Shown: positions 1 to 64,000 of the stretch, one piece after another | How the letters are laid out: each line of letters starts with the position of its first letter | How positions within the stretch are numbered: position 1 is the stretch's first letter | Assembly: GCA_038496445.1 (NCBI GenBank) | Contig: JALMLS010000165.1 | Location: forward strand, 1 to 64,000 | Origin: Trichosphaerium sp. ATCC 40318 | Taxonomy: Eukaryota > Protista > Tubulinea | Length of the DNA: 64,000 nt | Direction of reading: 5' to 3' | Program-made: the position numbers and the translations under genes | The notes under the pieces: generated by a model | Told to the model about the DNA's origin: nothing | What the model saw: the letters and a program-made list of their open reading frames with translations, nothing else | Database searches by the model: none

Positions 1-729
1 GAATACTAGGGCTGGTAGACAAACGATTTCAAGCAAAAAAAGCACGCGTCCATGCTCAGTTTCAAATTGCAAATACCATGCAACTGGTGGACAAAGTGGA
101 GTAGTACAAAGTAGCACCTCTATCAAGCATATTCTGTAAGTGGAAAAAACAGTTTTCCTGTTAAACACAAACCAAAAAGCACGACAGAGAAGGTTGCAAA
201 AAACAGACAATAGCGAAACTACTATAAGTGAGTGTAGTTGCTACTTTTTTGAGACTCTTTATCACCCTTACACTGTATTTAATATCTCTGTCCGGACTAA
301 GAATGTTGATAACAAAAGCGGTTGTTTACATAAATTGACCCGAAAGTTGTGACCAAAAAAGAAAGAGTGTTTAAAGACCAACAGAAAATAATCTGTATTC
401 GCTAGAAAACCTGTTGAATATGTCTTTAAGTATGTGTGGGTTTATTATGTACATTTGTGATTTCTTTTGAAAGCGATTTAGAGTCCCTTTATCAGACTTG
501 TTTAAACAAAACAATCGGTGTAAATGTCTTGAAAGACGACTTGTTGGCTTCTATGTACCCTCCAAAAGCTCTCAATGGTTTTGTTGATGCAGGTACAAGA
601 CGATTATTCTTTAGTACAAAATGGCATTGTGTTCTTGAGAAAAAAAGTTAGTGGTGAAGTGCGATGTTGGTGAAAGATTTTTGTGGATATAATTTTGTTA
701 TTCCGGAATAAAATGGATGGAGTTTTAGA

Positions 730-1503
730 AAGCGTACATTTCCAGATTTGTACGTTGTTTAAAACGTTTCTTTTTATCATAGGCTTGTAAATGGTGAGGT
801 CTGTGATCGTGTTTATGTGTATACACAACGTTTCTAAAAGCAAGAAGGTTAGCATACGAAATCAAAAAAAAAACAAAAAAAGTTCACAAAACTGTAAAAT
901 AAAAACTCTGTAGAATCAAATTAGGAGCTAGCGCTCTATTTTTTCTATATTATAGTTATTATGGATACTGTTTATAACATTATTAATCCGAAAAGAAACG
1001 AATAACGCCGTTAAAAACCAAAACTAGAAAAAAAAGGAAGACTAAAAAAACATCTTTAAATCGCGTCGGAAATACAAGAATGACATTCTTGTATGCGCTG
1101 ATATAGCGCTGAACGTGTTTTAAGCGAAAGCAAAAAACAAAAGTTTGCTGTTCACTTACAAATACTGTGGATCATTTGAATCCAATTGCACTTGTTTCCT
1201 CGCTTGACAGCGTGGAAAAGAGCATTTATAATAGAATCTCTTGTATTTGTGATTCTTTGGTAAACGTCTACCAATGTTTATCCATTCTATACCATCATGC
1301 TCAACGCTTAAATGTGAAGGCAAACGAACTGATTTGTTGAAAGAAAAGTCAGATTGTAAGCTTTTAAGCTGTTGTTTATGATAAGGTCTTGGCGATATTA
1401 TGAATGTGTGTTGCATGTGATGTTTGCTTGTTATTATTCTAAAAAAACTGACTGCGCATGGTGAGCAAACTTGGTATTTTTCGAAAACAAAAACAAGTTC
1501 CAA
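730..1503 (-). CDS. WRKY-domain (C2H2 zinc finger) transcription factor, divergent; gene ends approximate
   Basis: DGIEWINIGRRLPKNHKYKRFYYKCSFPRCQARKQVQLDSNDPQYL. Splicing the GT-AG intron 1159-834 continues with NVVYTHKHDH, giving C-x4-C-x23-H-x-H, the canonical WRKY finger spacing. Confidence 0.8.
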
Positions 1504-2359
1504 GTTTAGTAACTCCAGAAGTATGTCCCGAATTTGTGGATATCCAACAAATAAGACGTACTAAGTACAAGAAGCTTAATATACTACCATAATATGTATT
1601 TTGTGAAATTCTAGTTTTCTAATCAAGTCTGGTACAGACAAGTTCAAGAATGCATAGTACAATGAGCAATTACAGCGTAATTTACTGACAAAACAGTTTT
1701 TGCAGGTGATCTAAATACAGACGTCACAGTTTATGACCTCACTTCTAAAAATCTTCTGAAACACTATTGAATGTATGTATTTTCTATCTAGCACCGTAAG
1801 GTGAACGAAGTGCATAACAATGACCTCACACAGTAGCAAAAAAAAGTCACAAAATATGAACTTTCTCTACGCGCGTAGTGACTTGAATGAACTCAAAGAA
1901 CATGCAGTGTACCATCGTTTTTACTGTGTTAGGTCATTAAAAATGAGTGATTGAGTCGGAGTGGATGCAACGCCCTAGTAATCACCAAGGATAGATATCT
2001 CTTAACGTAGAACGAAGCTGCTGCAACAAAGAGTCCTTTTTATTATTATTATTTTCTCTTGTAGTGGGCGGTACACCGTTGCTAGCTATCACACCAAAAT
2101 CGACATTTGAGCACTCCTGAGCAAGTATCCAAAAGGTCTTGCAGTAAATGAGTGACGACAATTTTGTTAAAACAACCACAAAAACTTCAAAAAAAAAAGA
2201 AGTGGGAACTGTGCATACGCCTTTAAGAACCATATAAGTGATAATAAGAAATAAGTAAAAACTTATGAATGGTTAATGAACACGTGACCATATTACAACT
2301 TAAGTAAATAAGCCACAAGTCACGTTATTCTTAACAGTCACAAAAAGAAGACTCAACAA

Positions 2360-2865
2360 ATGTCATACACTTTATTTCTCATCGCTTTAACTCTCCCACT
2401 TATCATCCTAGGAGATACATGCGGCGTAAGTACTATTATACAGACTTTTTTACCGGTTTTAGGGTAATTGCCCAAGCAACACGTGTACCTCTTGTCCATG
2501 CGGTAGATCCTCTTCAAGCGCAAATATTGCCTCGTACGGTTTTGGTTTTAATGTCCAAAACTTTTCCTCTGACATTTTCCAGAGAGTGTAGGAAGTACTC
2601 TGGATGGTCTCAAGCATGCTGTGAATGTATAGCAAAAGCAGAGAGCGCAGGGAATGCGAATGCGATGAATGAAAACACAAACGGAAGCCTAGATGTTGGA
2701 TTATGGCAAATAAACTCATTAAACTGGAAAGAATGCAACGGAGGATCAGCACCATGCTCTCTAAGCTCAAACCTAAGCTGCGCAAAGAAAGTATTCGGCT
2801 GGGGAGGTAATACATGGAGATTCTGGGCAACATGTAGTAAATGTGGATGTTGTTCAAAGGCATAA
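2360..2865 (+). CDS. Secreted lysozyme-like protein (lysozyme/SLT fold, amoebal type), 3 exons
   Basis: Signal peptide MSYTLFLIALTLPLIILG, Cys-rich DTCGGNCPSNTCTSCPCG, catalytic-type IAKAESAG and DVGLWQINS motifs; two GT-AG introns. Confidence 0.85.
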
Positions 2866-2956
2866 AATAAACTCGAAGTTAGGTTTTTTTTTGGTGTTTC
2901 TAAATTTACTGTTTACTTTTATTTAATTTTTTTTCTAATACTTAACTTCAACCACT

Positions 2957-5900
2957 TTAACTAAAAGTGAACTCCTGTTGTTCCTCTTCAGAAAGTAGTC
3001 CTTCTAACTTATACATTAATGCCTTATTCTCAGCCCCAAGGTTAGCATTCTTAACCCTAAAACGCAAAGAAAGTCAGAAATCAATCAAAAAAATCAATCA
3101 AAAAAAAAAAAAAAGAAAAAACGAACCGTAATGAAGTGAGCCTTTTAGCAAGCTCTTTTTGTTTATCCATGAGTGTTCGTCGCTTCTTATGTACTCTATT
3201 CAATTGCCTTAATAGCTTAGGAGTAGCAGGTACAGCAGAAGCGGCATTTAAAACAGCAGAAACAGAGTTTGCGCTTTTTATCTGCTTTTTGGCTAAAGTA
3301 TGAAAATGCTTCATATGTCGTCGAATATCACCATCTCTCGCTTGAGAACGTTGCATATCCCTCTCTTCTCCATCACCATCACCATAATCTTCAGTAAGAC
3401 CATGAAGAGCACGAAGATGATGTGTAATTAGTTCACAACGAGCCAACCAATGATCAACTTTTTTATGAAGTTTTTCAATACCGTTCTGTTTCTGGACAGA
3501 AGCTGATATAGAATCAGTCGAAATACTACGTGGAGGCCTTTGTTGTTTAGTTGAACGATATGAAGGCTCTTCCGAACGTCTAGGATGTCCTCCTTCAGCA
3601 GAATAATCATTCCTGTAATTAAAAATTTTGATAAAAGACTCTGTTGACTGACTTGAAGCCAACTTAGACTTTACATAAGGTGGTGCAGATCTCTTACGGA
3701 CAAGCATATCCTTTGGTAGAACAGGAGGTGGAGCCTTTAATAGAAGTATAAGCATCAACATTAGGGGCATCAAGCAAGACAAAAGTCAAAAAACACTCCA
3801 GGTTTTTTTTCACGTGCTTTTCAGTGCAACAGCAAAAAATAAAGCTCAAACGCACCATTGGAGGAACAGGTTCTTTTGGACTAACAAGAGACCTAGAGCG
3901 ACTACGCTCTGGTGTTGTCTCTAGTAATATTTCCTTCACTTTCTTTGCTTTGAAAGAAGTATTTGATCCCTTCTTGTTGTTTTGTTTCATTTGTTCCAAA
4001 ACTGTTAGACGAGATTTCCACTTTCCTAACAAAGTAGAAAACTGTAACTCTTCATTCTCTTGAGGACCCTCTTTTTCAGGGATAGATCCAATTTCATACT
4101 CCTTAGGACTAAGTATAGTATCCCTTGGGGTTTCTGAAGCCTTTATAAACAAAACATTACACAAAAGCCGACAAAACAATAAAAACTAGATGGAAGCTTC
4201 TCAACAACAAAAAAAAAGTACCTGACGCAATAATACAACAAGACGTTGTACTTCCAGTTTAAGCTGTGTATTTTCAGTGGTAACTGTAGTTACACGATTA
4301 CGTAGTTCTTTATTGACTATATTATCAGCTTTAGCTGAGTCCAGGCCTTTGAAAATCAGTAAGTTAGTTGTTCTTGTAACATAACAAAAAACCAATTGTT
4401 TCTTTCCCAAATTCTAAAAAATCAACATACCAGCAAAGGATTCTCGAGATGCAGATGATACTATTGCATCAGATAACCCTATTGTAGAATCTCCTTCAGA
4501 GTCATCATCTTTTGGACCTTCTTGACCTTATAAAAAAGAGTAAGTTTATTGTTATTTTACTTCATGAAAGTGTTATTTTTCTACCTCCTATCATATCAAG
4601 CATCTGATCAGTTGTGAGTGATTTCTTGCTATCAGATGGTACTGTATCTTTTACTAGTAAAGTAATATAAACATCAACACTCAAAAAAGAAATAGCAAAA
4701 AAGACAAGAAAAAAGGATTGAGGTTGTACGTACAAAATGGTGGAATCTTAGGTCGCAACAGGTCTGTGTAATCAGACAATGAATCTGCTGGGACTAAGTC
4801 CAATGGTACTTGACCATTATTATCTCTTACGGATGTATCTGCTCCCTCGGACGTCTGTAAAGAACATGTTATTATTAAACGGTATCTCAAAAGGTTGAGG
4901 AAGAAAAACCACTTACCAGTAGTTTAACTACATCCAATCGATTTGCAACTACAGCCATATGTAATACAGTTGACCCTGAAGCATTTTGATAATTTAATTC
5001 AGCACCAGAGGTAATCTACAAGAAAAGAAGAAAGTATAAGAAGGAGAAGAACAAAGACAAATAGAAAAAAGAAATCATACCAAAAATTTAATAGCATCAA
5101 GCGGCATCATTGATGAAATGGCAAACATGAGCGGTACAAAATTGCTCATACTTGTCTGTTTATCATTAACACTTGCATATAGAGCAAGAAGAGCTCTAAG
5201 AATAGAAGATTAGGTCGAAACATAAAGAAAGAAGGAAAAAAAAGAAAGAAAAGACGCACAACATAAGCTCTGAATAACCTCTTGCTGAAGCTATCAATAT
5301 TGGTGTCCATCCCATACACGTTGTGTGTATATCGGCTCTGTTTTTAAGTAACATATTGGCAACATCAATATTATTGTTTAAACAAGCAAACCATAACGCT
5401 TTAGCGCCCTAAAAAAAAATCTTGGGTGAGCCAAACAAATGCTTAAAATAAAAGGCAAGCTTTCTTGCTCTACGTTCTTACATTTGGATTTCTTGCATTT
5501 ACATTAGCTCCTCGTTCTAGTAACAATGTAGCTATATCAAGGTGACCTTGCGAGAAGAATATCAGCCAATAATTAAAAGAGGAAAAAAACAAGAAAGAAA
5601 AAAAGGAACCAAGAACTTACCTCTATAAGCAGCGATGTGAAGTAATTTTATACCATGTACAATATCGCCCTGGTTGATGTCATCAACCAGATCTAACAAA
5701 TCCTCTACAACTTCATAATCACCTCGATATACAGCGCTAATAGTAACACATTAACAAACAAACACAAAATACAAAAAAAAAAAAAAAAGAACTTACTGAA
5801 AAAGCCTCACATCATTACACTGCTCTATCATTGTATTTGCAAATGCTAACATATCTTCTAGGTTATAACTACGTTCTTCAAGAACACTAAATCTTAAATT

Positions 5901-8196
5901 AGAGGTCATAGAGGCCAAAAACAAATCAAGACAAAAAAAACGCAAGAAAAAAAAAAAGCTTACACATCAGAATCAAGCGCTGTAACCTCTGGTTTGGCTG
6001 CAACCTTATCTTGTATCATCTTAGAGTACTTATTAAGTATAGCCTCTCTAGCACTAAGTGCTTCAGCCCTTTGTATAAGCTTCTCTTCTAGTTTTTCAAG
6101 CCTCAACCGTTGCCGTTTAAACCTTTTCGGTTTTTTCTTCCTGTTTACGAACGTCAAATTTTAATTCGCAGTAAACGCATAGAAACACAATTACCAATCG
6201 ATATTGATTGTTTGTGACATGTTTTAGAATAATTTAAAAAAAAACGTACTTATCTTCCGCTATGTTGCTTACAACTATACGGTCCCCTTTTGTGTTATCC
6301 TTAATACGCATTTTGCGCATTTTCCGTTTGGTAACATTCTAAAACCGTCAATAGGTTCATTTATTACTCTAGAACATACCTTGTTAACGTCCATTACTAC
6401 GTTAACTGATGAACAACGTTTTAGAAGCTGACGCTCTGTTGTATTCTCAGATGTATCAAAACTTAGAGAACGAGGTCTTCTACTATAATAAAAGCCATAT
6501 GAGTTACTTTCAAGCGAAAAAAAAGAATCTCTTTGACATAAATGCAAAAAGGCGGAAAATTACGTACACTCGACCTTCCTGTGTCTGAACAATATTGACT
6601 TTCATCTCAGTACCCTCTGGCTCTTCAGCATTAGAAGCAGTATAAAACGAGTCATGACTAGCGCTACGAAAAGGACCAACTATCTCTACAGGTATGTTCG
6701 ATAGAACAACAGATCTACGTTTAGATACTGCGTCATCATTACTACTAGCACTACATCCACACGTATATTAGAAACAAAGAGGTTACAGCACAAGAAAAAA
6801 GCCACTTACGAGCGATCAAACTTGTTCCGTTTTTTCTTCTTTTTTCTGACAACATCTCTGTTTTTTTACATCCTCCCGCTGTTTCTTTGCTTTACGCTTC
6901 TAAACAAGGAACTTAAAACCAAAAAAAAAAAAAGAATAACGCCATCATGTCTGCATTTGCAGTTGGCTTTTTTTGGGTTCTTTGTGATTTTACGTACCAA
7001 TCTGTACGAGTTAGGTGGAGGCTCGAAGTCTTTTTTCCTATCAAGCATAATAACACGAGTAATTCCACCTCCAGCAGACTTTGATTTGAGTAAAGGTGCC
7101 ATTTCTGGTTTTGATACTTTAACACGCTCGTGTCTACTCTTTGCTCTCCTTCTCTTCGATCTTGCTTTAACCTTATCAAACTCTTCGTCTTTTAATGGTA
7201 CTTTCTTTTTAAAACCTAATCTCGATCGACCCTTGCGTTTACGAGCGCTTATAGTTTGAGCAGGGACAGTTATATCGTCTGAAATAGAAAGAGACGGAAA
7301 ATCACTCAAACGGCTAGGAAAATAAGTAATCTAGCTCATTTAGAGTATTCAGATAGCGAAGAAAGCTTTTAAGACCATTTTTTTGAAATTATTCTTAAAC
7401 GTTACATACTCTGTTTTCTGTACATCTCTAGGCGATTTTCTACCTTCAGAGCCTACTAATTTGAAGTTAAATCGCAAGAAAAGACCAAAAAATTAAAAAG
7501 AATTTGATCTTGTTTTGAAAAATAGTCATGCAAGCCTTGTAATTTACCTTTAGATGATCTTGGTGTCGATAACGTAGAGAGATTGTACTAGGTAACAAGT
7601 TAAAAAAAAACTGGTACGGAAGGTCTGCCAGTACGCTGTATTTTTGAGTAAATACGAGGAACGCGTAGACTAAATCAAAGGGATTTTATAGACGTATCTA
7701 CAGCAGCAAACAAAAAAAGGCCGAATTTGGTGATTGTCGAAAAAAATTAACGAAACACCTCAACCAAACATCAAGAAAAACGTACGGCGCTGCCTTCACT
7801 CCTTGATTCTTTGTGATCAAAACTATCTTCTGAAGTGTTTATTGCTATTTAGTGTTTTATTAGTTATATTGCCAATTAACGATTTACCGTAAAAGAGGTA
7901 CGACGTGGTAGAGTGTTTTTGGTTTGTTTTTGATTTTGTGTCTTCACTTACCTTTAGAATCAAGAAATCCAGATATTGGTGTGTATGTGTCTTTGTTAGC
8001 TGTCTAGTAGCCTTTGTTAGAAAAACACCAAAAAAGTAGTGTTGTTCGATTGTATATTTTACGAAATCGTTCGTCACGTACACTTAGAGTGCGTGAATGC
8101 TTCTTTGGCTTGCGGGATTTTTTGCCTTTATTTCGCTTATCCTTCCCTGGGTCCTAAGACGCGTTAATACTCTACCAGTAATGTTTAGGGTACCAT
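2957..8196 (-). CDS. Large multi-exon ankyrin-repeat / coiled-coil protein (start uncertain, 8196 or 8344)
   Basis: Ankyrin repeats in exons at ~4750-5750 (LLHIAAYRGHLDIATLLLERGANVNA; GWTPILIASARG; STVLHMAVVANRLDVVKLL). Basic N-terminal exons and a C-terminal coiled coil; last exon spliced in frame to TAA 2957-2959. Some 5' exon junctions unresolved. Confidence 0.7.
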
Positions 8197-8419
8197 TGCA
8201 ATACTTGTGCTTGCTGTCTCCGGACTTGTTGCTAATAACGAATTAATACTCCGAAAGCTGACAAGGTAACGTACCATAGCCGCTGTTGCCCCCTTGCCTA
8301 GCTTTACGGGCTTTCTTATTGCCAGAAATTGCTTTACGTCTCATTCTACTCTACAAAGTACCAAATACACGTCATTTAACAATAAAAGTACGCCAATCAC
8401 TTTACAGTTTATACTGAGT
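7872..8419. repeat. Direct repeat copy A (~548 bp) carrying the 5' exons/promoter of the ankyrin gene
   Basis: Near-identical to 9977-10518 (ccaattaacgattt...tactgagt) with only a few substitutions and short indels. Confidence 0.95.
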
Positions 8420-9976
8420 TAGTCAGCGTCCTATTTTTTCCGGACCGCCCTATTTTTTCCGGGTAAAAATCAAAAATTTCAGTACAAAACAATAAGTTTC
8501 TCCCTTCAAACATAAGTAAGATATTCCGAATTCTAGTATAAGGAATACACGATATTAGGCACGCGGTATAGGTACTCAGATATGCTGTTACTTGTTAGCT
8601 TACACGCATTTCTCACTATTTTTGCCTCTGATATTGTAAAACACTTTGGGAACTAGAGCACGCTTTCATCTCGCACTACTTACACGCCATCTACTAGACA
8701 TATTTACTTATAGTACCTCTCATAAGAAACGTACAAGTCATGTTTGGAGTTTACAGAGGGCTGATTTGGTATTTTTTATGTAACGTTGTTTTTAATTTTG
8801 CTTTTCTAGCTTTCCATTGTAACTTTTTTTTGCAAATTTGGGATGCACAGGTTTTGTTACCAGTTGAGAACAAGTGCTGTTTCTCAGGTAGACTGAAAAT
8901 TATTTCTATGTTTGATCTTTATCAAACTCTTGCACTTATAGAATTAACATCATACTTAGTCACCGTCACCCAAACGCAGATGGGTATACAGCTTAATATC
9001 AAAGGCTTGTTATATTAACTATAACTCATTTATACTTTCATCGATGTTTTGTCAATGACTTCAGGTCAGACAAATCATGTTGGAACATCAGTTTTTTCAG
9101 TTTTTTTCCACAATCTATATTTTTCTGTAGGCCAACACCAGCGTATACCTATTGTGACATTAACAGTCCAACTTTAGAGTATTAATATGTTTGCTTGAAC
9201 TACAGCTTTATATAAAATTACATACCATATTATGATGTCAATATTGAGTCTAACTATCGCCACACAAACATACACAACAAGTAAGAATTGATGTGAAATG
9301 AGCATCTCCATTATTTAAATGCAATCTTATATAATGAGCGTCTACAACATAGTGTTGGTGCTTGTATACAAACATCAAGTAGCCTTTGGAATATAGGGAT
9401 GGGACTGAGAATGTTCAAATGTAGAAGCAAATTGTGAATTTTTTTGAGAAAGGATAGTCTCCGTTTACCACTCACGAAAAAAATTGCACCACTTCTACTA
9501 CTATGATTTCCTTCCTCATTATACATGTAGTGCTGGTGATATGCAGCTGTAGCACAAACGCTTCTGAGCGTAGAAATATACCACCTTTTACGCTGTACAT
9601 GAGGATGCCACAAGTGTAATAAACACAGTATTAACGCCTTTCCTGGATATATTCATTGCAAACGTCAACTTGCACATTATCTCACTTGTCATAAATGATT
9701 TGTACTGAATTGGGACACATTTTGAATCATGGGATACAAACTTATGGAGTCAACTCCAAATACAACCACAAAACTAAAAATGTGATCAACAATTTTGGTG
9801 ACATCACATTCTCAGAGTGTAAAACCTGAATGTTGCAGACTGCTCACTATATTTCCTAATGACTCAGGTATAGCAAAAAATATAGCGAATATGTACATCT
9901 TGATTTTGTGGCCCAGTTTTAATGCTAATGTTCACACCCGAATCTTAAATGCTGTTTATTGCTTTGTGAATTTTAA
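8420..9976 (+). mobile_element. 1.56-kb insertion, possible decayed pogo/Tc1-mariner DNA transposon remnant
   Basis: Lies between the direct repeats. Begins TA-gtcagcgtcc followed by a duplicated ctattttttccgg, which is TIR-like. A stop-ridden + frame near 9730-9790 reads GYKLMESTPNTTTKLK, weakly resembling the pogo DDE motif PPNTTSKLQP. No right TIR found. Confidence 0.3.
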
Positions 9977-10518
9977 CCAATTAACGATTTACCGTAAAAG
10001 AGGTACGACGTGGTAGAGTGTTTTTGGTTTGTTTTTGATTTCGTACACTTACCTTTAGAATCAAGAAATCCAGATATTGGTGTGTATGTGTCTTTGTTAG
10101 CTGTCTAGTAGCCTTTGTTAGAAAAACACCAAAAAAAGTAGTGTTGTTCGATTGTATATTTTACGAAATCGTTCGTCACGTACACTTAGAGTGCGTGAAT
10201 GCTTCTTTGGCTTGCGGGATTTTTTGCCTTTATTTCGCTTATCCTTCCCTGGGTCCTAAGACGCGTTAATACTCTACCAGTAATGTTGGTACCATTGCAA
10301 TACTTGTGCTTGCTGTCTCCGGACTTGTTGCTAATAACGAATTAATACTCCGAAAGCTGACAAGGGAACGTACCATAGCCGCTGTTGCCCCGTTGCCTAG
10401 CTTTACGGGCTTTCTTATTGCCAGAAATTGCTTTACGTCTCATTCTACTCTACAAAGTACCAAATACACGTCATTTAACAATAAAAGTACGCCAATCACT
10501 TTACAGTTTATACTGAGT
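9977..10518. repeat. Direct repeat copy B (~542 bp), adjacent to the ITFG1 promoter
   Basis: Near-identical to 7872-8419. Confidence 0.95.
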
Positions 10519-10577
10519 GTACTTTTTTTGACTCACGCCCAGTAAGTTGCCTCTTCAAAAACGCTTCTAAAAACCAC

Positions 10578-13500
10578 ATGGTGGCGCGTTTTATTATTTT
10601 AACACTAATTGCAACGACATGCTTCGTTGCAGGGCGTTATCGTGGAGGCTCGTCTGAATTACAACCTGTTGATGTAAACCTTGGACAGTTGGAAGGTCAC
10701 ATTGCGTCGTTTGGCGATTTTGATAGCGACAGATTGTATGTGTTGGTTTTTAAAGGTGTAGACGTGGTTTTTGACTGTTTGTAGTACCGATGTGTTCGTA
10801 ATTGGTCCAAACAAGCAAAATATAACAGCTCATCTATGGGATGGTATGTTTTAGGCTGGTTCAATTGTTTTAGTTTTGAAACTATTTAAAGTACAATTAG
10901 GCGACTCCAAGTTCCTTCTTAACGACGCCGCTACAGTATTAAGCGCTGGAGATGTTTTAAACATTATAACAGCGGATTTCAACCTAGATGGTAGTTTGGA
11001 CATGCTAGTACAAGCGAAGTATCCAGATGACGCAACTCGCTCTACTTTAACATTACATTATGGCAATTATAACAAATTCGGTACTTACAAGCGCTTAAAA
11101 CACTACAAAAGCTTAGACTTACGCGTCGCGAATACTATTTAAGAATACCCGTTAATTTCTGACGCGTGTTTTTTCAGCATCTGTTCTTGAGCTTGGTAAT
11201 GATGCTACTGTCGGTCACGTGTCTATCATTGATTGGAATGGTGATTTACTACCTGATCTTATCGGTACCTTACACGTCAATGGATCAAAGACCATATGGG
11301 TAAACAGCGGGAAGAACTTTACCACGTGCGATCAAATTCCTTGTTATTTGAAATATTTCTTTTTTTCTTTTCTTTAAACGCGGCTAGAGCGATAGCAAAT
11401 TCATCAAGTTTGATATCTTCGCTATGCCACGCTACCTTCCTTTGTCTAGGGGTATCTTTCGCTTACAGAGTGTTTGTTGTTCTTTTTGTTGTTCTTACTT
11501 TCTCGTTAGTATAGACCTTCCTGGTAGTGCCTTACCTTTTGCTGAACCTCATTCAAATGCAATCGTCGATATTAACGGTGATTGTGCTGCCGACTTGATG
11601 CTTACTCTACAAAACGACGATTCTCTTGAGTACCACCTCTACCTTAACGTGGAGGGTAAATTCTCTCCTCCTGCACCGAATTCTCCTCTAGTCTACAAAA
11701 CACCGTTAACGGCTGGATTGGCTAGTTTCGCTGATTTTGATGGTGATGGTAATATGGATGTGGCGTTTACAGTGTGCAATGGCTCAAAATGCGAAGATGG
11801 TACTTTTTTTTTAAAGCAAAACAGTGACTTAACACTTGAGATTAATCGCCATATCTTGCTTTAGGTATGGAGTTACATATTGTGTACAATCAACAGGAAG
11901 GTGTCTGTAAGAATGCATTCGATTCAAGCAGTTGTAAGTCTCAAACGAAGCTTTGTCAAGCTGGTAACGCATGGCGTTATCCTTCATGGAATGGACCTGC
12001 TGGAGCTGTAAGGATTTCTTGATTTCTTTTGGGTTTAAGTGATGTTTAGGGACATGTTATCATTAATAACTTTCCTGCTGGATTGAGCTTCTATGCAGAT
12101 GAAGAATTCCCTGGTGTTACTTTACGTGTTGGCGATTATGATTTGGATAGCTACCCTGATCTGTTGATTCCTTTCTTTAACGAGAAACTGCGTAATGATA
12201 CTTTTTTTTTTTGTATTTTTTTTTTGTTTTTTTCATCTTGTGGCCTCTTGTTGCGCTTTAGTTCTTATGAATTTATAGAAACAAGTCAAGTTCAATTATG
12301 GAGGAACGTAGAGTGTGAGGGCACATGTCCTGGGACTAGTGATCGCCGTCGGTTTAACCAGATTGCTCAGAATGTCAACGCTTTGACTGACATTAAAGGT
12401 GCCTTTATTGGTGCTTGGTTTGATCTTGAAGAACAAGTATGTTAGTTTTATAAAGTTTTATAAGCTTAATATAGTTGTATTTTATTTGTTAATATTAAAT
12501 GTAGGCTGTTAATTCAATGTTTGTCCTTTCAAGAGAGACAGCATTAAGTAATGTTAAGATTAGCGCTGTCTTAAATAACATCTTTGCTGATGCTTCATTT
12601 ATAAAAACTACAGGACTAAATGGTGTCTGCACTGGTTGGTGTAGTTCTGGCGATAAGTTTCCTAGTCCAAAGGTATACTAACAATACTATTAATCTTCGA
12701 AAAAGAAAGAATGCTACCTTGTGTACACTTTCTTTTTTGCACGTGTTACTTGATTTTTAACGTTTATTTGTTGGATCGTTCTTGACCGTTTTTGTAGCCT
12801 TATGGTGTTAATAAGTACGGTGCAACTTTTAAATTAACTTGGAACGATTTGGGTGGTACTCAGCATGCTATTGTAGGTACGTATATTAAATAATGACAGC
12901 ACAACCCTGAAAAAAGATATCTAATTCTTATTGTTGCATATACTTCTTCTTGTGCCTTTTGTTTTTGTTTGAACTTCAGTACTAATATGTTTTTATCGTA
13001 TTTAGCACCTCAGCTATCTCAAAGCGGTTACTTAGCTTTACAGACTCCTTATGTTCTCAATGGGATTGGACGTGTTTCATCTTATGTTGAGTACTTGTAT
13101 TATGGTATTCCTGTTGCTCAAAGTGAGCAAGTGGGTTCTTGGACAGGTGTTCTACCAAATTCTCAAGTTGTTACTATCCCATACGCACCTAGTAAGCCTA
13201 AAGAGTACGTACTAAGCTAATAATCGATTTGCAAGTTTTTCTCTGAATTTTTTTTATTTTGTTGTTTCAAATTTGCTTTGAATAGTTTTCACTGTCCTGT
13301 CAATGGCATGGAATTGTGTTATTCTGTTCGAGATATATTGTATTTATTTAGATTTTTGTTTTTAAGGGTGTAGCCACACCTTAAATGCAATTGAAATACA
13401 ACTTGTTGTGTTCTCAGAGATGTTTTTAACTTTTTTCATAGATGGACGCTTGAGTTGTATATAGATCCTTCAGCGTCTCTTATATTTATAGGATTGGCAC

Positions 13501-13829
13501 TTATTCTTGCAATGATCGGTATTGGAGCGATTATTTTGTACCTCATGTGGAGAGAGAGGGTAATATCTTATTTTCTTTTATTTTATATTTCTCGAAATAG
13601 TATCTGTTTTAATTTGTTTTGTTTAACCAGGCTCTCATGTGCCTGTTTTTTAATTTTTATTTTGGAACACCTTGTGTTATATTTTTAAAAATAGTATTTG
13701 GATACCCTTTGTTAAAATTAGGGTGTTGGTTTATGGTATTAAAGAAAACTAATTTTTTTCCTTTTTTAGAAACAAGATGAAAATGAAAAGAAAGAAATGG
13801 AACATCTCTTCTCTTTCAAAGCTTTGTAG
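10578..13829 (+). CDS. ITFG1: ITFG1/LINKIN (T-cell immunomodulatory protein) homolog; FG-GAP repeats and a C-terminal TM helix
   Basis: Signal peptide; FGDFDSD, ADFNLDGSLD, PHSNAIVDINGDCAADL, GDYDLDSYPDL, QLSQSGYLALQTPY motifs; TM helix followed by WRERKQDENEKKEMEHLFSFKAL*. Confidence 0.9.
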
Positions 13830-14029
13830 AATGTTAATACTTCAAACACACCTCCTCAACACTCTAATGTTTCTATCTAAAAGTATGAAACAGTGATAAA
13901 TATGAACAGTACTACTTTATGATCCAAATAAATCAAATGATAACTTGTATTTCTGTACTAGTTTGTCGTTTTATTTTGTTTCTTTGTCATAACAAACTCA
14001 GCAATTAAACAATCGTGATAAATTTGAAG

Positions 14030-14570
14030 GAGAAAGTAAATTATGGTTAGACATGGTAAACTACTTTCAGTACATGCAAGGGAAACAGGAAGGTGAATAA
14101 GAGATGCGGCATTCAAATGGTCTATCAATGCCATTATTGTTAATGGTAAATTAGGAGGAGTTTCAGGAGTGGTACGACAATGGTCAACTATAGGAGCAAC
14201 GTAGAACCTTAAAATAAAAGGAAATGTATGAACTTCCAAATTGTCAGGTGGAACAGGAACTTTTTTATATCAATGGTATACCAGAAAGCTTGGTATTTCA
14301 CTTGTCAATTGAGGGAGCAAGTTAATTATGTAAATGGTAAACAAGAAGGAGAGTGTAAGAATGGTCAAATAGAAAAGCAGCGTAAGTACGCCAATGTCAA
14401 ATACAAGGAGTATGTAATCACATTAATGGTGAAGACATGAAAACGGTCTATTAGTAAAGATTTGCATGGCCAATTCTGTAAGCATAACTAGAATGAGAGG
14501 TCCAGAGGGTTTTTTATGGTCAATTGAGGGAGCAAGGTAATTATGTAAATGGTAATAGAAGGAGAGTCTA
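14030..14570 (+). pseudogene. Decayed MORN-variant repeat gene fragment
   Basis: Fragments such as EWYDNGQL, QLREQVNYVNGKQEGECKNGQI and a second caattgagggagcaag unit, interrupted by stops and frameshifts; same repeat type as 34735-36318. Confidence 0.7.
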
Positions 14571-14699
14571 ACAAAACAGTAATTGGAAGATACCTTTATT
14601 TAATAATAATGGAACACTTTTTTTACACTTGTACCTGTTTCTTAGTGCTTATCAAAACTGTTACTTCTTAAACTACAAGTATGATACTTTATTAAACAT

Positions 14700-15810
14700 T
14701 GCTAATGAAGTGTTTATTTCTTGATCTAAATCACCCTCAGGCGAAACATGCTTTTTGTCCAACATAAAAAATCCCTGAAATTCCAACATTTGCTGTTAAC
14801 AACCGTTACTGACTCTGGTCACGGAGCTTGTCTTCTATTTTCTTCTTCAACCTATCGCTGACATCCAATTTTACCTACATTAATAAGTGACGGCGGTAAA
14901 AGAAGAACAACAGAGAACAACAACAAGCAAATTCAATAAAAATACTTAGGTTGGAAAAGCAAAAAACACATACAATAGCACTGTCAATTATATTAATCTT
15001 TGATTCACGAGCTTTCATATACACCTGTTCAGTGATCAATGACTTAACGGTATCTCTCTTAGATACTATTTCAAAAATATCAAACTGAGCCTAAACCATA
15101 GAAAAATAAGATAACAACTAAGAAAATACCAGGATATTGTGATCACAATTCCTTGGTTGCAACAGCGCATGTGTTGGTCTTTCCATGTGTTTTACTAAGA
15201 TAGCACCACAACATACACACTTACAACCAAGGAATCCATAATAAGGTTGCAGAATGAAGTAGTGCAAAAACCCTGTTCTCAGGCACCAAAATAAAGAATA
15301 CTTGTTACTAAGTTTAGATACAAAATTCACGTGCCGTAACATCACTAACTGCATATTTTGCAGCTTTTTTAATTTCTACCTCTGCAATTGCTTTAAAATC
15401 TCCACCATACTCTTTAACAATCCACGGTATTTCATCCTTATGTGGTTCATATAAGAACCGAAACCAAAGCGATAATTCTTCACAATCGTTTGACTTCCCA
15501 GGGCAATGAATTGTTATAGGATGAGGTCCTGTGCTAACCATGACTGTGGAATATAGATACGGTAGCTTCCAATGCACTCCAGGCGAGTATACTGTGTTTA
15601 AAACAGCACCAGATCTTGTTTTAAGAACAGCTACTTTACCAGGTTCAACTCTAAAGAAAGAATTGCGGCATACGAAAATAGAAGCGATTCCAAGGCCTCG
15701 GAAGGTGCTTTTAGCTTGATGTGACTAAATTTAGTAAACGCACTTGTGAAAATAACTCCTGGATGCCTTAAAAACTTAAATAGCCATGTAAAGCTAGTCG
15801 TAATGCTCAT
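14700..15810 (-). CDS. Divergent prohibitin/SPFH-domain protein (ends approximate)
   Basis: SFFRVEPGKVAVLKTRSGAVLNTVYSPGVHWKLPY...LSLWFRFLYEP..EIPWIVKEYGGDF aligns with the prohibitin N-terminal and SPFH regions. Confidence 0.65.
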
Positions 15811-16553
15811 ACTGTATGTTGGTATTATGTGAACTCAGATTTTGACTTCGGCTTGACTGCGTAGAACACCAACAAAATGTCACATTTTTAAACGGTTTAG
15901 TCGATAACAGATTTTGTTGCTGAGTCCTGGAGGCTTCGGTTATCCGGCTAAAGATTCCGGCATAGCTGCTTTTACATTACCACTGTTTATTCTCAAACAA
16001 AAAAACATTGTCCTAAACTTTTAACAAGGTCTGACACTTCCTGGTTTTAATCAGCATAAGCCCTTTTATGTTCCCTATGCTATTGTTCTCCAAAAAAGAT
16101 ACACGTCTGCTTTTTTTAATCAAAGGGTTTTAATTGAGCTGTATACAATAAGCGATTATACAAGTGTTTTCTTGCACTTTCGTTTCTTAAAACTTTCTTG
16201 GTTGGAATAAAAGATACAAGCACTTCGCTATCAAGGATGTTTTCAATCATTCAAGATGTTCTCAACACAACAATTAGATACCATGTAACTCTTTGCACCC
16301 GAAGTGGAGTTGTATGTAATTGTTAACACCTCTATAGCGCAAATAAAATCGTACAAATCATATAGTAAGTGGAAAAGAGTCTAATTGTAACACGTGAACA
16401 AGTAGGAGGATTTTTTAAGCTTGAAATCGGTTGATTTATAACTACTATTTGATTCTATCTGTAATGCGGTAAAGTCAGTTTTGTCCGTGGAGCTCTACTT
16501 AAAGTTGATAAAACTGTGACTTAAGTTACAGTCTTAGTAGCTCATTAGGCTAA

Positions 16554-17823
16554 ATGGCACGTCAAGCACATGGTTTATCACCGATTCATTACGCTAAAGT
16601 AGTGGTTCTCGGAGACGGAGCAGTTGGTATGTCGTAACAGAGGCTAATTTATCTTTGTTAAAGGCTTATTTCGCTTGGTTTAAGGCAAAACATGCTTACT
16701 GATACGCTTTATAAACGATTCTTTCCCAACAGATTACAGTACGATCTATTTTCAAGTTTAAACGTTTTAAATGCTTATTAATACAGCACCAACGGTTTTT
16801 GATAACTACAGGTAAGTAATGGAGTTCTTGTTGAGTGTAATTCAATTGAACTCTTGCATTTTTTTTGCTGATGGCACTGACTTTTGTGATAAGCAATCCG
16901 ATAACTGTTTTGGATAAGCATGTGACTTTAGGTTCGTCTTTGACTTTGTTGAGTTCTCCCCTTTTTGCTTTCTGATTTGAATTGACTTGCATGTTAAAAG
17001 GTACATGGGATACAGGTGGTGGCGAGGATTATGGAAGAATTAGACCTTTGAGCTATCCTGCACGTGACTTATAATTAGTTGGTTTTATAACTGTATTTGA
17101 AAAGCAGAAAAGTCTTCAACAAGTATTTGCGTCAACTCTGCTATCCATGTCAAAGTCTCGCTCTCATGCGAATTTTAGGGAACAAGTGTTTTTCTTGTAT
17201 GTTTCAGCATCATTTCTAGAGCTAGTTTCGAAAATGTTGAGGAATACGTACCACAGAATTGAACATGTGAAAATACCTAAATTTTTGAGTTTAGTGGAAA
17301 CCTGAACTGGCGCATCATTGTAATGATGTACCTATTGTTCTTGCAGGTCTCAAAATGGATTTGAGAACAACACTTAAACCTGATGGAAGTCCATATGATT
17401 GTATTACCAAAGAAGAAGCTCAACAGATGGCAATAAAAATAGGTGTAAGTCTTTGCAGTTTTCTTTAAAATTTGTTGCTGACACAGGTATAAAACAGGCA
17501 CATTCGTATGTGGAATGTAGTGCTCTCACAGGAGAAGCTGTAAAACGTGGTAAGTATTATCCAAACATATACTCTAGGACAAGGTTTAAGTGTGAACACG
17601 ATGAAAGGCAATGTCAATGAAGGCAAAGTGTTGAGCTTACAGAAACCACATTGATGTTTGTCTTATCATCACGTTTACAATTTGCACCCTTTTGAATGAT
17701 TGATTACAACAAAAGATTATTTTTAATGGTTTGATTGTAGCTTTTGATGAAGTAGCCATACTGGTGTTGGCAAATAGAGGGCAGATAATACCTCCAGATA
17801 AAAAAAGTTGTATTGTAATGTAA
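16554..17823 (+). CDS. Rac/Rho-family small GTPase with atypical switch II (not in ORF track; 9 exons)
   Basis: Spliced: KVVVLGDGAVGKTCLLI...PTVFDNY...[28 protein letters not shown]...GLKMDL...ECSALT...CIVM* (CaaX box). One GC-AG intron, 17060-17178. Confidence 0.9.
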
Positions 17824-17915
17824 TTAAATTGTTCAGCTTAATGAATTGATACTTTGAATTTTTTATTTCTTTTGATGTTTACAATAAAAGTCTATTTAAT
17901 TAGTCAACATTGAAA

Positions 17916-19015
17916 CTAGAATTCAAGATCGACAATAAGTTCTGGTACGAAAAACTCTCCATTGGCAACGTTGCATATTATATATTCCACTGTTTCAGGT
18001 GGTAGATAAGGCTCAAGACGTTTGATACAGAGCATAAGGTAAAAAACTTGATCTCTAAAAAACTTTGGGAAATATTGATGTAATCTTGGATGCCATCTCT
18101 GATTTAACGCCAATTTCATCAATTCCTTTGTTTCTTTATCACCTTGCGAATTTGATTCCATGTACTCATCAACCAGTTCTATACAAGTTGATGTTTGATC
18201 CCCAGAAGAGAAAGGTATTGTTACATCTGCATTGAACATACGAAGAATCAAAACTCTTCTAACATCTTTTGATTCAATAGCCAAATGCAAAGGTGTCTCT
18301 GAAACACATATTGAGTCATACCCAAACTTGGAATTTCTCTTCGTGTTAACATCAGCTCCATAGTGAAGTAATAACAGCATTGAGAGTTCATTGAAATCTG
18401 CTTTTTTTTTAATCACGTGATGTAATGCTGTATAGTATTGTGTATGTGTCATTGAATGAACCTTATGAGCTCTTATACAATTATAAACTTCAGGATCAGT
18501 CCCAGGTGTCTCAAGTAGCATTTTAAGGGTGACAGGATTATCAAGCGCTTTTGTAAGCACTGTGTATGTGAAAAGACTCCTTGTTGCATTTATTGTTTCT
18601 GAAGCATTTGCGTCACCACCTTTAGACAGCCCGAGTTTCAAAAGGTCATAGTACTTTTTTGAAGGGTTTTCAATAGTAAGGGCCACAATCTCTATCAAAG
18701 CTGGTTTTTTAAACGCTAAAACACTCAGTTCACCATTGACGTCCGCATTGTATTCGAGGAGCATCGAAATCATTTCTATGTTTGCTATCGCTTTCTTGTC
18801 CGTAATTCGTTCGTCTGTGTGTAGAGGAACATGTATGAGCGTGCATCTGCTAATTTTAAATCAGTTAATTGTATGGTTATGAGAAGATGAGTGTATTTGT
18901 ACCCCCATCGTCTATATTTAATAGTTTCATTTGGGTTTACGCCTTTACGAAGTAATTTTCTAACTGTTTCAATATCATTTGCCAGTACAGCTTGGTGTAG
19001 TTCTGATTTAAACAT
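17916..19015 (-). CDS. Ankyrin-repeat protein with C-terminal F-box/SOCS-like motif, paralog 1 (2 exons)
   Basis: Ankyrin motifs (ELHQAV, TALHHV, TPLHLAI) and C-terminal WHPRLHQYFP...YLPPETVEYII; a single intron (~18903-18850) joins the two ORFs. Confidence 0.85.
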
Positions 19016-20127
19016 GTAGAAGGAAAGAAATAAATACTACCATTGAAAGCTAAGGGAACTTAATTTGTATGTTGTTATTCCAAAGTAATCCATGTTACAG
19101 GCAAACTGATAATTGGAGAATCCAACCGTTCAAACGCACGTGATTTAAACAAACATTTTTGATTTCGATATTGATCGCTATTTCAAAGCCTTTTGGGCAT
19201 AAACCAGCACTGGTAACATGTTATAGTGTTTGGAGTAGTTGGGTAGTAGGCAAGGGAGATTAAATTCTGTTTCAATCTTGGCACTCTAGGTGCCGTAAAT
19301 ACAGTTATTGATGACTGATATCCCTTGACAAACGTGACAAATGACTCACCAAGAACCTCTGTCTAAACACAAGATGAACAAAGTGGTTGTATTGGAGGGT
19401 CAGTCGACTCTTTGTAGACATCTGATGCGTGCTCCTACCAACGGCTTCGGTGCCATAGTTTTTTCCGAATTTTCCGAAAACAAAAATTCGAAAAAAATAG
19501 AATTCGTAGAAAGATGCATAGCTAGGGCAGTCCACTAAACTAGAAAGCGCCTGGTTCACTTACAGTCGGGTCCGACGGCTTCAAACCTTCATCTGTAACT
19601 CTTTGGGCGTTGGCACTTTCTATAACTTTAGAAAGGCTGTAGCACCTTTAACTTCATGAAACAACTCTAAGTGGCCTTAAAGTTTGATTGTGGTCAAGGC
19701 AACAAGTGTTTGTTGCCTGACGAACAGCATGCCAAGAATGTTTGAGTTTTTGTTGAGGCGTTCATGTGAGCTTGTATAATTTGGTCTTACACTCATACAA
19801 CATTTCTGAGTGTATGAAGAACATGACCATTACTTATCGAACTAACATATGTAAAGACTATAAACTACAATGATCTGTATCTATCACTAACACCTCAATC
19901 AATCTATTAAATCACAGGTGACATGTACCTTCCAAAAGCAAGCACGCTATTAAGCTGACATAGTGTTGATATAAACTTATTGACTACTTTTATTCTTTCA
20001 AGAATGTACTTCTATAGATGGTTTTTATAGTACCTCACAAATAACATAGAAAATAGTATTGAGTCCAGTTATTTACTAACATACAAAATGATGAAAAAAT
20101 GGATTCCTTTTTAGTTGATTCTGACTG

Positions 20128-21070
20128 TTAATTACCTACAGATATAGATTTCCTACAATAGAGATCTGGCATCAATTTACCAGTCCATTTACCTCTCATT
20201 ACAGCGTTACTGTTTTGGTCAGGAGACTTATCCCAGAAGCTAAATCCAAATTTTTGACGATGAAAAAATGGACCGATATGACCTCCGCAGAATCCTTCAC
20301 TCTTTAAAGTATTACACAAAGACCGAGACCACTTTATAGACCAAGGAATATCCGCCTTTGGGCCAGAGAAAACACCCTCTGCGCCATCTTCAGTAGTACA
20401 AGCAGCGTGACCGCTTGGTAGGTATGGTGCTTGGTCTGAAGCAGAAGGAACGAATGTAGCCCCACAATGTGCGTTTGAAGAACCTTGACAAGGACCATAC
20501 GCACTTCCTGGATTTCCGGGGTATTTAGAATCCCACATTGTAGTCATTTTACGTTGCTGACCCCATAATGCACGAGCGAACATACAATGATCCTTTTGTA
20601 CTTGTCTATCTGCGCTAGTGTATCCTAGTAACAAAACAATGTGAATCTTAAGAAAAAACGTGATTTAAAACGACGACTTTCTTACCTACAAGTGATCTCA
20701 CGTGATTAATCGCTATACGATGCCATTCATCTACTTCTGCCTTTGTTGGGCTCTTATTGTTTCTAAAAGGCCTGTGTTTGTAGAAAACCTCTCGAATACC
20801 TCTTATTGTATCCACTGTAGGGCAAATAGCCTTCCAGAAGTCCTCTTTCGACATTTTAGAAGGGTCATAAGGACGACCGTTCCATTTTGAATTATTCCAT
20901 GTGGCTTGTGTTATCCAACTGACGCCGTCAGGGTCGTTACCAGTGTTTTCTTTCATCGCTTTTTTGTTCATCAGTGACCAATCAGCTTGGTTTGGAGTGT
21001 ATTGTTCAAGCGCTGTAGTATACACGATGTACACGCATAAAACCAGTAGAGTTACTATCAAATGAGTCAT
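20128..21070 (-). CDS. Secreted Cys-rich protein, possibly divergent CAP/SCP-like (2 exons)
   Basis: Signal peptide; an intron joins the ORFs as INHVRSLVG|YTSADRQV; late GHIGPFF..FGFSF motif. The CAP assignment is inference only. Confidence 0.7.
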
Positions 21071-21729
21071 ACGATAATTAGTACTGATGGATGGGTAAAA
21101 ACTATACCTGAAGCTAACTGCATTTTTAGCCGATCACGTGTTGTTGATCTTTGTTTTGGTTTTTGTTTATGTCTCGCGATTTTCTTGCGAGTTTTCTGTC
21201 GTTTTCACATTTAATTGTTTTCTCAAACAACGTTACAGTGTATTCATTAAGCGTTGTTATCATATGATATGTGTAATTTTGTAGACCACGAAATCCATCC
21301 AAGCAGTATTATTCTAAAAAGTTGGGTAAACTATCTTATACCATACGCTTTCTAAATATCTGCGCTTTCTTGAAAATACAAGTATTAGTAAAAACACAAT
21401 TACCAACACTTCTACACTTATCACTTCCGGCATATTCTTTCTAGGCGTCATATACATTCTTGCCAATACAAAGTGAGAATAACTACTCAGGTGGTACTGT
21501 AGTTGAGATAGCTGTAGTTCGTTGCCAGTGTTTCATATATTGGACAAGACTTGTGTACTTTGAACAATTATTCTTGCATCTGGCAATACCTTCATGAAAC
21601 ATATGCTGCGTATTGACCATATTGAGTGAGGTGTAAATACATGTAAGCAAACTAAAATAAATATTAATACTTTTATTTATCTCTAATGGAGCAAGCACTT
21701 CTCGGTGTAGGTTTCTGTGTACAACTTTT

Positions 21730-22030
21730 ATGTCACTATTCAAAGTCAACAACAAGTTCTGATACAAAAAACCCTCCATTGGCAACCTTACATATTATAC
21801 ATTGTACTATTTCAGGTGGTAGATAAGGCTCAAGACGTTTAATACAGAGCATAAGGTAAAAAACTTGATCTCTAAAAAACTTTGGGAAATATTGATGTAA
21901 TCTTGGATGCCATCTCTGATTTAACGCCAATAGCATCAATTCCCACACTTCTTTAAGTACAGATTGAGCCATACCCAAAAAGCACATGCTAAATAAATTC
22001 CTGTTTTGTTAACATCAGCTCCATAGTGAA
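21730..22030 (-). pseudogene. Truncated, internally deleted third copy of the ankyrin/F-box-like gene
   Basis: 3' end nearly identical to 17930-18125; after HYGADVNK the sequence jumps to the C-terminal segment, and there is no 5' half. Confidence 0.85.
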
Positions 22031-22039
22031 TAGTAGCGG

Positions 22040-22190
22040 ATAGCTCTAGCTGGTGTTCATGCTAACCTAAGTTGTTGCAAGTGCAGACGAAGCATTGGCA
22101 GGTGTACATGAAATTGATTTATCGGGTACAAATGTAACAGATAAAGGGATGATAGAGCCTAGCGTATTTACCTACATCAGTGAAGGCATA
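22040..22190 (+). pseudogene. LRR fragment related to the F-box-LRR gene at 55675
   Basis: ALAGVHEIDLSGTNVTDKG matches the repeat unit LGGVHTIDLRLANVTDKG. Confidence 0.7.
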
Positions 22191-23328
22191 AACAAGATTA
22201 TTGGAAGTTTGTTTTTCTATTTTATATTTTTTCTTGAAATCAACATCTTTCAACTCGTCCAAGTTACAATTGATGTAGCACTACATAATAAAAAGTCAAT
22301 AGTCTAATGGCTATAAATTAGATCTTTGAGTGGTAGACAATGTCGTGAGAAAGCTCCTTTGTAACTAATTGATTTTACAAAGAAGATGAAACAGTAAAAT
22401 AGGTTCTTCTGTTTTTTCAATGTATGTCCGTCAGCGACTTCATTCAAGCTATTTCAATTCGGGTCTCCAATGAATATTCTAACACCTTTATGAACGTTTT
22501 TCCCAGGCAAATTATGAATGAACAATGAAAAAAGTGTCCCACAATCAACACTTCACCACTATGGTAGAAAGGGTTTAAACTCTACTAATATCGCGTAATA
22601 GTTCTTCCCCGTCTTATTCAGGCAATTGGTAGTGGATAACACTACAAAATCCTAAATATCAAACTAAGTGTTCCAAATTTTTCGTTTACTTAAATCACTG
22701 TGACACGCTGTCCTTTGTGTTATAACGTAGCGTAACATTTTATCCGGCCTCAAAGATGACGTCATTTTTATTAGACAACACCTTACACATGTAATTATTT
22801 TTACGCTTTATCGAAATTACGACCTAATTTAGTATCACGTGATAAGTGTAAGAGTATTTTAAAAACGATTTTATTTTCTTGTATTACGATATACATAGCG
22901 ACTGTTTTTGTGTTGTCCCAAATGGTGATATGATTTTACTATTTATGTTATTTGTTTATTTGTAGTTCCTTGTATCCACTGATTATGGAAGAAGAGTTTT
23001 GTTTGGTGAACACTTTATTTTTGTACACAAATATCGCTGGGTTTTAAAACCAAAATAACTTTGGAGAACGCCACACATCTCGTCAACAACAAACACCCTA
23101 CGCACTAATAGCACTCCAAGTACGCCCTGCTCAATAGAACCATCGAATTAAAGGCAATTTCTTTACTTTCAAAAAGACATTTTTACTTGGCGCCGCAGGC
23201 AACATCAAGCAAACAAAGTGGTTTGATGCAAAGTAACAAACAACGAACTTTGTTAATCCGTTTTTCTCCACTTTTTTTTTTACATGCTAGATCTTGTTAT
23301 AACACGTGCTTAGGTATAAATAAACAAT

Positions 23329-24289
<961 letters not shown>

Positions 24290-24721
24290 AACTGCCTCTA
24301 TAAAAAAGAACAATAAACCGTTGTGAATAAGCATGAAAATAGCTTTTCTTTTATAAGTGCTAGAACTTATTTATGATTACAATAAGCTACAGCAACACCG
24401 TGAGTACTATTGTTTCAGACTTGATTTTAATGGACGTCCATGATTTTGGTGGTAAGACGCAGCAAGCAATTTCAAAAAATACAGCGGCTAGCTGTGTTCT
24501 AATATTCAAAAAGAGTAACAGAGAAGTGTGCTTACATTTTTGAAAACGTGATTGGATTATTCACACACAGGTGGCTTAAGACTGTAGATAAAAATTTCTC
24601 TTGTTATGTTTATACTCAATGTAAAACCTACAAAAAGAAGCACTGAAGTACGTTTTTTATTCTACATACAGCATTAAACAAATAGAATTTTGTTTTTTGG
24701 TCTTTGTTTTTGCAGTTCTCC

Positions 24722-25837
24722 TTACATGATCTTCTTTTCGCTTGGTTTTCCATAAAAAGCTCGATGTATACTAGAGGGAGTAGGTATTATAGCAGGCACC
24801 TCTTTTCTGTAAGCTTTGTACTCGTCACCCCATACAGCAATGAGTTTTTCTTCCTCATGTGGAACTGCAAAGTATAGGTAGATAAAAATCAACATTATCA
24901 GCAATGCTTTATCACCAGTCATAACAGGGGATACAAGAGCACTTGCAATAAGGCTAAAGTATTGTGGATGACGAACAAGACCATAGTAACCTAGAAGGCA
25001 ATCCGAATTAACAAGAAAAAACTCAGAAAGAGGAATGTAAAACAACAGTACCTGTTGTGAGTAATGAGCCTATAGCGCGATCAGAGCAACCTTCATCGTA
25101 TTCTTTGTTTGTCATACTAAGTTGTGTGATGCCTACAAATTTCTGGAAGACAATCAAAGTGAGAAAATTGTAGTGCAGTATTGATTAACATTGTCAACGA
25201 AAAAAAACAGAAATCGGACTTATACCTTCTGGTCGAATCCACCGAATGCTTGAGGAGTCCCGGCTAATACAAACGCAACAGCAACAGCAATATAATACCT
25301 GTAACAGAAGTTAAGGAAGAATCCCTTAAACGCTGTTTTTTGTCATGCGAATGGTCTTAAGGTGTACCTGTAAGGGCTAGGACCAATCTGCCATATGTCT
25401 GTCCCAATGTCTTGCCACAGTACCATTACAGTGGTAAGAGACCATATGGCTAAGAGACTATACGTTATTCGTGTTAATTGCTTGCGCAGCATCTACAAAA
25501 AACGCGTCAGAGTCAACTTGCAAAGTGCGAAAATAGAATGTTTGTACAGCAACCGTCGTACATTACTGATACCGGCTTGAGCTTTCTGAGTAGCCAGTAA
25601 CGAGTGTATTACACCCCATGAGATAAATATTCCGGCGTTAAACGCAATTTTTGGCACAAGCGTTGTAAAACCCATGTCAATACCAACAGATGGCATGAAG
25701 CTTGGTAAGACCATCCCACAAGCAACCCACACTTGGAATAAAAAGAAGAAAGGCGCTGTAACTGCCAAGAGTATGTATCCAATCAGCTGGTACGAAAATG
25801 GTATGCCAACCTCAGAAGATTTAGGGTTAGTATCCAT
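24722..25837 (-). CDS. Nurim/MddA-like isoprenylcysteine carboxyl methyltransferase-family membrane protein
   Basis: WGVIHSLLA, RITYSLLAIW..LWQ, GYYGLVRHPQYF and EEEKLIAVWGDEYKAYRKEVP motifs; multiple TM helices. Confidence 0.8.
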
Positions 25838-26067
25838 TCGTTGTCTCTTCAGTTGAAAATTCGAAAGTTTTGAAAAATAGTGACTTATTGACTTCGCCTG
25901 CTTAAGTTTCGGGCAAACAATTTAGCCTCAGGATGTACAGATTCGTATTTGTTTGCGTAGATTATAAAGGAGGTGTTTTTTAGCGAGTTTTCGCAATGAT
26001 CTCTGAATTGGTTCAGATTTTTCTCTTATTCTGCGCTTACAATAATCAAAACACAGTTTAATTAACG

Positions 26068-27162
26068 ATGGCAGAGCAAGACCCTCTTATACATAAGTTT
26101 CCGCGTACAAGACATATTTTAGACGCAGGTGGCAGTGGTGTTACTAGAGATGATTTAGTACGTCGCCGTTACGTTTACAACATCTCTTGCAGGCGTAATA
26201 ATGACGTCTAACGCAAATTGTAGCTTTTTGATAAAAAGGAGGCAATAGAGTTCTTGAAAAACGACGTTATAGTAGAAGAGAAGGTAGACGGAGCTAATTT
26301 AGGTACACCTATAAAAACCGTTGAAAGACTGCAATATTAACATACTAATAGGTATATACGTCACCAAAGACTGGCAAATATGCTATCAGAACAGGTTAGT
26401 ACGATTTTTTTTAAAAATACAATACTAACGCCGTTACGAAGAGCACACTACGTGTCAAGTGCTACAGCAGCTCAATGGAAGCCTTTAGGTACGCTTTGAA
26501 TCAAAACACCTCAATTCGCTGTTTTCGTTGTTAAACACCTCGCTTACGCTCAAACTAAGATAACTGGCTTGAACAGCACCCTGGAATCTGGAATGTATTG
26601 ACATCACCTGACATAATCATCTTTGGAGAATGGTGCTATCAGAAACACTCTATTGAATACGCAAAGCTACCAGACTACTTTCTATGCTTTGACATATTTG
26701 ACAGAAAAGAAAACAAGTACGCTACGCGCTAATTCATTTCAGGGAAAAACCGTTTTAATTTTTTTGCTTTCAAGCCAAAATATCTTCTTGTAGGTTCTTG
26801 TATTGTCTCTAAACATTTTTATTTAGGTTTTATAGTATTGATGAACGTAATAAGATGCTTGAGGGATCTGGTATTTCTACAGTAAGGACAATAAACCGTG
26901 GACAATTTTCAAAAGAAGATATTATAAAAATGCTTGATACACCTTCACAGTATCGTACTGAAGGACCTGTAGAAGGTACGATTAGGGTGTATTCACTAAT
27001 ATTAATACATATCTAACTTGTTTAAAAGGCGTTTATGTCCGTATTGACGGCGAAAAGTATAACATCTCAAGAGGTAAAGTTGTAAGACCTGATTTCGTAC
27101 AGCACATTGAAAAGCATTTTACAAAACTTAAGTTTGTAAAGAATACAGTATTGTACAAATAA
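26068..27162 (+). CDS. ATP-dependent RNA ligase (Rnl2-like nucleotidyltransferase domain); missed by ORF track
   Basis: Spliced: KFPRTRH...EEKVDGANLG...QNR...FGEWCYQKHSIEY...FDIFD...EGVYVR...KVVRPDF; motif I KxDG is intact. Confidence 0.88.
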
Positions 27163-27825
27163 ATTGAAGGGATCTTCAATGGCGAGAACGTGTGTTAAGT
27201 GGTGTGGCATACATCAACCAGGGAGCACAGGAGTTGGAATTTTCTGCAAAATGATGTCCTTGCAGGGTGTGTTCTAAAATGTCGAAAAAAAAGTCGAAAA
27301 AATGTCAAAGTGAATTGAACTGTTCGCCACAAAGGGAGACAACTGGGTTATGGCGCTCAGTCGCCGCTAGGCTCTGCCCCCAAAATTTTCGACTTTTTTT
27401 TGGCAAAGTTCTACATATTTGGGTTTCCCCCTTGCAGCAAAGCTGGTAACCCAAATACCTCTAAGAGAGTGCAAAAACATTGTAATAGTGTCTCGCTATC
27501 TCTGTACAGCAAGTCTTTTTTACCTTCGAAAACACGTGATAAAGTTTGGTACCAAACATCTTTACCATCACTAAACGGAAACCGCTAGAATCGATATTTG
27601 GCGGTTTGGCGAGTACATGTGGTGTTAGAAACCGTCACTCTTGACAACATTTAACAGTTGAACTTCCTTTTATTGTTGTTCTATTTATTGATAGTGAACA
27701 CTGCAGTAAGTCAATACAAGCTTGTAAGAAGCCAAATACAATTTTCCACAGTCACGTGGGTTTTCAGAAGTTCGCTGGCTTAACTATCGTCGTATTTTCT
27801 TTCTTTCTAAACAACAATAACGTTT

Positions 27826-28910
27826 ATGCTTAAATCAGAACTACACCAAGCTGTACAGGCAAATTTAATTAAATATGTTGAACAATTACTTCAAGAAGGC
27901 GCAAACCCAAATGAAACTATTATTTATTCTGAAGGACTAAAGTACAACAACACTCATCTTCTCATAACCATACAATTAACTTATTTAAAAATTACAGATA
28001 CACGCTCATACATGTTCCGTTACGCACAGACGAACGAGTCAAATGCCAGAAAGCGACACCAAACATAGAAATGATTTCGATGCTCCTCAAATACAATGCA
28101 GACGTCAATGGCCTTTATGTTTATGATAAAGGGGACCATGAAGGAACAGCTTTTCAAGAGATCTTGTCGCTGGCGCTTGAAAACCCTTCCGAGTACTATG
28201 ACCTTTTGAAGCTTGGTCTATCAAAAGGTGGTGATGTAAATACTCTACAGACAAGCGGTTGGGGCTATTTCACAGATACATTGCTTAAAAAGGCGCTCGA
28301 TAATCCTGTTATCCTTCAACTGCTACTCAAGACACCTGGCACTGATCCTGATGCCTATAATTTTACAAAAGATTGTTCCTTTGACACACAATATACAACA
28401 TTACATAGCTTGATTCAACGAAAAACAGATTTCAATGAACTCTCAATGCTGTTATTACTTCACTATGGAGCTGACGTTAACAAGAGAGGAACTTCCGATT
28501 TTAATCATGGTTTAATATTTTCTTCACGCACACCTTTGCATTCGGCTATTGAATCAGAAGATGTTAGAAGAGTTTTGATTCTTCGTATGTTCAATGCAGA
28601 TGTAACAATACCTTTCTCTTCTGGGGATCAAACATCAACTTGTATAGAACTTGTTGATGACTACATGGAATCAAATTCGCAAGGTGATAAAGAAACAAAG
28701 GAATTGATGAAATTGGCATTAAATCAGAGATGGCATCCAAGATTACATCAATATTTCCCAAAGTTTTTTAGAGATCAAGTTTTTTACCTTATGCTCTGTA
28801 TCAAACGTCTTGAGCCTTATCTACCACCTGAAATAATGGAATATATAATATGTAACGTTGCCAATGGAGAGTTTTTCATACCAGAACTTATTGTCGATCT
28901 TGAATTCTAG
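27826..28910 (+). CDS. Ankyrin-repeat protein with C-terminal F-box/SOCS-like motif, paralog 2 (2 exons)
   Basis: Same architecture and intron position as 17916-19015; 3' ~380 bp nearly identical. Confidence 0.85.
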
Positions 28911-29129
28911 TTTCAATGTTGACTAATTAAATAAACACTTTTCTTTCACAAATAGTCTACTAATTTGGTTCTATAAAATTAGCTTTTAGCCTTACCACAG
29001 ATTGTTGATTTTTACATGTATTCACAGTTTCGTAATCTGTACAAGGGTTATTTCTGATCATTGGTAGTACAATAAAGCTGAGTGCTATTCACCGAGGCCA
29101 CACAAAATAATAATCCTTAATCTTGTACC

Positions 29130-32100
29130 CAAGTAGTACAACTGAAACTTGTTGTTTTTAAGTTTTCATGGAAAGGAAATACACAAAAAAACCGATCTAC
29201 TTTAATTGTTTTTTCGCTAACAGTGACTGAGAAGAAGACTATATCCATGAACTTCACCCACTCCAATGCGGAGTTGACTCCCAAGAATATAGTAATAGTT
29301 ATTTTATACTATTTGCTTGTCAGCTAACATAACATTTCCTCGCGTAAAATGGTGAACTTGAGTCACGTGATATAATAAAAACTAACGCTGGGTAAACACA
29401 ACCCATAAAAAAAGTTCAGCAAAAAATACACCGTCCGAAAACCGACTTGCGAATTGACAAAAGACGGTTACACAAAGACACGCGAACAAAAAAACAATCA
29501 TTATTTTGAGATTTTCAAAGTTTGTTTCCTAGTTTAACTGCAAACGACACTTGACGCACAATGATGTGTATTGCTCCTCTTCACACTAAACAGCATATAA
29601 TCTAGAACACTTGCAGATTTTCCTGACTTCCAGATTTACCCATTCCCGTAAAATTTCACGAAACACAATCTTCAAAAAGAATACCTGTAAGTACGGCTAA
29701 TGACTTAACCTTAGTCGGTTATTCGTTTATATCACGATTTCATGGAGCCTCTCGTGACCCTGAATAAGGGTTTTGAATTAACAGCGAAGCAGTTATGCGA
29801 TCTAGTTATGAACAACAGCAGTACGTTATTGTAATAAAACGGAACGTTTTTATAACTTGTTTAGGCAATAATACGCTTGAGAAACTAGGTGGAGCTAAGA
29901 AACTAGCGGAGCTTTTGAAAACTGATCCATTAAACGGTTTACCTGATAGTGAAGGCCCTGATTACGACGAAAGGCGTAAAACGTATCTTTTTATTTTTTT
30001 GTTGTTATTAATAACACGTTTTCTGTAACTCCACTAGATACGGTGAGAACATTCCAAAACCACCTCCAAGGCCTTCTTTTATTAAGTTTATTTGTATAGC
30101 GCATTTTGACGTGTGTTTGGTGCGTTGTAGCCTCATTGACGCCCTGTTTTATTCTGTTTAGATAATTCTTGCTCTGGTTTGTGCCGCTTCAAGCGTACGG
30201 ATAGATGGCCATTTTTAATAAATTACCTGACACACTAATAGATTGTCGCGTTAATATTCGGTGAAGATAAACGCACAGATTGGATGGAAAGTGCCGTAAT
30301 TTTATTTGTTGGCACGTGATTTTTTTTGTACCATTTTTTGAGATTTTTTTTGTGTTTTTGTGTTTTTTTTGAACCTTTGGTAACTGTTTGTTGTAGCTAT
30401 TCTTATCTTGTTGGCGAATACTATATCACGTTATATGACCGCCTTAAAGTGCCAGAAGATCCCAACAACACGTCTTAACACAAGTCGATACACAGTAATG
30501 CGAGGTGGAAGCAAAAAACTGATAGACAAGGAAAGCCTTCTTGTAGGAGATGTTCTGCTTCTTAATGGAGGTGATAAAATTCCTGTTGGTAAAGTGGCCC
30601 AGTGTCTTTTCTGTATAATAACCATGTGCGTAGATGGAGTGGTCCTATCCTCATATGATATGTATTGTGATGAAAGCGCAATGACAGGAGAGCTTAAGCA
30701 TGTACTAAAAGGCGATTCTTCACCTATGTGTTTACACGGGTGCAACGTTTTCAATGGCTATGGATCGGTGCTCGTAGTAGCTGTAGGTTCAAATACAATG
30801 ATGGCAGCGTTACTCGATTCGATAGAAGAGAACCTTGACCCTAACGATACTGAACTGAGTCCAACCTTAACTGCAGTACCAGTGTATAAGTACAAATTCG
30901 GAATCGTTGTAGCTATTGTTGCGATTACATGTCTGCTCATACGGTAAGTACAACTGCAATTAACCACATAGATTTACTTATGTTATACCTAGATGGTCCG
31001 TAGTAAAGTACAGTACTAATAACGACCCATGGCGGAACGCAGATTTGGTTACAATTTCAAATTTTTTCATATTTTTTTTAACAATCATCGTTGTCACTCT
31101 CCCAGAAGGTACCCACCCTTGTTGCACAATAATTTATACATGCAATACATACCTAAAAATTAACTAACTGATGATGATTAGGTATTTATTCAGCAGTGGC
31201 TTTAGCATTAGTGGCAAACATAGCAAAGTTGCCTCCAAATGTAGCAATAAGTACCTTTATGAGTTTCAAAGATTTAGCCCAAATAACAAAGATTGTTGCT
31301 GATAAAACAGGAACCCTCACACCCAATCAAATGATTGTACGCAAGACGTACTTGGCAGGATCTTATACCAAAGACACTCTTCCGGGCGAAAGGAAGAAAT
31401 CAATCATGTCATACATAGCAGAATGCGTCGCTGTTACTTGTGATGGCAGTATTACCTTTCTAATAAATGGACAAACTGAGTATGATGGACTCAGTACTGA
31501 ATGTGCTTTATTATCATATATCCATTCAGTGGGATTCGACTATACAGCTTTAAGAGATGAAGCTGTTCGGGTAGACAAAATCCCATTTTCCCGGTACGAC
31601 ATGGTCTCTTTCTGTTCTTGTGACAACTTTGTTGAGTTTTTTTGTCTAGCATGACAAAATACAAAAGTGTCATTGTTAAGACGGTTAACGGATATCGATT
31701 GTACTGCAAAGGTTATCCAGACAACATCATGAAATTAAGCACGAAAATGGTAAAATCAAAGACTAAACATGATACTATCGTTTGTGTTGGTATTAGTGAT
31801 AAGTACAAAAAAAAAGTTGAAAAGAAATTAGATGAGGTAAGTTTGTTCTATTACTCTTTGTCTTTGTCTTCAAACCTGACACCTTATTAGTACGCTGAAG
31901 GTTTAAGGGCAATAGCTATTGCATTCAAAGATATTCCAGCCACAAGCGATATTGGCAAAGCTATAGCTTCAGGAACTTCGGCATCAGAAATTGATGGTAT
32001 TTGTGATGGATTAGTTCACCTTGGGATTTTTGGGCTTGCAGACTCTCTAAGACCAACTGCTACAGAGGCACACTTTATTCATCAAAGACGATAATATCTG

Positions 32101-33650
32101 CTAACTCATTGATATACTTAGAATATAGAAGAGTGGATTGGTGCAGGCATAGATGTTACAATGGTTACAGGTGATCACCAGAGTACTGCAAAACTTATTG
32201 CTACAGAATGTGGTATTCTCACAGACGGAGAAATAATCCAAGGTAGCCAACAAAGTCTAAGATACGTTGATCTATGTCTCTAATAGTTTTTTAAGGGAGA
32301 GATTATGACAACCTTGAAGAAAGTGAACAAAAATCAAAAGATTTTCAAGTCATCTGTAGAGCTAGTCCTAGTACCAAGAATCGTTATGTTGATAATCTCA
32401 GAAAAAATCGTCATATTGTTGCATGTTTAGGAGACGGTACTAATGATGCACCAATGCTGTATACTTCAGACGTTGGCGTTTGTATGACAATGACCAGTTC
32501 AGCTACGGCAAGAGAAGCCAGTGATATGTATATCACTGACCTTAACTCATTTACACGTGCCATGATCCTTTCACGTAATGTTTTTGATTCTATATCCAAG
32601 ATGACGCAATACGAAGTCACAGGTATGTATAAGTATTAACGTTTTTTCTAGCTTCAGATCACGATTAATCTTGTTTTTTTCTGACTTTTTTCTTCTTTTA
32701 CAGTGTATCTTGTTTGTGGTGTCTTGGTGATGTTGGGCTCTTTGGGGCAAGGTTTAAGTCCTTTAAAAGCTATTCACTTATTATGGATACTATTGGGTAT
32801 AAATTCATTAGCAGCTATGGGTTTTGCGTCTGAAAAAGCGCCAAAGAAACTGTCAAAGTTTAAACCAAAGTTATTCACTTTCAGGTATTTTTGAACAATG
32901 AAAAAAAAAAAAAGAAGAAAAGTGCTTACCATTCTGTTGTAGCATGTGGATTTTTATTGGGTTCCATACAATCTATCAAGTATTTTTCACGTACCTTACA
33001 TTGTTTTGGGGCTCATCAGCATTTCCTTGGATTTACAATGGCATTGAAAAAGAGTCGCTGAAAGAGAAAGAGTTGAATTCAACTCTTGTATTTAACTTTA
33101 TTGTATTCTGTCAATTGTTTAACATGTTCAATGCCAAACGCCTTGTTTCAGGTATTTGAATCCACTCAATATGTTGTTGTACTTACTTAGGGTATTTTAG
33201 ATAATGTTTTGATTCGATTTTATGATAACTGGAAGATTGTTTTTGCATTTACAACAATTGCTATTTTGCAAGCTATTATTATTCAATTTGGCAGCAAAGC
33301 ACTTCAAGTAGTGTCTTTAGGTGAGTTTATATATTTTTAATTTATTCTCAATTGTTCTATAGACTGGAAACAGTGGATATACTGTTTGATCATAGCTGCG
33401 CTGGAGCTTATTGTGGTGAGGAATTGGTTTTTTTCAAGTTTTTTTTTTTAACGTTTCTTTGTTTCTTACTGTTGTTTACAAAGGATATTGTTGCAATGTA
33501 TATTGTGGTAGCTTACAAAAAAATGAAATCAAAACATAGAATGAGAAAATACGTGAACATGGCGTAAATATTTACAATGTCAAACACAATAAAATGATAA
33601 AACTTTGTGAATACAAAGTCAATTTCACAACATTAAACAAGAAAACGTTC
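29130..33650. repeat. Inverted segmental duplication, left arm (pairs with 50404-54670)
   Basis: Reverse-complement identity over exons, introns, 3' flank and patches of upstream sequence. Confidence 0.95.
29742..33567 (+). CDS. Divergent P2B (PMCA-like) P-type ATPase, copy 1
   Basis: LLKTDPLNGL, DESAMTGE, LPEG, DKTGTLT, MVTGD, GDGTNDAP, FNFIVFCQLFNMFNAK. GC-AG introns at 30312-30396 and 32068-32121. Confidence 0.9.
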
Positions 33651-34734
33651 TTGAAGGCGTGTACACAAGATGTGACATTGCGATAGCTCACTAACAAAAC
33701 AATCTCATTACATCAACATCAATACCCACAGCCTGTTAAAACAGTGGTTTAGAAATGGTAAACTGGGAAATCTAGCCAATTAGATGCAGTAAGTTGGATT
33801 TGTTGAAAATAAAAACTGTCATAGTATAGAAGACAATCACAAAGCCAATAAAATGTTCTTGGATGAAGATCTGTTACACGCTCCATTTTTATATGCAAGA
33901 GATAAGGAGAGACCAAGTATTGGTATTAAAATGGCAACTGAAATAGCATATGCAACTACCTGTTTAAACAACAATTATCCAGAGTTTTATGAACAATTTT
34001 GTTTAAAGGAGGTTGCCTGTTGATTCACAATATGAAACAATGTCTACACTGCTCAAAAGGATTCTAAATTTAGATTTATATGAAATGAAACATCGGTCGT
34101 GCGTATATAAAGGAATCTTCACCGTAGTGTTGCCAAAGCTTGATTCTAGCATGTTGCAATACTAGAAAGATTGAGGAAAGATAAACAAGCAGCAACAGCA
34201 ACACCAACTGAAATTGCAGAAACATCTGCTTTGTGCAAAAACAAACCCCAGCAAACAATTATTGCGAATATCCACCTCAAAAGTGGTCTTTCGCACCTTG
34301 GTATTATTGACCTGTTGCATATTGTACCATTTGTACAGGTCAATTACACCAAGATCTCTTAGAGATAACGCACATGCTTTGACAGTACTATGTGGAGTGG
34401 ACTTAACAGACGACAGCAATCTATCTACATCACAAACCTATCAGATTTGTTGAGCTCCACTAAACTGAAAGTTGAGAGAAGGTAATCAATAGTGACCCTT
34501 ACATATCTTATCCATAAATTTCAAAGCAAGCGCATGTGAACAGAGGCGTGAGAGCAATAAGAAAGTGCAGGCTGACAATAGCAAAACTTAGAATTACTTC
34601 TTATTCATTCACGTGACTTTTTATCTGTTTATAGCAAGTGTGTCTATTGAGCAATTGTTTCTTCTGTATTACAACTGTTGAATATATTAACTTAATATCA
34701 TAGTGATGTGCTCTAACATTTTATTGGGTAACAT

Positions 34735-36318
34735 CTAATAAATCTTTTTGTCCTCTATCTGCACATTTTTTACAAGTTGTCTGTTTTCATCCCAAATCTT
34801 TGAGTTCACCAGTTTATTGTCAACCCACATATCTAGCGCCAATAGTTGTCCATTTTTATACCACCGTTTGATTTCACCATTTGGTTTATCATCAATAAAC
34901 ATTCCTTGCATCTTTAATTGTCCGTTGTCATGCCACTGTTTGCATTCACCATTATTTTTACCATCAGCCATCATTGTTTGTATCCTAAGTTGTCCGTTGT
35001 CATACCACTGTTTGTATTCACCATTATTTTTACCATCAACATACATTGTTTGCATCAAAAGTTGTCCGTTCTCATGCCACTCTTTGTATTCACCATGGTT
35101 TTTATCATCAACCACCATTTTTTGTGTTCTAAGTTGTCCATCTTTGTACCAATCTTTATGCTCACCATTTTCTTTACCATCAACTATCATTATCTGTTCC
35201 CCAAGTTGTCCATTATCATACCACACTTTCCTTTCGCCATTTTCTATACCATCAATGAATGTTACTTGTGCCTTTAGTTGACCATTTTCATACCAGTCTT
35301 TGTATTCACCATTTTGTTTACCATCAATGAACGTTGTTTGTGCCTTTAGTTGACCATTAACATGCCACTCTTTGATTTCACCATTTGGTTTATCATCAAT
35401 AAACATTCCTTGTGTCTTTAATTGTCCGTTGTCATACCACTGTTTGCATTCACCATTATTTTTACCATCAACATACATTGTTTGTGTCAAAAGTTGACCG
35501 TTTTTATGCCACTGTTTGTATTCACCATGGTTTTTATCATCAACCACCATTTTTTGTGTTCTAAGTTGTCCATCTTTGTACCAACCTTTGTGCTCACCAT
35601 TTTCTTTACCATCAACTATCTTTTTTTGTTCATGAAGTTGACCATTAACATACCACTCTTTGTATTCTCCATTTTGTTTATCATCAATAAACATTTGTTC
35701 ATGAAGTTGTCCATTTATGTACCAGCTTATGTATTCACCATTTTCTTTACCATCAACATACATTATTTGCGTCCTAAGTTGTCCGTTCTCATGCCACTCT
35801 TTGTGTTCTCCATGTTTTTTATCATCAACCATCATTACTTGTGTTTTAAGTTGACCGTTTTCATACCACTCTTTATATTCTCCATGGTTTTTATCATTGA
35901 TCATCATATTTTGTGCCTTTAGTTGACCATTTTCATACCACTCTTTGCCTTCGCCAGTCATTTTATCATCAACCCACATTTTTTGTTCCATAATTTGTCC
36001 ATTTTTATACCACTTAGTACATTTTCCTTCCATTTTGCCATTACAGACCATGTACTGTGCACATTTTGCTCCACTCTCATACCACACATTGCGAAGTCCA
36101 TTTTTTGCATGTTGGCAAACTTGTACAGTACCACTGTTATACCATCTGATCCATTTTCCTTTTTTCTCTAATGCTTCATCAAAATGTGTGTTGATTGCTG
36201 CTCTCTTTGATAGAGAATGGAATTTCGTGAATACTTCTTTGTTGAAAGTACAAATGTACTGTTGAAGTTCACATGGGATATCCAATAAACTCATACAAGA
36301 TGGAGAGGAAGAGGACAT
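34735..36318 (-). CDS. Intronless F-box-like plus MORN-variant (MORN_2/YwqK-type) repeat protein, 527 aa
   Basis: N-terminal LLDIPCELQQYICTF followed by ~18 repeats of 24 aa (K.WY.NGQL..Q....DGK.NGE). Confidence 0.9.
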   Translation of the reverse strand: MSSSSPSCMSLLDIPCELQQYICTFNKEVFTKFHSLSKRAAINTHFDEALEKKGKWIRWYNSGTVQVCQHAKNGLRNVWYESGAKCAQYMVCNGKMEGKCTKWYKNGQIMEQKMWVDDKMTGEGKEWYENGQLKAQNMMINDKNHGEYKEWYENGQLKTQVMMVDDKKHGEHKEWHENGQLRTQIMYVDGKENGEYISWYINGQLHEQMFIDDKQNGEYKEWYVNGQLHEQKKIVDGKENGEHKGWYKDGQLRTQKMVVDDKNHGEYKQWHKNGQLLTQTMYVDGKNNGECKQWYDNGQLKTQGMFIDDKPNGEIKEWHVNGQLKAQTTFIDGKQNGEYKDWYENGQLKAQVTFIDGIENGERKVWYDNGQLGEQIMIVDGKENGEHKDWYKDGQLRTQKMVVDDKNHGEYKEWHENGQLLMQTMYVDGKNNGEYKQWYDNGQLRIQTMMADGKNNGECKQWHDNGQLKMQGMFIDDKPNGEIKRWYKNGQLLALDMWVDNKLVNSKIWDENRQLVKNVQIEDKKIY

Positions 36319-37816
36319 ACTCTTTCTATTTAAAATCTAGAAGCAAAAAAGATTAATAACAAGATCATAGAGAGGGAAAAATGTTTCAGAGTTTTTGTCT
36401 GTTCTTTGTAAACAAGACAGTAAATACAAACTAGATATAAAAAACCCTTCGCCCAGGTTAACACTACATACTTTAAAATAGACCAGAAGTACCAAAAAAT
36501 AAAACGTGATACTTGGCTTTTTTTTTATTATTACATTTCACGTCATCTTGAGTCACTTTTTAACTCTCTAAAACCTCTCATAATCACTTTGCATGTGTAG
36601 AAATAGCCCGAGTTTGAAGTAAAACAATTTTATCATAATTTTGTAGATTGATGAATTCAGTCGCTGAGACGCCGGCGGTTAGGACCTCAAGGAATGGTTT
36701 GCAGGACAGTTACAATATCTCACAAAAGCTGTTGAAATTTTTTTTCAAATGCGAATTTTTAAAATGTATGTAGTAGCTTGGAACATCGTTTTCGCCTACT
36801 TTGTGCTCACATAAGAAAAAAACCAAATATCACGTGGGTTTTAGTCAAAAACTGGCAAAAAAAAAAAAGTAACTTATGCTCGCAATTCGAAAATACGATG
36901 TAAGGTGGGTTTCAAATACGGTTTCTTCAATGTATCTAAACGTACCGCTTAGGAAACAATCTCAAAACCTTGTAGAGCTCTACAACGTTCAAGCAAGCGC
37001 AATATGTATACCACTACAAGCCAAATAACCTTTGAAAAAAAAGTGAGTTTACAAAACGTGACATCAACATACAAACGTATAATGCTGATTCGATAGTCTT
37101 GGCCTTGTTTCCACTTGATGTATGCTGTCGGTTAGTAGGGTGGAATATTGGGTAATCCCCGTCAACAAAAATCGCGTGTACTATTTATCACCTCCACCTA
37201 TGAAGCTCTTGCGTTCCCATGAGATGTGCTAATTTCTTGAATGATTTATGGTGCGATAAAAACTCAATTTAGTACGTTTTGACCGTTTTATTTTCCCCTG
37301 TTATTTTAAAATGACCCATCACATCTACTTTTTGAGCTCATGCTGGAGGCTCTGGATCTGCTATGTAGAGGCTGATCTATTAATGTGATAGCGTGCTGGG
37401 CACGTGGGTACGAGAACGAACTTTTTTTTTTGTCTATGAACGTCGGAGTCATTTTTTAAGTTGTTTTTACGCAATCACAGGAGTAAATAAACCCAACACA
37501 TTACGCGTCAAGTGTCAGCGTAATTTTGTACTGTAAAAACGACCAACATGTTCGCAAACACAATAAATACAATGTATCTACTGTTCCCGAGCACTTACAA
37601 TCGATTTCGTGTCAATTCGGTTAAGCCGATATTGACCTAAGTGTGAAACAGTTTCAGTTGAGAATTACCTTCGTGGCCTTCCGAAACCCTAAACCTAGTA
37701 AAATTCAGATAAATACGACGCAAAATTCTTAAAATAAGACTCCTTCTATGTCGGCGATTCTTATAATTGTAGTAACAAAGTCAATTTTGGATTTTATTTA
37801 ATTGCGATTAACTTCT

Positions 37817-40396
37817 TTAAACTTTGCCATGGTACGATACTACAATATGACCGGAAACATCTTCTTTTGGGAACCTGCTTGAACGCTCTACAGAAAGATT
37901 GGTTATTGAGTCCAACAACAAAACAAAGAAGGAACAAAAAAAGGAAAAAACACTTGATTAAACTAATTTTTTGAGCTTCATACCGAGTTTGAAAGATCGT
38001 TGTTCGATATATGTGTCCTCTGTCATATCTTCGAGCATAATATGAGCTACACCCATAAAATCATCTTTTCTAAAAAGGATAATCAGACCAAAGAAACTTA
38101 ATGAAGCTTCAAAAAAAACTTTCGAAAAAAAACATACCCGAACTTATCTTTATCGAACACATCAACAATAAGCATGAGTTCAGAACCAGCAGTTGACATA
38201 GATACACCAGAACTACTAGAACCTCTAGAACTCTTTGGAAGAGCCACCATAGCCTTCAAATCCCAAGTAGGATTAAGAGTCTTTTTGATCACTCTGGATT
38301 TATAAAGAGCTTTCTTTGATGAAGTATTGCTCAAACGAATTTGACAGTACGGATCACTCTTTCCATTTTTATCCTTTGCAGCAAGACCAACACCTCTATG
38401 AACTAGAAAAAGGCGTGAGTTTAAAAAGGAAGATAAAAGACGAATAAAAAAAACAAATTATTCTTACTTGTAATGCCAACTGCCTTTGCTCTCCTTGGTG
38501 GAGGCTTAGGTCGAGGTCCACGTCCTTCGATTAATCTCAAGTAAGTAGGATGAGTGGCCATGATACCTTGGATCCTTGGTGCAAGATCCTTGGCCATGCT
38601 GCCTGTAGCTGGCTCACTAAAACACATCAGCAAGAAAAAAATAACAAACCAAAACTAAAGAAAATCCAACACCTACCCAATCGCCCATAGAAGCCAACCT
38701 GTCCTTGTCCATATCAAAGCAGCCATAATTTGAGCGTTAGTATCCGCTAACTCCGCTAAACCACTCGAGTAAGCACTACAAGAAAAAAAAATCGAGAAAA
38801 ATAAAACCATACCACGTGACGACAAACTGTAGCGGCATTTCTCGCTCTTAGTATCATTTTCAACAAGACGAACATACGCATTTTTGATATCTCTAAATTT
38901 ACCACCACTGCTGTAAATAGTAACCTACAATACTGATTAAAAGAAAACTAATAAAAGCAAAGAAACAAAAAAACAAAGAAAAAATTAGGAAATCAAAAAA
39001 AACCGTTTGGCTGTCGTACCGAAAAGAAGAGGTCCAAGTATTCTCTTGGTAATGCATTTAGTTTAACCCATATCATTTCATCATCACCAGATCCAGCACC
39101 AGTTAAATTATCTCCACTAAGAGCAACAGCACCTCCACAAGCTTTTTTGTTCGAAAAACTAACAATATGTGATTTCTGCCCTCCGTAAACAACACAACTA
39201 GCATCAAGATCCCAAGCTTTTTTACCAATATCCCAACCAAGTCCAAGAGTAATTTTACCAGTACCAGTGGCAAGAGCATAAGTATCATCTAAGAGACATT
39301 AGTGCCAAAAACCCGCTCAAAGTGTCTTTTATACCTTTATGCATTTGAAACGTTGGTTGCGGTCCAGAAGGTATAGGTGACGGTGTAGTAACACCGCTAT
39401 CTAATAGAAGCTTTTGAATGAATGGTATGGCTTGCTTGAATGTACGAGCTAAATAGAATAAGTATTTCTGAGACTATTAAAAACGAAGCAATAAAAAAAC
39501 ACAAAACTATTTCAGCAATAAAAAATAAGAAAAAGAAAACTGTTGCTCACCATTTACTGGCATGCCAATATTCTTTAACTCCCAGTTATTAGTTCCCTTT
39601 GTACGGTATAATATAGCCATAATAATACCATGAGCATTACCAGCTGCAGCGACCTGCAAATCACCCAAAACTATCAAAAAATAAAAAATTAATACCGGTT
39701 CACAAATAACAAATAAAACTGCGATACCTCGGTTCAGTGCAGGTTCGTATATGTAGCATGCTGCTGAATGAAGGTCTTGAAGACTCCTTTGGTTGTAGCA
39801 GGTAACTGTCAAGCCAAGAGCAGTCACACAAGGGTGTAATTGACTCAAATTAACCATTATGTACTCATCGTCACCTTGAGCAGCTCCATCCCTGTTGTCA
39901 CCTAAACAAACGTGAGTTAATGATCTTAGAGCTTAATAAAAATATCTCCGGTGATGGGGCGTTTAAACGTTGATTGGAGTTAATACAATAACGACAACAC
40001 GAAGTGCAAGGTATACGTTATGGGAACAAAGCGACCCGAATGGTTTTGGGTAAAACAATAGGTTGAAATCGCACCAGAGTGAATAATTGAGTCGTCGTTG
40101 CTATGTAGTTTGTTGTAGAATACAGCATCTAGAAGGCTACCATGCTACAAGGACAAATTAGTTCTGATGGTTGATTTACATTGTAGGGCATCGCAAAGCG
40201 ACCATACTTGGTCGTAGACGGTAATAGATGCGTCTAAATCTACTGGGTCGCTAACACCTTGGAAATCCCATCTTAAACCGAGCTTAATAGCAGCTCTGCC
40301 ATCAATGGCCGCTGTTTGTTGCTGAGCGAGATGAAATTGATCTTTTTATTATTAGCTAATAAAAGGCAATTTGGTAGAACCAACCGTACCAGCCAT
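37817..40396 (-). CDS. TerD-TerD-C2 domain protein (CABP1/TerD family)
   Basis: Two TerD domains (LGLRWD..DLDAS..HSGDNRDGAAQGDDE; LGLGWD..DLDAS..SGDNLTGAGSGDDE) and a C2 domain (LAAKDKNGKSDPY..KKTLNPTW..VFDKDKFGKDDFMG). Confidence 0.88.
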
Positions 40397-40503
40397 TACG
40401 CTATGTTATGTTACTAATTGTAGCGTCAACAAGTGAGTTACCTGCCTTAGAGACGCTTAACTCGTGTCAAAAAAACGTGAACAATCCATTGAAACTTCTT
40501 CTA

Positions 40504-43055
40504 ATGCATCAACGATTAGTGCTTCTTGCGTTATTGGTGTTTGTTTCATTTTGCGGAGCCCAGAACTCCATTCCTGATGAAGATTGGGATTATGTAACAG
40601 TCCGACAGAGCGCTCATATGTTCTGGTACGAATTCTAAAGCATACTTACGTAGTAATCGGCGTTAGGTGGTTATATGGTAGCGATGACGCTTCAACACGC
40701 ACACAAAAGCCTCTTGTACTTTGGTAAGCACTTATTGTTCAAATTCCCTTCAAAAACTATCTGAAAGATTCTACGCACTGGTGCTCATTTCTTTTAGGCT
40801 CCAAGGCGGTCCGGGCGGTAGTAGTACAGGTAAACCACACCAGAAATTCCATTTTGCTTAAAACCAACTAGGATTCGGTAACTTCCTTGAAATTGGCCCT
40901 TTGAACTCTGGTACGCTTTTAATTCCCAACCTGAGGACTTTCCTCGCTTACAATCGTATTAGACCTTCAACCTCGCAAATACTCTTGGACTAAGCTGTAC
41001 GACTTAGAAGAAGCCGTTTTTATCATTCTCGCTTCATTTTAACGGTTTGACATTTAATTTCAGTGCAAATCTCCTCTTCGTCGATAATCCAGTCGGAACA
41101 GGTTACTCTTACGTAACTGATGACAAGTACGCAACAATTTTCGTGCTAGAACGTTCTCTAAGACATTGAAAATTAGAACGATTTTTTTTTTAACTTTTTG
41201 AACTATTTAGCGCCTACACTGTCAATGAGGCTCAAATTGCAGAAGATCTTTTGACATTACTCAAAGCATTCCTTAACAAATATCCTGATTTTCAAACGAC
41301 ACCATTCTATATATTCTCTGAGTCATACGGTATGTTACATTAAATACTTTTTTCAGAAATTTGTTTTTTGGGTTTTTTTTTTGTCACGTGACATGATATT
41401 TGTGTTTTTCCAAAATGACGCGAATGGATAGGGTTGCCTATTTGGTATTTTTTCATTATTTTTGTCAATCATGAGCAACAGTGCCTTTAGAAATTGATAC
41501 TACTAGAGTAGTTGTTTTTTAGTCTTTTCTTTTTTTCTTATCTTATGCTTTTACTAGGTGGTAAGATGGCTGCTTCTTTCGCTAAGAGACTTCATATTGC
41601 TATTAAAGATGGTGAGATAAAATCAAACTTAGCAGGTGTAAGTCATAGGGGATTGATCCACCAAACACTATTTTTTGTACTCAATATTTCGTTCCTACTA
41701 ACAAAGCATTGTTTAGGTAGCAATGGGTGACTCATGGATTCGTCCAATATCTTTTGTTAACACATGGGGTGAATATTTGTTACAAACTGCATCAACTGAC
41801 CAAAAGGGATACAACGCTGTAAGTACAGTGCTAAATTTATTCACAAAAAAGAATGCATTTTAATGGCTCTTAACCACGACCTTACGAACTTTTAGATCCA
41901 AAAATCGGCTGCCATATGCGCTGATGCTGTTAAAAGAAAAGACTGGGCTAATGCCACAAACCTTTGGGGTAACGTCGAGCAAGTAGTAGAAAACGTACTA
42001 AAGATTTTCGCTTTCAATCCAAAAAAAAAGACAAATTTTGATAAAAGGCTTTAAATTTCATCATTCTACAAATCTATATCTCTTTGTTTCTGTTAGAATA
42101 TCTTTATATATGTAATGCTAATTGTTACTTTTGTAGGAGTCAAACGGTGTCAGCTTTTACAATATTTTGGAAGCAAGAACAATGCCTAAAGAAAATAAAA
42201 AAACACTCAGCCCTATTGAAGCACTCAAGGCTCGTCATAATACTCCATTGAACTCAGAAGCAGATTTACCAATAATCATGAATGGTAAAATTCGTGCAAA
42301 GCTCGGTACGCTCTATTTTTTAACATCATAAAAGACTAGTAAAGATTTATAACTTTTTCTAAATCCGCAATGGTTTTCTAGCTTCTTATGTTTTGTAGGT
42401 ATCATTCCTAAAAATGTTACCTGGGGTGCTCAATCTGGTAAAGTTTTCGAGAAATTATCAGTAGATTTTATGCAAGAGGTTGTTGATACAGTAGATTATC
42501 TCTTACAAGCAGGTAAGCTCTTTGCTAAGGAAGTAACAAGTCTTTTTATCTCCATGTCAGCTGCTTATTTATAAATCGCTCTAGATGACCTTAAAGTTGT
42601 TGTATACTCTGGAAACCTAGATTTAATATGTTGTACAACTGGTACAATGGACTGGTACGTGTTTTATACCTTGTGTGTTGCATTGATTAAGCATTGCAAA
42701 AGAAGTCAAACAAAATCTGTTTTTTCGATCATTGTTTTCTTTATTTATCAGCAAGTACTTATTCCTTTTATAGGTTGGAGAGATTAAATTGGGAGGGATA
42801 TAATACGGTTGCTTCTATGGATCGTAAACCATTTGCAAAATATGGAGGAAGTAACGAAATTGGCGGATTTTATAAAACATATAAGACATTTTCTTTTTAC
42901 AGCATTATCGCTGCTGGACATATGGTACACCCTGCGTCCCTTCTTTCACTTTTGGATAACAAGTGACATTTTTCTTATTTCTTTTTCACTTTTAGGTACC
43001 TGCTGATCAACCAGAAGCAGCTCTATCATTACTTCAATCTGTAATCGAGTCATGA
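40504..43055 (+). CDS. SCPEP1: Serine carboxypeptidase S10, SCPEP1/RISC-like
   Basis: WDYVTVRQSAHMFWW, WLQGGPGGSS, FVDNPVGTGYSY, SESYGGK, AGHMVPADQP. Confidence 0.9.
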
Positions 43056-43197
43056 ACATAAAAACCTTTTTTGTTCAAAGAAGTCGCTTTTAACCTCTTT
43101 ACACTACTTTGAATAAATAGTTTAATTTTCTAATACCCTGCGTATTTATATATCAGTACACTAGCTTCAACTGTTTACACTATTTATTTGATGATTA

Positions 43198-43668
43198 TCA
43201 GCGTATACGCTTTAATTCAGCAGTTAGAACATTCTCACCAGCAACACTTGCAAAAATACCATCATCTTCACCATCACGTGGTTGAACCCATTGAACTAGT
43301 GTATTCGTATCATCAACTAGTTCATATCCTTCTGTATCTTCATAAAAATGTTCCTCAGATGACTCCTCAACATCACTATCACTCTTACTTCCTGAGTTTT
43401 CGCAAAGTCTTTTTTCCTTTGGAAACTTGTAAGGTACAGGCTTGAATCCTTGCGCTAGCTCGATTGCGTTCATTTTAGAAGATGCTATACCAATAATCGT
43501 TGCGTTTGCGTTAGATGGAAGATAACTATCATGAAATCTATCAGATCCAGTCCCTTGACATACTTCTCTATGCCAAACAATCCATGCGCCTATAAGTGGC
43601 TCGGTTTTTCTTTTTTTTGGAACAGAGTCTACTGTTAAATCAATAACTGCTTTCCTCTTTCTGCTCAT
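43198..43668 (-). CDS. Hypothetical intronless nuclear protein, 156 aa
   Basis: Clean ORF with an ATG start; RKRK/PKKRK NLS-like motifs flanking VIDLT; acidic patch. Confidence 0.7.
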   Translation of the reverse strand: MSRKRKAVIDLTVDSVPKKRKTEPLIGAWIVWHREVCQGTGSDRFHDSYLPSNANATIIGIASSKMNAIELAQGFKPVPYKFPKEKRLCENSGSKSDSDVEESSEEHFYEDTEGYELVDDTNTLVQWVQPRDGEDDGIFASVAGENVLTAELKRIR

Positions 43669-43881
43669 AAACGCTACGAAGTTATGGAGACTCTGCTTTT
43701 AGGTTGTTTTGCTTCGAAGAATTAAAGACTTATAATGGCTTAACTTGGCTTGACGTACGCGCACGTGGATAAAATAATACGACGATAAAAATAGAGTACA
43801 CGTATAAGATAAAAGCGAGAAAATAACGGTGATGCAATGTAGTAGATGCACATGTGACTTAAGCATTTTATTGAGAATAGT

Positions 43882-45342
43882 CTAAAACATCAATAAAGTA
43901 CTTGAATAAAAGAATGGTTTAAAAAATTGAGATAAATGCCTCATAAATTGTCTCTGTACAATTGTTCGAAAGAGAAAAAAGCCTATACCAGCATACATAC
44001 TCCCTGAACTATAAAGTACACCAATATCATTAAATAATGATCCTGTCATCAAACTAGAGGCTTGTGCTGTACCTACCACTCAAAGTTAGAACTAAAAGAG
44101 GCAGGAAGAAGAGGAAGATAAGGAGAAAAAAAGAAGAAAAAAAGAAGAAGTACCGATTAGCATTTGTCTTCTACTAAGGACGTATAAAGGGTATGTGATT
44201 AAAGGACCTGTAATAAATACTATAGATCCAGCTACTAAACTACCAAGGGGTGATATGTGTTTCTTAATTTTTTTGGAACATTTTTCTACCATTTCGCTCC
44301 ATTTTGAGTCAAGCAGTTTTGCTTGTTCTTTTAGGGTTTCTTTATCTGTCTTTTCTTTATTTTCTTCCTCTTCTACATTATCTTCATCTAATTCATTATC
44401 TTCACTAGTGTTATTATCGATATTCTCATCATTAGAGCTATTCTCTTCTTCGTCATCTTGAATAGGTTCAATAGAAATAGCCGGTACGCTATCTTCTTTC
44501 CAATAGTCGTAGAACACTAACCAACACTCTTTTGCCACTTTGAACATTGGTTTAAAACACTCCCATGCGATAGAATGAATACCAAATGTAACAACAGAAT
44601 GTAGAATTACACTTACTAGACCCTACAAACAAGAGATTAAAAAAAAAAAAAAAAAAAAAGAGCAACCAAAGTAAGAAAGTTATTTTAAGAACGCCACACG
44701 TGATTGGCTCCCTGGTTTTTTTAAACTCTCTACGAGTAATTTTTTTGCGTATCTTTTCATAGTAAATACATAGCAAATGAGGGATTAAATGATCCAGGAG
44801 AATCGTTAAACTTTTGTTCAACAAAAAAAAAAAGTCACTATTTAAACATACTGTATTAGCAGCCCAAAGACCTTCTTGGTACACTTCTTTTGATATTGCA
44901 GCAACCGATCCCCATTTCATATTCTCAGGTATCATTGGTCTTGTTACAGCACGAACATATATTTTTGTCAAAGGAAATGTGACAACGGATGCAATTCCTG
45001 TCACAACAATTTCATACGACCAACGACTCCACCACCCCTATACATATATTAATAAGACGCCCTAATAATAACACCATAGAATAGGGTATGATATAGGCTT
45101 CCTATTGTGGTACTAAACGCACCTGAAATCGCTCTATGAACTGTACAATTTTATTGCTAAGTTCTTGAACAAAAGATGGCATTTCCTTTGGAAGCTCCAT
45201 TAGTCTCAAGTTTTTACCTCTACAAAGCGTCAATATTTACTTTACAACCAATTTAGCCTGTTTTGCGCGTTTTAGACGCTCTGAAAGATACCTTTTTGAG
45301 AAATGGTCGTAAATGCTTGGCAACTCGATTTTCGGTATCCAT
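43882..45342 (-). CDS. Degenerate mitochondrial carrier-like protein (MTCH/SLC25A46-like)
   Basis: Degenerate carrier signatures FPLTKIYVR and YPLYVLSRRQM, EGLWA, LYSSG; acidic loop; multi-exon. Confidence 0.55.
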
Positions 45343-45574
45343 AACATTATGAGTTGCTTTACAGAGAAGAATGAAACTATTGAAACGCCATACAAGCATA
45401 ATACCTAAATGAGTTTACATTGTGATTTTGAATATATTTGTAGTGATTACGCCTAGTTTTAAGCGTAGGGCGACATGTATAAAATAATTTGACCACGGTG
45501 ACGCGCTATAAAGTACGATTTGTCGCGTATTGATAATTACTTACGTCTGGGGCACAAAATAACATCCATACGTC

Positions 45575-45850
45575 ACTAGGCACAACAACTCCAGTAATCG
45601 AACCTGTAAACACTCAGATCATGATTGTTATAGCGTTGGCGTTATCGTACGAGTGTAATACCATCGACATTGTACATCCCAAGCAGCGGAGCCTGTAACA
45701 TAGTCAAAAATTGGATTTTCCTCGTAATAATATGATATTGTCACCTATAAGCGCAATATATGATGCTAATGGAGACAAAGGCGTAGAAAACTTCCAAGGC
45801 TGAAAAAGCCTCATAGGGTCGTCATCGTCGCTATCGTAGTCGTCAGCCAT
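45575..45850 (-). CDS. Small spliced hypothetical gene (MADDYDSDDDPMRLFQPW...)
   Basis: ATG at 45850 and two plausible GT-AG introns; downstream frame uncertain. Confidence 0.35.
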
Positions 45851-45958
45851 GAGCTATGTAAGTCTCCAATCACTTTTGACAAGAAAGGCACATCAAATCA
45901 AGAAAAAAAGTCAATTCCTTTCGTGTCGTTGAAACACAACGCCAAGTTATTTTTAGCA

Positions 45959-46288
45959 ATGGGAGCTATTCTTACTGCAGGAGCGTATTCAGCTGGAGGA
46001 ATGAGGACTTATAGGTTCGCTTTTGAAGGAGACGATAAAACAAAATCAAACGGCACTGTTTCGCGTTGTTTCACAGAGGGGTTTGCTAGAAGAGTAGAAA
46101 CAGGAACATTCGAAATAGTAGAGAGTTTTATTGTTTGCACTTTTACGCGTTGGAAACACTACGGAGCGTATGGTGGAGAGGTTGATGGTATTATAGAGAA
46201 CCCAGTGGTTAAAAAATGTTCTTTTGACCTTAAAGAAAACGCTATCACTGTAGATGGAGTTGTATTCAAAGGTCCAAAGCAATCATAG
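45959..46288 (+). CDS. Hypothetical intronless protein (~109 aa, MG start)
   Basis: Open frame with ordinary codon usage; no recognised domain. Confidence 0.55.
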   Translation: MGAILTAGAYSAGGMRTYRFAFEGDDKTKSNGTVSRCFTEGFARRVETGTFEIVESFIVCTFTRWKHYGAYGGEVDGIIENPVVKKCSFDLKENAITVDGVVFKGPKQS

Positions 46289-46898
46289 CCTGTGCAAACA
46301 CATACAAAATCGCAACTTGTAAAAATAAAAAAACTAAAACTAGCAACATTATTCTTTCAGCTCTTACGTTCTATGCGTGCGTGTATACTAATTTCTAAGC
46401 AATACCAAGTCTTGAATTGATGCTTAACCATTTCATGGGTAATGGAGTAGCAGGTATAAGTTATGTTCACGTGGAGGGGCAAGTTTTTCTGCCTACTGCT
46501 AACTTTTTTTATGGCATTGCCGTTACAAAACGTACACAAGCGTTGGAACTACTACGTTTTTGCTAAATAGGTTTGAGGCCCGAAATACTATAGTTGTTAT
46601 AGCTGACAGGCCAACATAAAAGCCGAGCAACAAACTCCGTTTATCATGTGATTCAAGTTTAGGATAGAGCACCTCTAATTATTTCTGTGGCTCCTTGGAG
46701 CTTAACTGTTTACACGTGGTTCCACATGACGATTCCTAGTTCCTATGATGTATTCTCAACGTATAGTCAAGCTAGTTGGTTACAGCTAATACGAGGAAGT
46801 CCGAGCTATGCTTCGCTTAGTTGTTATCTATGGAGGCTCACACCCGAAACTTTTGACTTAAGTTATTGCTTGTGCAGTATTATTGTAACTATTCAACC

Positions 46899-49800
46899 AT
46901 GGCAACGTGTCGTAATACTTTGTATATGATACTATGCCTCTGTTTTTTTGTATCCGGCTGTGTTTCCCTCCGAAATATTACAGTCGGTATGTCCACGTGG
47001 ATTTTTTTTTTTCTGTTTTAGTAGATGATTTCTTTACTTTTTATGTAGCTGTTGTCTTTAGTTGGACGCCGGAAAAAAACTTTGAATTCGTCTCTGAAAT
47101 GCGGTACAGTTTTTTTTGTTTACCTTGAGAATCAAAGTTCGCTAAAAAGCCACTTCTAAAGATAGACTTTTCTCGCTCTTAGTATACTTATTTCTAATTT
47201 TGGTTGTAGCATACTGTTTAATTACTTTGAAAACTGGATGATAAATAGTAATAAACTCATTGATATAAATGGAGAAAAGGTTGGACTACGATTTATGTGC
47301 GGCATTGTTTTTTTTTCCAAAAAGTCAAAAAAGAGCTTTTCCCTTTTTTGAGCTTACGTTGTTGACCATTTATAGGATATACAAAAACGGATATGATAAT
47401 CAAACTCTCATTAACGAACTTTATACAGAATTATTAGATGATCCTTCAGTGTCATTCATAATTGGTCCAAAGTCTTCTCAAACTGCAGATATTTTAACAA
47501 TGACAGAAAAACGAGGACGATTTTTAGGTACTTTTAACCGGTGTTTGTGCCACTATTCTTTCTGAGTGTTGCTTAGTGAGCGTTGGAAACTCAGTAAATG
47601 CAGTTTTTGCTGGTAGTACTCGTGCATTATCCGTAGGAGCTGCAGCAGAAAACTCTTTCCTTACATCTCTACCCTCTTTACGTGTTGCTGGTATTAAGAC
47701 CATTTCAATTTTTACTGGAGAAAAACATGATTTCCTGGCTGATAGGTAATAACACTTCAGCTTATCTGAGCGTCTCTTTGTGACCTAATATCCTATTAGA
47801 TGTAGATCTAAGATATTCAGAAACGAGCTAGATATCCAAGGATTCAAAATTAAAGGAGACTATACACTCTCAAAACGCACGTGCTTTTAATCAATATGTT
47901 TGTTTTATTCAAATAATGTTTAGTACCCATTTCTCCGTATCTCTATTTCAGAAAGCCTTTCTCTGAACTCCCCAAAGAATTTCGTGACAATGTCACCGAA
48001 ACCACTCGTCTAGCAATTGAGACTGACTCTGATGCTTGGTACACATAACTTTATATTATATTTATATTGACATTCTAGGATTGTTTGTACTGCAGCTATT
48101 GATACTATTGGTTTAATTATGAACACAACACGTGAATTAGATTACACTCCAAGATATATGACAGGTCCAGAGTATTCTCCACTCTATCATGATCTTTTTG
48201 ATAATGATTTATGGCAATACGTATCAACAAATGCTCAGTACCATACTTCTATGGCTTTTCCAGCGACGAGAGAACTTGGAACATGGCAGTCTTTCACAGC
48301 CGCTGTAACAGAGCTAAACGGTGGTAAGGCACTTGATTTCCAAACTCCTTACTATGCTGCATTATTTGTTATGTATAAACAAGCTATTGAGAACGCAATT
48401 GCAACGTATGGTTCTTCAGTTGTGGTTAGTCCTTTTTTATTATGTGTTTTAATATGTTGAGTTCTAACTCTTTTTTTCCCTATCAGCTTGATGAAAACTC
48501 CAAGATTCAACTCTCCGGTGTTAACACTACACTTGGTAGTTGTGGTGATACTAAAGTAAGCGTTTTGGCTAGCAGTAGAGATGGTAACAATTTTTTTAGA
48601 TTGACGATGTTGTATACAACTATTTGTTTCGTTTAAAAGTTGCAACAGTCTCTGGTCAGTATTCATGGAATTCTAATTCTGTACAACAACGTGATTGGTT
48701 ACATATCCAAATACAAAAGAAAGGAGAAGGGACGTTAATAGGTACACTTTGAAACAACCTATGCTCGCAGCACTCTTTTTTCTTACTTTTCTTTCACTAT
48801 TACTGTTTGTTTTGTTTCTTGCTCACTACCGTTTTCTAGGACCACAACAAACTAAAGAAAGCGATTTAATCTATCCTATGCCTAAATGGCATGAGCGTAT
48901 TTTCAAAGTAGAGTATGGTACTAACAAATACAATCCAAAAAAAAAAAGGTTTGTTGCTGATTTTTTCTGTCTATTAAGGTCACTGGTCCGAGATTCTTGT
49001 TACTGTAGTTGCCATTGGTTTGTTTACCATAAACATTGGTTGGGCTATTTTCTTGACGTTGAACTTAAAAGATAAGAAAGTCAAGGCACGTGCCACAGAC
49101 TTCTACGTCCACTGTTGCACTTTTTTTTTTGACGTTTGTTAGGCTTCTTCTCCTCTATTTATGGGTCTCATGCTTATCGGAAGTTCAATACTATACGCTT
49201 CTGTATTTGCAATAATGCCTAATCTTGTATCAACAACTACGTGTACTATAATGCCATGGCTTGTTGATCTTGGTTTCATCCTTCTCTTTGGGTATGTCTT
49301 TTTGTTTTTTTGAGTTCTTTTTGTCTCACTTATATAGACCGCTGCTTGCAAAGACTTTACGGATAGATAGATTATTTAGTAACAAGACACCTACAGTATT
49401 TTTAATAAGTGATAAAGTTGTGATGATTTGGGTTGCATTGCTTGTTTTTGCTCAAGTTAGTTTATTGGCTATTCTGGTACAACTCTACTATTGACTTGTT
49501 GAGCTAATCCAACTTTTCTATAGACCGCTGTGGGTAAACCTGAAACTACTATGATTGTAATAGACGCTATTAGAGTTTATCAAAACTACTGGAGTTGCTC
49601 AGCACAGTCAGGATACACAATTATTTTGTATGTCATTTGTGCTGCAAATGTACGTTTCATTACATGTCAACATGTGTCTCTACCTGGCAGTTTTTGTTCT
49701 ATGTAGTAAAATCTAATTACGTGTAGGGATTGATATTACTTGTTTGTAGTATTGTAGCATTCAGAGTGAGGTTGATTCCAATTAAGAAGTTCAATGAGTC

Positions 49801-50218
49801 AAAGATTATCTTCTTTACTGTTTACAATGTTACTTTCTTTGCGCTCCTTAGTTTTGCTCTTGCAGTATCTTCAATTGATAGATTCACAAGATTCGTACTT
49901 GTATCAATGTTCATATTGGTTGGATCAGGCACGTGACCAAAATTAATCAACTGTCAATATCAGTTCGTTTCAAATTGACATGAAGCTGATTTCTCGTCTA
50001 CAGCCATAACTGTCAATTCTATATTTATACATAAGACACGCCTTGGAGAGTTTATGGATACAGTTGGAACCACAGCTAGGAATTCGACCATGAGCTTTAG
50101 GTACCTTATACATTTTTTTCATAGTATACTTATGTGAATTAGCGATCACAGCGCTATGCCTGCTGCAAGTAGTGTAAACCAGACAATGAACAATCATGTA
50201 ACGCAGCCTATACCTTAG
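46899..50218 (+). CDS. Class C (GABA-B/Grl-like) GPCR with Venus-flytrap-type ectodomain
   Basis: Signal peptide; IIGPKSS ectodomain motif; 7TM motifs KASSPLF, LLAKTLRIDRLF, KKFNESKIIFF, IFIHK. Confidence 0.88.
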
Positions 50219-50403
50219 ACTGAATATATCTTGTATAATTACAAACCAATCTGGTTTGATTTAATTGACTGTTAGTTTTGTTTTAGTCGAATATTCTACT
50301 TCAGCTAAACACCTTGTTGGTTATGTACAGTTGGAAATGATTTTCATAGCTGTGTTTTAGACTTCCTAGTGGTCGTAATAGGTGTAGTTAATGGATGTGC
50401 GAT

Positions 50404-53400
50404 GAATGTTTTATTGTTTAATGTTGTGTGAAGTTGACCTTGTATTCACAAAGTTTTATCATTTTATTGTGTTTGACATTGTAAATATTTACACCATGTT
50501 CACGTATCTTGTAGATTTTCTCATTTTCTGTTTTGATTTCATTTTTTTGTAAGCTACCACAATATACATTGCAACAATATCCTTTGTAAACAACAGTAAG
50601 AAACAAAGAAACTTAAAAGTTTAAAAAAAAACTTGAAAAAAACCAATTCCTCACCACAATAAGCTCCAGCGCAGCTATGATCAAACAGTATATCCACTGC
50701 TTCCAGTCTATAGAACAATTGAGAATAAATTAAAAATATGTAAACTCACCGAGAGACACTACTTGAAGTGCTTTGCTGCCAAATTGAATAATAATAGCTT
50801 GTAAAATAGCAACTGTTGTAAATGCAAAAACAATCTTCCAGTTATCATAAAATCGAATCAAAACATTATCTAAAATACCCTGAGTAAGTACAGCAACATA
50901 TTGAGTGGATACAAATACCTGGAACAAGGCGTTTGGCATTGAACATGTTAAACAATTGACAGAATACAATAAAGTTAAATACAAGAGTTGAATTCAACTC
51001 TTTCTCTTTCAGCGACTCTTTTTCAATGTCATTGTAAATCCAAGGAAGTGCTGATGAGCCCCAAAACAATGTAAAGTACGTGAAAAATACTTGATAGATT
51101 GTATGGAACCCAATAAAAATCCACATGCTACAACAGAATGGTAAGCACTTTTCTTCTTTTTTTTTTTGAATTTGAAAACAAAATACCTGAAAGTGAATAA
51201 CTTTGGTTTAAACTTTGACAGTTTCTTTGGCGCTTTTTCGGACGCAAAACCCATGGCTGCTAATGAATTTATACCCAATAGTATCCATAATAAGTGAATA
51301 GCTTTTAAAGGACTTAAACCTTGCCCTAAAGAGCCCAACATCACCAAGACACCACAAACAAGATACACTGTAAAAGAAGAAAAAAGTCAGAAAAAAACAA
51401 GATTAATCGTGATCTGAAGCCAGAAACAACATTAATACTTATACATACCTGTGACCTCGTATTGCGTAATCTTGGATATAGAATCATAAACATTATGTGA
51501 AAAGATCATGGCACGTGTAAATGAGTTAAAGTCAGTGATATACATATCACTGGCTTCTCTTGCCGTAGCTGAACTGTTCATTGTCATACAAACGCCAACA
51601 TCTGAAGTATACAGCATTGGCGCATCATTAGTACCGTCTCCTAAACATGCAACAATATGACGATTTTTTCTGAGATTTGCAACATAACGATCCTTGGTTC
51701 TAGGAGTAGCTCTACAGATGACTTGAAAATCTTTTGATTTTTGTTCACTTTCTTCAAGGTTGTCATAATCTCTCCCTTAAAATACTATTAGAGACATAGA
51801 TCAATGTATCTTAGAGTTTGTTGGCTACCTTGGATTATTTCTCCGTCTGTGAGAATACCACATTCTGTAGCAATAACTTTTGCAGTAATCTGGTTATCAC
51901 CTGTAACCATTGTAACATCTATGCCTGCACCAATCCACTCTTCTATATTCTAAGTATATCAATGAGTTAGCAGATATTATCGTCTTTGATGAATAAAGTG
52001 TGCCTCTGTAGCAGTTGGTCTTAGAGAGTCTGCAAACCCAAAAATCCCAAGGTGAACTAATCCATTACAAATACCATAAATTTCTGATGCCGAAGTTCCT
52101 GAACCTATAACTTTGCCAATATTGCTTGTGGCTGGAATATCTTTGAATCCAATAGCTATTGCCCTTAAACCTTCAGCGTACTAATAAGGTGTCAGGTTTG
52201 AAGACAAAGACAAAGAGTAATAGAACAAACTTACCTCATCTAATTTCTTTTCAACTTTTTCTTTGTACTTATCACTAATACCAACACAAACGATAGTATC
52301 GTGTTTAGTCTTTGATTTTACCATTTTCGTGCTTAATTTCATGACGCTATCTGGAGAACCTTTGCAGTACAACCGATATCCATTAACCGTCTTAACAATG
52401 ACACTTTCGTATTTTTTCATGCTAGAAAAAAAAAGACTCAACAAAGTTGTCACAAGAGAGAGACCATGTCGTACCGGGAAAATGGGATTTTGTCTACAAC
52501 TACAGCTTCACCTCTTATATTTTCATAGTCAAAACCTAGCGATTGGATATGTAATAACAAACCACAATCAGTATTAACTCCATGGTACTCAGTTTGTCCA
52601 TTTGGTAGAAAGGTTATATAGCCATCACAAGTAACAGCGACGCATTCTGCTATGTATGACATGATTGATTTCTTCCTTTCATCCGGAAGGGTATCTTTGG
52701 TATAAGATCCTGCCAAGTACGTCTTGCGTACAATCATTTGATTGTGTGTGAGGGTTCCTGTTTTATCAGCAACAATCTTTGTTATTTGGGCTAAATCTTT
52801 GAAACTCATAAAGTTACTTATTAGTACAGTTGGAGGCAACTTTGCTATGTTTGCCGCCAATACTAAAGCCACTGCTGAATAAATACCTAATCATCATCAG
52901 TTAGTTATTCTTAGGTATGTATTGCATGTATAAATTATTGTGCAACAAGGGTGGGTACCTTCTGGGAGAGTGACAACGATGATTGTTAAAAAAAATATGA
53001 AAAAATTTGAAATTGTAACCAAATCTGCGTTCCGCCATAGGTCGTTATTAGTACTGTACTTTACTACGGACCATCTAGGTATAACATAAGTAAATCTATG
53101 TGGTTAATTGCAGTTGTAATTACCGTATGAGCAGACATGTAATCGCAACAATAGCTACAACGATTCCGAATTTGTACGTATACACTGGTAGTGCAGTTAA
53201 GGTTGGACTCAGTTCAGTATCGTTAGGGTCAAGGTTCTCTTCTATCGAATCGAGTAACGCTGCCCTCCTTGTATTTGAACCTACAGCTACTACGAGCACC
53301 GATCCATAGCCATTGAAAACGTTGCACCCATGGAAAGCTATAGGTGAAGAATCACCTTTTCGTACAGGACTAGGCTCTCCTGTCATTGCGCTTTCATCAC

Positions 53401-54670
53401 AATACATATCATTTGAGGATAGGACCACTCCATCTACGCACATGGTTATTATACAGAAAAGACACTGGGCCACTTTACCAACAGGAATTTTATCACCTCC
53501 ATTAAGAAGCAGAACATCTCCTACAAGAAGGCTTTCCTCGTCTATCAGTTTTTTGCTTCCACCTCGCATTACTGTGTATCGACTTGTGTTAAGACGTGTT
53601 GTTGGGATCTTCTGGCACTTTAAGGCGGTCATATAACGTGATATAGTATTCGCCAACAAGATAAGAATAGCTACAACAAACAGTTACCAAAGGTTCAAAA
53701 AAAACACAAAAAACACAAAAAAAATCTCAAAAATGGTACAAAAAAAATCACGTGCCAACAAATAAAATTACGGCACTTTCCATCCAATCTGTGCGTTTAT
53801 TTTCACCGAATATTAACGCGACAATCTATTAGTGTGTCAGGTAATTTATTAAAAATGGCCATCTACTCCGTACGCTTGAAGCGGCACAAACCAGAGCAAG
53901 AATTATCTAAACAGAATAAAACAGGGCGTCAATGAGGCTACAACGCACCAAACACACGTCAAAATGCACTTTACAAATAAAATTAATAAAAGAAGGCCTT
54001 GGAGGTGGTTTTGGAATGTTCTCACCGTATCTAGTGGAGTTACAGAAAACGTGTTATTTTTACCAATAAAAAAAAATAAAAAGATACGTTTTACGCCTTT
54101 CGTCGTAATCAGGGCCTTCACTATCAGGTAAACCGTTTAATGGATCAGTTTTCAAAAGCTCCGCTAGTTTCTTAGCTCCACCTAGTTTTTCGAGGGTGTT
54201 ATCGCCTAAACAAGTTATAAAAACGTTCCGTATTAGTACAATAACCGTACTGATGTTGTTCGTAACTAGATCGCATAACTGCTTTGCTGTTAATTCAAAC
54301 CCCTCATTGAGGGTCACGAGAGGCTCCATGAAATCGTGATATAAACGAATAACCGACTAAGGTTAAGTCATTAGCCGTACAGTCTTTTTGCAGATTGTGT
54401 CGTAAAATTATAAGGGAATGGTTATTTTTAGGCATTCAGCTAACAAGTAAGAAAAACAATTTCAGAAAAAAATAACTGCAAATACTATAGTATAAAATAA
54501 CTATTACTATATTCTTGGGAGTCAACTCCGCATTGGAGCGGGTGTAGTTCAATGGAAATGGCCTTCGTGTCAGTCACCTTTAGCGAAAAAACAATTAAAG
54601 TAGATTGATTTTTTTGTGTATTTCCTTTCCATAAAACAAAAAAAACAACTAGTTTCAGTTGTACTACTTT
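50404..54670. repeat. Inverted segmental duplication, right arm
   Basis: Reverse complement of 29130-33650. Confidence 0.95.
50489..54329 (-). CDS. Divergent P2B (PMCA-like) P-type ATPase, copy 2
   Basis: Inverted paralog of 29742-33567 with the same exon structure, including GC donors at 53755 and 52003. Confidence 0.9.
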
Positions 54671-55674
54671 GGATTTGCCCTGAAATAACGTTATTCTATT
54701 GTAACATTAAGCTTACTGTTTAAACAGCCGCTCCAGATTAGTATCACACGTGATTTTCTGTTGGAATGCTCACGTGAAGAAATCCACAACGATACGCTAA
54801 TGGTATAGCTATAGAGTTGCAAAAGGCTAACTATGTTCACAAGTTGTCCCAAAAAATCAGGAGTAGTGCTAACACAAAATAGCATTATTTCATGTCAAAT
54901 CCTCCTAGCCGAATTATCATTTTTAGATTACAAGATATATATCGCGACAACTACGCTTACTTAATTATGAAGGTCAGTCTTATACCTTCTCTTAAATAGT
55001 TCAGACCGGCGACGATAAACCAAACAAGCGGAAAAACTCAGCTCGTGACGTACCAAACTATACTACTTTTTGTGAAATTTCACAATAGGTTTCGGGTTCT
55101 ATTCCTAAGCAAACACGTTTTGGCCGTCTTAAAAGACAACTGTATCACAAAAATAGAGACAAAAAGGTCAAAAAAACCCTACAAACTTGAAGTCATTTGA
55201 AGCTGATACCAATAAGTACGTCATTGCTCCATTAATAGTCATAGGTAGTACACCTATAAACTCAAACTGAGCACAATCTATTGAAGGAGGGATAGGATGC
55301 AGTTGACCAAATGTAAGAGTGATGAGGGGGAGTTGCATTGATGGGATGTAATGGGAATAATGGTTTGGCCAGTGGAGAGTTGTACAATTTTGTGAAAAGA
55401 CCAAATAGATGAACTTTTTAGGGACAGTTTTTATTCCTAAAAGATACTACTTGTACAAAACTACAAATCAAAAAATACTCTTGCAACCCTAACCAATACA
55501 GAGGTGAGCTGGAGTTTACGCATAATCCCCTTTTGTTTTTTTTGCACATGTCGTTTAATAAGCAGGAGAGATTAGTGATAAAAAAGATAGGTGTAACCTG
55601 TATCTTATGTCAAAGAACAAAAAGAACATGGTAAGATGTAGGGCATTTGCTGGTACAATATTTATTGCTAAGTT

Positions 55675-56800
55675 TCAAATTAAAAAATAGTCTGGAATCT
55701 CATCTACATGCACACCTCTTTCTTCGAGAGTAGCAATGAATTCACGTGAGAAGCTTCCTTGTAATAGACGGATATTATGCAAGCTAGCTAATGATTCAAT
55801 TCCTTTTTCTGTGATATTTGGACAATCAACCAGGTTAATCTCTTTGACACCTGAAAGATGACTGAGCCACTTATCTGTTACGTTTACATTACGAGACAGA
55901 TTGATTGAATGCACACCAGTAAGACTTTTCATACACGATACAGTGATTCCTTTACAACCTGACAGAGCTATTTTCTTCACACCTTTCAATCTTGAAATAC
56001 CTTCATCTGTGATGAGATCACATTCACTCAATCTTATGGTATGTGCACCTGCGAGGGCTGAAATTCCTTCATCTGTGATGAGTGGGCACGCACATAGATC
56101 TATGTTATGTACACCAGCAAGCGCTGAAATACCTTCGTCTGTGATGCATTGACGTCCACACAGATTTATGGTGTGTACACCAGCGAGTGCTGAAACACCT
56201 TTGTCCGTTACATTGGCAAGCCTTAAATCTATGGTGTGTACACCCCCCAATTTAGAAATACCTTCATCTGTCACTGATCTGTTGTGGAACAAACTTATGG
56301 TATGAACGCCCGCTGCAGCTGAAACAACTCCATCTGCCATACTGTCTCCCAGACAGATATATTTGAGGTGCTTGGTAAGTGGTAGTAAACCCACTTCTGT
56401 TACTGCTGTACATCTAGACAATGACAAGCGACGTATACCACAAATATACTTCAATCCTACATCTGTGAGGTTGCCGTTGTCACGAATTCCGAGCGAGTCA
56501 ACACCCGCAAGAAGTGCGACTTCAAAATCTGTTCCCCAACCTTGCATCTCAATATGGGTGTTTTTTAGAAGAGGACTTCCACAAAGACGAGCACAACATG
56601 CACTAGATCGAAGTACGATAAAATCGTATCCAACGTGATGGTGAATAACGTTTGATAAACGGTTACAGGTGAGATACTTGAAATCTATCAGAGCGGTCCA
56701 CAAACTCTAGCATATAAGCGATTATCTCTGTTGGTACTTCTAATAGGTTGGGTTCATCTATCACCTTGTTTGGTCCTGCATATGCTGTTTTAGAACGCAT
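55675..56800 (-). pseudogene. Intronless F-box plus Cys-containing LRR gene with a frameshift inside the F-box (pseudogene or assembly error)
   Basis: ATG 56800 gives ...LLEVPTEIIAYMLEFVDRSDRFQVS then a stop. The frame shifts at ~56672 to LTCNRLSNV, followed by ~10 LRRs (AGVHTIxLxxCxxITDEGIS). Confidence 0.8.
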
Positions 56801-57059
56801 TCTGGCTGATGAGTGGCTTTATTTAAGATGCTGTTGAAAAATAATAAAAACCTAATCAATCAAGGTTCTTGCCTTTTCTTTGGCTCAGATTCAGCTCCTG
56901 GTCCTTAAGCTTCCAGAAGTAGCTGTAACAGTTTGAACCTAATGACTACAGCTAATATAGGATACGACTCTCGAACGGGAAGAATTTATTATGGAGTCAA
57001 ACAAAGGTCACTCAGCTACGTTGATTGATCACTATTTAATTTGAATTGGGTTTTTTTTT

Positions 57060-57900
57060 GTTCTTTCATCGCGTTTAACGTGTATGCTATACTCTCAACC
57101 TCACTGATTTGAATGTACCATCTTTATACCACTCAGCCTTTACTCCATCTACTTTATCATCCTTATAGTAGCACAGAAAACGTTGGTTTCCGTTTTTGTA
57201 ATATGCCTTAAATTTCCATGACGAATACCATTCTCATAAGCACGAAATGAGCGTAGTTTTCCGTCTTTGCACCGTTCAGTCCTTGTCCCATGTTTCGCTC
57301 GTTTGTGGTGTTGTTCAGTGAGTCTACACTTGCCATTATTACCAATGTTTCAATTCAACAGAGTCACCTCGCTTGTAGCCAGAAAGGCAATAGTTGCCAT
57401 TTTCGTACCATTCTTTAATACGTTTTGTAGTCCCTTTGTAATACACAGTACCACGCTTGCATCCACAGAAGCATACCATTTATTTGATTCAACACAATGA
57501 CCTCTATCATATGATTTTACACTAGGCTTTCCGCTGGCATGCCAAGTTTAATAATTCCCGTGCAGTTTACCATTTGTGTATGACATCATAGTCTGTAGGC
57601 TCCCATTCTCATACCTTGTCTCTTCAGGTCCATGTTTCTTTCCTTTGACATAGTGTACCTTGGTTTCAAGCCTACCATTACTGTACCATTTTTTGTACAC
57701 TCCTTCCTCCTTCAAGTTTGCTGTTCATATACTTACACTTCTTCTCCATGTGACCATTATTATACCACGTTGCCTTCCTACAAGAACACCGTGATAATAG
57801 TATTCTCTAAGAACTATGACTACAACGCTTATACAGAAATGACAAGCTTTTGACATCGTGTTGAGAGGTAAAAAACACCTGTCCTTAACAAAAATAGACT
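57060..57900 (-). pseudogene. Decayed MORN-variant repeat gene
   Basis: TWYNNGHMEKKCKY, KWYSNGRLETKVHYVKGKKHG, RYENGSLQ, KEWYENGN, with frameshifts. Confidence 0.75.
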
Positions 57901-58870
57901 ATTTATGGAACCAACAAGCTTTTAGTCCAAAGCTATGAAAGTAACTTGCGCTCGTAGGATGGACAGTTACTCCCAATAGAATGAATAGGTTTTTTGGGTC
58001 ACGTCCTTGCGATGTTTCAGCGAGAGCAACACCTGTAGCTGCGAGTCTCTTCCCAAACTTTCCAAACACCGCTTGAGCAGTCGCTAAACAAGCTGTTAGT
58101 CGGGATGCTGATTGCTCTGTTAGAACAGGCAGTGTACCTGGTGCGAGAGATTCCCATCTCCGTCACCCAGCTGGTGAAGTTCAAAGTGCAACTTAGATTC
58201 AGAATAAACACAATTCGGAGATACTCCATCGTAGTAGTAGACTGTATTCATGATACAGTTGTTGTAGTGCATTTTACTTACTCCAATACTTTTAAACTGG
58301 TTCTTAGGATTTGGCAGACCATTTACAAAGTCAACAATATGCTCTCCAGCTTGATGCCATGTGGTACTAGCTTCTACATAGTGTTTTAGATATCGTACTA
58401 TTTGCCTGTCATTGTTAGCTGTAGGCTAAAATGTACCTTCGTAGAATACTGTACAGCATAGATCACGGTGCTCCGGAGCATCCTCAAGTGTGATTTTGTT
58501 GGGTTGATTGTAATGGTGTACGTTCCTGGCTTTTGTAAGACTAGGGTTGCTTTTGTTGTTGTTTCCTCCATTCGCAAAGGTTTATTGTGGTTTGTGTGCT
58601 GCTTTTGCAGTTCTCTTTGGTTTTTTTCAGTTGCAAACAATGGTTCTCTAATTCAAATTAATGTCTGTTGAGTATTGTTCAGTGAAAAAAAGGCAAAAAT
58701 CTTTCACTGTAAAGTTTACAGAACTTGCTAGTTTTAGCTAATAGTTTTGTCAAAACACAATTACTTAGTTAATGGGTGGTAATATGTCCACCTATACGGT
58801 GGGTTATTTGTAAGTACGCATTTAGATAACTTTGTCTAACAATGATTTATTACGTGATCAATCCATTCAG

Positions 58871-61053
58871 CTACAAGAGTAGAAACAAGAGAGCTACGAT
58901 TGCTGACACTGCAGCTTTATCATATGTAAAACCACTTGTTGTTTGCGAACTTGGTGCTACTGGGGCCTGAGTAGTAGGATCTGTTGGCGCTACTGTGGTT
59001 GGGGGAATTGGAGCTGTTGGTGTAGCTGTTGTCGGAGGCACAGAGGGAGCTATTGTTGTTGGTGGTGTTGGTCCAATTGGAGCAGTTGGTTCTGCTGTAG
59101 TTGGAGATATAGTCGGTGGTGGAGTCGGCGGGAAGTCAAGTAAAGCGTTTCTAGCACGAGAATGTCAATAACCATCGAGTTGACAATTAAAAAAAACGCA
59201 CTTTTCCCACTGTTCTAGCATCCTTGAGTATACTCTGAAATCATCGATACAGGTACCATTACCACTCAATCCTGTAGTAGTTTCTATAGCAAATAAGTTG
59301 TAACCAAATATAAAAAGAAACACGTGACTATGTTTGTCGAACTTTAAAAGCTTTCTAGGTATTGTTTAAAACACGTACCTCCAATAATAGGTCTTCTAGA
59401 TTGAGCATTACCAAGTACAGGTGGAGTAACTTCAAATACTTTTGCGACTTCATTATTGACAGACAAAGTAATTTGATTATTAGTGTTAATTATTTCAAGC
59501 ATTATCAGATTCCATGTCCTTGCAGGGGTGTTATCTATCCAAGCAGTACCACTACAGCTACTAGTCACACACATAGTCAGCCTGGTACCGTTAATACCGG
59601 AGTAAAGCTCCAATCCAACACTGTTAGGATTGTCACGAAAGGTGAGTATTCTTTGACGTTGGTTTTTTTCTCTGCTTAGCCAAAAAGCGATTGTTAGCGG
59701 TGCTTTTTTAATAGCAGCGAAGACATCTTCATCAGCTTTGATAGATTTCGTTAGTCTATAAGAACACACCATAACCCTTTCAGGTATATTGTAGCGTACT
59801 TATTTCTAGTTCCTTTGCTCCGTCCTCGAAACAAAGTGCACTGTTTGGGTTTCCAAATCGGTCAGCTTCAAACTCTGGATCAGTACCAGCGTCTGTATAC
59901 ATTCCTCCAATCTCGCCTATACCATCAAATGTAATATGAGCCTCTATAATAATAACTTATTAACCCCTTATCAAGTACATTGTAAAAACGGCTATATAAA
60001 AGAAAGTCTTCTTACCAGGTTCAAGTCCTTGATTAAAGGGTGCAAAAGGAGGATAAGTAAAGTCAAGTTGTGCCGATCTAGAGCGTATTAGTAACGCAAC
60101 TAAACAAAAGAGTACCTTTCTGTCGAATCAAGTGCACTATCCCAAAATTTCATGTCATCTATCGCGTAGCCATTTCCACTTCGGATTGCTATCCAAAAAT
60201 AAGAGAATGAGACGTACAACAAAAAAAACAAACACAACACATAAATAATATGAAAAATTTTTTTCAGCAAAGTCACGTGATAGTGTGTTTGAAAACAGGG
60301 TCAAATTTGAATGCACTGGAAGATGACATACCATCTCCACCAATAATAGGTAAAAAATTAGACGTTGCAGATAATACGGGTCCTCCAGTAACTACAAAAT
60401 CTGTTGCAAGAACATTGTTGACATAGAACTCGATGTTTGTGTTTGCAGATTGAACGACAAACGTCAATAAAAACCATGTTCCTGCAGGTAAATTATCCTG
60501 CCATGCTCTGCCACTGCAAGCGTTTGCTGAACACATTGTAATTCCATCTCCATTCGTCCCAACGTAAGCTTCAAACCCACCATTTTGTGGTGTATCGCGA
60601 GCATCGAATATAGGCTGTGTACGTCTGTACTTACGGCTCATCCAGAAGGAAAGAGTCATAGGAGCGCTTTTAAATACGCTTTGTATTGTTGTATTACCTA
60701 AAAACGCACGTAAACGCGACGATCAACGTAGAGGAGTAGTTTTTAAAGCGTGTAGCGCGTTTTTTGGTAAAATATCCTTTCTGTACTGCGTTACGTACTA
60801 ATGCGAACTGGCTTTGATTCCTCTCCGAAGTATATAGCGCTGTTGGCATTTCCAAAGCGATCCGCAACAAATATTGGATCTTCCGTTCCTGCCGTTGTTA
60901 ACAAATCTCCTTCAAAGTCACCATCAAACTTCAAGTGTGCGATTGGATCTATTTAACCGTCAATTAACTCTGTTTGTAGTTTTCTTTGATCCCCAACCTG
61001 TACCTTGGGCTGTAGCAATAGCAAGCAGTACAAAACATACCAGTAAACTGGAT
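58871..61053 (-). CDS. Secreted/GPI-type protein with two LamG (concanavalin-like) domains and a Pro/Thr stalk
   Basis: Signal peptide; two domains each with DRFGN[A/P]NSA, T[L/I][S/A]FW and IDD[M/F][K/R]; PPTPPPTISPTT stalk; hydrophobic C-terminus. Confidence 0.85.
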
Positions 61054-61289
61054 TTGATACCCTTATTGTCCATCTGTTAAGAGCGGAAGGTAAATAAAGT
61101 GAATTAAAATTTATAAAAATACGAAACCCGAAGCCCGAAAGCCGAGAAAATTTTTTCTAGAATGACAGCCGCTCACTGAATTTATGTGTACCTTCCTAAA
61201 AATACAGTCATTGAGCTGTAAAGCAAGCCCGCAAAAGAAGGTTACAGAACGTTCAAAGGATTATACGTTTCTAATGTTCGTGACAATTT

Positions 61290-61683
61290 GGTATCCGTCT
61301 GTTGAACGAAAACCATAATGGATTAACGAGTGGATCCACTGCTTAAGGCCTGTTAAGTTAGAATGATATTTCAGTGGAAAAAGTATGTTGACGCAGGGTG
61401 CCAGTCAATTTCAACAGAGTTACCTCGCTTGTAGCCAGAAAGGCATAAGTTGCCATTTTCGTACCATTCTTTAATACGTTTTGTAGTCCCTTTGTAATAC
61501 ACAGTACCACCAGAAATACCGGTCTCGGACTGAAACGAAAAAAACCGGTTCATTAGCGGTCCGCTGCCACAAAACCTTCCTGTCTTTATACATTACCCTA
61601 ATCACTGTGCATGCCCTTAAGGAGTTGGAGTGACTTTTTTTTCGAAATACCGAAAATAGTTTCAAAAACGTTCTTGAAGCCAA
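61290..61683 (-). pseudogene. Second MORN-variant fragment sharing ~105 bp with 57351-57454
   Basis: 61406-61510 is near-identical to 57351-57454 (GTVYYKGTTKRIKEWYENGN.CLSGYKRG); frameshift in a homopolymer run and a stop. Confidence 0.75.
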
Positions 61684-62023
61684 AGAATTTACTTGTTACA
61701 TTTTACTACGCATGCAAAGTATTAAAATAGAGGTTTGGGCAAAATGTAATGAGACCCAAAATATCACGTGAACTTTTGATTTTAGTGTTTAAGACTACTT
61801 GTAATCAACAGAGTAGCTAGAGTCAAGCATGCCATTAGAGAAGATAATGTGTTGCATCCTAAAATCCTTTATCTTTTTTGTTATACCAGGATACTACCGC
61901 TACTGACGCTCCCCACATAACTGGGTCACTTCGAAAAGAATGAAGCAAGTTGTTTTGATTATGTATAGCCATTTTGAGCTAGACAAACCATTTACAACCT
62001 TCATTAAACTTATACGAGTAACA

Positions 62024-63566
62024 TCATTTCTTGCCAAGCATCTTAGAGAAAAATTTGGATATCTTGGATTTACTTTTTGTAGTACTATTTTAGGGTTAGG
62101 AATGTAACACGTGTGAAACCGAAATAATTTAAAAATAGCAAAAACAACCAAAATATTGTAAATAGACAATACCTTACAGGTGGCAACTTTAACACCATTT
62201 GTTGATAGTGTTCAACGATAAGTTCAAAAAGCTGTTCAATATTTTGGCCTGTTTTACAACTCACAGAAATAAAACGTGCTCCCCATGACTTTGCACGTTC
62301 TACACCTTCAGATTCGTGTACTTGTGTTTCATAATCTAGATCACACTTATTCGCAACCTACAAAACAAAAGTGACCAAACAGTCCAGAACCATCACGAAA
62401 ATCGCAGCAAAAGAGCAGTACTAATATCATTGGGAATACTTCGATATCCTTAACACGCATGATCTGGTCTCTAAACGGTACAAGTTCATCAAAGCTTGAT
62501 CTACTGCTACTAGAGTAAACAAGAACAAATATCTCTTCCCTGTGCATATATTGATCACGCATTGCACTGTACCTGATAAAAAGTAAATTCACAAAGACAA
62601 AACAAAATGGTCTGATATGTATACGCACTCTTCTTGGCCAGCGGTATCTAGTACACTAAATTTAGCATAAAAATTTCCCTTTTTGATGGACATTATCGTT
62701 TCGTCTTCTAAATTCAGTGTGAGTGTATATCATGAAGTACAATGCAACAAGTCATGTTACTGAAGATTCACTTACCTATTGTTGGATCGTATTCATCCAG
62801 GAACCGACCAGTTATGTATCTTGTAATTATAGCAGTCTATTATCAAGAGTTTGTTGAGTTAACGCAAAAACACGTGTTTTATCACGTGACAGAAAAAAAA
62901 ACCTTGACATACACATCCTACGCCTCCACCTCCACAGAAACAACACTTTATCTTAAAAATCATGTTGTATTAGGCAGTGTTCAAGTTAACTTTAAAGGTG
63001 TTTAAACACGTACTTCAAAGTCAGACGCTGTGATTTTTCTTACGGATGTCTTTGACATTTCCAACTTTGGTAAATGTTTTGATACTTCGTTATCGTACGA
63101 ACTGGGAAGACGTTAACGTTTTATAGTAGCAAAACGTTTAAAAGAGATCACCTGGAAACTGAGAGCATGACCACCTACAAGAAAGCTGTTAACTTCTAGA
63201 GTAGTTTTGAAAAAAATAAAATTCGTAGCTCCTAGAGGGCTTTGTTTTGATAGGTTGCAATGGATCCAGTTAGATTAGTACCTTATGTGTCCAGTCGTAG
63301 ATAAAAGCGCTCTTGATGTTATCACCTGTTGAAGTTTGTCTGTAAAATGTATTTTCAACGCTTGGAAATGTACCTTTAGGTTCTGATCCGAAGTGTTGGG
63401 CGTAAAAACGTTGCCACAAAAAGTTATCAGATGTAAATGATCTAAAAGACTTAGAAGTAGCGCCAAGAGCTACTAAATGTTCCACATCGAGGTTATAGAT
63501 GATTAACACAAGTATTTCACGCGGAAACGATTCAAAAGGTAATAAATCTGTTTCCTTCTTCTCCAT
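62024..63566 (-). CDS. F-box-Ras fusion protein with non-canonical P-loop and no CaaX
   Basis: F-box exon (FESFPREILVLIIYNLD...TSKSF...LWQRFY) splices in frame through two linker exons to IKCCFCGGGGVGC|TAIITRY..EYDPTI..DTAGQEEYSAMRDQYM..NKCDL..SCK; ends KSKISKFFSKMLGKK*. Confidence 0.82.
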
Positions 63567-64000
63567 TGTATTGATACACCTAATAATACCTAATAGTACA
63601 CGTGCCGGTTAATAACAAATCAATGTTAAGCTCCAATTAAAACGACATTTCAGCGAAATAGATCTAGCGCATTTTGAGTTTTTTGCCCTTGGCTCACAAC
63701 GCCCTGAAAGGGATACAAATAGTCACTCAAGTATTATCTACGCGCGTAAAGGCCAACAAATCTGAAACGTTTTTTTTTGGCTGTACACGTGTTTTGCTCC
63801 GTTACAGACGTTTGGGTAAACTTCAGTTGACTGCGTATAAATCAACAATAATCGACAAAGCTTTCACAACATGGCGAGCAGCAATCACCCACATCCCACC
63901 CAAAAATTTCCCTTTCAATTTGTTTTTAACAACTGTAAAACCTTTCTTTTATTTTCCAAGTGTTCTTGTATAATATAACAAATGCTTGGCGCTGCGCTAG

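Follow-up and report, generated by a model that had tools for sequence, protein, structure and literature searches.

Nematodes and plants carry F-box superfamilies that have expanded in a lineage-specific manner to hundreds of genes, and the immune role proposed for these expansions is still debated (PMC8120010, PMC3030570). The families described here from the marine amoeba Trichosphaerium resemble them in pairing a conserved F-box head (only a probable F-box in the MORN family) with a fast-evolving target-binding domain and in birth-and-death dynamics that leave many pseudogenes. They differ in the binding domains, which are MORN-variant (YwqK-like) repeats and LRR_6 in Trichosphaerium and FTH, DUF38, Kelch and FBA in nematodes and plants; in the head of the MORN family, which is too divergent for Pfam; and in Skp1, which occurs at 3–4 loci, without the expansion seen in those two lineages. 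The FBXL2/FBXL20/Skp2 class has the same N-terminal F-box and cysteine-containing LRR_6 as our LRR genes, with FBXL2/20 detectable as relatives, but the Trichosphaerium family is multi-copy (at least 63 F-box matches to its head) and intronless, and the copy analyzed here is frameshifted. Amoeba-infecting giant viruses and Chlamydiae share this ecological setting and carry expansions of the same repeat classes (ANK, MORN, LRR) and of F-box modules (PMC5753266, PMC4209131), whereas the genes in question belong to the nuclear genome of the host and have introns and neighbors of host type. Bacterial YwqK/MORN_2 proteins, of which thousands are detectable, share the repeat type (PF07661) but lack the head. 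To our knowledge, MORN-variant repeats have not been seen in the role of an F-box receptor, and with the present families an amoeba would join the few lineages (nematodes and plants) whose F-box receptor families comprise hundreds of genes.

The window, by which we mean the whole stretch of 64,000 nucleotides analyzed, has an even GC content, and the neighboring genes in it are ordinary and intron-rich. An earlier note had proposed, for a span of 49.5 kb (14030–63566), a candidate immune repertoire of ubiquitin adaptors, in which four architectures couple an F-box-type head to a variable sensor amid broken relatives. The genes and most of the fragments were located at the positions it gives. 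Our preferred reading, to which we give a probability of about 0.6, is that the span holds ordinary and decaying members of lineage-expanded, putative cullin-RING (mainly SCF) substrate receptors in a recently duplicated region. In the proposed mechanism, a short conserved head would dock on Skp1-Cul1, and a variable domain would select the protein to be ubiquitinated; this domain consists of MORN-variant repeats or LRRs in tandem, or has a Ras-like fold. The LRR and Ras families would have a true F-box as their head, and the head of the MORN family would be an F-box that has degenerated.

The MORN family is represented by one intact gene and a set of relics:

34735–36318, minus strand: intact, intronless MORN_2 gene of 527 aa (Pfam MORN_2, E 5e-63)
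14213–14568, plus strand: MORN relic with degenerate repeats and broken frames (repeat HMM, E 2e-5 and 4e-3; phmmer, E 2e-4)
57090–57724, minus strand: MORN relics (Pfam MORN_2, E 1e-8 on 57548–57715; also found by phmmer)
61374–61592, minus strand: MORN relic (repeat HMM, E 4e-4), a partial 97% duplicate of the 57.3-kb relic

The intact gene begins with a head of ~55 aa (LLDIPCELQQYICTF...LSKRAA.NTHFD) followed by 18 MORN_2 repeats of 24 aa, and nine stretches match the PF07661 profile, whose period is ~23 aa. AF2 models the repeats as beta-hairpins with pLDDT 85–97, compared to 39–59 for the head. The head has no Pfam match, and a single one of 29 head members reaches F-box-like, at E 0.037. 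In profile comparison by hhalign, against 31 F-boxes of the same genome, the head gave 79% and a score of 26.3, compared to 9.0 +/- 2.0 (maximum 16.6) for 100 column shuffles, and against the LRR-type heads it gave 82%. Across runs the values were 66–82% with scores of 26–28, ~8 standard deviations above the shuffles, and the alignment is confident over helix 1 only. Searching the head profile against sequences of solved structures returned chance-level matches only. We conclude that the MORN head is probably a very divergent F-box derivative. The relics at 57090–57724 lie just upstream of the LRR gene within a locally repeated unit, and their DNA is present only in the window and in two other contigs (C383 and C404). 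A direct repeat (57354–57454 and 61410–61510) joins them to the 61.4-kb relic; since the latter is a duplicate, the five broken relatives of the earlier note, while located, amount to only four independent ones.

The LRR family contributes a recently broken gene and a relic:

55675–56800, minus strand: F-box-LRR gene (FBXL-like, LRR_6), with a head open frame at 56663–56800 and an LRR body open frame at 55675–56703
22071–22150, plus strand: LRR-unit relic (HMM trained on the LRR units of the gene at 55675–56800, E 1.2e-8, and sequence read)

Compared with intact 381-aa siblings on C383 and C404, to which it is 99.4% identical, the window copy lacks 2 bp between 56670 and 56671, within its F-box; this deletion places head and body in separate frames, so that the copy is broken. 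The siblings are collinear with the window copy apart from the 2-bp indel, which ruled out an intron separating F-box from LRR body. The two siblings (L052 and L053) are single open frames that hold both the F-box and the LRRs, and an HMM built from F-boxes of the same genome matches the window copy over positions 2–27 in one frame and 28–50 in the other. The head exon of the window copy alone has no Pfam match and an intact sibling scores below the Pfam F-box threshold (16 bits), while two paralogues (L055 and L056) exceed the cut-off at 24–26 bits. Genomic matches of the LRR head overlap Pfam F-box matches, and the own-genome HMM also finds animal FBXL2/20 (E 1e-9 to 3e-8). Judged by its sequence, this is a true FBXL-like F-box family, an assignment that holds at the family level, the window copy itself being split. 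The relic at 22071–22150 directly adjoins an ANK-box relic described below. A further LRR remnant suggested at 19570–19750 did not hold up, as the HMM of the gene's own LRR units gave only E 0.67 there.

The third architecture is a fusion of an F-box with a Ras-like GTPase:

62172–63566 (3' end provisional), minus strand: F-box-Ras gene, with an F-box exon at 63282–63566 and seven exons of a Ras-like GTPase

The F-box exon matches both F-box-like (E 3.8e-10, 39.8 bits against a cut-off of 24.3) and F-box (25.5 bits against a cut-off of 20.5), and one exon matches the Ras profile (PF00071, E 5.5e-7). The eight-exon model is in frame without stops, and all junctions are GT-AG once the end of exon 7 is set 3 nt upstream and the end of the last exon is re-placed. 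The order F-box then Ras, with ~1 kb spacing, recurs at no fewer than eight loci. In the Ras part the DTAGQE, NKCD and SCK motifs are present, but the P-loop reads GGGGVGCT, with Cys for the expected Lys, and departs from the canonical GxxxxGK[ST]; canonical nucleotide binding is doubtful, though the fold is Ras-like. This gene and the two spliced ANK genes were searched exon by exon.

The ANK genes form a separate case:

17916–19015, minus strand: ANK1 gene (open frame and Pfam Ank), with exon 1 at 19015–18903, a 56-nt intron and exon 2 at 18846–17916
27826–28910, plus strand: ANK2 gene, with exon 1 at 27826–27941, an intron at 27942–27997 and exon 2 at 27998–28910
21739–22008, minus strand: ANK-box relic, a 90-aa open frame in which the C-terminal box alone survives (phmmer, E 1e-38)

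ANK1 and ANK2 are intact paralogues in inverted orientation, each with one 56-nt GT-AG intron whose splice sites were read directly and are conserved between them. In the ANK1 product, divergent ankyrin repeats precede a conserved C-terminal box of ~70 aa (WHP...FR..VF.LMLC..R...LPPE...), to which the relic is 85% identical (90% at the DNA level). The earlier note had taken this box for an F-box-like motif. It has no Pfam match at E up to 1, F-box included; members of the family and outside homologues likewise have no match to Pfam F-box, SOCS_box or PRANC; and hhalign against F-box profiles gave 9–25%, over the LPPE helix only. A search of sequences of solved structures with the box profile returned chance-level matches, a full-library profile search returned 22 weak matches and no annotated domain, an ESM Atlas look-up returned unnamed clusters only, and ANK1 itself had no relative in a word search. 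Foldseek and VIA searches with a model of the ankyrin repeats plus box aligned residues 1–70, the ankyrin part, only. An F-box was ruled out by Pfam, HMM and profile comparison, and the box is, on these comparisons, an unannotated module of a separate small family. With ankyrin repeats first and a short, conserved, helical box at the C-terminus, the layout is that of ANK proteins whose box docks on a ligase, namely ASB proteins (ANK + SOCS box) and poxvirus ANK-PRANC proteins, and in other protists the box comes after RCC1, G-alpha or SNF2 domains, as expected of an adaptor module. However, unlike in ASB and ANK-PRANC proteins, the box matches none of SOCS box, PRANC and F-box, and its BC-box leucine is out of register; the resemblance is one of layout only.

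The scheme of an adaptor head on a variable sensor fits the MORN, LRR and Ras families but not the ANK genes, whose box is not an F-box and whose family comprises only 12–14 loci genome-wide. As for the four F-box architectures, the Ras gene is supported by Pfam and the LRR gene at the family level, the very divergent MORN head is only probable, and the ANK box drops out. Both that box and the F-box-Ras fusion, which recurs and has an altered P-loop, offer small, testable leads in their own right.

Genome-wide counts, which the earlier note had proposed as a check, confirmed large families: canonical F-boxes and MORN heads each number at least 150 and are spread over 70 Mb. All 150 scored F-box matches, among 1398 first-look candidates, pass the cut-off, and all 150 scored MORN heads, among 1141 candidates, reach E 1e-17 or better, so that the true family sizes lie between 150 and the first-look counts. 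A strict MORN head motif occurs 97 times, compared to 0 for its control. If the first-look counts are near the truth, the 49.5-kb span, with one MORN head (0.8 expected) and two F-boxes (1.0 expected), fits the genome-wide density. The only real local cluster in it is the ANK trio, in which 3 of 12 genomic ANK-box copies fall within 11 kb (chance P ~1e-7). The span is no special or dedicated locus for ubiquitin adaptors; the families are dispersed over the whole genome, and the window is a rather ordinary sample of several families, very large and rapidly changing, that probably pick targets for degradation.

The rapid turnover suggested by the earlier note is supported by relics, a frameshifted copy, changes in repeat number between close paralogues, gene conversion between ANK1 and ANK2, segmental duplications, and heads that are conserved next to repeats that evolve fast. 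Several of the segmental duplications are recent; the one listed here is inverted and carries a P-type cation ATPase gene (Pfam E1-E2_ATPase), which is context outside the families:

29128–33629, no strand assigned: left arm of a 4.5-kb inverted segmental duplication (inverted repeats I1–I3, I5, I6, I8, I10–I12, I14 and I15, at 87–98%)
50427–54672, no strand assigned: right arm, partner of 29128–33629

Between ANK1 and ANK2, dS is 0.40 in the ankyrin part and 0.03–0.05 in the last ~545 nt, and this mosaic indicates gene conversion. It is the sole such signal and joins two intact genes; the suggestion that fragments serve as recombination donors is unsupported. Close MORN paralogues are 353–560 aa long with near-identical heads. 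Omega in the head is mostly 0.05–0.25 (0.77 in the pair of the window gene and C132b, with 4 substitutions), compared to 0.2–1.5 in the repeats, and the nonsynonymous contrast between head and repeats gives P 5e-6. Within the repeats, pN/pS is 0.25 at framework positions and 1.5 at hypervariable positions, the latter a set chosen after the fact. These data show birth-and-death dynamics, with tandem and segmental duplication, unequal exchange in repeat arrays, gene conversion, and loss by frameshift or truncation.

An alternative is genomic drift, which was proposed for the plant F-box superfamily (PMC3030570): duplication would go unchecked, most copies would have hardly any selected function or none, and only a conserved minority would serve in housekeeping SCF work. 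The many relics, the fresh frameshift, the repeat omega near 1 and the short open frames of some family members favor it. We nevertheless consider it unlikely, since purifying selection on the heads is strong even among young copies (omega ~0.05 between the window gene and C195a), framework repeat positions are conserved, and there are several members with spliced transcripts. One MMETSP transcript that carries the head and MORN repeats is 100% identical to contig C87 of genome G000 across an intron, and relatives of the F-box-LRR gene are also present as transcripts; for the window's own copies, word searches gave no matching transcript.

The reading of the earlier note, a germline-encoded intracellular immune repertoire whose variable repeats recognize proteins of giant viruses or intracellular bacteria for degradation, is in our view doubtful. 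In its favor are the great size of the families, their conserved head beside hypervariable repeat positions, their birth-and-death dynamics, and the proximity of F-box-LRR and MORN genes: at 8 of 30 sampled loci the two are no more than 1.5 kb apart, above the density expectation (P 0.017 to 1e-9 depending on the assumed family size). The same case has been argued for nematode F-box expansions (PMC8120010). Omega reaches 1.5–1.8 in the youngest informative pairs, but this excess of nonsynonymous change is not significant (Fisher P 0.14 and 0.43), the hypervariable positions were picked post hoc, the small ANK family is for the most part under purifying selection, and the span is no distinct immune locus. 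A broader version is comparably speculative: hundreds of SCF receptors would provide germline-encoded intracellular recognition of giant-virus and bacterial proteins, their look-alikes in viruses and symbionts would be counter-measures or captured copies, and, separately, the ANK box would represent a new module for ligase docking that several protist lineages have in common. Each receptor in that version would combine a degenerate F-box head with an array of MORN-variant repeats or LRRs whose surface positions are hypervariable.

Least probable, and rejected for the span as an insertion, is the published reading that the F-box and MORN genes are recent transfers from giant viruses, which draws on 1568 virus-matching gene models with F-box and MORN as the commonest domains (PMC10521059) and on the few introns of the repeat genes, but which is opposed by paralogues at 50–98% identity within the genome, spliceosomal introns in the ANK genes, no viral hallmark domain in the scanned window open frames of at least 90 aa, even GC and ordinary, intron-rich neighbors. 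Scans of viral contigs with the MORN head and part of the repeat array found no relative; the 120 best relatives of the MORN protein from outside the genome show 21–48% identity, those that have names are bacterial, and among them the head occurs only in the organism's own transcript. On our preferred reading of lineage-expanded receptors, many of the 1568 virus-matching models may belong to a home-grown family, and the extent of viral gene transfer into this amoeba would then have to be re-estimated.

The F-box-type genes in the window are best read as members of MORN, LRR and Ras families of putative SCF substrate receptors under birth-and-death evolution. The genome's best Skp1 locus is C137:79701-79844. 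An earlier note had coupled F-boxes or F-box-like motifs to four binding domains (ANK, MORN-variant, LRR and Ras), and for the last two the assignment was upheld. The F-box exon of the Ras gene, 63282-63566 (-), is significant in Pfam (F-box-like, E 3.8e-10). The gene model, read from the sequence, has 8 exons down to 62172, in frame and stop-free, with GT-AG junctions once two exon ends are shifted by a few bases. Ras G-domain motifs were found with the exception of the P-loop, which reads GGGGVGCT in the window copy, a cysteine replacing the lysine. The pairing of an F-box exon with a Ras exon, in constant order, on one strand and ~1 kb apart, was seen at 8 or more loci, so F-box-Ras fusions are a real small gene family.

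F-box-Ras loci in the window and on other contigs (C numbers) of the same genome
Window 62172-63566 (-), F-box exon and Ras exons
C404:680-1826, F-box and Ras exons in this order and spacing
C160:99396-100557, F-box and Ras exons in this order and spacing
C160:13504-14780, F-box and Ras exons in this order and spacing
C201:89374-90531, F-box and Ras exons in this order and spacing
C120:91207-92400, F-box and Ras exons in this order and spacing
C162:47113-48382, F-box and Ras exons in this order and spacing
C239:8477-9652, F-box and Ras exons in this order and spacing

The LRR gene body matches LRR_6 (Pfam, E 2.6e-15), and a 45-aa upstream ORF matches the F-boxes of many paralogues, several of them also called by Pfam. 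Relatives outside the genome were animal FBXL2/20 and transcripts of the same organism. The siblings on contigs C383 and C404 are intact: each is one uninterrupted ORF of 381 aa, and its LRR body shares 99.4% identity with that of the window, where 2 bp are missing between 56670 and 56671. The window copy is therefore intronless and frameshifted within its F-box. Both contigs carry the same Ras gene, with one exon 100% identical to the window's, together with the intact LRR gene, at spacings of ~12 kb and ~26 kb compared to ~6 kb in the window (55675-63566). Either these segments are alleles on haplotypes that differ in structure, or they stem from a recent duplication of the right end of the window. 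In the former case the LRR frameshift would be a segregating null allele.

The MORN gene, 34735-36318 (-), contains 18 MORN_2 units of 24 aa each, preceded by a head of ~55 aa. The head family is very large, with at least 150 matches at E 1e-17 or better among 1141 first-look candidates, and its strict motif AAxNTHFD occurs 97 times versus 0 in a reversed control. A Pfam search of the head gave no match, and AF2 modeled the repeats as well folded and the head with pLDDT 39-59. Profile comparison with F-boxes from the same genome gave 66-82% probability, confident mainly over the LPxE helix, and scores of 26-28, far above those of 100 column shuffles (9 ± 2, maximum 16.6). We regard the head as probably a divergent F-box. 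A head-plus-MORN member elsewhere in the genome (G000:C87:100317-101434) has an intron of ~280 nt, and an MMETSP transcript, P0051, maps to it at 100% identity, spanning an intron-sized gap, which shows splicing and expression of at least some family members.

The ANK genes, also proposed to bear F-boxes, belong to a small family of their own, whose C-terminal module is unannotated. ANK1, 17916-19015 (-), and ANK2, 27826-28910 (+), are both intact with one 56-nt intron apiece. Their C-terminal box (motif W.P..H..FP..FR..V..L.LC..R...LP.E; 17919-18137 and 28689-28904; protein handles P0001-P0022) is highly conserved yet was negative in every F-box test. No Pfam family covers it, and it had no relative among solved structures, fold searches on the ANK model having covered the ankyrin part only. 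When its profile was searched against 1.84 billion representatives, 22 relatives were recovered, all of them weak. In these the box lies C-terminal to ANK, RCC1, G-alpha, SNF2 or unannotated regions, the four named domains preceding it in other protists, and it behaves like a portable module. Only 12-14 copies occur in the genome. Between ANK1 and ANK2, dS falls from 0.40 in the ankyrin part to 0.03-0.05 in the last 545 nt, a signature of gene conversion. Omega was 0.1-0.4 in most pairs for the box and 0.3-0.7 for the ankyrin part, where a value of 1.8 in the youngest pair was not significant (P 0.14).

Broken relatives near these genes, another element of the earlier note, were confirmed at five sites:

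21739-22008, ANK-box relic
22071-22150, LRR unit relic, adjoining the ANK-box relic
14213-14568, MORN relic
57090-57724, MORN relic
61374-61592, MORN relic

The last duplicates a portion of 57090-57724 at 97% identity, and the DNA of these two MORN relics is restricted to the window, C383 and C404. A suggested LRR remnant at ~19.57 kb was unsupported. Between the same two relics lies a pair of paralogous concanavalin-A-like lectin exons (Laminin_G_3; 59344-59772 and 60273-60659), a pair that appears to be part of a ~4 kb locally repeated unit also present on C383 and C404.

As a cluster, the proposed repertoire stood for one component, the ANK trio, whose local clustering is real (P about 1e-7) and arose by inverted duplication. 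In contrast, the number of F-boxes in the 70.3 Mb lies between 150 and 1398 and that of MORN heads between 150 and 1141, which gives expected counts of 0.1-1.0 and 0.1-0.8, respectively, for the 49.5-kb span; provided that the candidate counts are close to the true numbers, the two F-boxes and one MORN head seen there do not stand out. In a sample of loci around other family members, 30 F-box-LRR genes were examined, and 8 of them had a MORN gene or a MORN relic no more than 1.5 kb away (one of the 8 being the window itself and two possibly duplicates of each other). This exceeds the expectation from density, with P 0.017 when the highest density is assumed; the two families thus tend to adjoin genome-wide, as they do in the window.

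Duplication within the window involves the ANK genes, the MORN relics, a tandem repeat of ~2.1 kb period (7872-8419 and 9977-10518, 98-100% identical) and a 4.5-kb inverted segmental duplication (29128-33629 and 50427-54672; 87-98% identical by segment, mostly 96-97%). The latter contains a multi-exon P-type cation ATPase gene, and its arms, ~17 kb apart, enclose the MORN gene. Five close MORN paralogues have heads 93-98% identical and lengths of 353-560 aa, and whole repeat blocks were gained or lost among them. Omega was mostly 0.05-0.25 in the MORN head and 0.2-1.5 in the repeats (P 5e-6 for the non-synonymous contrast). Over 62 repeat units, pN/pS was 0.25 in the framework and 1.5 at nine hypervariable positions, a value that is descriptive and no test since these positions were chosen by their variability.

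By likeness to nematode F-box families (PMC8120010), it is a fair hypothesis that the families might serve immunity; genomic drift, as proposed for plants (PMC3030570), is an alternative of equal standing. A viral derivation of the F-box and MORN genes, for which the genome paper's 1568 virus-matching gene models speak, their commonest domains being F-box and MORN (PMC10521059), fits less well: no viral hallmark domain was detected by Pfam among the scanned window ORFs of at least 90 aa, the neighbors include WRKY, lysozyme-like, FG-GAP, methyltransferase-like, ATPase and lectin-like genes, and viral contigs, when scanned, yielded no copy of the MORN head and no close relative of the MORN repeats. 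The MORN protein's best outside relatives are bacterial YwqK-type proteins (21-48% identity), and the head is present only in the organism's own transcript among its outside relatives. Home-grown expansion fits the data better than viral transfer.

The window is G000:C132:1-64000 of an assembly that comprises 642 contigs (70.28 Mb), and its GC is 33-40% along its whole length; the published Trichosphaerium draft has 37.69% GC and 70.87 Mb (PMC10521059). Exons of spliced genes were searched one by one. A long 9-nt-periodic array of at least 43 overlapping copies occupies 23398-24290, and the ORF within it is low-complexity and proline/glutamine-rich, its Amelogenin match being spurious. The window's left end carries a WRKY DNA-binding domain exon, 1156-1503 (-) (E 2.6e-11), and an ORF, 2419-2865 (+), of bacterial-type lysozyme-like/SLT character (E 1e-8).

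Follow-up and report, generated by a model that had tools for sequence, protein, structure and literature searches.

The window, the whole 64,000-nucleotide stretch of DNA analyzed here from the amoeba Trichosphaerium sp. ATCC 40318, carries on its minus strand, between positions 63566 and 62024, a single intact gene of 10 exons with a 924-nt open reading frame (ORF) and a product of 307 amino acids (Table 1). From N to C terminus, this product consists of an F-box, a linker of about 50 residues, a GTPase domain of the Ras subfamily, and an amphipathic tail that is polybasic and lacks a lipidation box. All nine introns are bounded by GT and AG and measure 48–107 nt, and the window copy contains no stops or frameshifts and only canonical splice sites. 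Neighboring ORFs in the window, for an LRR protein and lectin-like products, show no obvious connection to the fusion gene.

Table 1 Exons and sequence features of the F-box–Ras gene (transcript: comparison with contig L018)
Feature	Positions	Strand	Description
Exon 1	63374..63566	-	193 nt; start codon 63566-63564; transcript L018 666-858, 4 mismatches
F-box domain	~63530-63402	-	residues 13-55, inside exon 1
Intron 1	63326..63373	-	48 nt, GT-AG, phase 1; missing from transcript
Exon 2	63282..63325	-	44 nt; encodes (G)DNIKSAFIYDWTHK; transcript match 100%
Exon 3, micro-exon	63152..63174	-	23 nt; VVMLSVS + split Ser codon; transcript match 100%
Exon 4, linker	63014..63101	-	88 nt; in-frame ATG 63058-63056; transcript, 2 mismatches
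Exon 5	62913..62951	-	39 nt; IKCCFCGGGGVGC; strand beta-1 and P-loop; transcript match 100%
P-loop Cys codon TGT	62915-62913	-	occupies the Ras Lys16 position
Exon 6	62776..62836	-	61 nt; TAIITRYITGRFLDEYDPTI; Thr at the Ser17 position, helix 1, switch I core; transcript match 100%
Exon 7	62629..62707	-	79 nt; beta-2, beta-3, G3 DTAGQE; transcript, 1 mismatch
Exon 8	62422..62572	-	151 nt; switch II (EYSAMRDQYM), beta-4, helix 3; Pfam Ras E 2.6e-6; transcript match 100%
Exon 9	62173..62357	-	185 nt; helix 4, helix 5; Pfam Ras E 1.5e-9; transcript match 100%
G4 NKCD	62351-62340	-	exon 9
G5 SCK	62261-62253	-	exon 9
Exon 10	62024..62084	-	61 nt; tail TTKSKSKISKFFSKMLGKK; stop TGA 62026-62024; transcript match 100%

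The same 924-nt ORF occurs free of introns in a transcript contig (L018/L019) from a public JGI sample (3300016894), and the ten genomic exons are identical to it at 917 of 924 bases, with no indels. Because the exons match without indels, all splice junctions are confirmed, including the donor at 62912 and the GVGC|T junction; likewise, the donor at 62172 is fixed by the perfect match of exon 9. Given the 7 bases in 924 at which it departs from the window copy, the transcript may have been made from another allele, from a nearly identical copy, or in a different strain. Upstream of the fusion ORF the contig includes a second, Rab-like gene, so that it may represent either transcriptional read-through or an erroneous join during assembly. 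In an exhaustive HMMER search of 1.84 billion protein representatives, exon 1 alone retrieved one protein at E <1e-10—P0001 (307 amino acids), coded without interruption on two transcript contigs. Exons were queried individually, and P0001 serves below as a stand-in for the full-length product (99.2% DNA identity to the window exons).

The initial annotation had joined the F-box and Ras parts in one gene through an in-frame splice model, singling out the donor near 62912 as the junction most in need of transcript support. That linkage is borne out by the single transcript ORF spanning ten exons, and the contig agrees with the genome at every junction; the model itself, however, missed a 48-nt intron within its first exon and lacked the 23-nt micro-exon. 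Intron 1 was mistaken for coding sequence because it is open and in frame in the window copy; its homologs in paralogs are 42–48 nt long and, in most, break the frame or contain a stop. The micro-exon is required to hold the F-box and Ras parts in one frame, and diverged paralogs have one of the same 23-nt length, with AG/GT borders and a hydrophobic-LL-K/Q-I/V peptide pattern. The exon 2 peptide is kept in 16 copies. Several other splice forms were considered. An alternative last exon using a donor at 62177 (...PP-YYKK-stop) and an unspliced read-through into a hydrophobic tail were both ruled out by the transcript and the conserved tail peptide. A direct splice from exon 2 to exon 5, which would skip the micro-exon and exon 4 yet stay in frame, was found in neither transcript contig, and conservation of the exon 4 peptide makes it unlikely, except perhaps as a minor isoform.

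These data also bear on whether the locus might instead comprise one gene for a small F-box protein and another for a Ras protein beginning at the ATG at 63058, or else a non-functional pseudogene. Such a reading draws on the facts that exons 1 and 2 read without splicing reach a stop after 98 amino acids, that the exon 4 ATG is in frame, and that several paralogs are visibly decayed, and it is countered by a transcript ORF that runs continuously over all ten exons. Moreover, the exon 4 Met is not conserved, being replaced by Val or Ser in the paralogous loci L007 and L011, with no Met at all in exon 4 of L003, L006, and L009, whereas the peptide N-terminal to it is conserved in paralogs. The window copy, with its undisturbed frame and canonical splice sites, and purifying selection on G4, G5, and the F-box further oppose a pseudogene. 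We regard the two-gene or pseudogene reading as extremely improbable and close to refuted.

The N-terminal domain was assigned to the F-box families. Exon 1 matches Pfam F-box-like (PF12937) at E 3.6e-10 (39.9 bits vs a cut-off of 24.3) and F-box (PF00646) at E 1.1e-5 (25.6 bits vs a cut-off of 20.5), and P0001 as a whole matches both families, F-box-like at E 3e-8. Fifteen copies preserve the F-box core, which, with a pN of 0.019, shows the lowest variation in the N-terminal half of the protein. The host genome has Skp1 genes, as well as at least 166 RasGEF-domain exon matches.

The Ras domain, at about residues 112–290 of the product, is close to canonical in almost every respect. P0001 matches Pfam Ras (PF00071) at E 7.4e-41 over profile positions 1–160 of 162, and exons 8 and 9 of the window each exceed the cut-off by themselves; exon 6, which includes the Thr35 equivalent and is conserved in the family, gives a weak Ras match on its own. 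In a PDB sequence search, the nearest solved structures were R-Ras2, K/H/N-Ras, and Rap2A (E ~1e-38), the best 60 of 788 matches all being ordinary Ras-type GTPases, and a word search with whole P0001 returned only ordinary Ras proteins among the 120 matches listed. Identity to true Ras is about 50%. An AlphaFold2 model of P0001 built from a mixed alignment is confident for the Ras domain only, with pLDDT below 50 for the N-terminal 111 residues. As the initial annotation had noted, the G motifs are near-canonical, and every motif it quoted was found, including DTAGQEEYSAMRDQYM: EYDPTI (within YDPTIED), DTAGQE (retained in 9 of 15 copies), and NKCD are present, the Thr35 and Gln61 equivalents are kept, and SCK replaces SAK.

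The exception is the P-loop, where G1 reads GGGGVGC followed by T from the next exon and thus lacks the lysine of GxxxxGK[S/T]. The HMMER alignment to R-Ras2 places the Cys opposite the P-loop Lys (GGGGVGC vs GGGGVGK), and both the genomic DNA and the transcript carry the change, the latter reading TGT|ACT. In the 14 copies whose P-loop exon can be read, the lysine position is occupied by Cys in 11 and by Gly, Val, and Leu in one each, with Lys in none. The proposed replacement of GK by GC is thereby upheld, and the splice that might have restored GK[S/T] was not found: no combination of GT donors and AG acceptors near 62913 can give AAA or AAG. The 14 lysine-free genomic copies exclude chance or sequencing error as the origin of the missing lysine, and it is virtually certain that the fused gene and the loss of the lysine are real. 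The CC-F-C cysteines and the P-loop Cys were considered together as a clustered metal site, an idea dropped because only the first beta-1 Cys is conserved across copies.

The protein ends in KISKFFSKMLGKK, followed by TGA at 62026-62024, and the C terminus (...SKMLGKK-stop) is the same in genome and transcript and carries no CaaX box. The basic, CaaX-less tail described initially is thus real, and it is conserved among paralogs, with the pattern K.KSKI.K.F.K.LGKK in 12 copies. Ras proteins of the Rit/Rin type likewise have a polybasic C terminus without CaaX; the analogy is one of the tail only, with no lipidation box and a basic segment as the likely membrane anchor. The tail of the window protein probably mediates membrane binding.

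HRAS K16N has lowered nucleotide affinity and is found in an apo state in cells (PMC8936000), and a nucleotide-impaired Ras domain in the window protein fits this published behavior. On the other hand, NKxD and SCK are strongly conserved, which speaks for some residual binding of guanine nucleotides, and a nucleotide-dependent switch seems to have survived, since these motifs are retained together with DTAGQE and the equivalents of Thr35 and Gln61; such a set of G motifs would be unexpected in a purely protein-binding pseudo-GTPase. If nucleotide is still bound without the lysine, this would itself be important for P-loop biochemistry.

The gene is one of about a dozen related loci in the 70-Mb amoeba genome, several of them decayed, that make up a lineage-restricted multigene family. 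At no fewer than 15 genomic places, the last large Ras exon is preceded, at a distance of approximately 1.2 kb and in the same orientation, by an F-box exon. Ratios of dN/dS are 0.2–0.4 between deep paralogs and 0.5–1.0 in the Ras domain of recent paralog pairs. Constraint is unevenly distributed: NKxD shows no change and the beta-6/G5 region has a pN/pS of 0.06, indicating strong purifying selection on G4 and G5, whereas in the clade of the window copy pN/pS reaches 0.66 in switch II and 1.15 in helix 3, and P-loop positions 11–13 vary freely in the family. Across three independent pairs, the ratio of nonsynonymous to synonymous changes is 57.6:10.4 in switch II, helix 3, and the helix-4 loop vs 43.3:34.7 in the remaining Ras domain, a contrast whose Fisher test concerns variable regions picked after the data were seen. 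Exon 8 pN/pS values from the L003/L006/L009 clade are unreliable, with L009 out of register, and gap-free pairs were used instead. Given the high dN/dS of recent pairs and the presence of decayed copies, some of this variability may reflect relaxed constraint rather than adaptive retuning.

We lean slightly toward a role for the protein as a membrane-associated SCF substrate receptor whose nucleotide-poor Ras domain acts as bait. In this model, the F-box would dock on Skp1 and thereby on a cullin-1 ligase, the basic tail would keep the protein at acidic membranes, and the Ras domain, binding nucleotide weakly, would serve as a substrate-binding module that presents Ras-binding proteins for ubiquitination. 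Binding would then be retuned copy by copy, as duplicates rapidly diverge in switch II, helix 3, and the helix-4 loop. Because exchange factors prefer nucleotide-free Ras, they would be the leading candidate substrates, although we consider it rather doubtful that they are in fact the degradation targets. The idea of a decoy that delivers its catch for degradation, as first put forward from the sequence, is plausible; Skp1 genes, many RasGEF domains, the fast evolution of switch II and helix 3, and the precedent of FBXO4 (see below) are all compatible with it.

A more specific form of the model would make the protein a natural dominant-negative Ras degrader, with apo-state baits trapping particular exchange factors, or microbial effectors that target Ras, at the membrane for SCF. 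Dominant-negative Ras mutants sequester exchange factors; whereas K16N, S17N, G15A, and D119N are laboratory mutants, the change here is natural, family-wide, linked to an F-box, and to Cys rather than Asn. This form is a speculative one to which we give little weight. If it were correct, it would constitute an undescribed layer of Ras control in which activators are destroyed selectively, and if the bait for Ras regulators is real more generally, the cell would have turned a dominant-negative mutation into a targeting device and provided a natural model for engineered Ras-pathway degraders.

The high recent dN/dS, the birth-and-death dynamics of the family, and the concentration of change on exposed surfaces might also be read as signs of an immune-type decoy, in which the Ras domain catches Ras-modifying bacterial or viral toxins or effectors and passes them to the proteasome. 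The same evolutionary pattern, however, suits retuning to endogenous partners, the LRR and lectin-like neighbors in the window have no clear connection to the gene, and this toxin-trap version of the initial proposal is without specific support, such that we judge it very improbable.

Skp1–F-box complexes can also function without a cullin, as do some yeast F-box proteins in membrane recycling. By this logic, the window protein might bind Skp1 alone and act as a membrane scaffold or as a competitive, dominant-negative Ras inhibitor that degrades nothing. A polybasic tail and a Ras domain expected to be apo-like (PMC8936000) could by themselves sequester exchange factors, and nowhere do the present data lead to cullin involvement; conservation of the F-box core shows that the domain is used yet does not separate SCF from non-SCF functions, and no positive evidence favors the latter, which we consider quite unlikely.

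Finally, the F-box might act on the GTPase to which it is attached, shortening its life or coupling its nucleotide state to SCF and so producing a self-limiting, fast-turnover signaling Ras. The conservation of G2 to G5 makes a working nucleotide pocket plausible, and the same role has been proposed for the F-box of TbFRP, a quickly processed and short-lived trypanosome protein (PMC3593210). Opposing a normal GTP cycle, though, are the family-wide loss of the lysine and the free variation at P-loop positions 11–13, and the fast change of surface helices suits shifting partners better than self-turnover. Between them, these observations make a self-limiting switch unlikely, and the substrate-receptor model remains the one we favor.

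The combination of an F-box with a small GTPase is less novel than the initial annotation assumed, as fusions have already been described in Naegleria and trypanosomes, and the family is a fresh example of a kind of fusion already known in other protists. In Naegleria, F-boxes are joined to Rab-like, Rho, Ran, and G-alpha domains (Herman et al. 2021, PMC8296547, Additional file 4), and GTPase-dependent ubiquitination was proposed by the authors (PMC8296547). Like the family described here, these fusions place an N-terminal F-box before a Ras-superfamily GTPase and are expanded, lineage-specific, and subject to birth and death, with disrupted copies (PMC8296547). One example sequence from Naegleria keeps GK[ST], whereas in the present family the domain is of the Ras subfamily and the P-loop lysine is absent. 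TbFRP, a FYVE–F-box–Ras-like GTPase of Euglenozoa (63.8 kDa, a single gene per genome), resembles the window protein in having an F-box directly upstream of a Ras-like GTPase in one polypeptide, and a link to ubiquitin-dependent turnover has been proposed for it, not demonstrated (PMC3593210). It differs in carrying an N-terminal FYVE domain for PI3P membranes; the window protein has no FYVE domain and belongs to a multigene family. Of the 11 other F-box matches in the exon 1 search, 10 were scanned and none had a GTPase domain, and a word search with residues 1–115 of P0001 returned only P0001 itself. Since the F-box searches gave no sequence relative outside the host organism, the family appears, on this evidence, to have an origin independent of the Naegleria-type and TbFRP-type fusions rather than shared ancestry with them.

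Small GTPases have repeatedly been drawn into ubiquitin circuits (bioRxiv 10.1101/2020.10.31.363457), and the nearest language-model clusters to the window protein, which serve as leads only, were Rab40 (top) and FBXO4 (0.79–0.80), with overall scores of 0.79–0.81. In human and other animal FBXO4 (Fbx4), the F-box docks to SCF while an atypical small-GTPase domain binds the substrate TRF1 (PMC7086354). The likeness to the window protein would be one of principle only—a GTPase fold used as a substrate-binding module. The GTPase domain of FBXO4 has lost its G motifs; the window protein, in contrast, keeps G2 to G5. Comparable GTPase–adaptor fusions include Rab40 (Ras with a SOCS box, cullin-5), RhoBTB (BTB, cullin-3), TRIM23 (RING with ARF), and ARF-family proteins with BTB or F-box domains, which differ from the window protein in adaptor box, cullin, GTPase subfamily, and domain order; the P-loop of Rab40 is normal. 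Fusions of this kind have thus arisen repeatedly, in RhoBTB, Rab40, TRIM23, FBXO4, and the F-box fusions of protists. Among them, the present family is an unusually clean case, combining near-textbook Ras motifs minus one lysine with an F-box, a membrane tail, and many diverging copies.

Translation of the three minus-strand frames of the window, which has a GC content of 36.6% and short GT-AG introns and comes from a eukaryotic assembly of 70 Mb in 642 contigs, revealed a 95-codon open stretch that starts with the ATG at 63566 and contains an F-box (Pfam F-box-like, E 3.6e-10; F-box, E 1.1e-5). Downstream of it, on the same strand, short open stretches spell out a Ras domain piecewise (Pfam Ras at 62571-62422, E 2.6e-6, and at 62357-62178, E 1.5e-9). 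All motifs quoted in the initial annotation were found in this translation—a P-loop reading GGGGVGC, with the T supplied by the next exon, then EYDPTI, DTAGQEEYSAMRDQYM, NKCD, and a tail KISKFFSKMLGKK followed by TGA at 62026-62024—and SCK replaces SAK. The joining of F-box to Ras proposed there also held, but its first exon hides a 48-nt, phase-1 intron (63373-63326) that by chance is open and in frame in the window copy, and it missed a 23-nt micro-exon required for frame continuity between the F-box part and exon 4. The revised model comprises ten exons summing to 924 nt (307 aa), with nine introns of 48-107 nt, all GT-AG.

Exons of the F-box-Ras gene in the window
Feature	Coordinates	Strand	Content
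Exon 1	63566-63374	-	start codon, F-box
Exon 2	63325-63282	-	
Exon 3	63174-63152	-	23-nt micro-exon
Exon 4	63101-63014	-	linker
Exon 5	62951-62913	-	strand beta-1, P-loop
Exon 6	62836-62776	-	helix 1, switch I
Exon 7	62707-62629	-	G3
Exon 8	62572-62422	-	switch II, helix 3
Exon 9	62357-62173	-	G4, G5
Exon 10	62084-62024	-	tail, stop

Exhaustive searching of 1.84 billion representatives by HMMER, with exon 1 as query, yielded a single strong match (E 4e-37), the database protein P0001, which was also the sole relative below E 1e-5. A word search with this exon gave no match, as the length window of that method would predict. Query residues 1-95 align to P0001 residues 1-79, the 16 intron-encoded residues being absent, and P0001 reads, in order, F-box, ...WTHK-VVMLSVSS-SYDNEV..., IKCCFCGGGGVGCTAIITRY..., and a C-terminal end ...KFFSKMLGKK. 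It is encoded by an unbroken 924-nt ORF on two contigs of ~1.85 kb each, L018 and L019 (JGI sample 3300016894), which derive from RNA, since all nine introns are absent. BLAST of L018 against the window gave ten blocks whose ends are the modelled exon borders; with the exons placed at their expected ORF offsets, 917/924 positions were identical with zero indels, and exons 2, 3, 5, 6, 8, 9, and 10 matched perfectly. This exon-by-exon agreement settles the micro-exon, the donor after GVGC (62913|62912), which had been the main doubt of the initial annotation, and the last donor at 62172, which bears out the tail proposed there and rules out an alternative end, ...PP-YYKK-stop. Because the transcript ORF spans F-box and Ras domain uninterrupted, the possibility that these are two genes, or a pseudogene, can be set aside almost entirely. 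Given the seven mismatches, the RNA source may be an allele, a near-identical copy, or another strain; and as a separate gene, encoding a Rab-like GTPase whose GVGKT loop is normal, accounts for the first 665 nt of L018, this contig may be a read-through or bicistronic transcript or an assembly chimera. Neither feature affects the junctions within the F-box-Ras ORF. The Rab-like ORF (L018:2-607, 201 aa) stops 58 nt upstream of the F-box-Ras ORF and maps to C379:11377-12420, minus strand, next to an F-box copy in a degraded state; the C201 copy is preceded by similar Rab-like genes.

Searching the genome with exons 1 and 9, we found an F-box exon ~1.2 kb upstream of a Ras exon on the same strand in at least 15 places (contigs C404, C201, C120 (three), C160 (two), C239, C134, C190, C162, C187, C27, C281, C146, and C383). 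C404 and C383 are collinear with the window contig (C132) across several kilobases at 97-99% identity (C404:1-6000 and C383:1-1600 against window 58635-64244) and probably represent haplotigs, or else very recent duplicates, of the window locus; copy counts in the assembly are thus inflated, and roughly a dozen distinct loci remain once these two are set aside. C404 carries a ~385 bp insertion at window position 62010, just beyond the stop codon.

None of the 14 copies whose P-loop exon could be read has the P-loop lysine: its position is occupied by Cys in 11, Gly in L002, Val in L011, and Leu in L007, Thr or Ser follows in every case, and positions 11-13 vary freely (GGGG, GDGA, GDGP, GLRG, GLIA, GETG). 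In L007 (C134) the P-loop exon end (GEGVGL) appears to be followed by GCAAGT, likely a GC-AG intron; all other copies have GT. Diverged copies with a traceable linker retain the micro-exon at 23 nt with AG and GT borders, and its peptides share a conserved hydrophobic pattern (VVMLSVS, MVMLQVY, LELLKIN, VEVLKIN, AVLLKVR, LLLLKID, MTLLQVN, LTFLKIV). The short intron in the F-box region (42-48 nt) is real, and in most copies it contains stops or disrupts the reading frame; the tail pattern K.KSKI.K.F.K.LGKK is conserved across the family. We rejected the ATG at 63058 as a conserved Ras start because its Met varies among paralogs (Val or Ser in L007 and L011) while the peptide upstream, SYGENV.K.IPKL, is conserved; together with L003, L006, and L009, where no Met occurs anywhere in exon 4, these copies have a Ras part without a start of its own. 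Several family members have decayed—L012 (C187) has an in-frame stop within the F-box, L014 (C281) a Ras part broken up by unrelated sequence, and L015 (C146) a stop in exon 8, L017 (C383:11500-14000) is a fragment with only partial exon 9 and exon 10, and G3 is degraded in L004, L007, L008, L009, L010, and L012.

Nei-Gojobori estimates on the in-frame portions of each exon gave dN/dS values of 0.20 (window copy versus L003) and 0.38 (versus L011) for deep pairs, indicating that the family is maintained by selection. Among recent pairs, the Ras domain showed values of 0.36-1.0, always above the F-box. Regional pN/pS within the window clade (the window copy, L004, L005, and L002, alignable without gaps) ranged from zero changes in NKxD, 0.06 in strand beta-6 and SCK (17 synonymous versus 4 nonsynonymous), and 0.14 in helix 1 to 0.66 in switch II, 1.15 in helix 3, and 1.27 in the helix-4 loop. 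Over three phylogenetically independent pairs, nonsynonymous to synonymous counts were 57.6:10.4 in the last three regions versus 43.3:34.7 for the remainder of this domain (Fisher p about 8e-5, an optimistic value because the fast regions were picked after inspection of the data).

The modelled exons were searched singly, and P0001 stood in for the full-length product in whole-protein analyses. Among the matches listed, ordinary Ras proteins from amoebae and fungi share ~50% identity with the Ras domain; the best-scoring solved structures are R-Ras2, K/H/N-Ras, and Rap2A (E about 1e-38), and alignment with R-Ras2 places the Cys opposite the P-loop Lys. AlphaFold2 modelled the Ras domain confidently (pLDDT 73-96) and residues 1-111 with low confidence. 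The nearest protein language-model clusters, Rab40 (Ras plus SOCS box) and FBXO4, scored 0.79-0.81 and serve as leads only. F-box-GTPase fusion as such is already known: in Naegleria the F-box is the commonest extra domain on Ras-superfamily GTPases, occurring on Rab-like, Rho, Ran, and G-alpha proteins in expanded clades with birth and death (PMC8296547, Additional file 4), TbFRP of Euglenozoa combines FYVE, F-box, and Ras-like GTPase domains (PMC3593210), and ARF-family proteins with F-box or BTB domains have been reported (bioRxiv 10.1101/2020.10.31.363457). Judged from sequence, what is particular to the amoeba family is a domain of the Ras subfamily proper and the loss of Lys16 across the family alongside retained G2 to G5 motifs. 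No GTPase domain was detected in the 10 scanned of the other eleven F-box matches to exon 1, and the N-terminal 115 residues of P0001 matched only P0001 among 5.8 billion clusters; as these searches gave no F-box-GTPase relative beyond P0001, the amoeba fusion apparently arose independently.

Most likely, we infer, the protein is an SCF substrate receptor with a nucleotide-poor Ras bait. Its F-box would dock on Skp1, which the genome encodes, and cullin-1; alternatively, a Skp1-bound protein might act non-degradatively, as an inhibitor or scaffold. For a substrate receptor, the basic tail would place the protein on acidic membranes, and the Ras domain would be the module that captures Ras-binding proteins as substrates, exchange factors being the leading candidates; RasGEF domains form a large set in this genome (at least 166 exon-level matches). 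Dominant-negative Ras mutants work through the tight binding of exchange factors by nucleotide-free Ras. In HRAS K16N, affinity for nucleotide is lowered, and in cells this mutant is found in the apo state (PMC8936000). The specificity of such a receptor could be retuned by gene duplication with fast change in switch II and helix 3; an immune-type decoy would instead catch microbial effectors that target Ras. The main observation at odds with a pure bait is the strong conservation of the guanine-binding motifs. The Ras domain may retain some nucleotide dependence, and a further alternative would be a self-limiting, short-lived Ras, as has been proposed for TbFRP.

Across the window, the palindrome CACGTG was counted 48 times versus 8.7 expected (a count reached in 0/100 shuffles), with six copies in or adjoining the gene (61765, 62108, 62871, 62883, 63599, and 63786). 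Introns 5 and 9 contain two and one of these, respectively, and another lies 33 nt ahead of the ATG. The palindrome recurs in paralog introns and may have a regulatory role throughout this genome. The window contained nothing of human, viral, or toxin-like appearance. Elsewhere on the minus strand, RNI-type leucine-rich repeats fill a 342-aa open frame at 55675-56703 (LRR_6, E 2.6e-15), and two related adjacent ORFs just downstream of the gene (59344-59772 and 60273-60659) probably belong, as exons, to one or two lectin-like genes; one of them matches a concanavalin-A-like lectin/glucanase domain (Laminin_G_3, E 3e-9).
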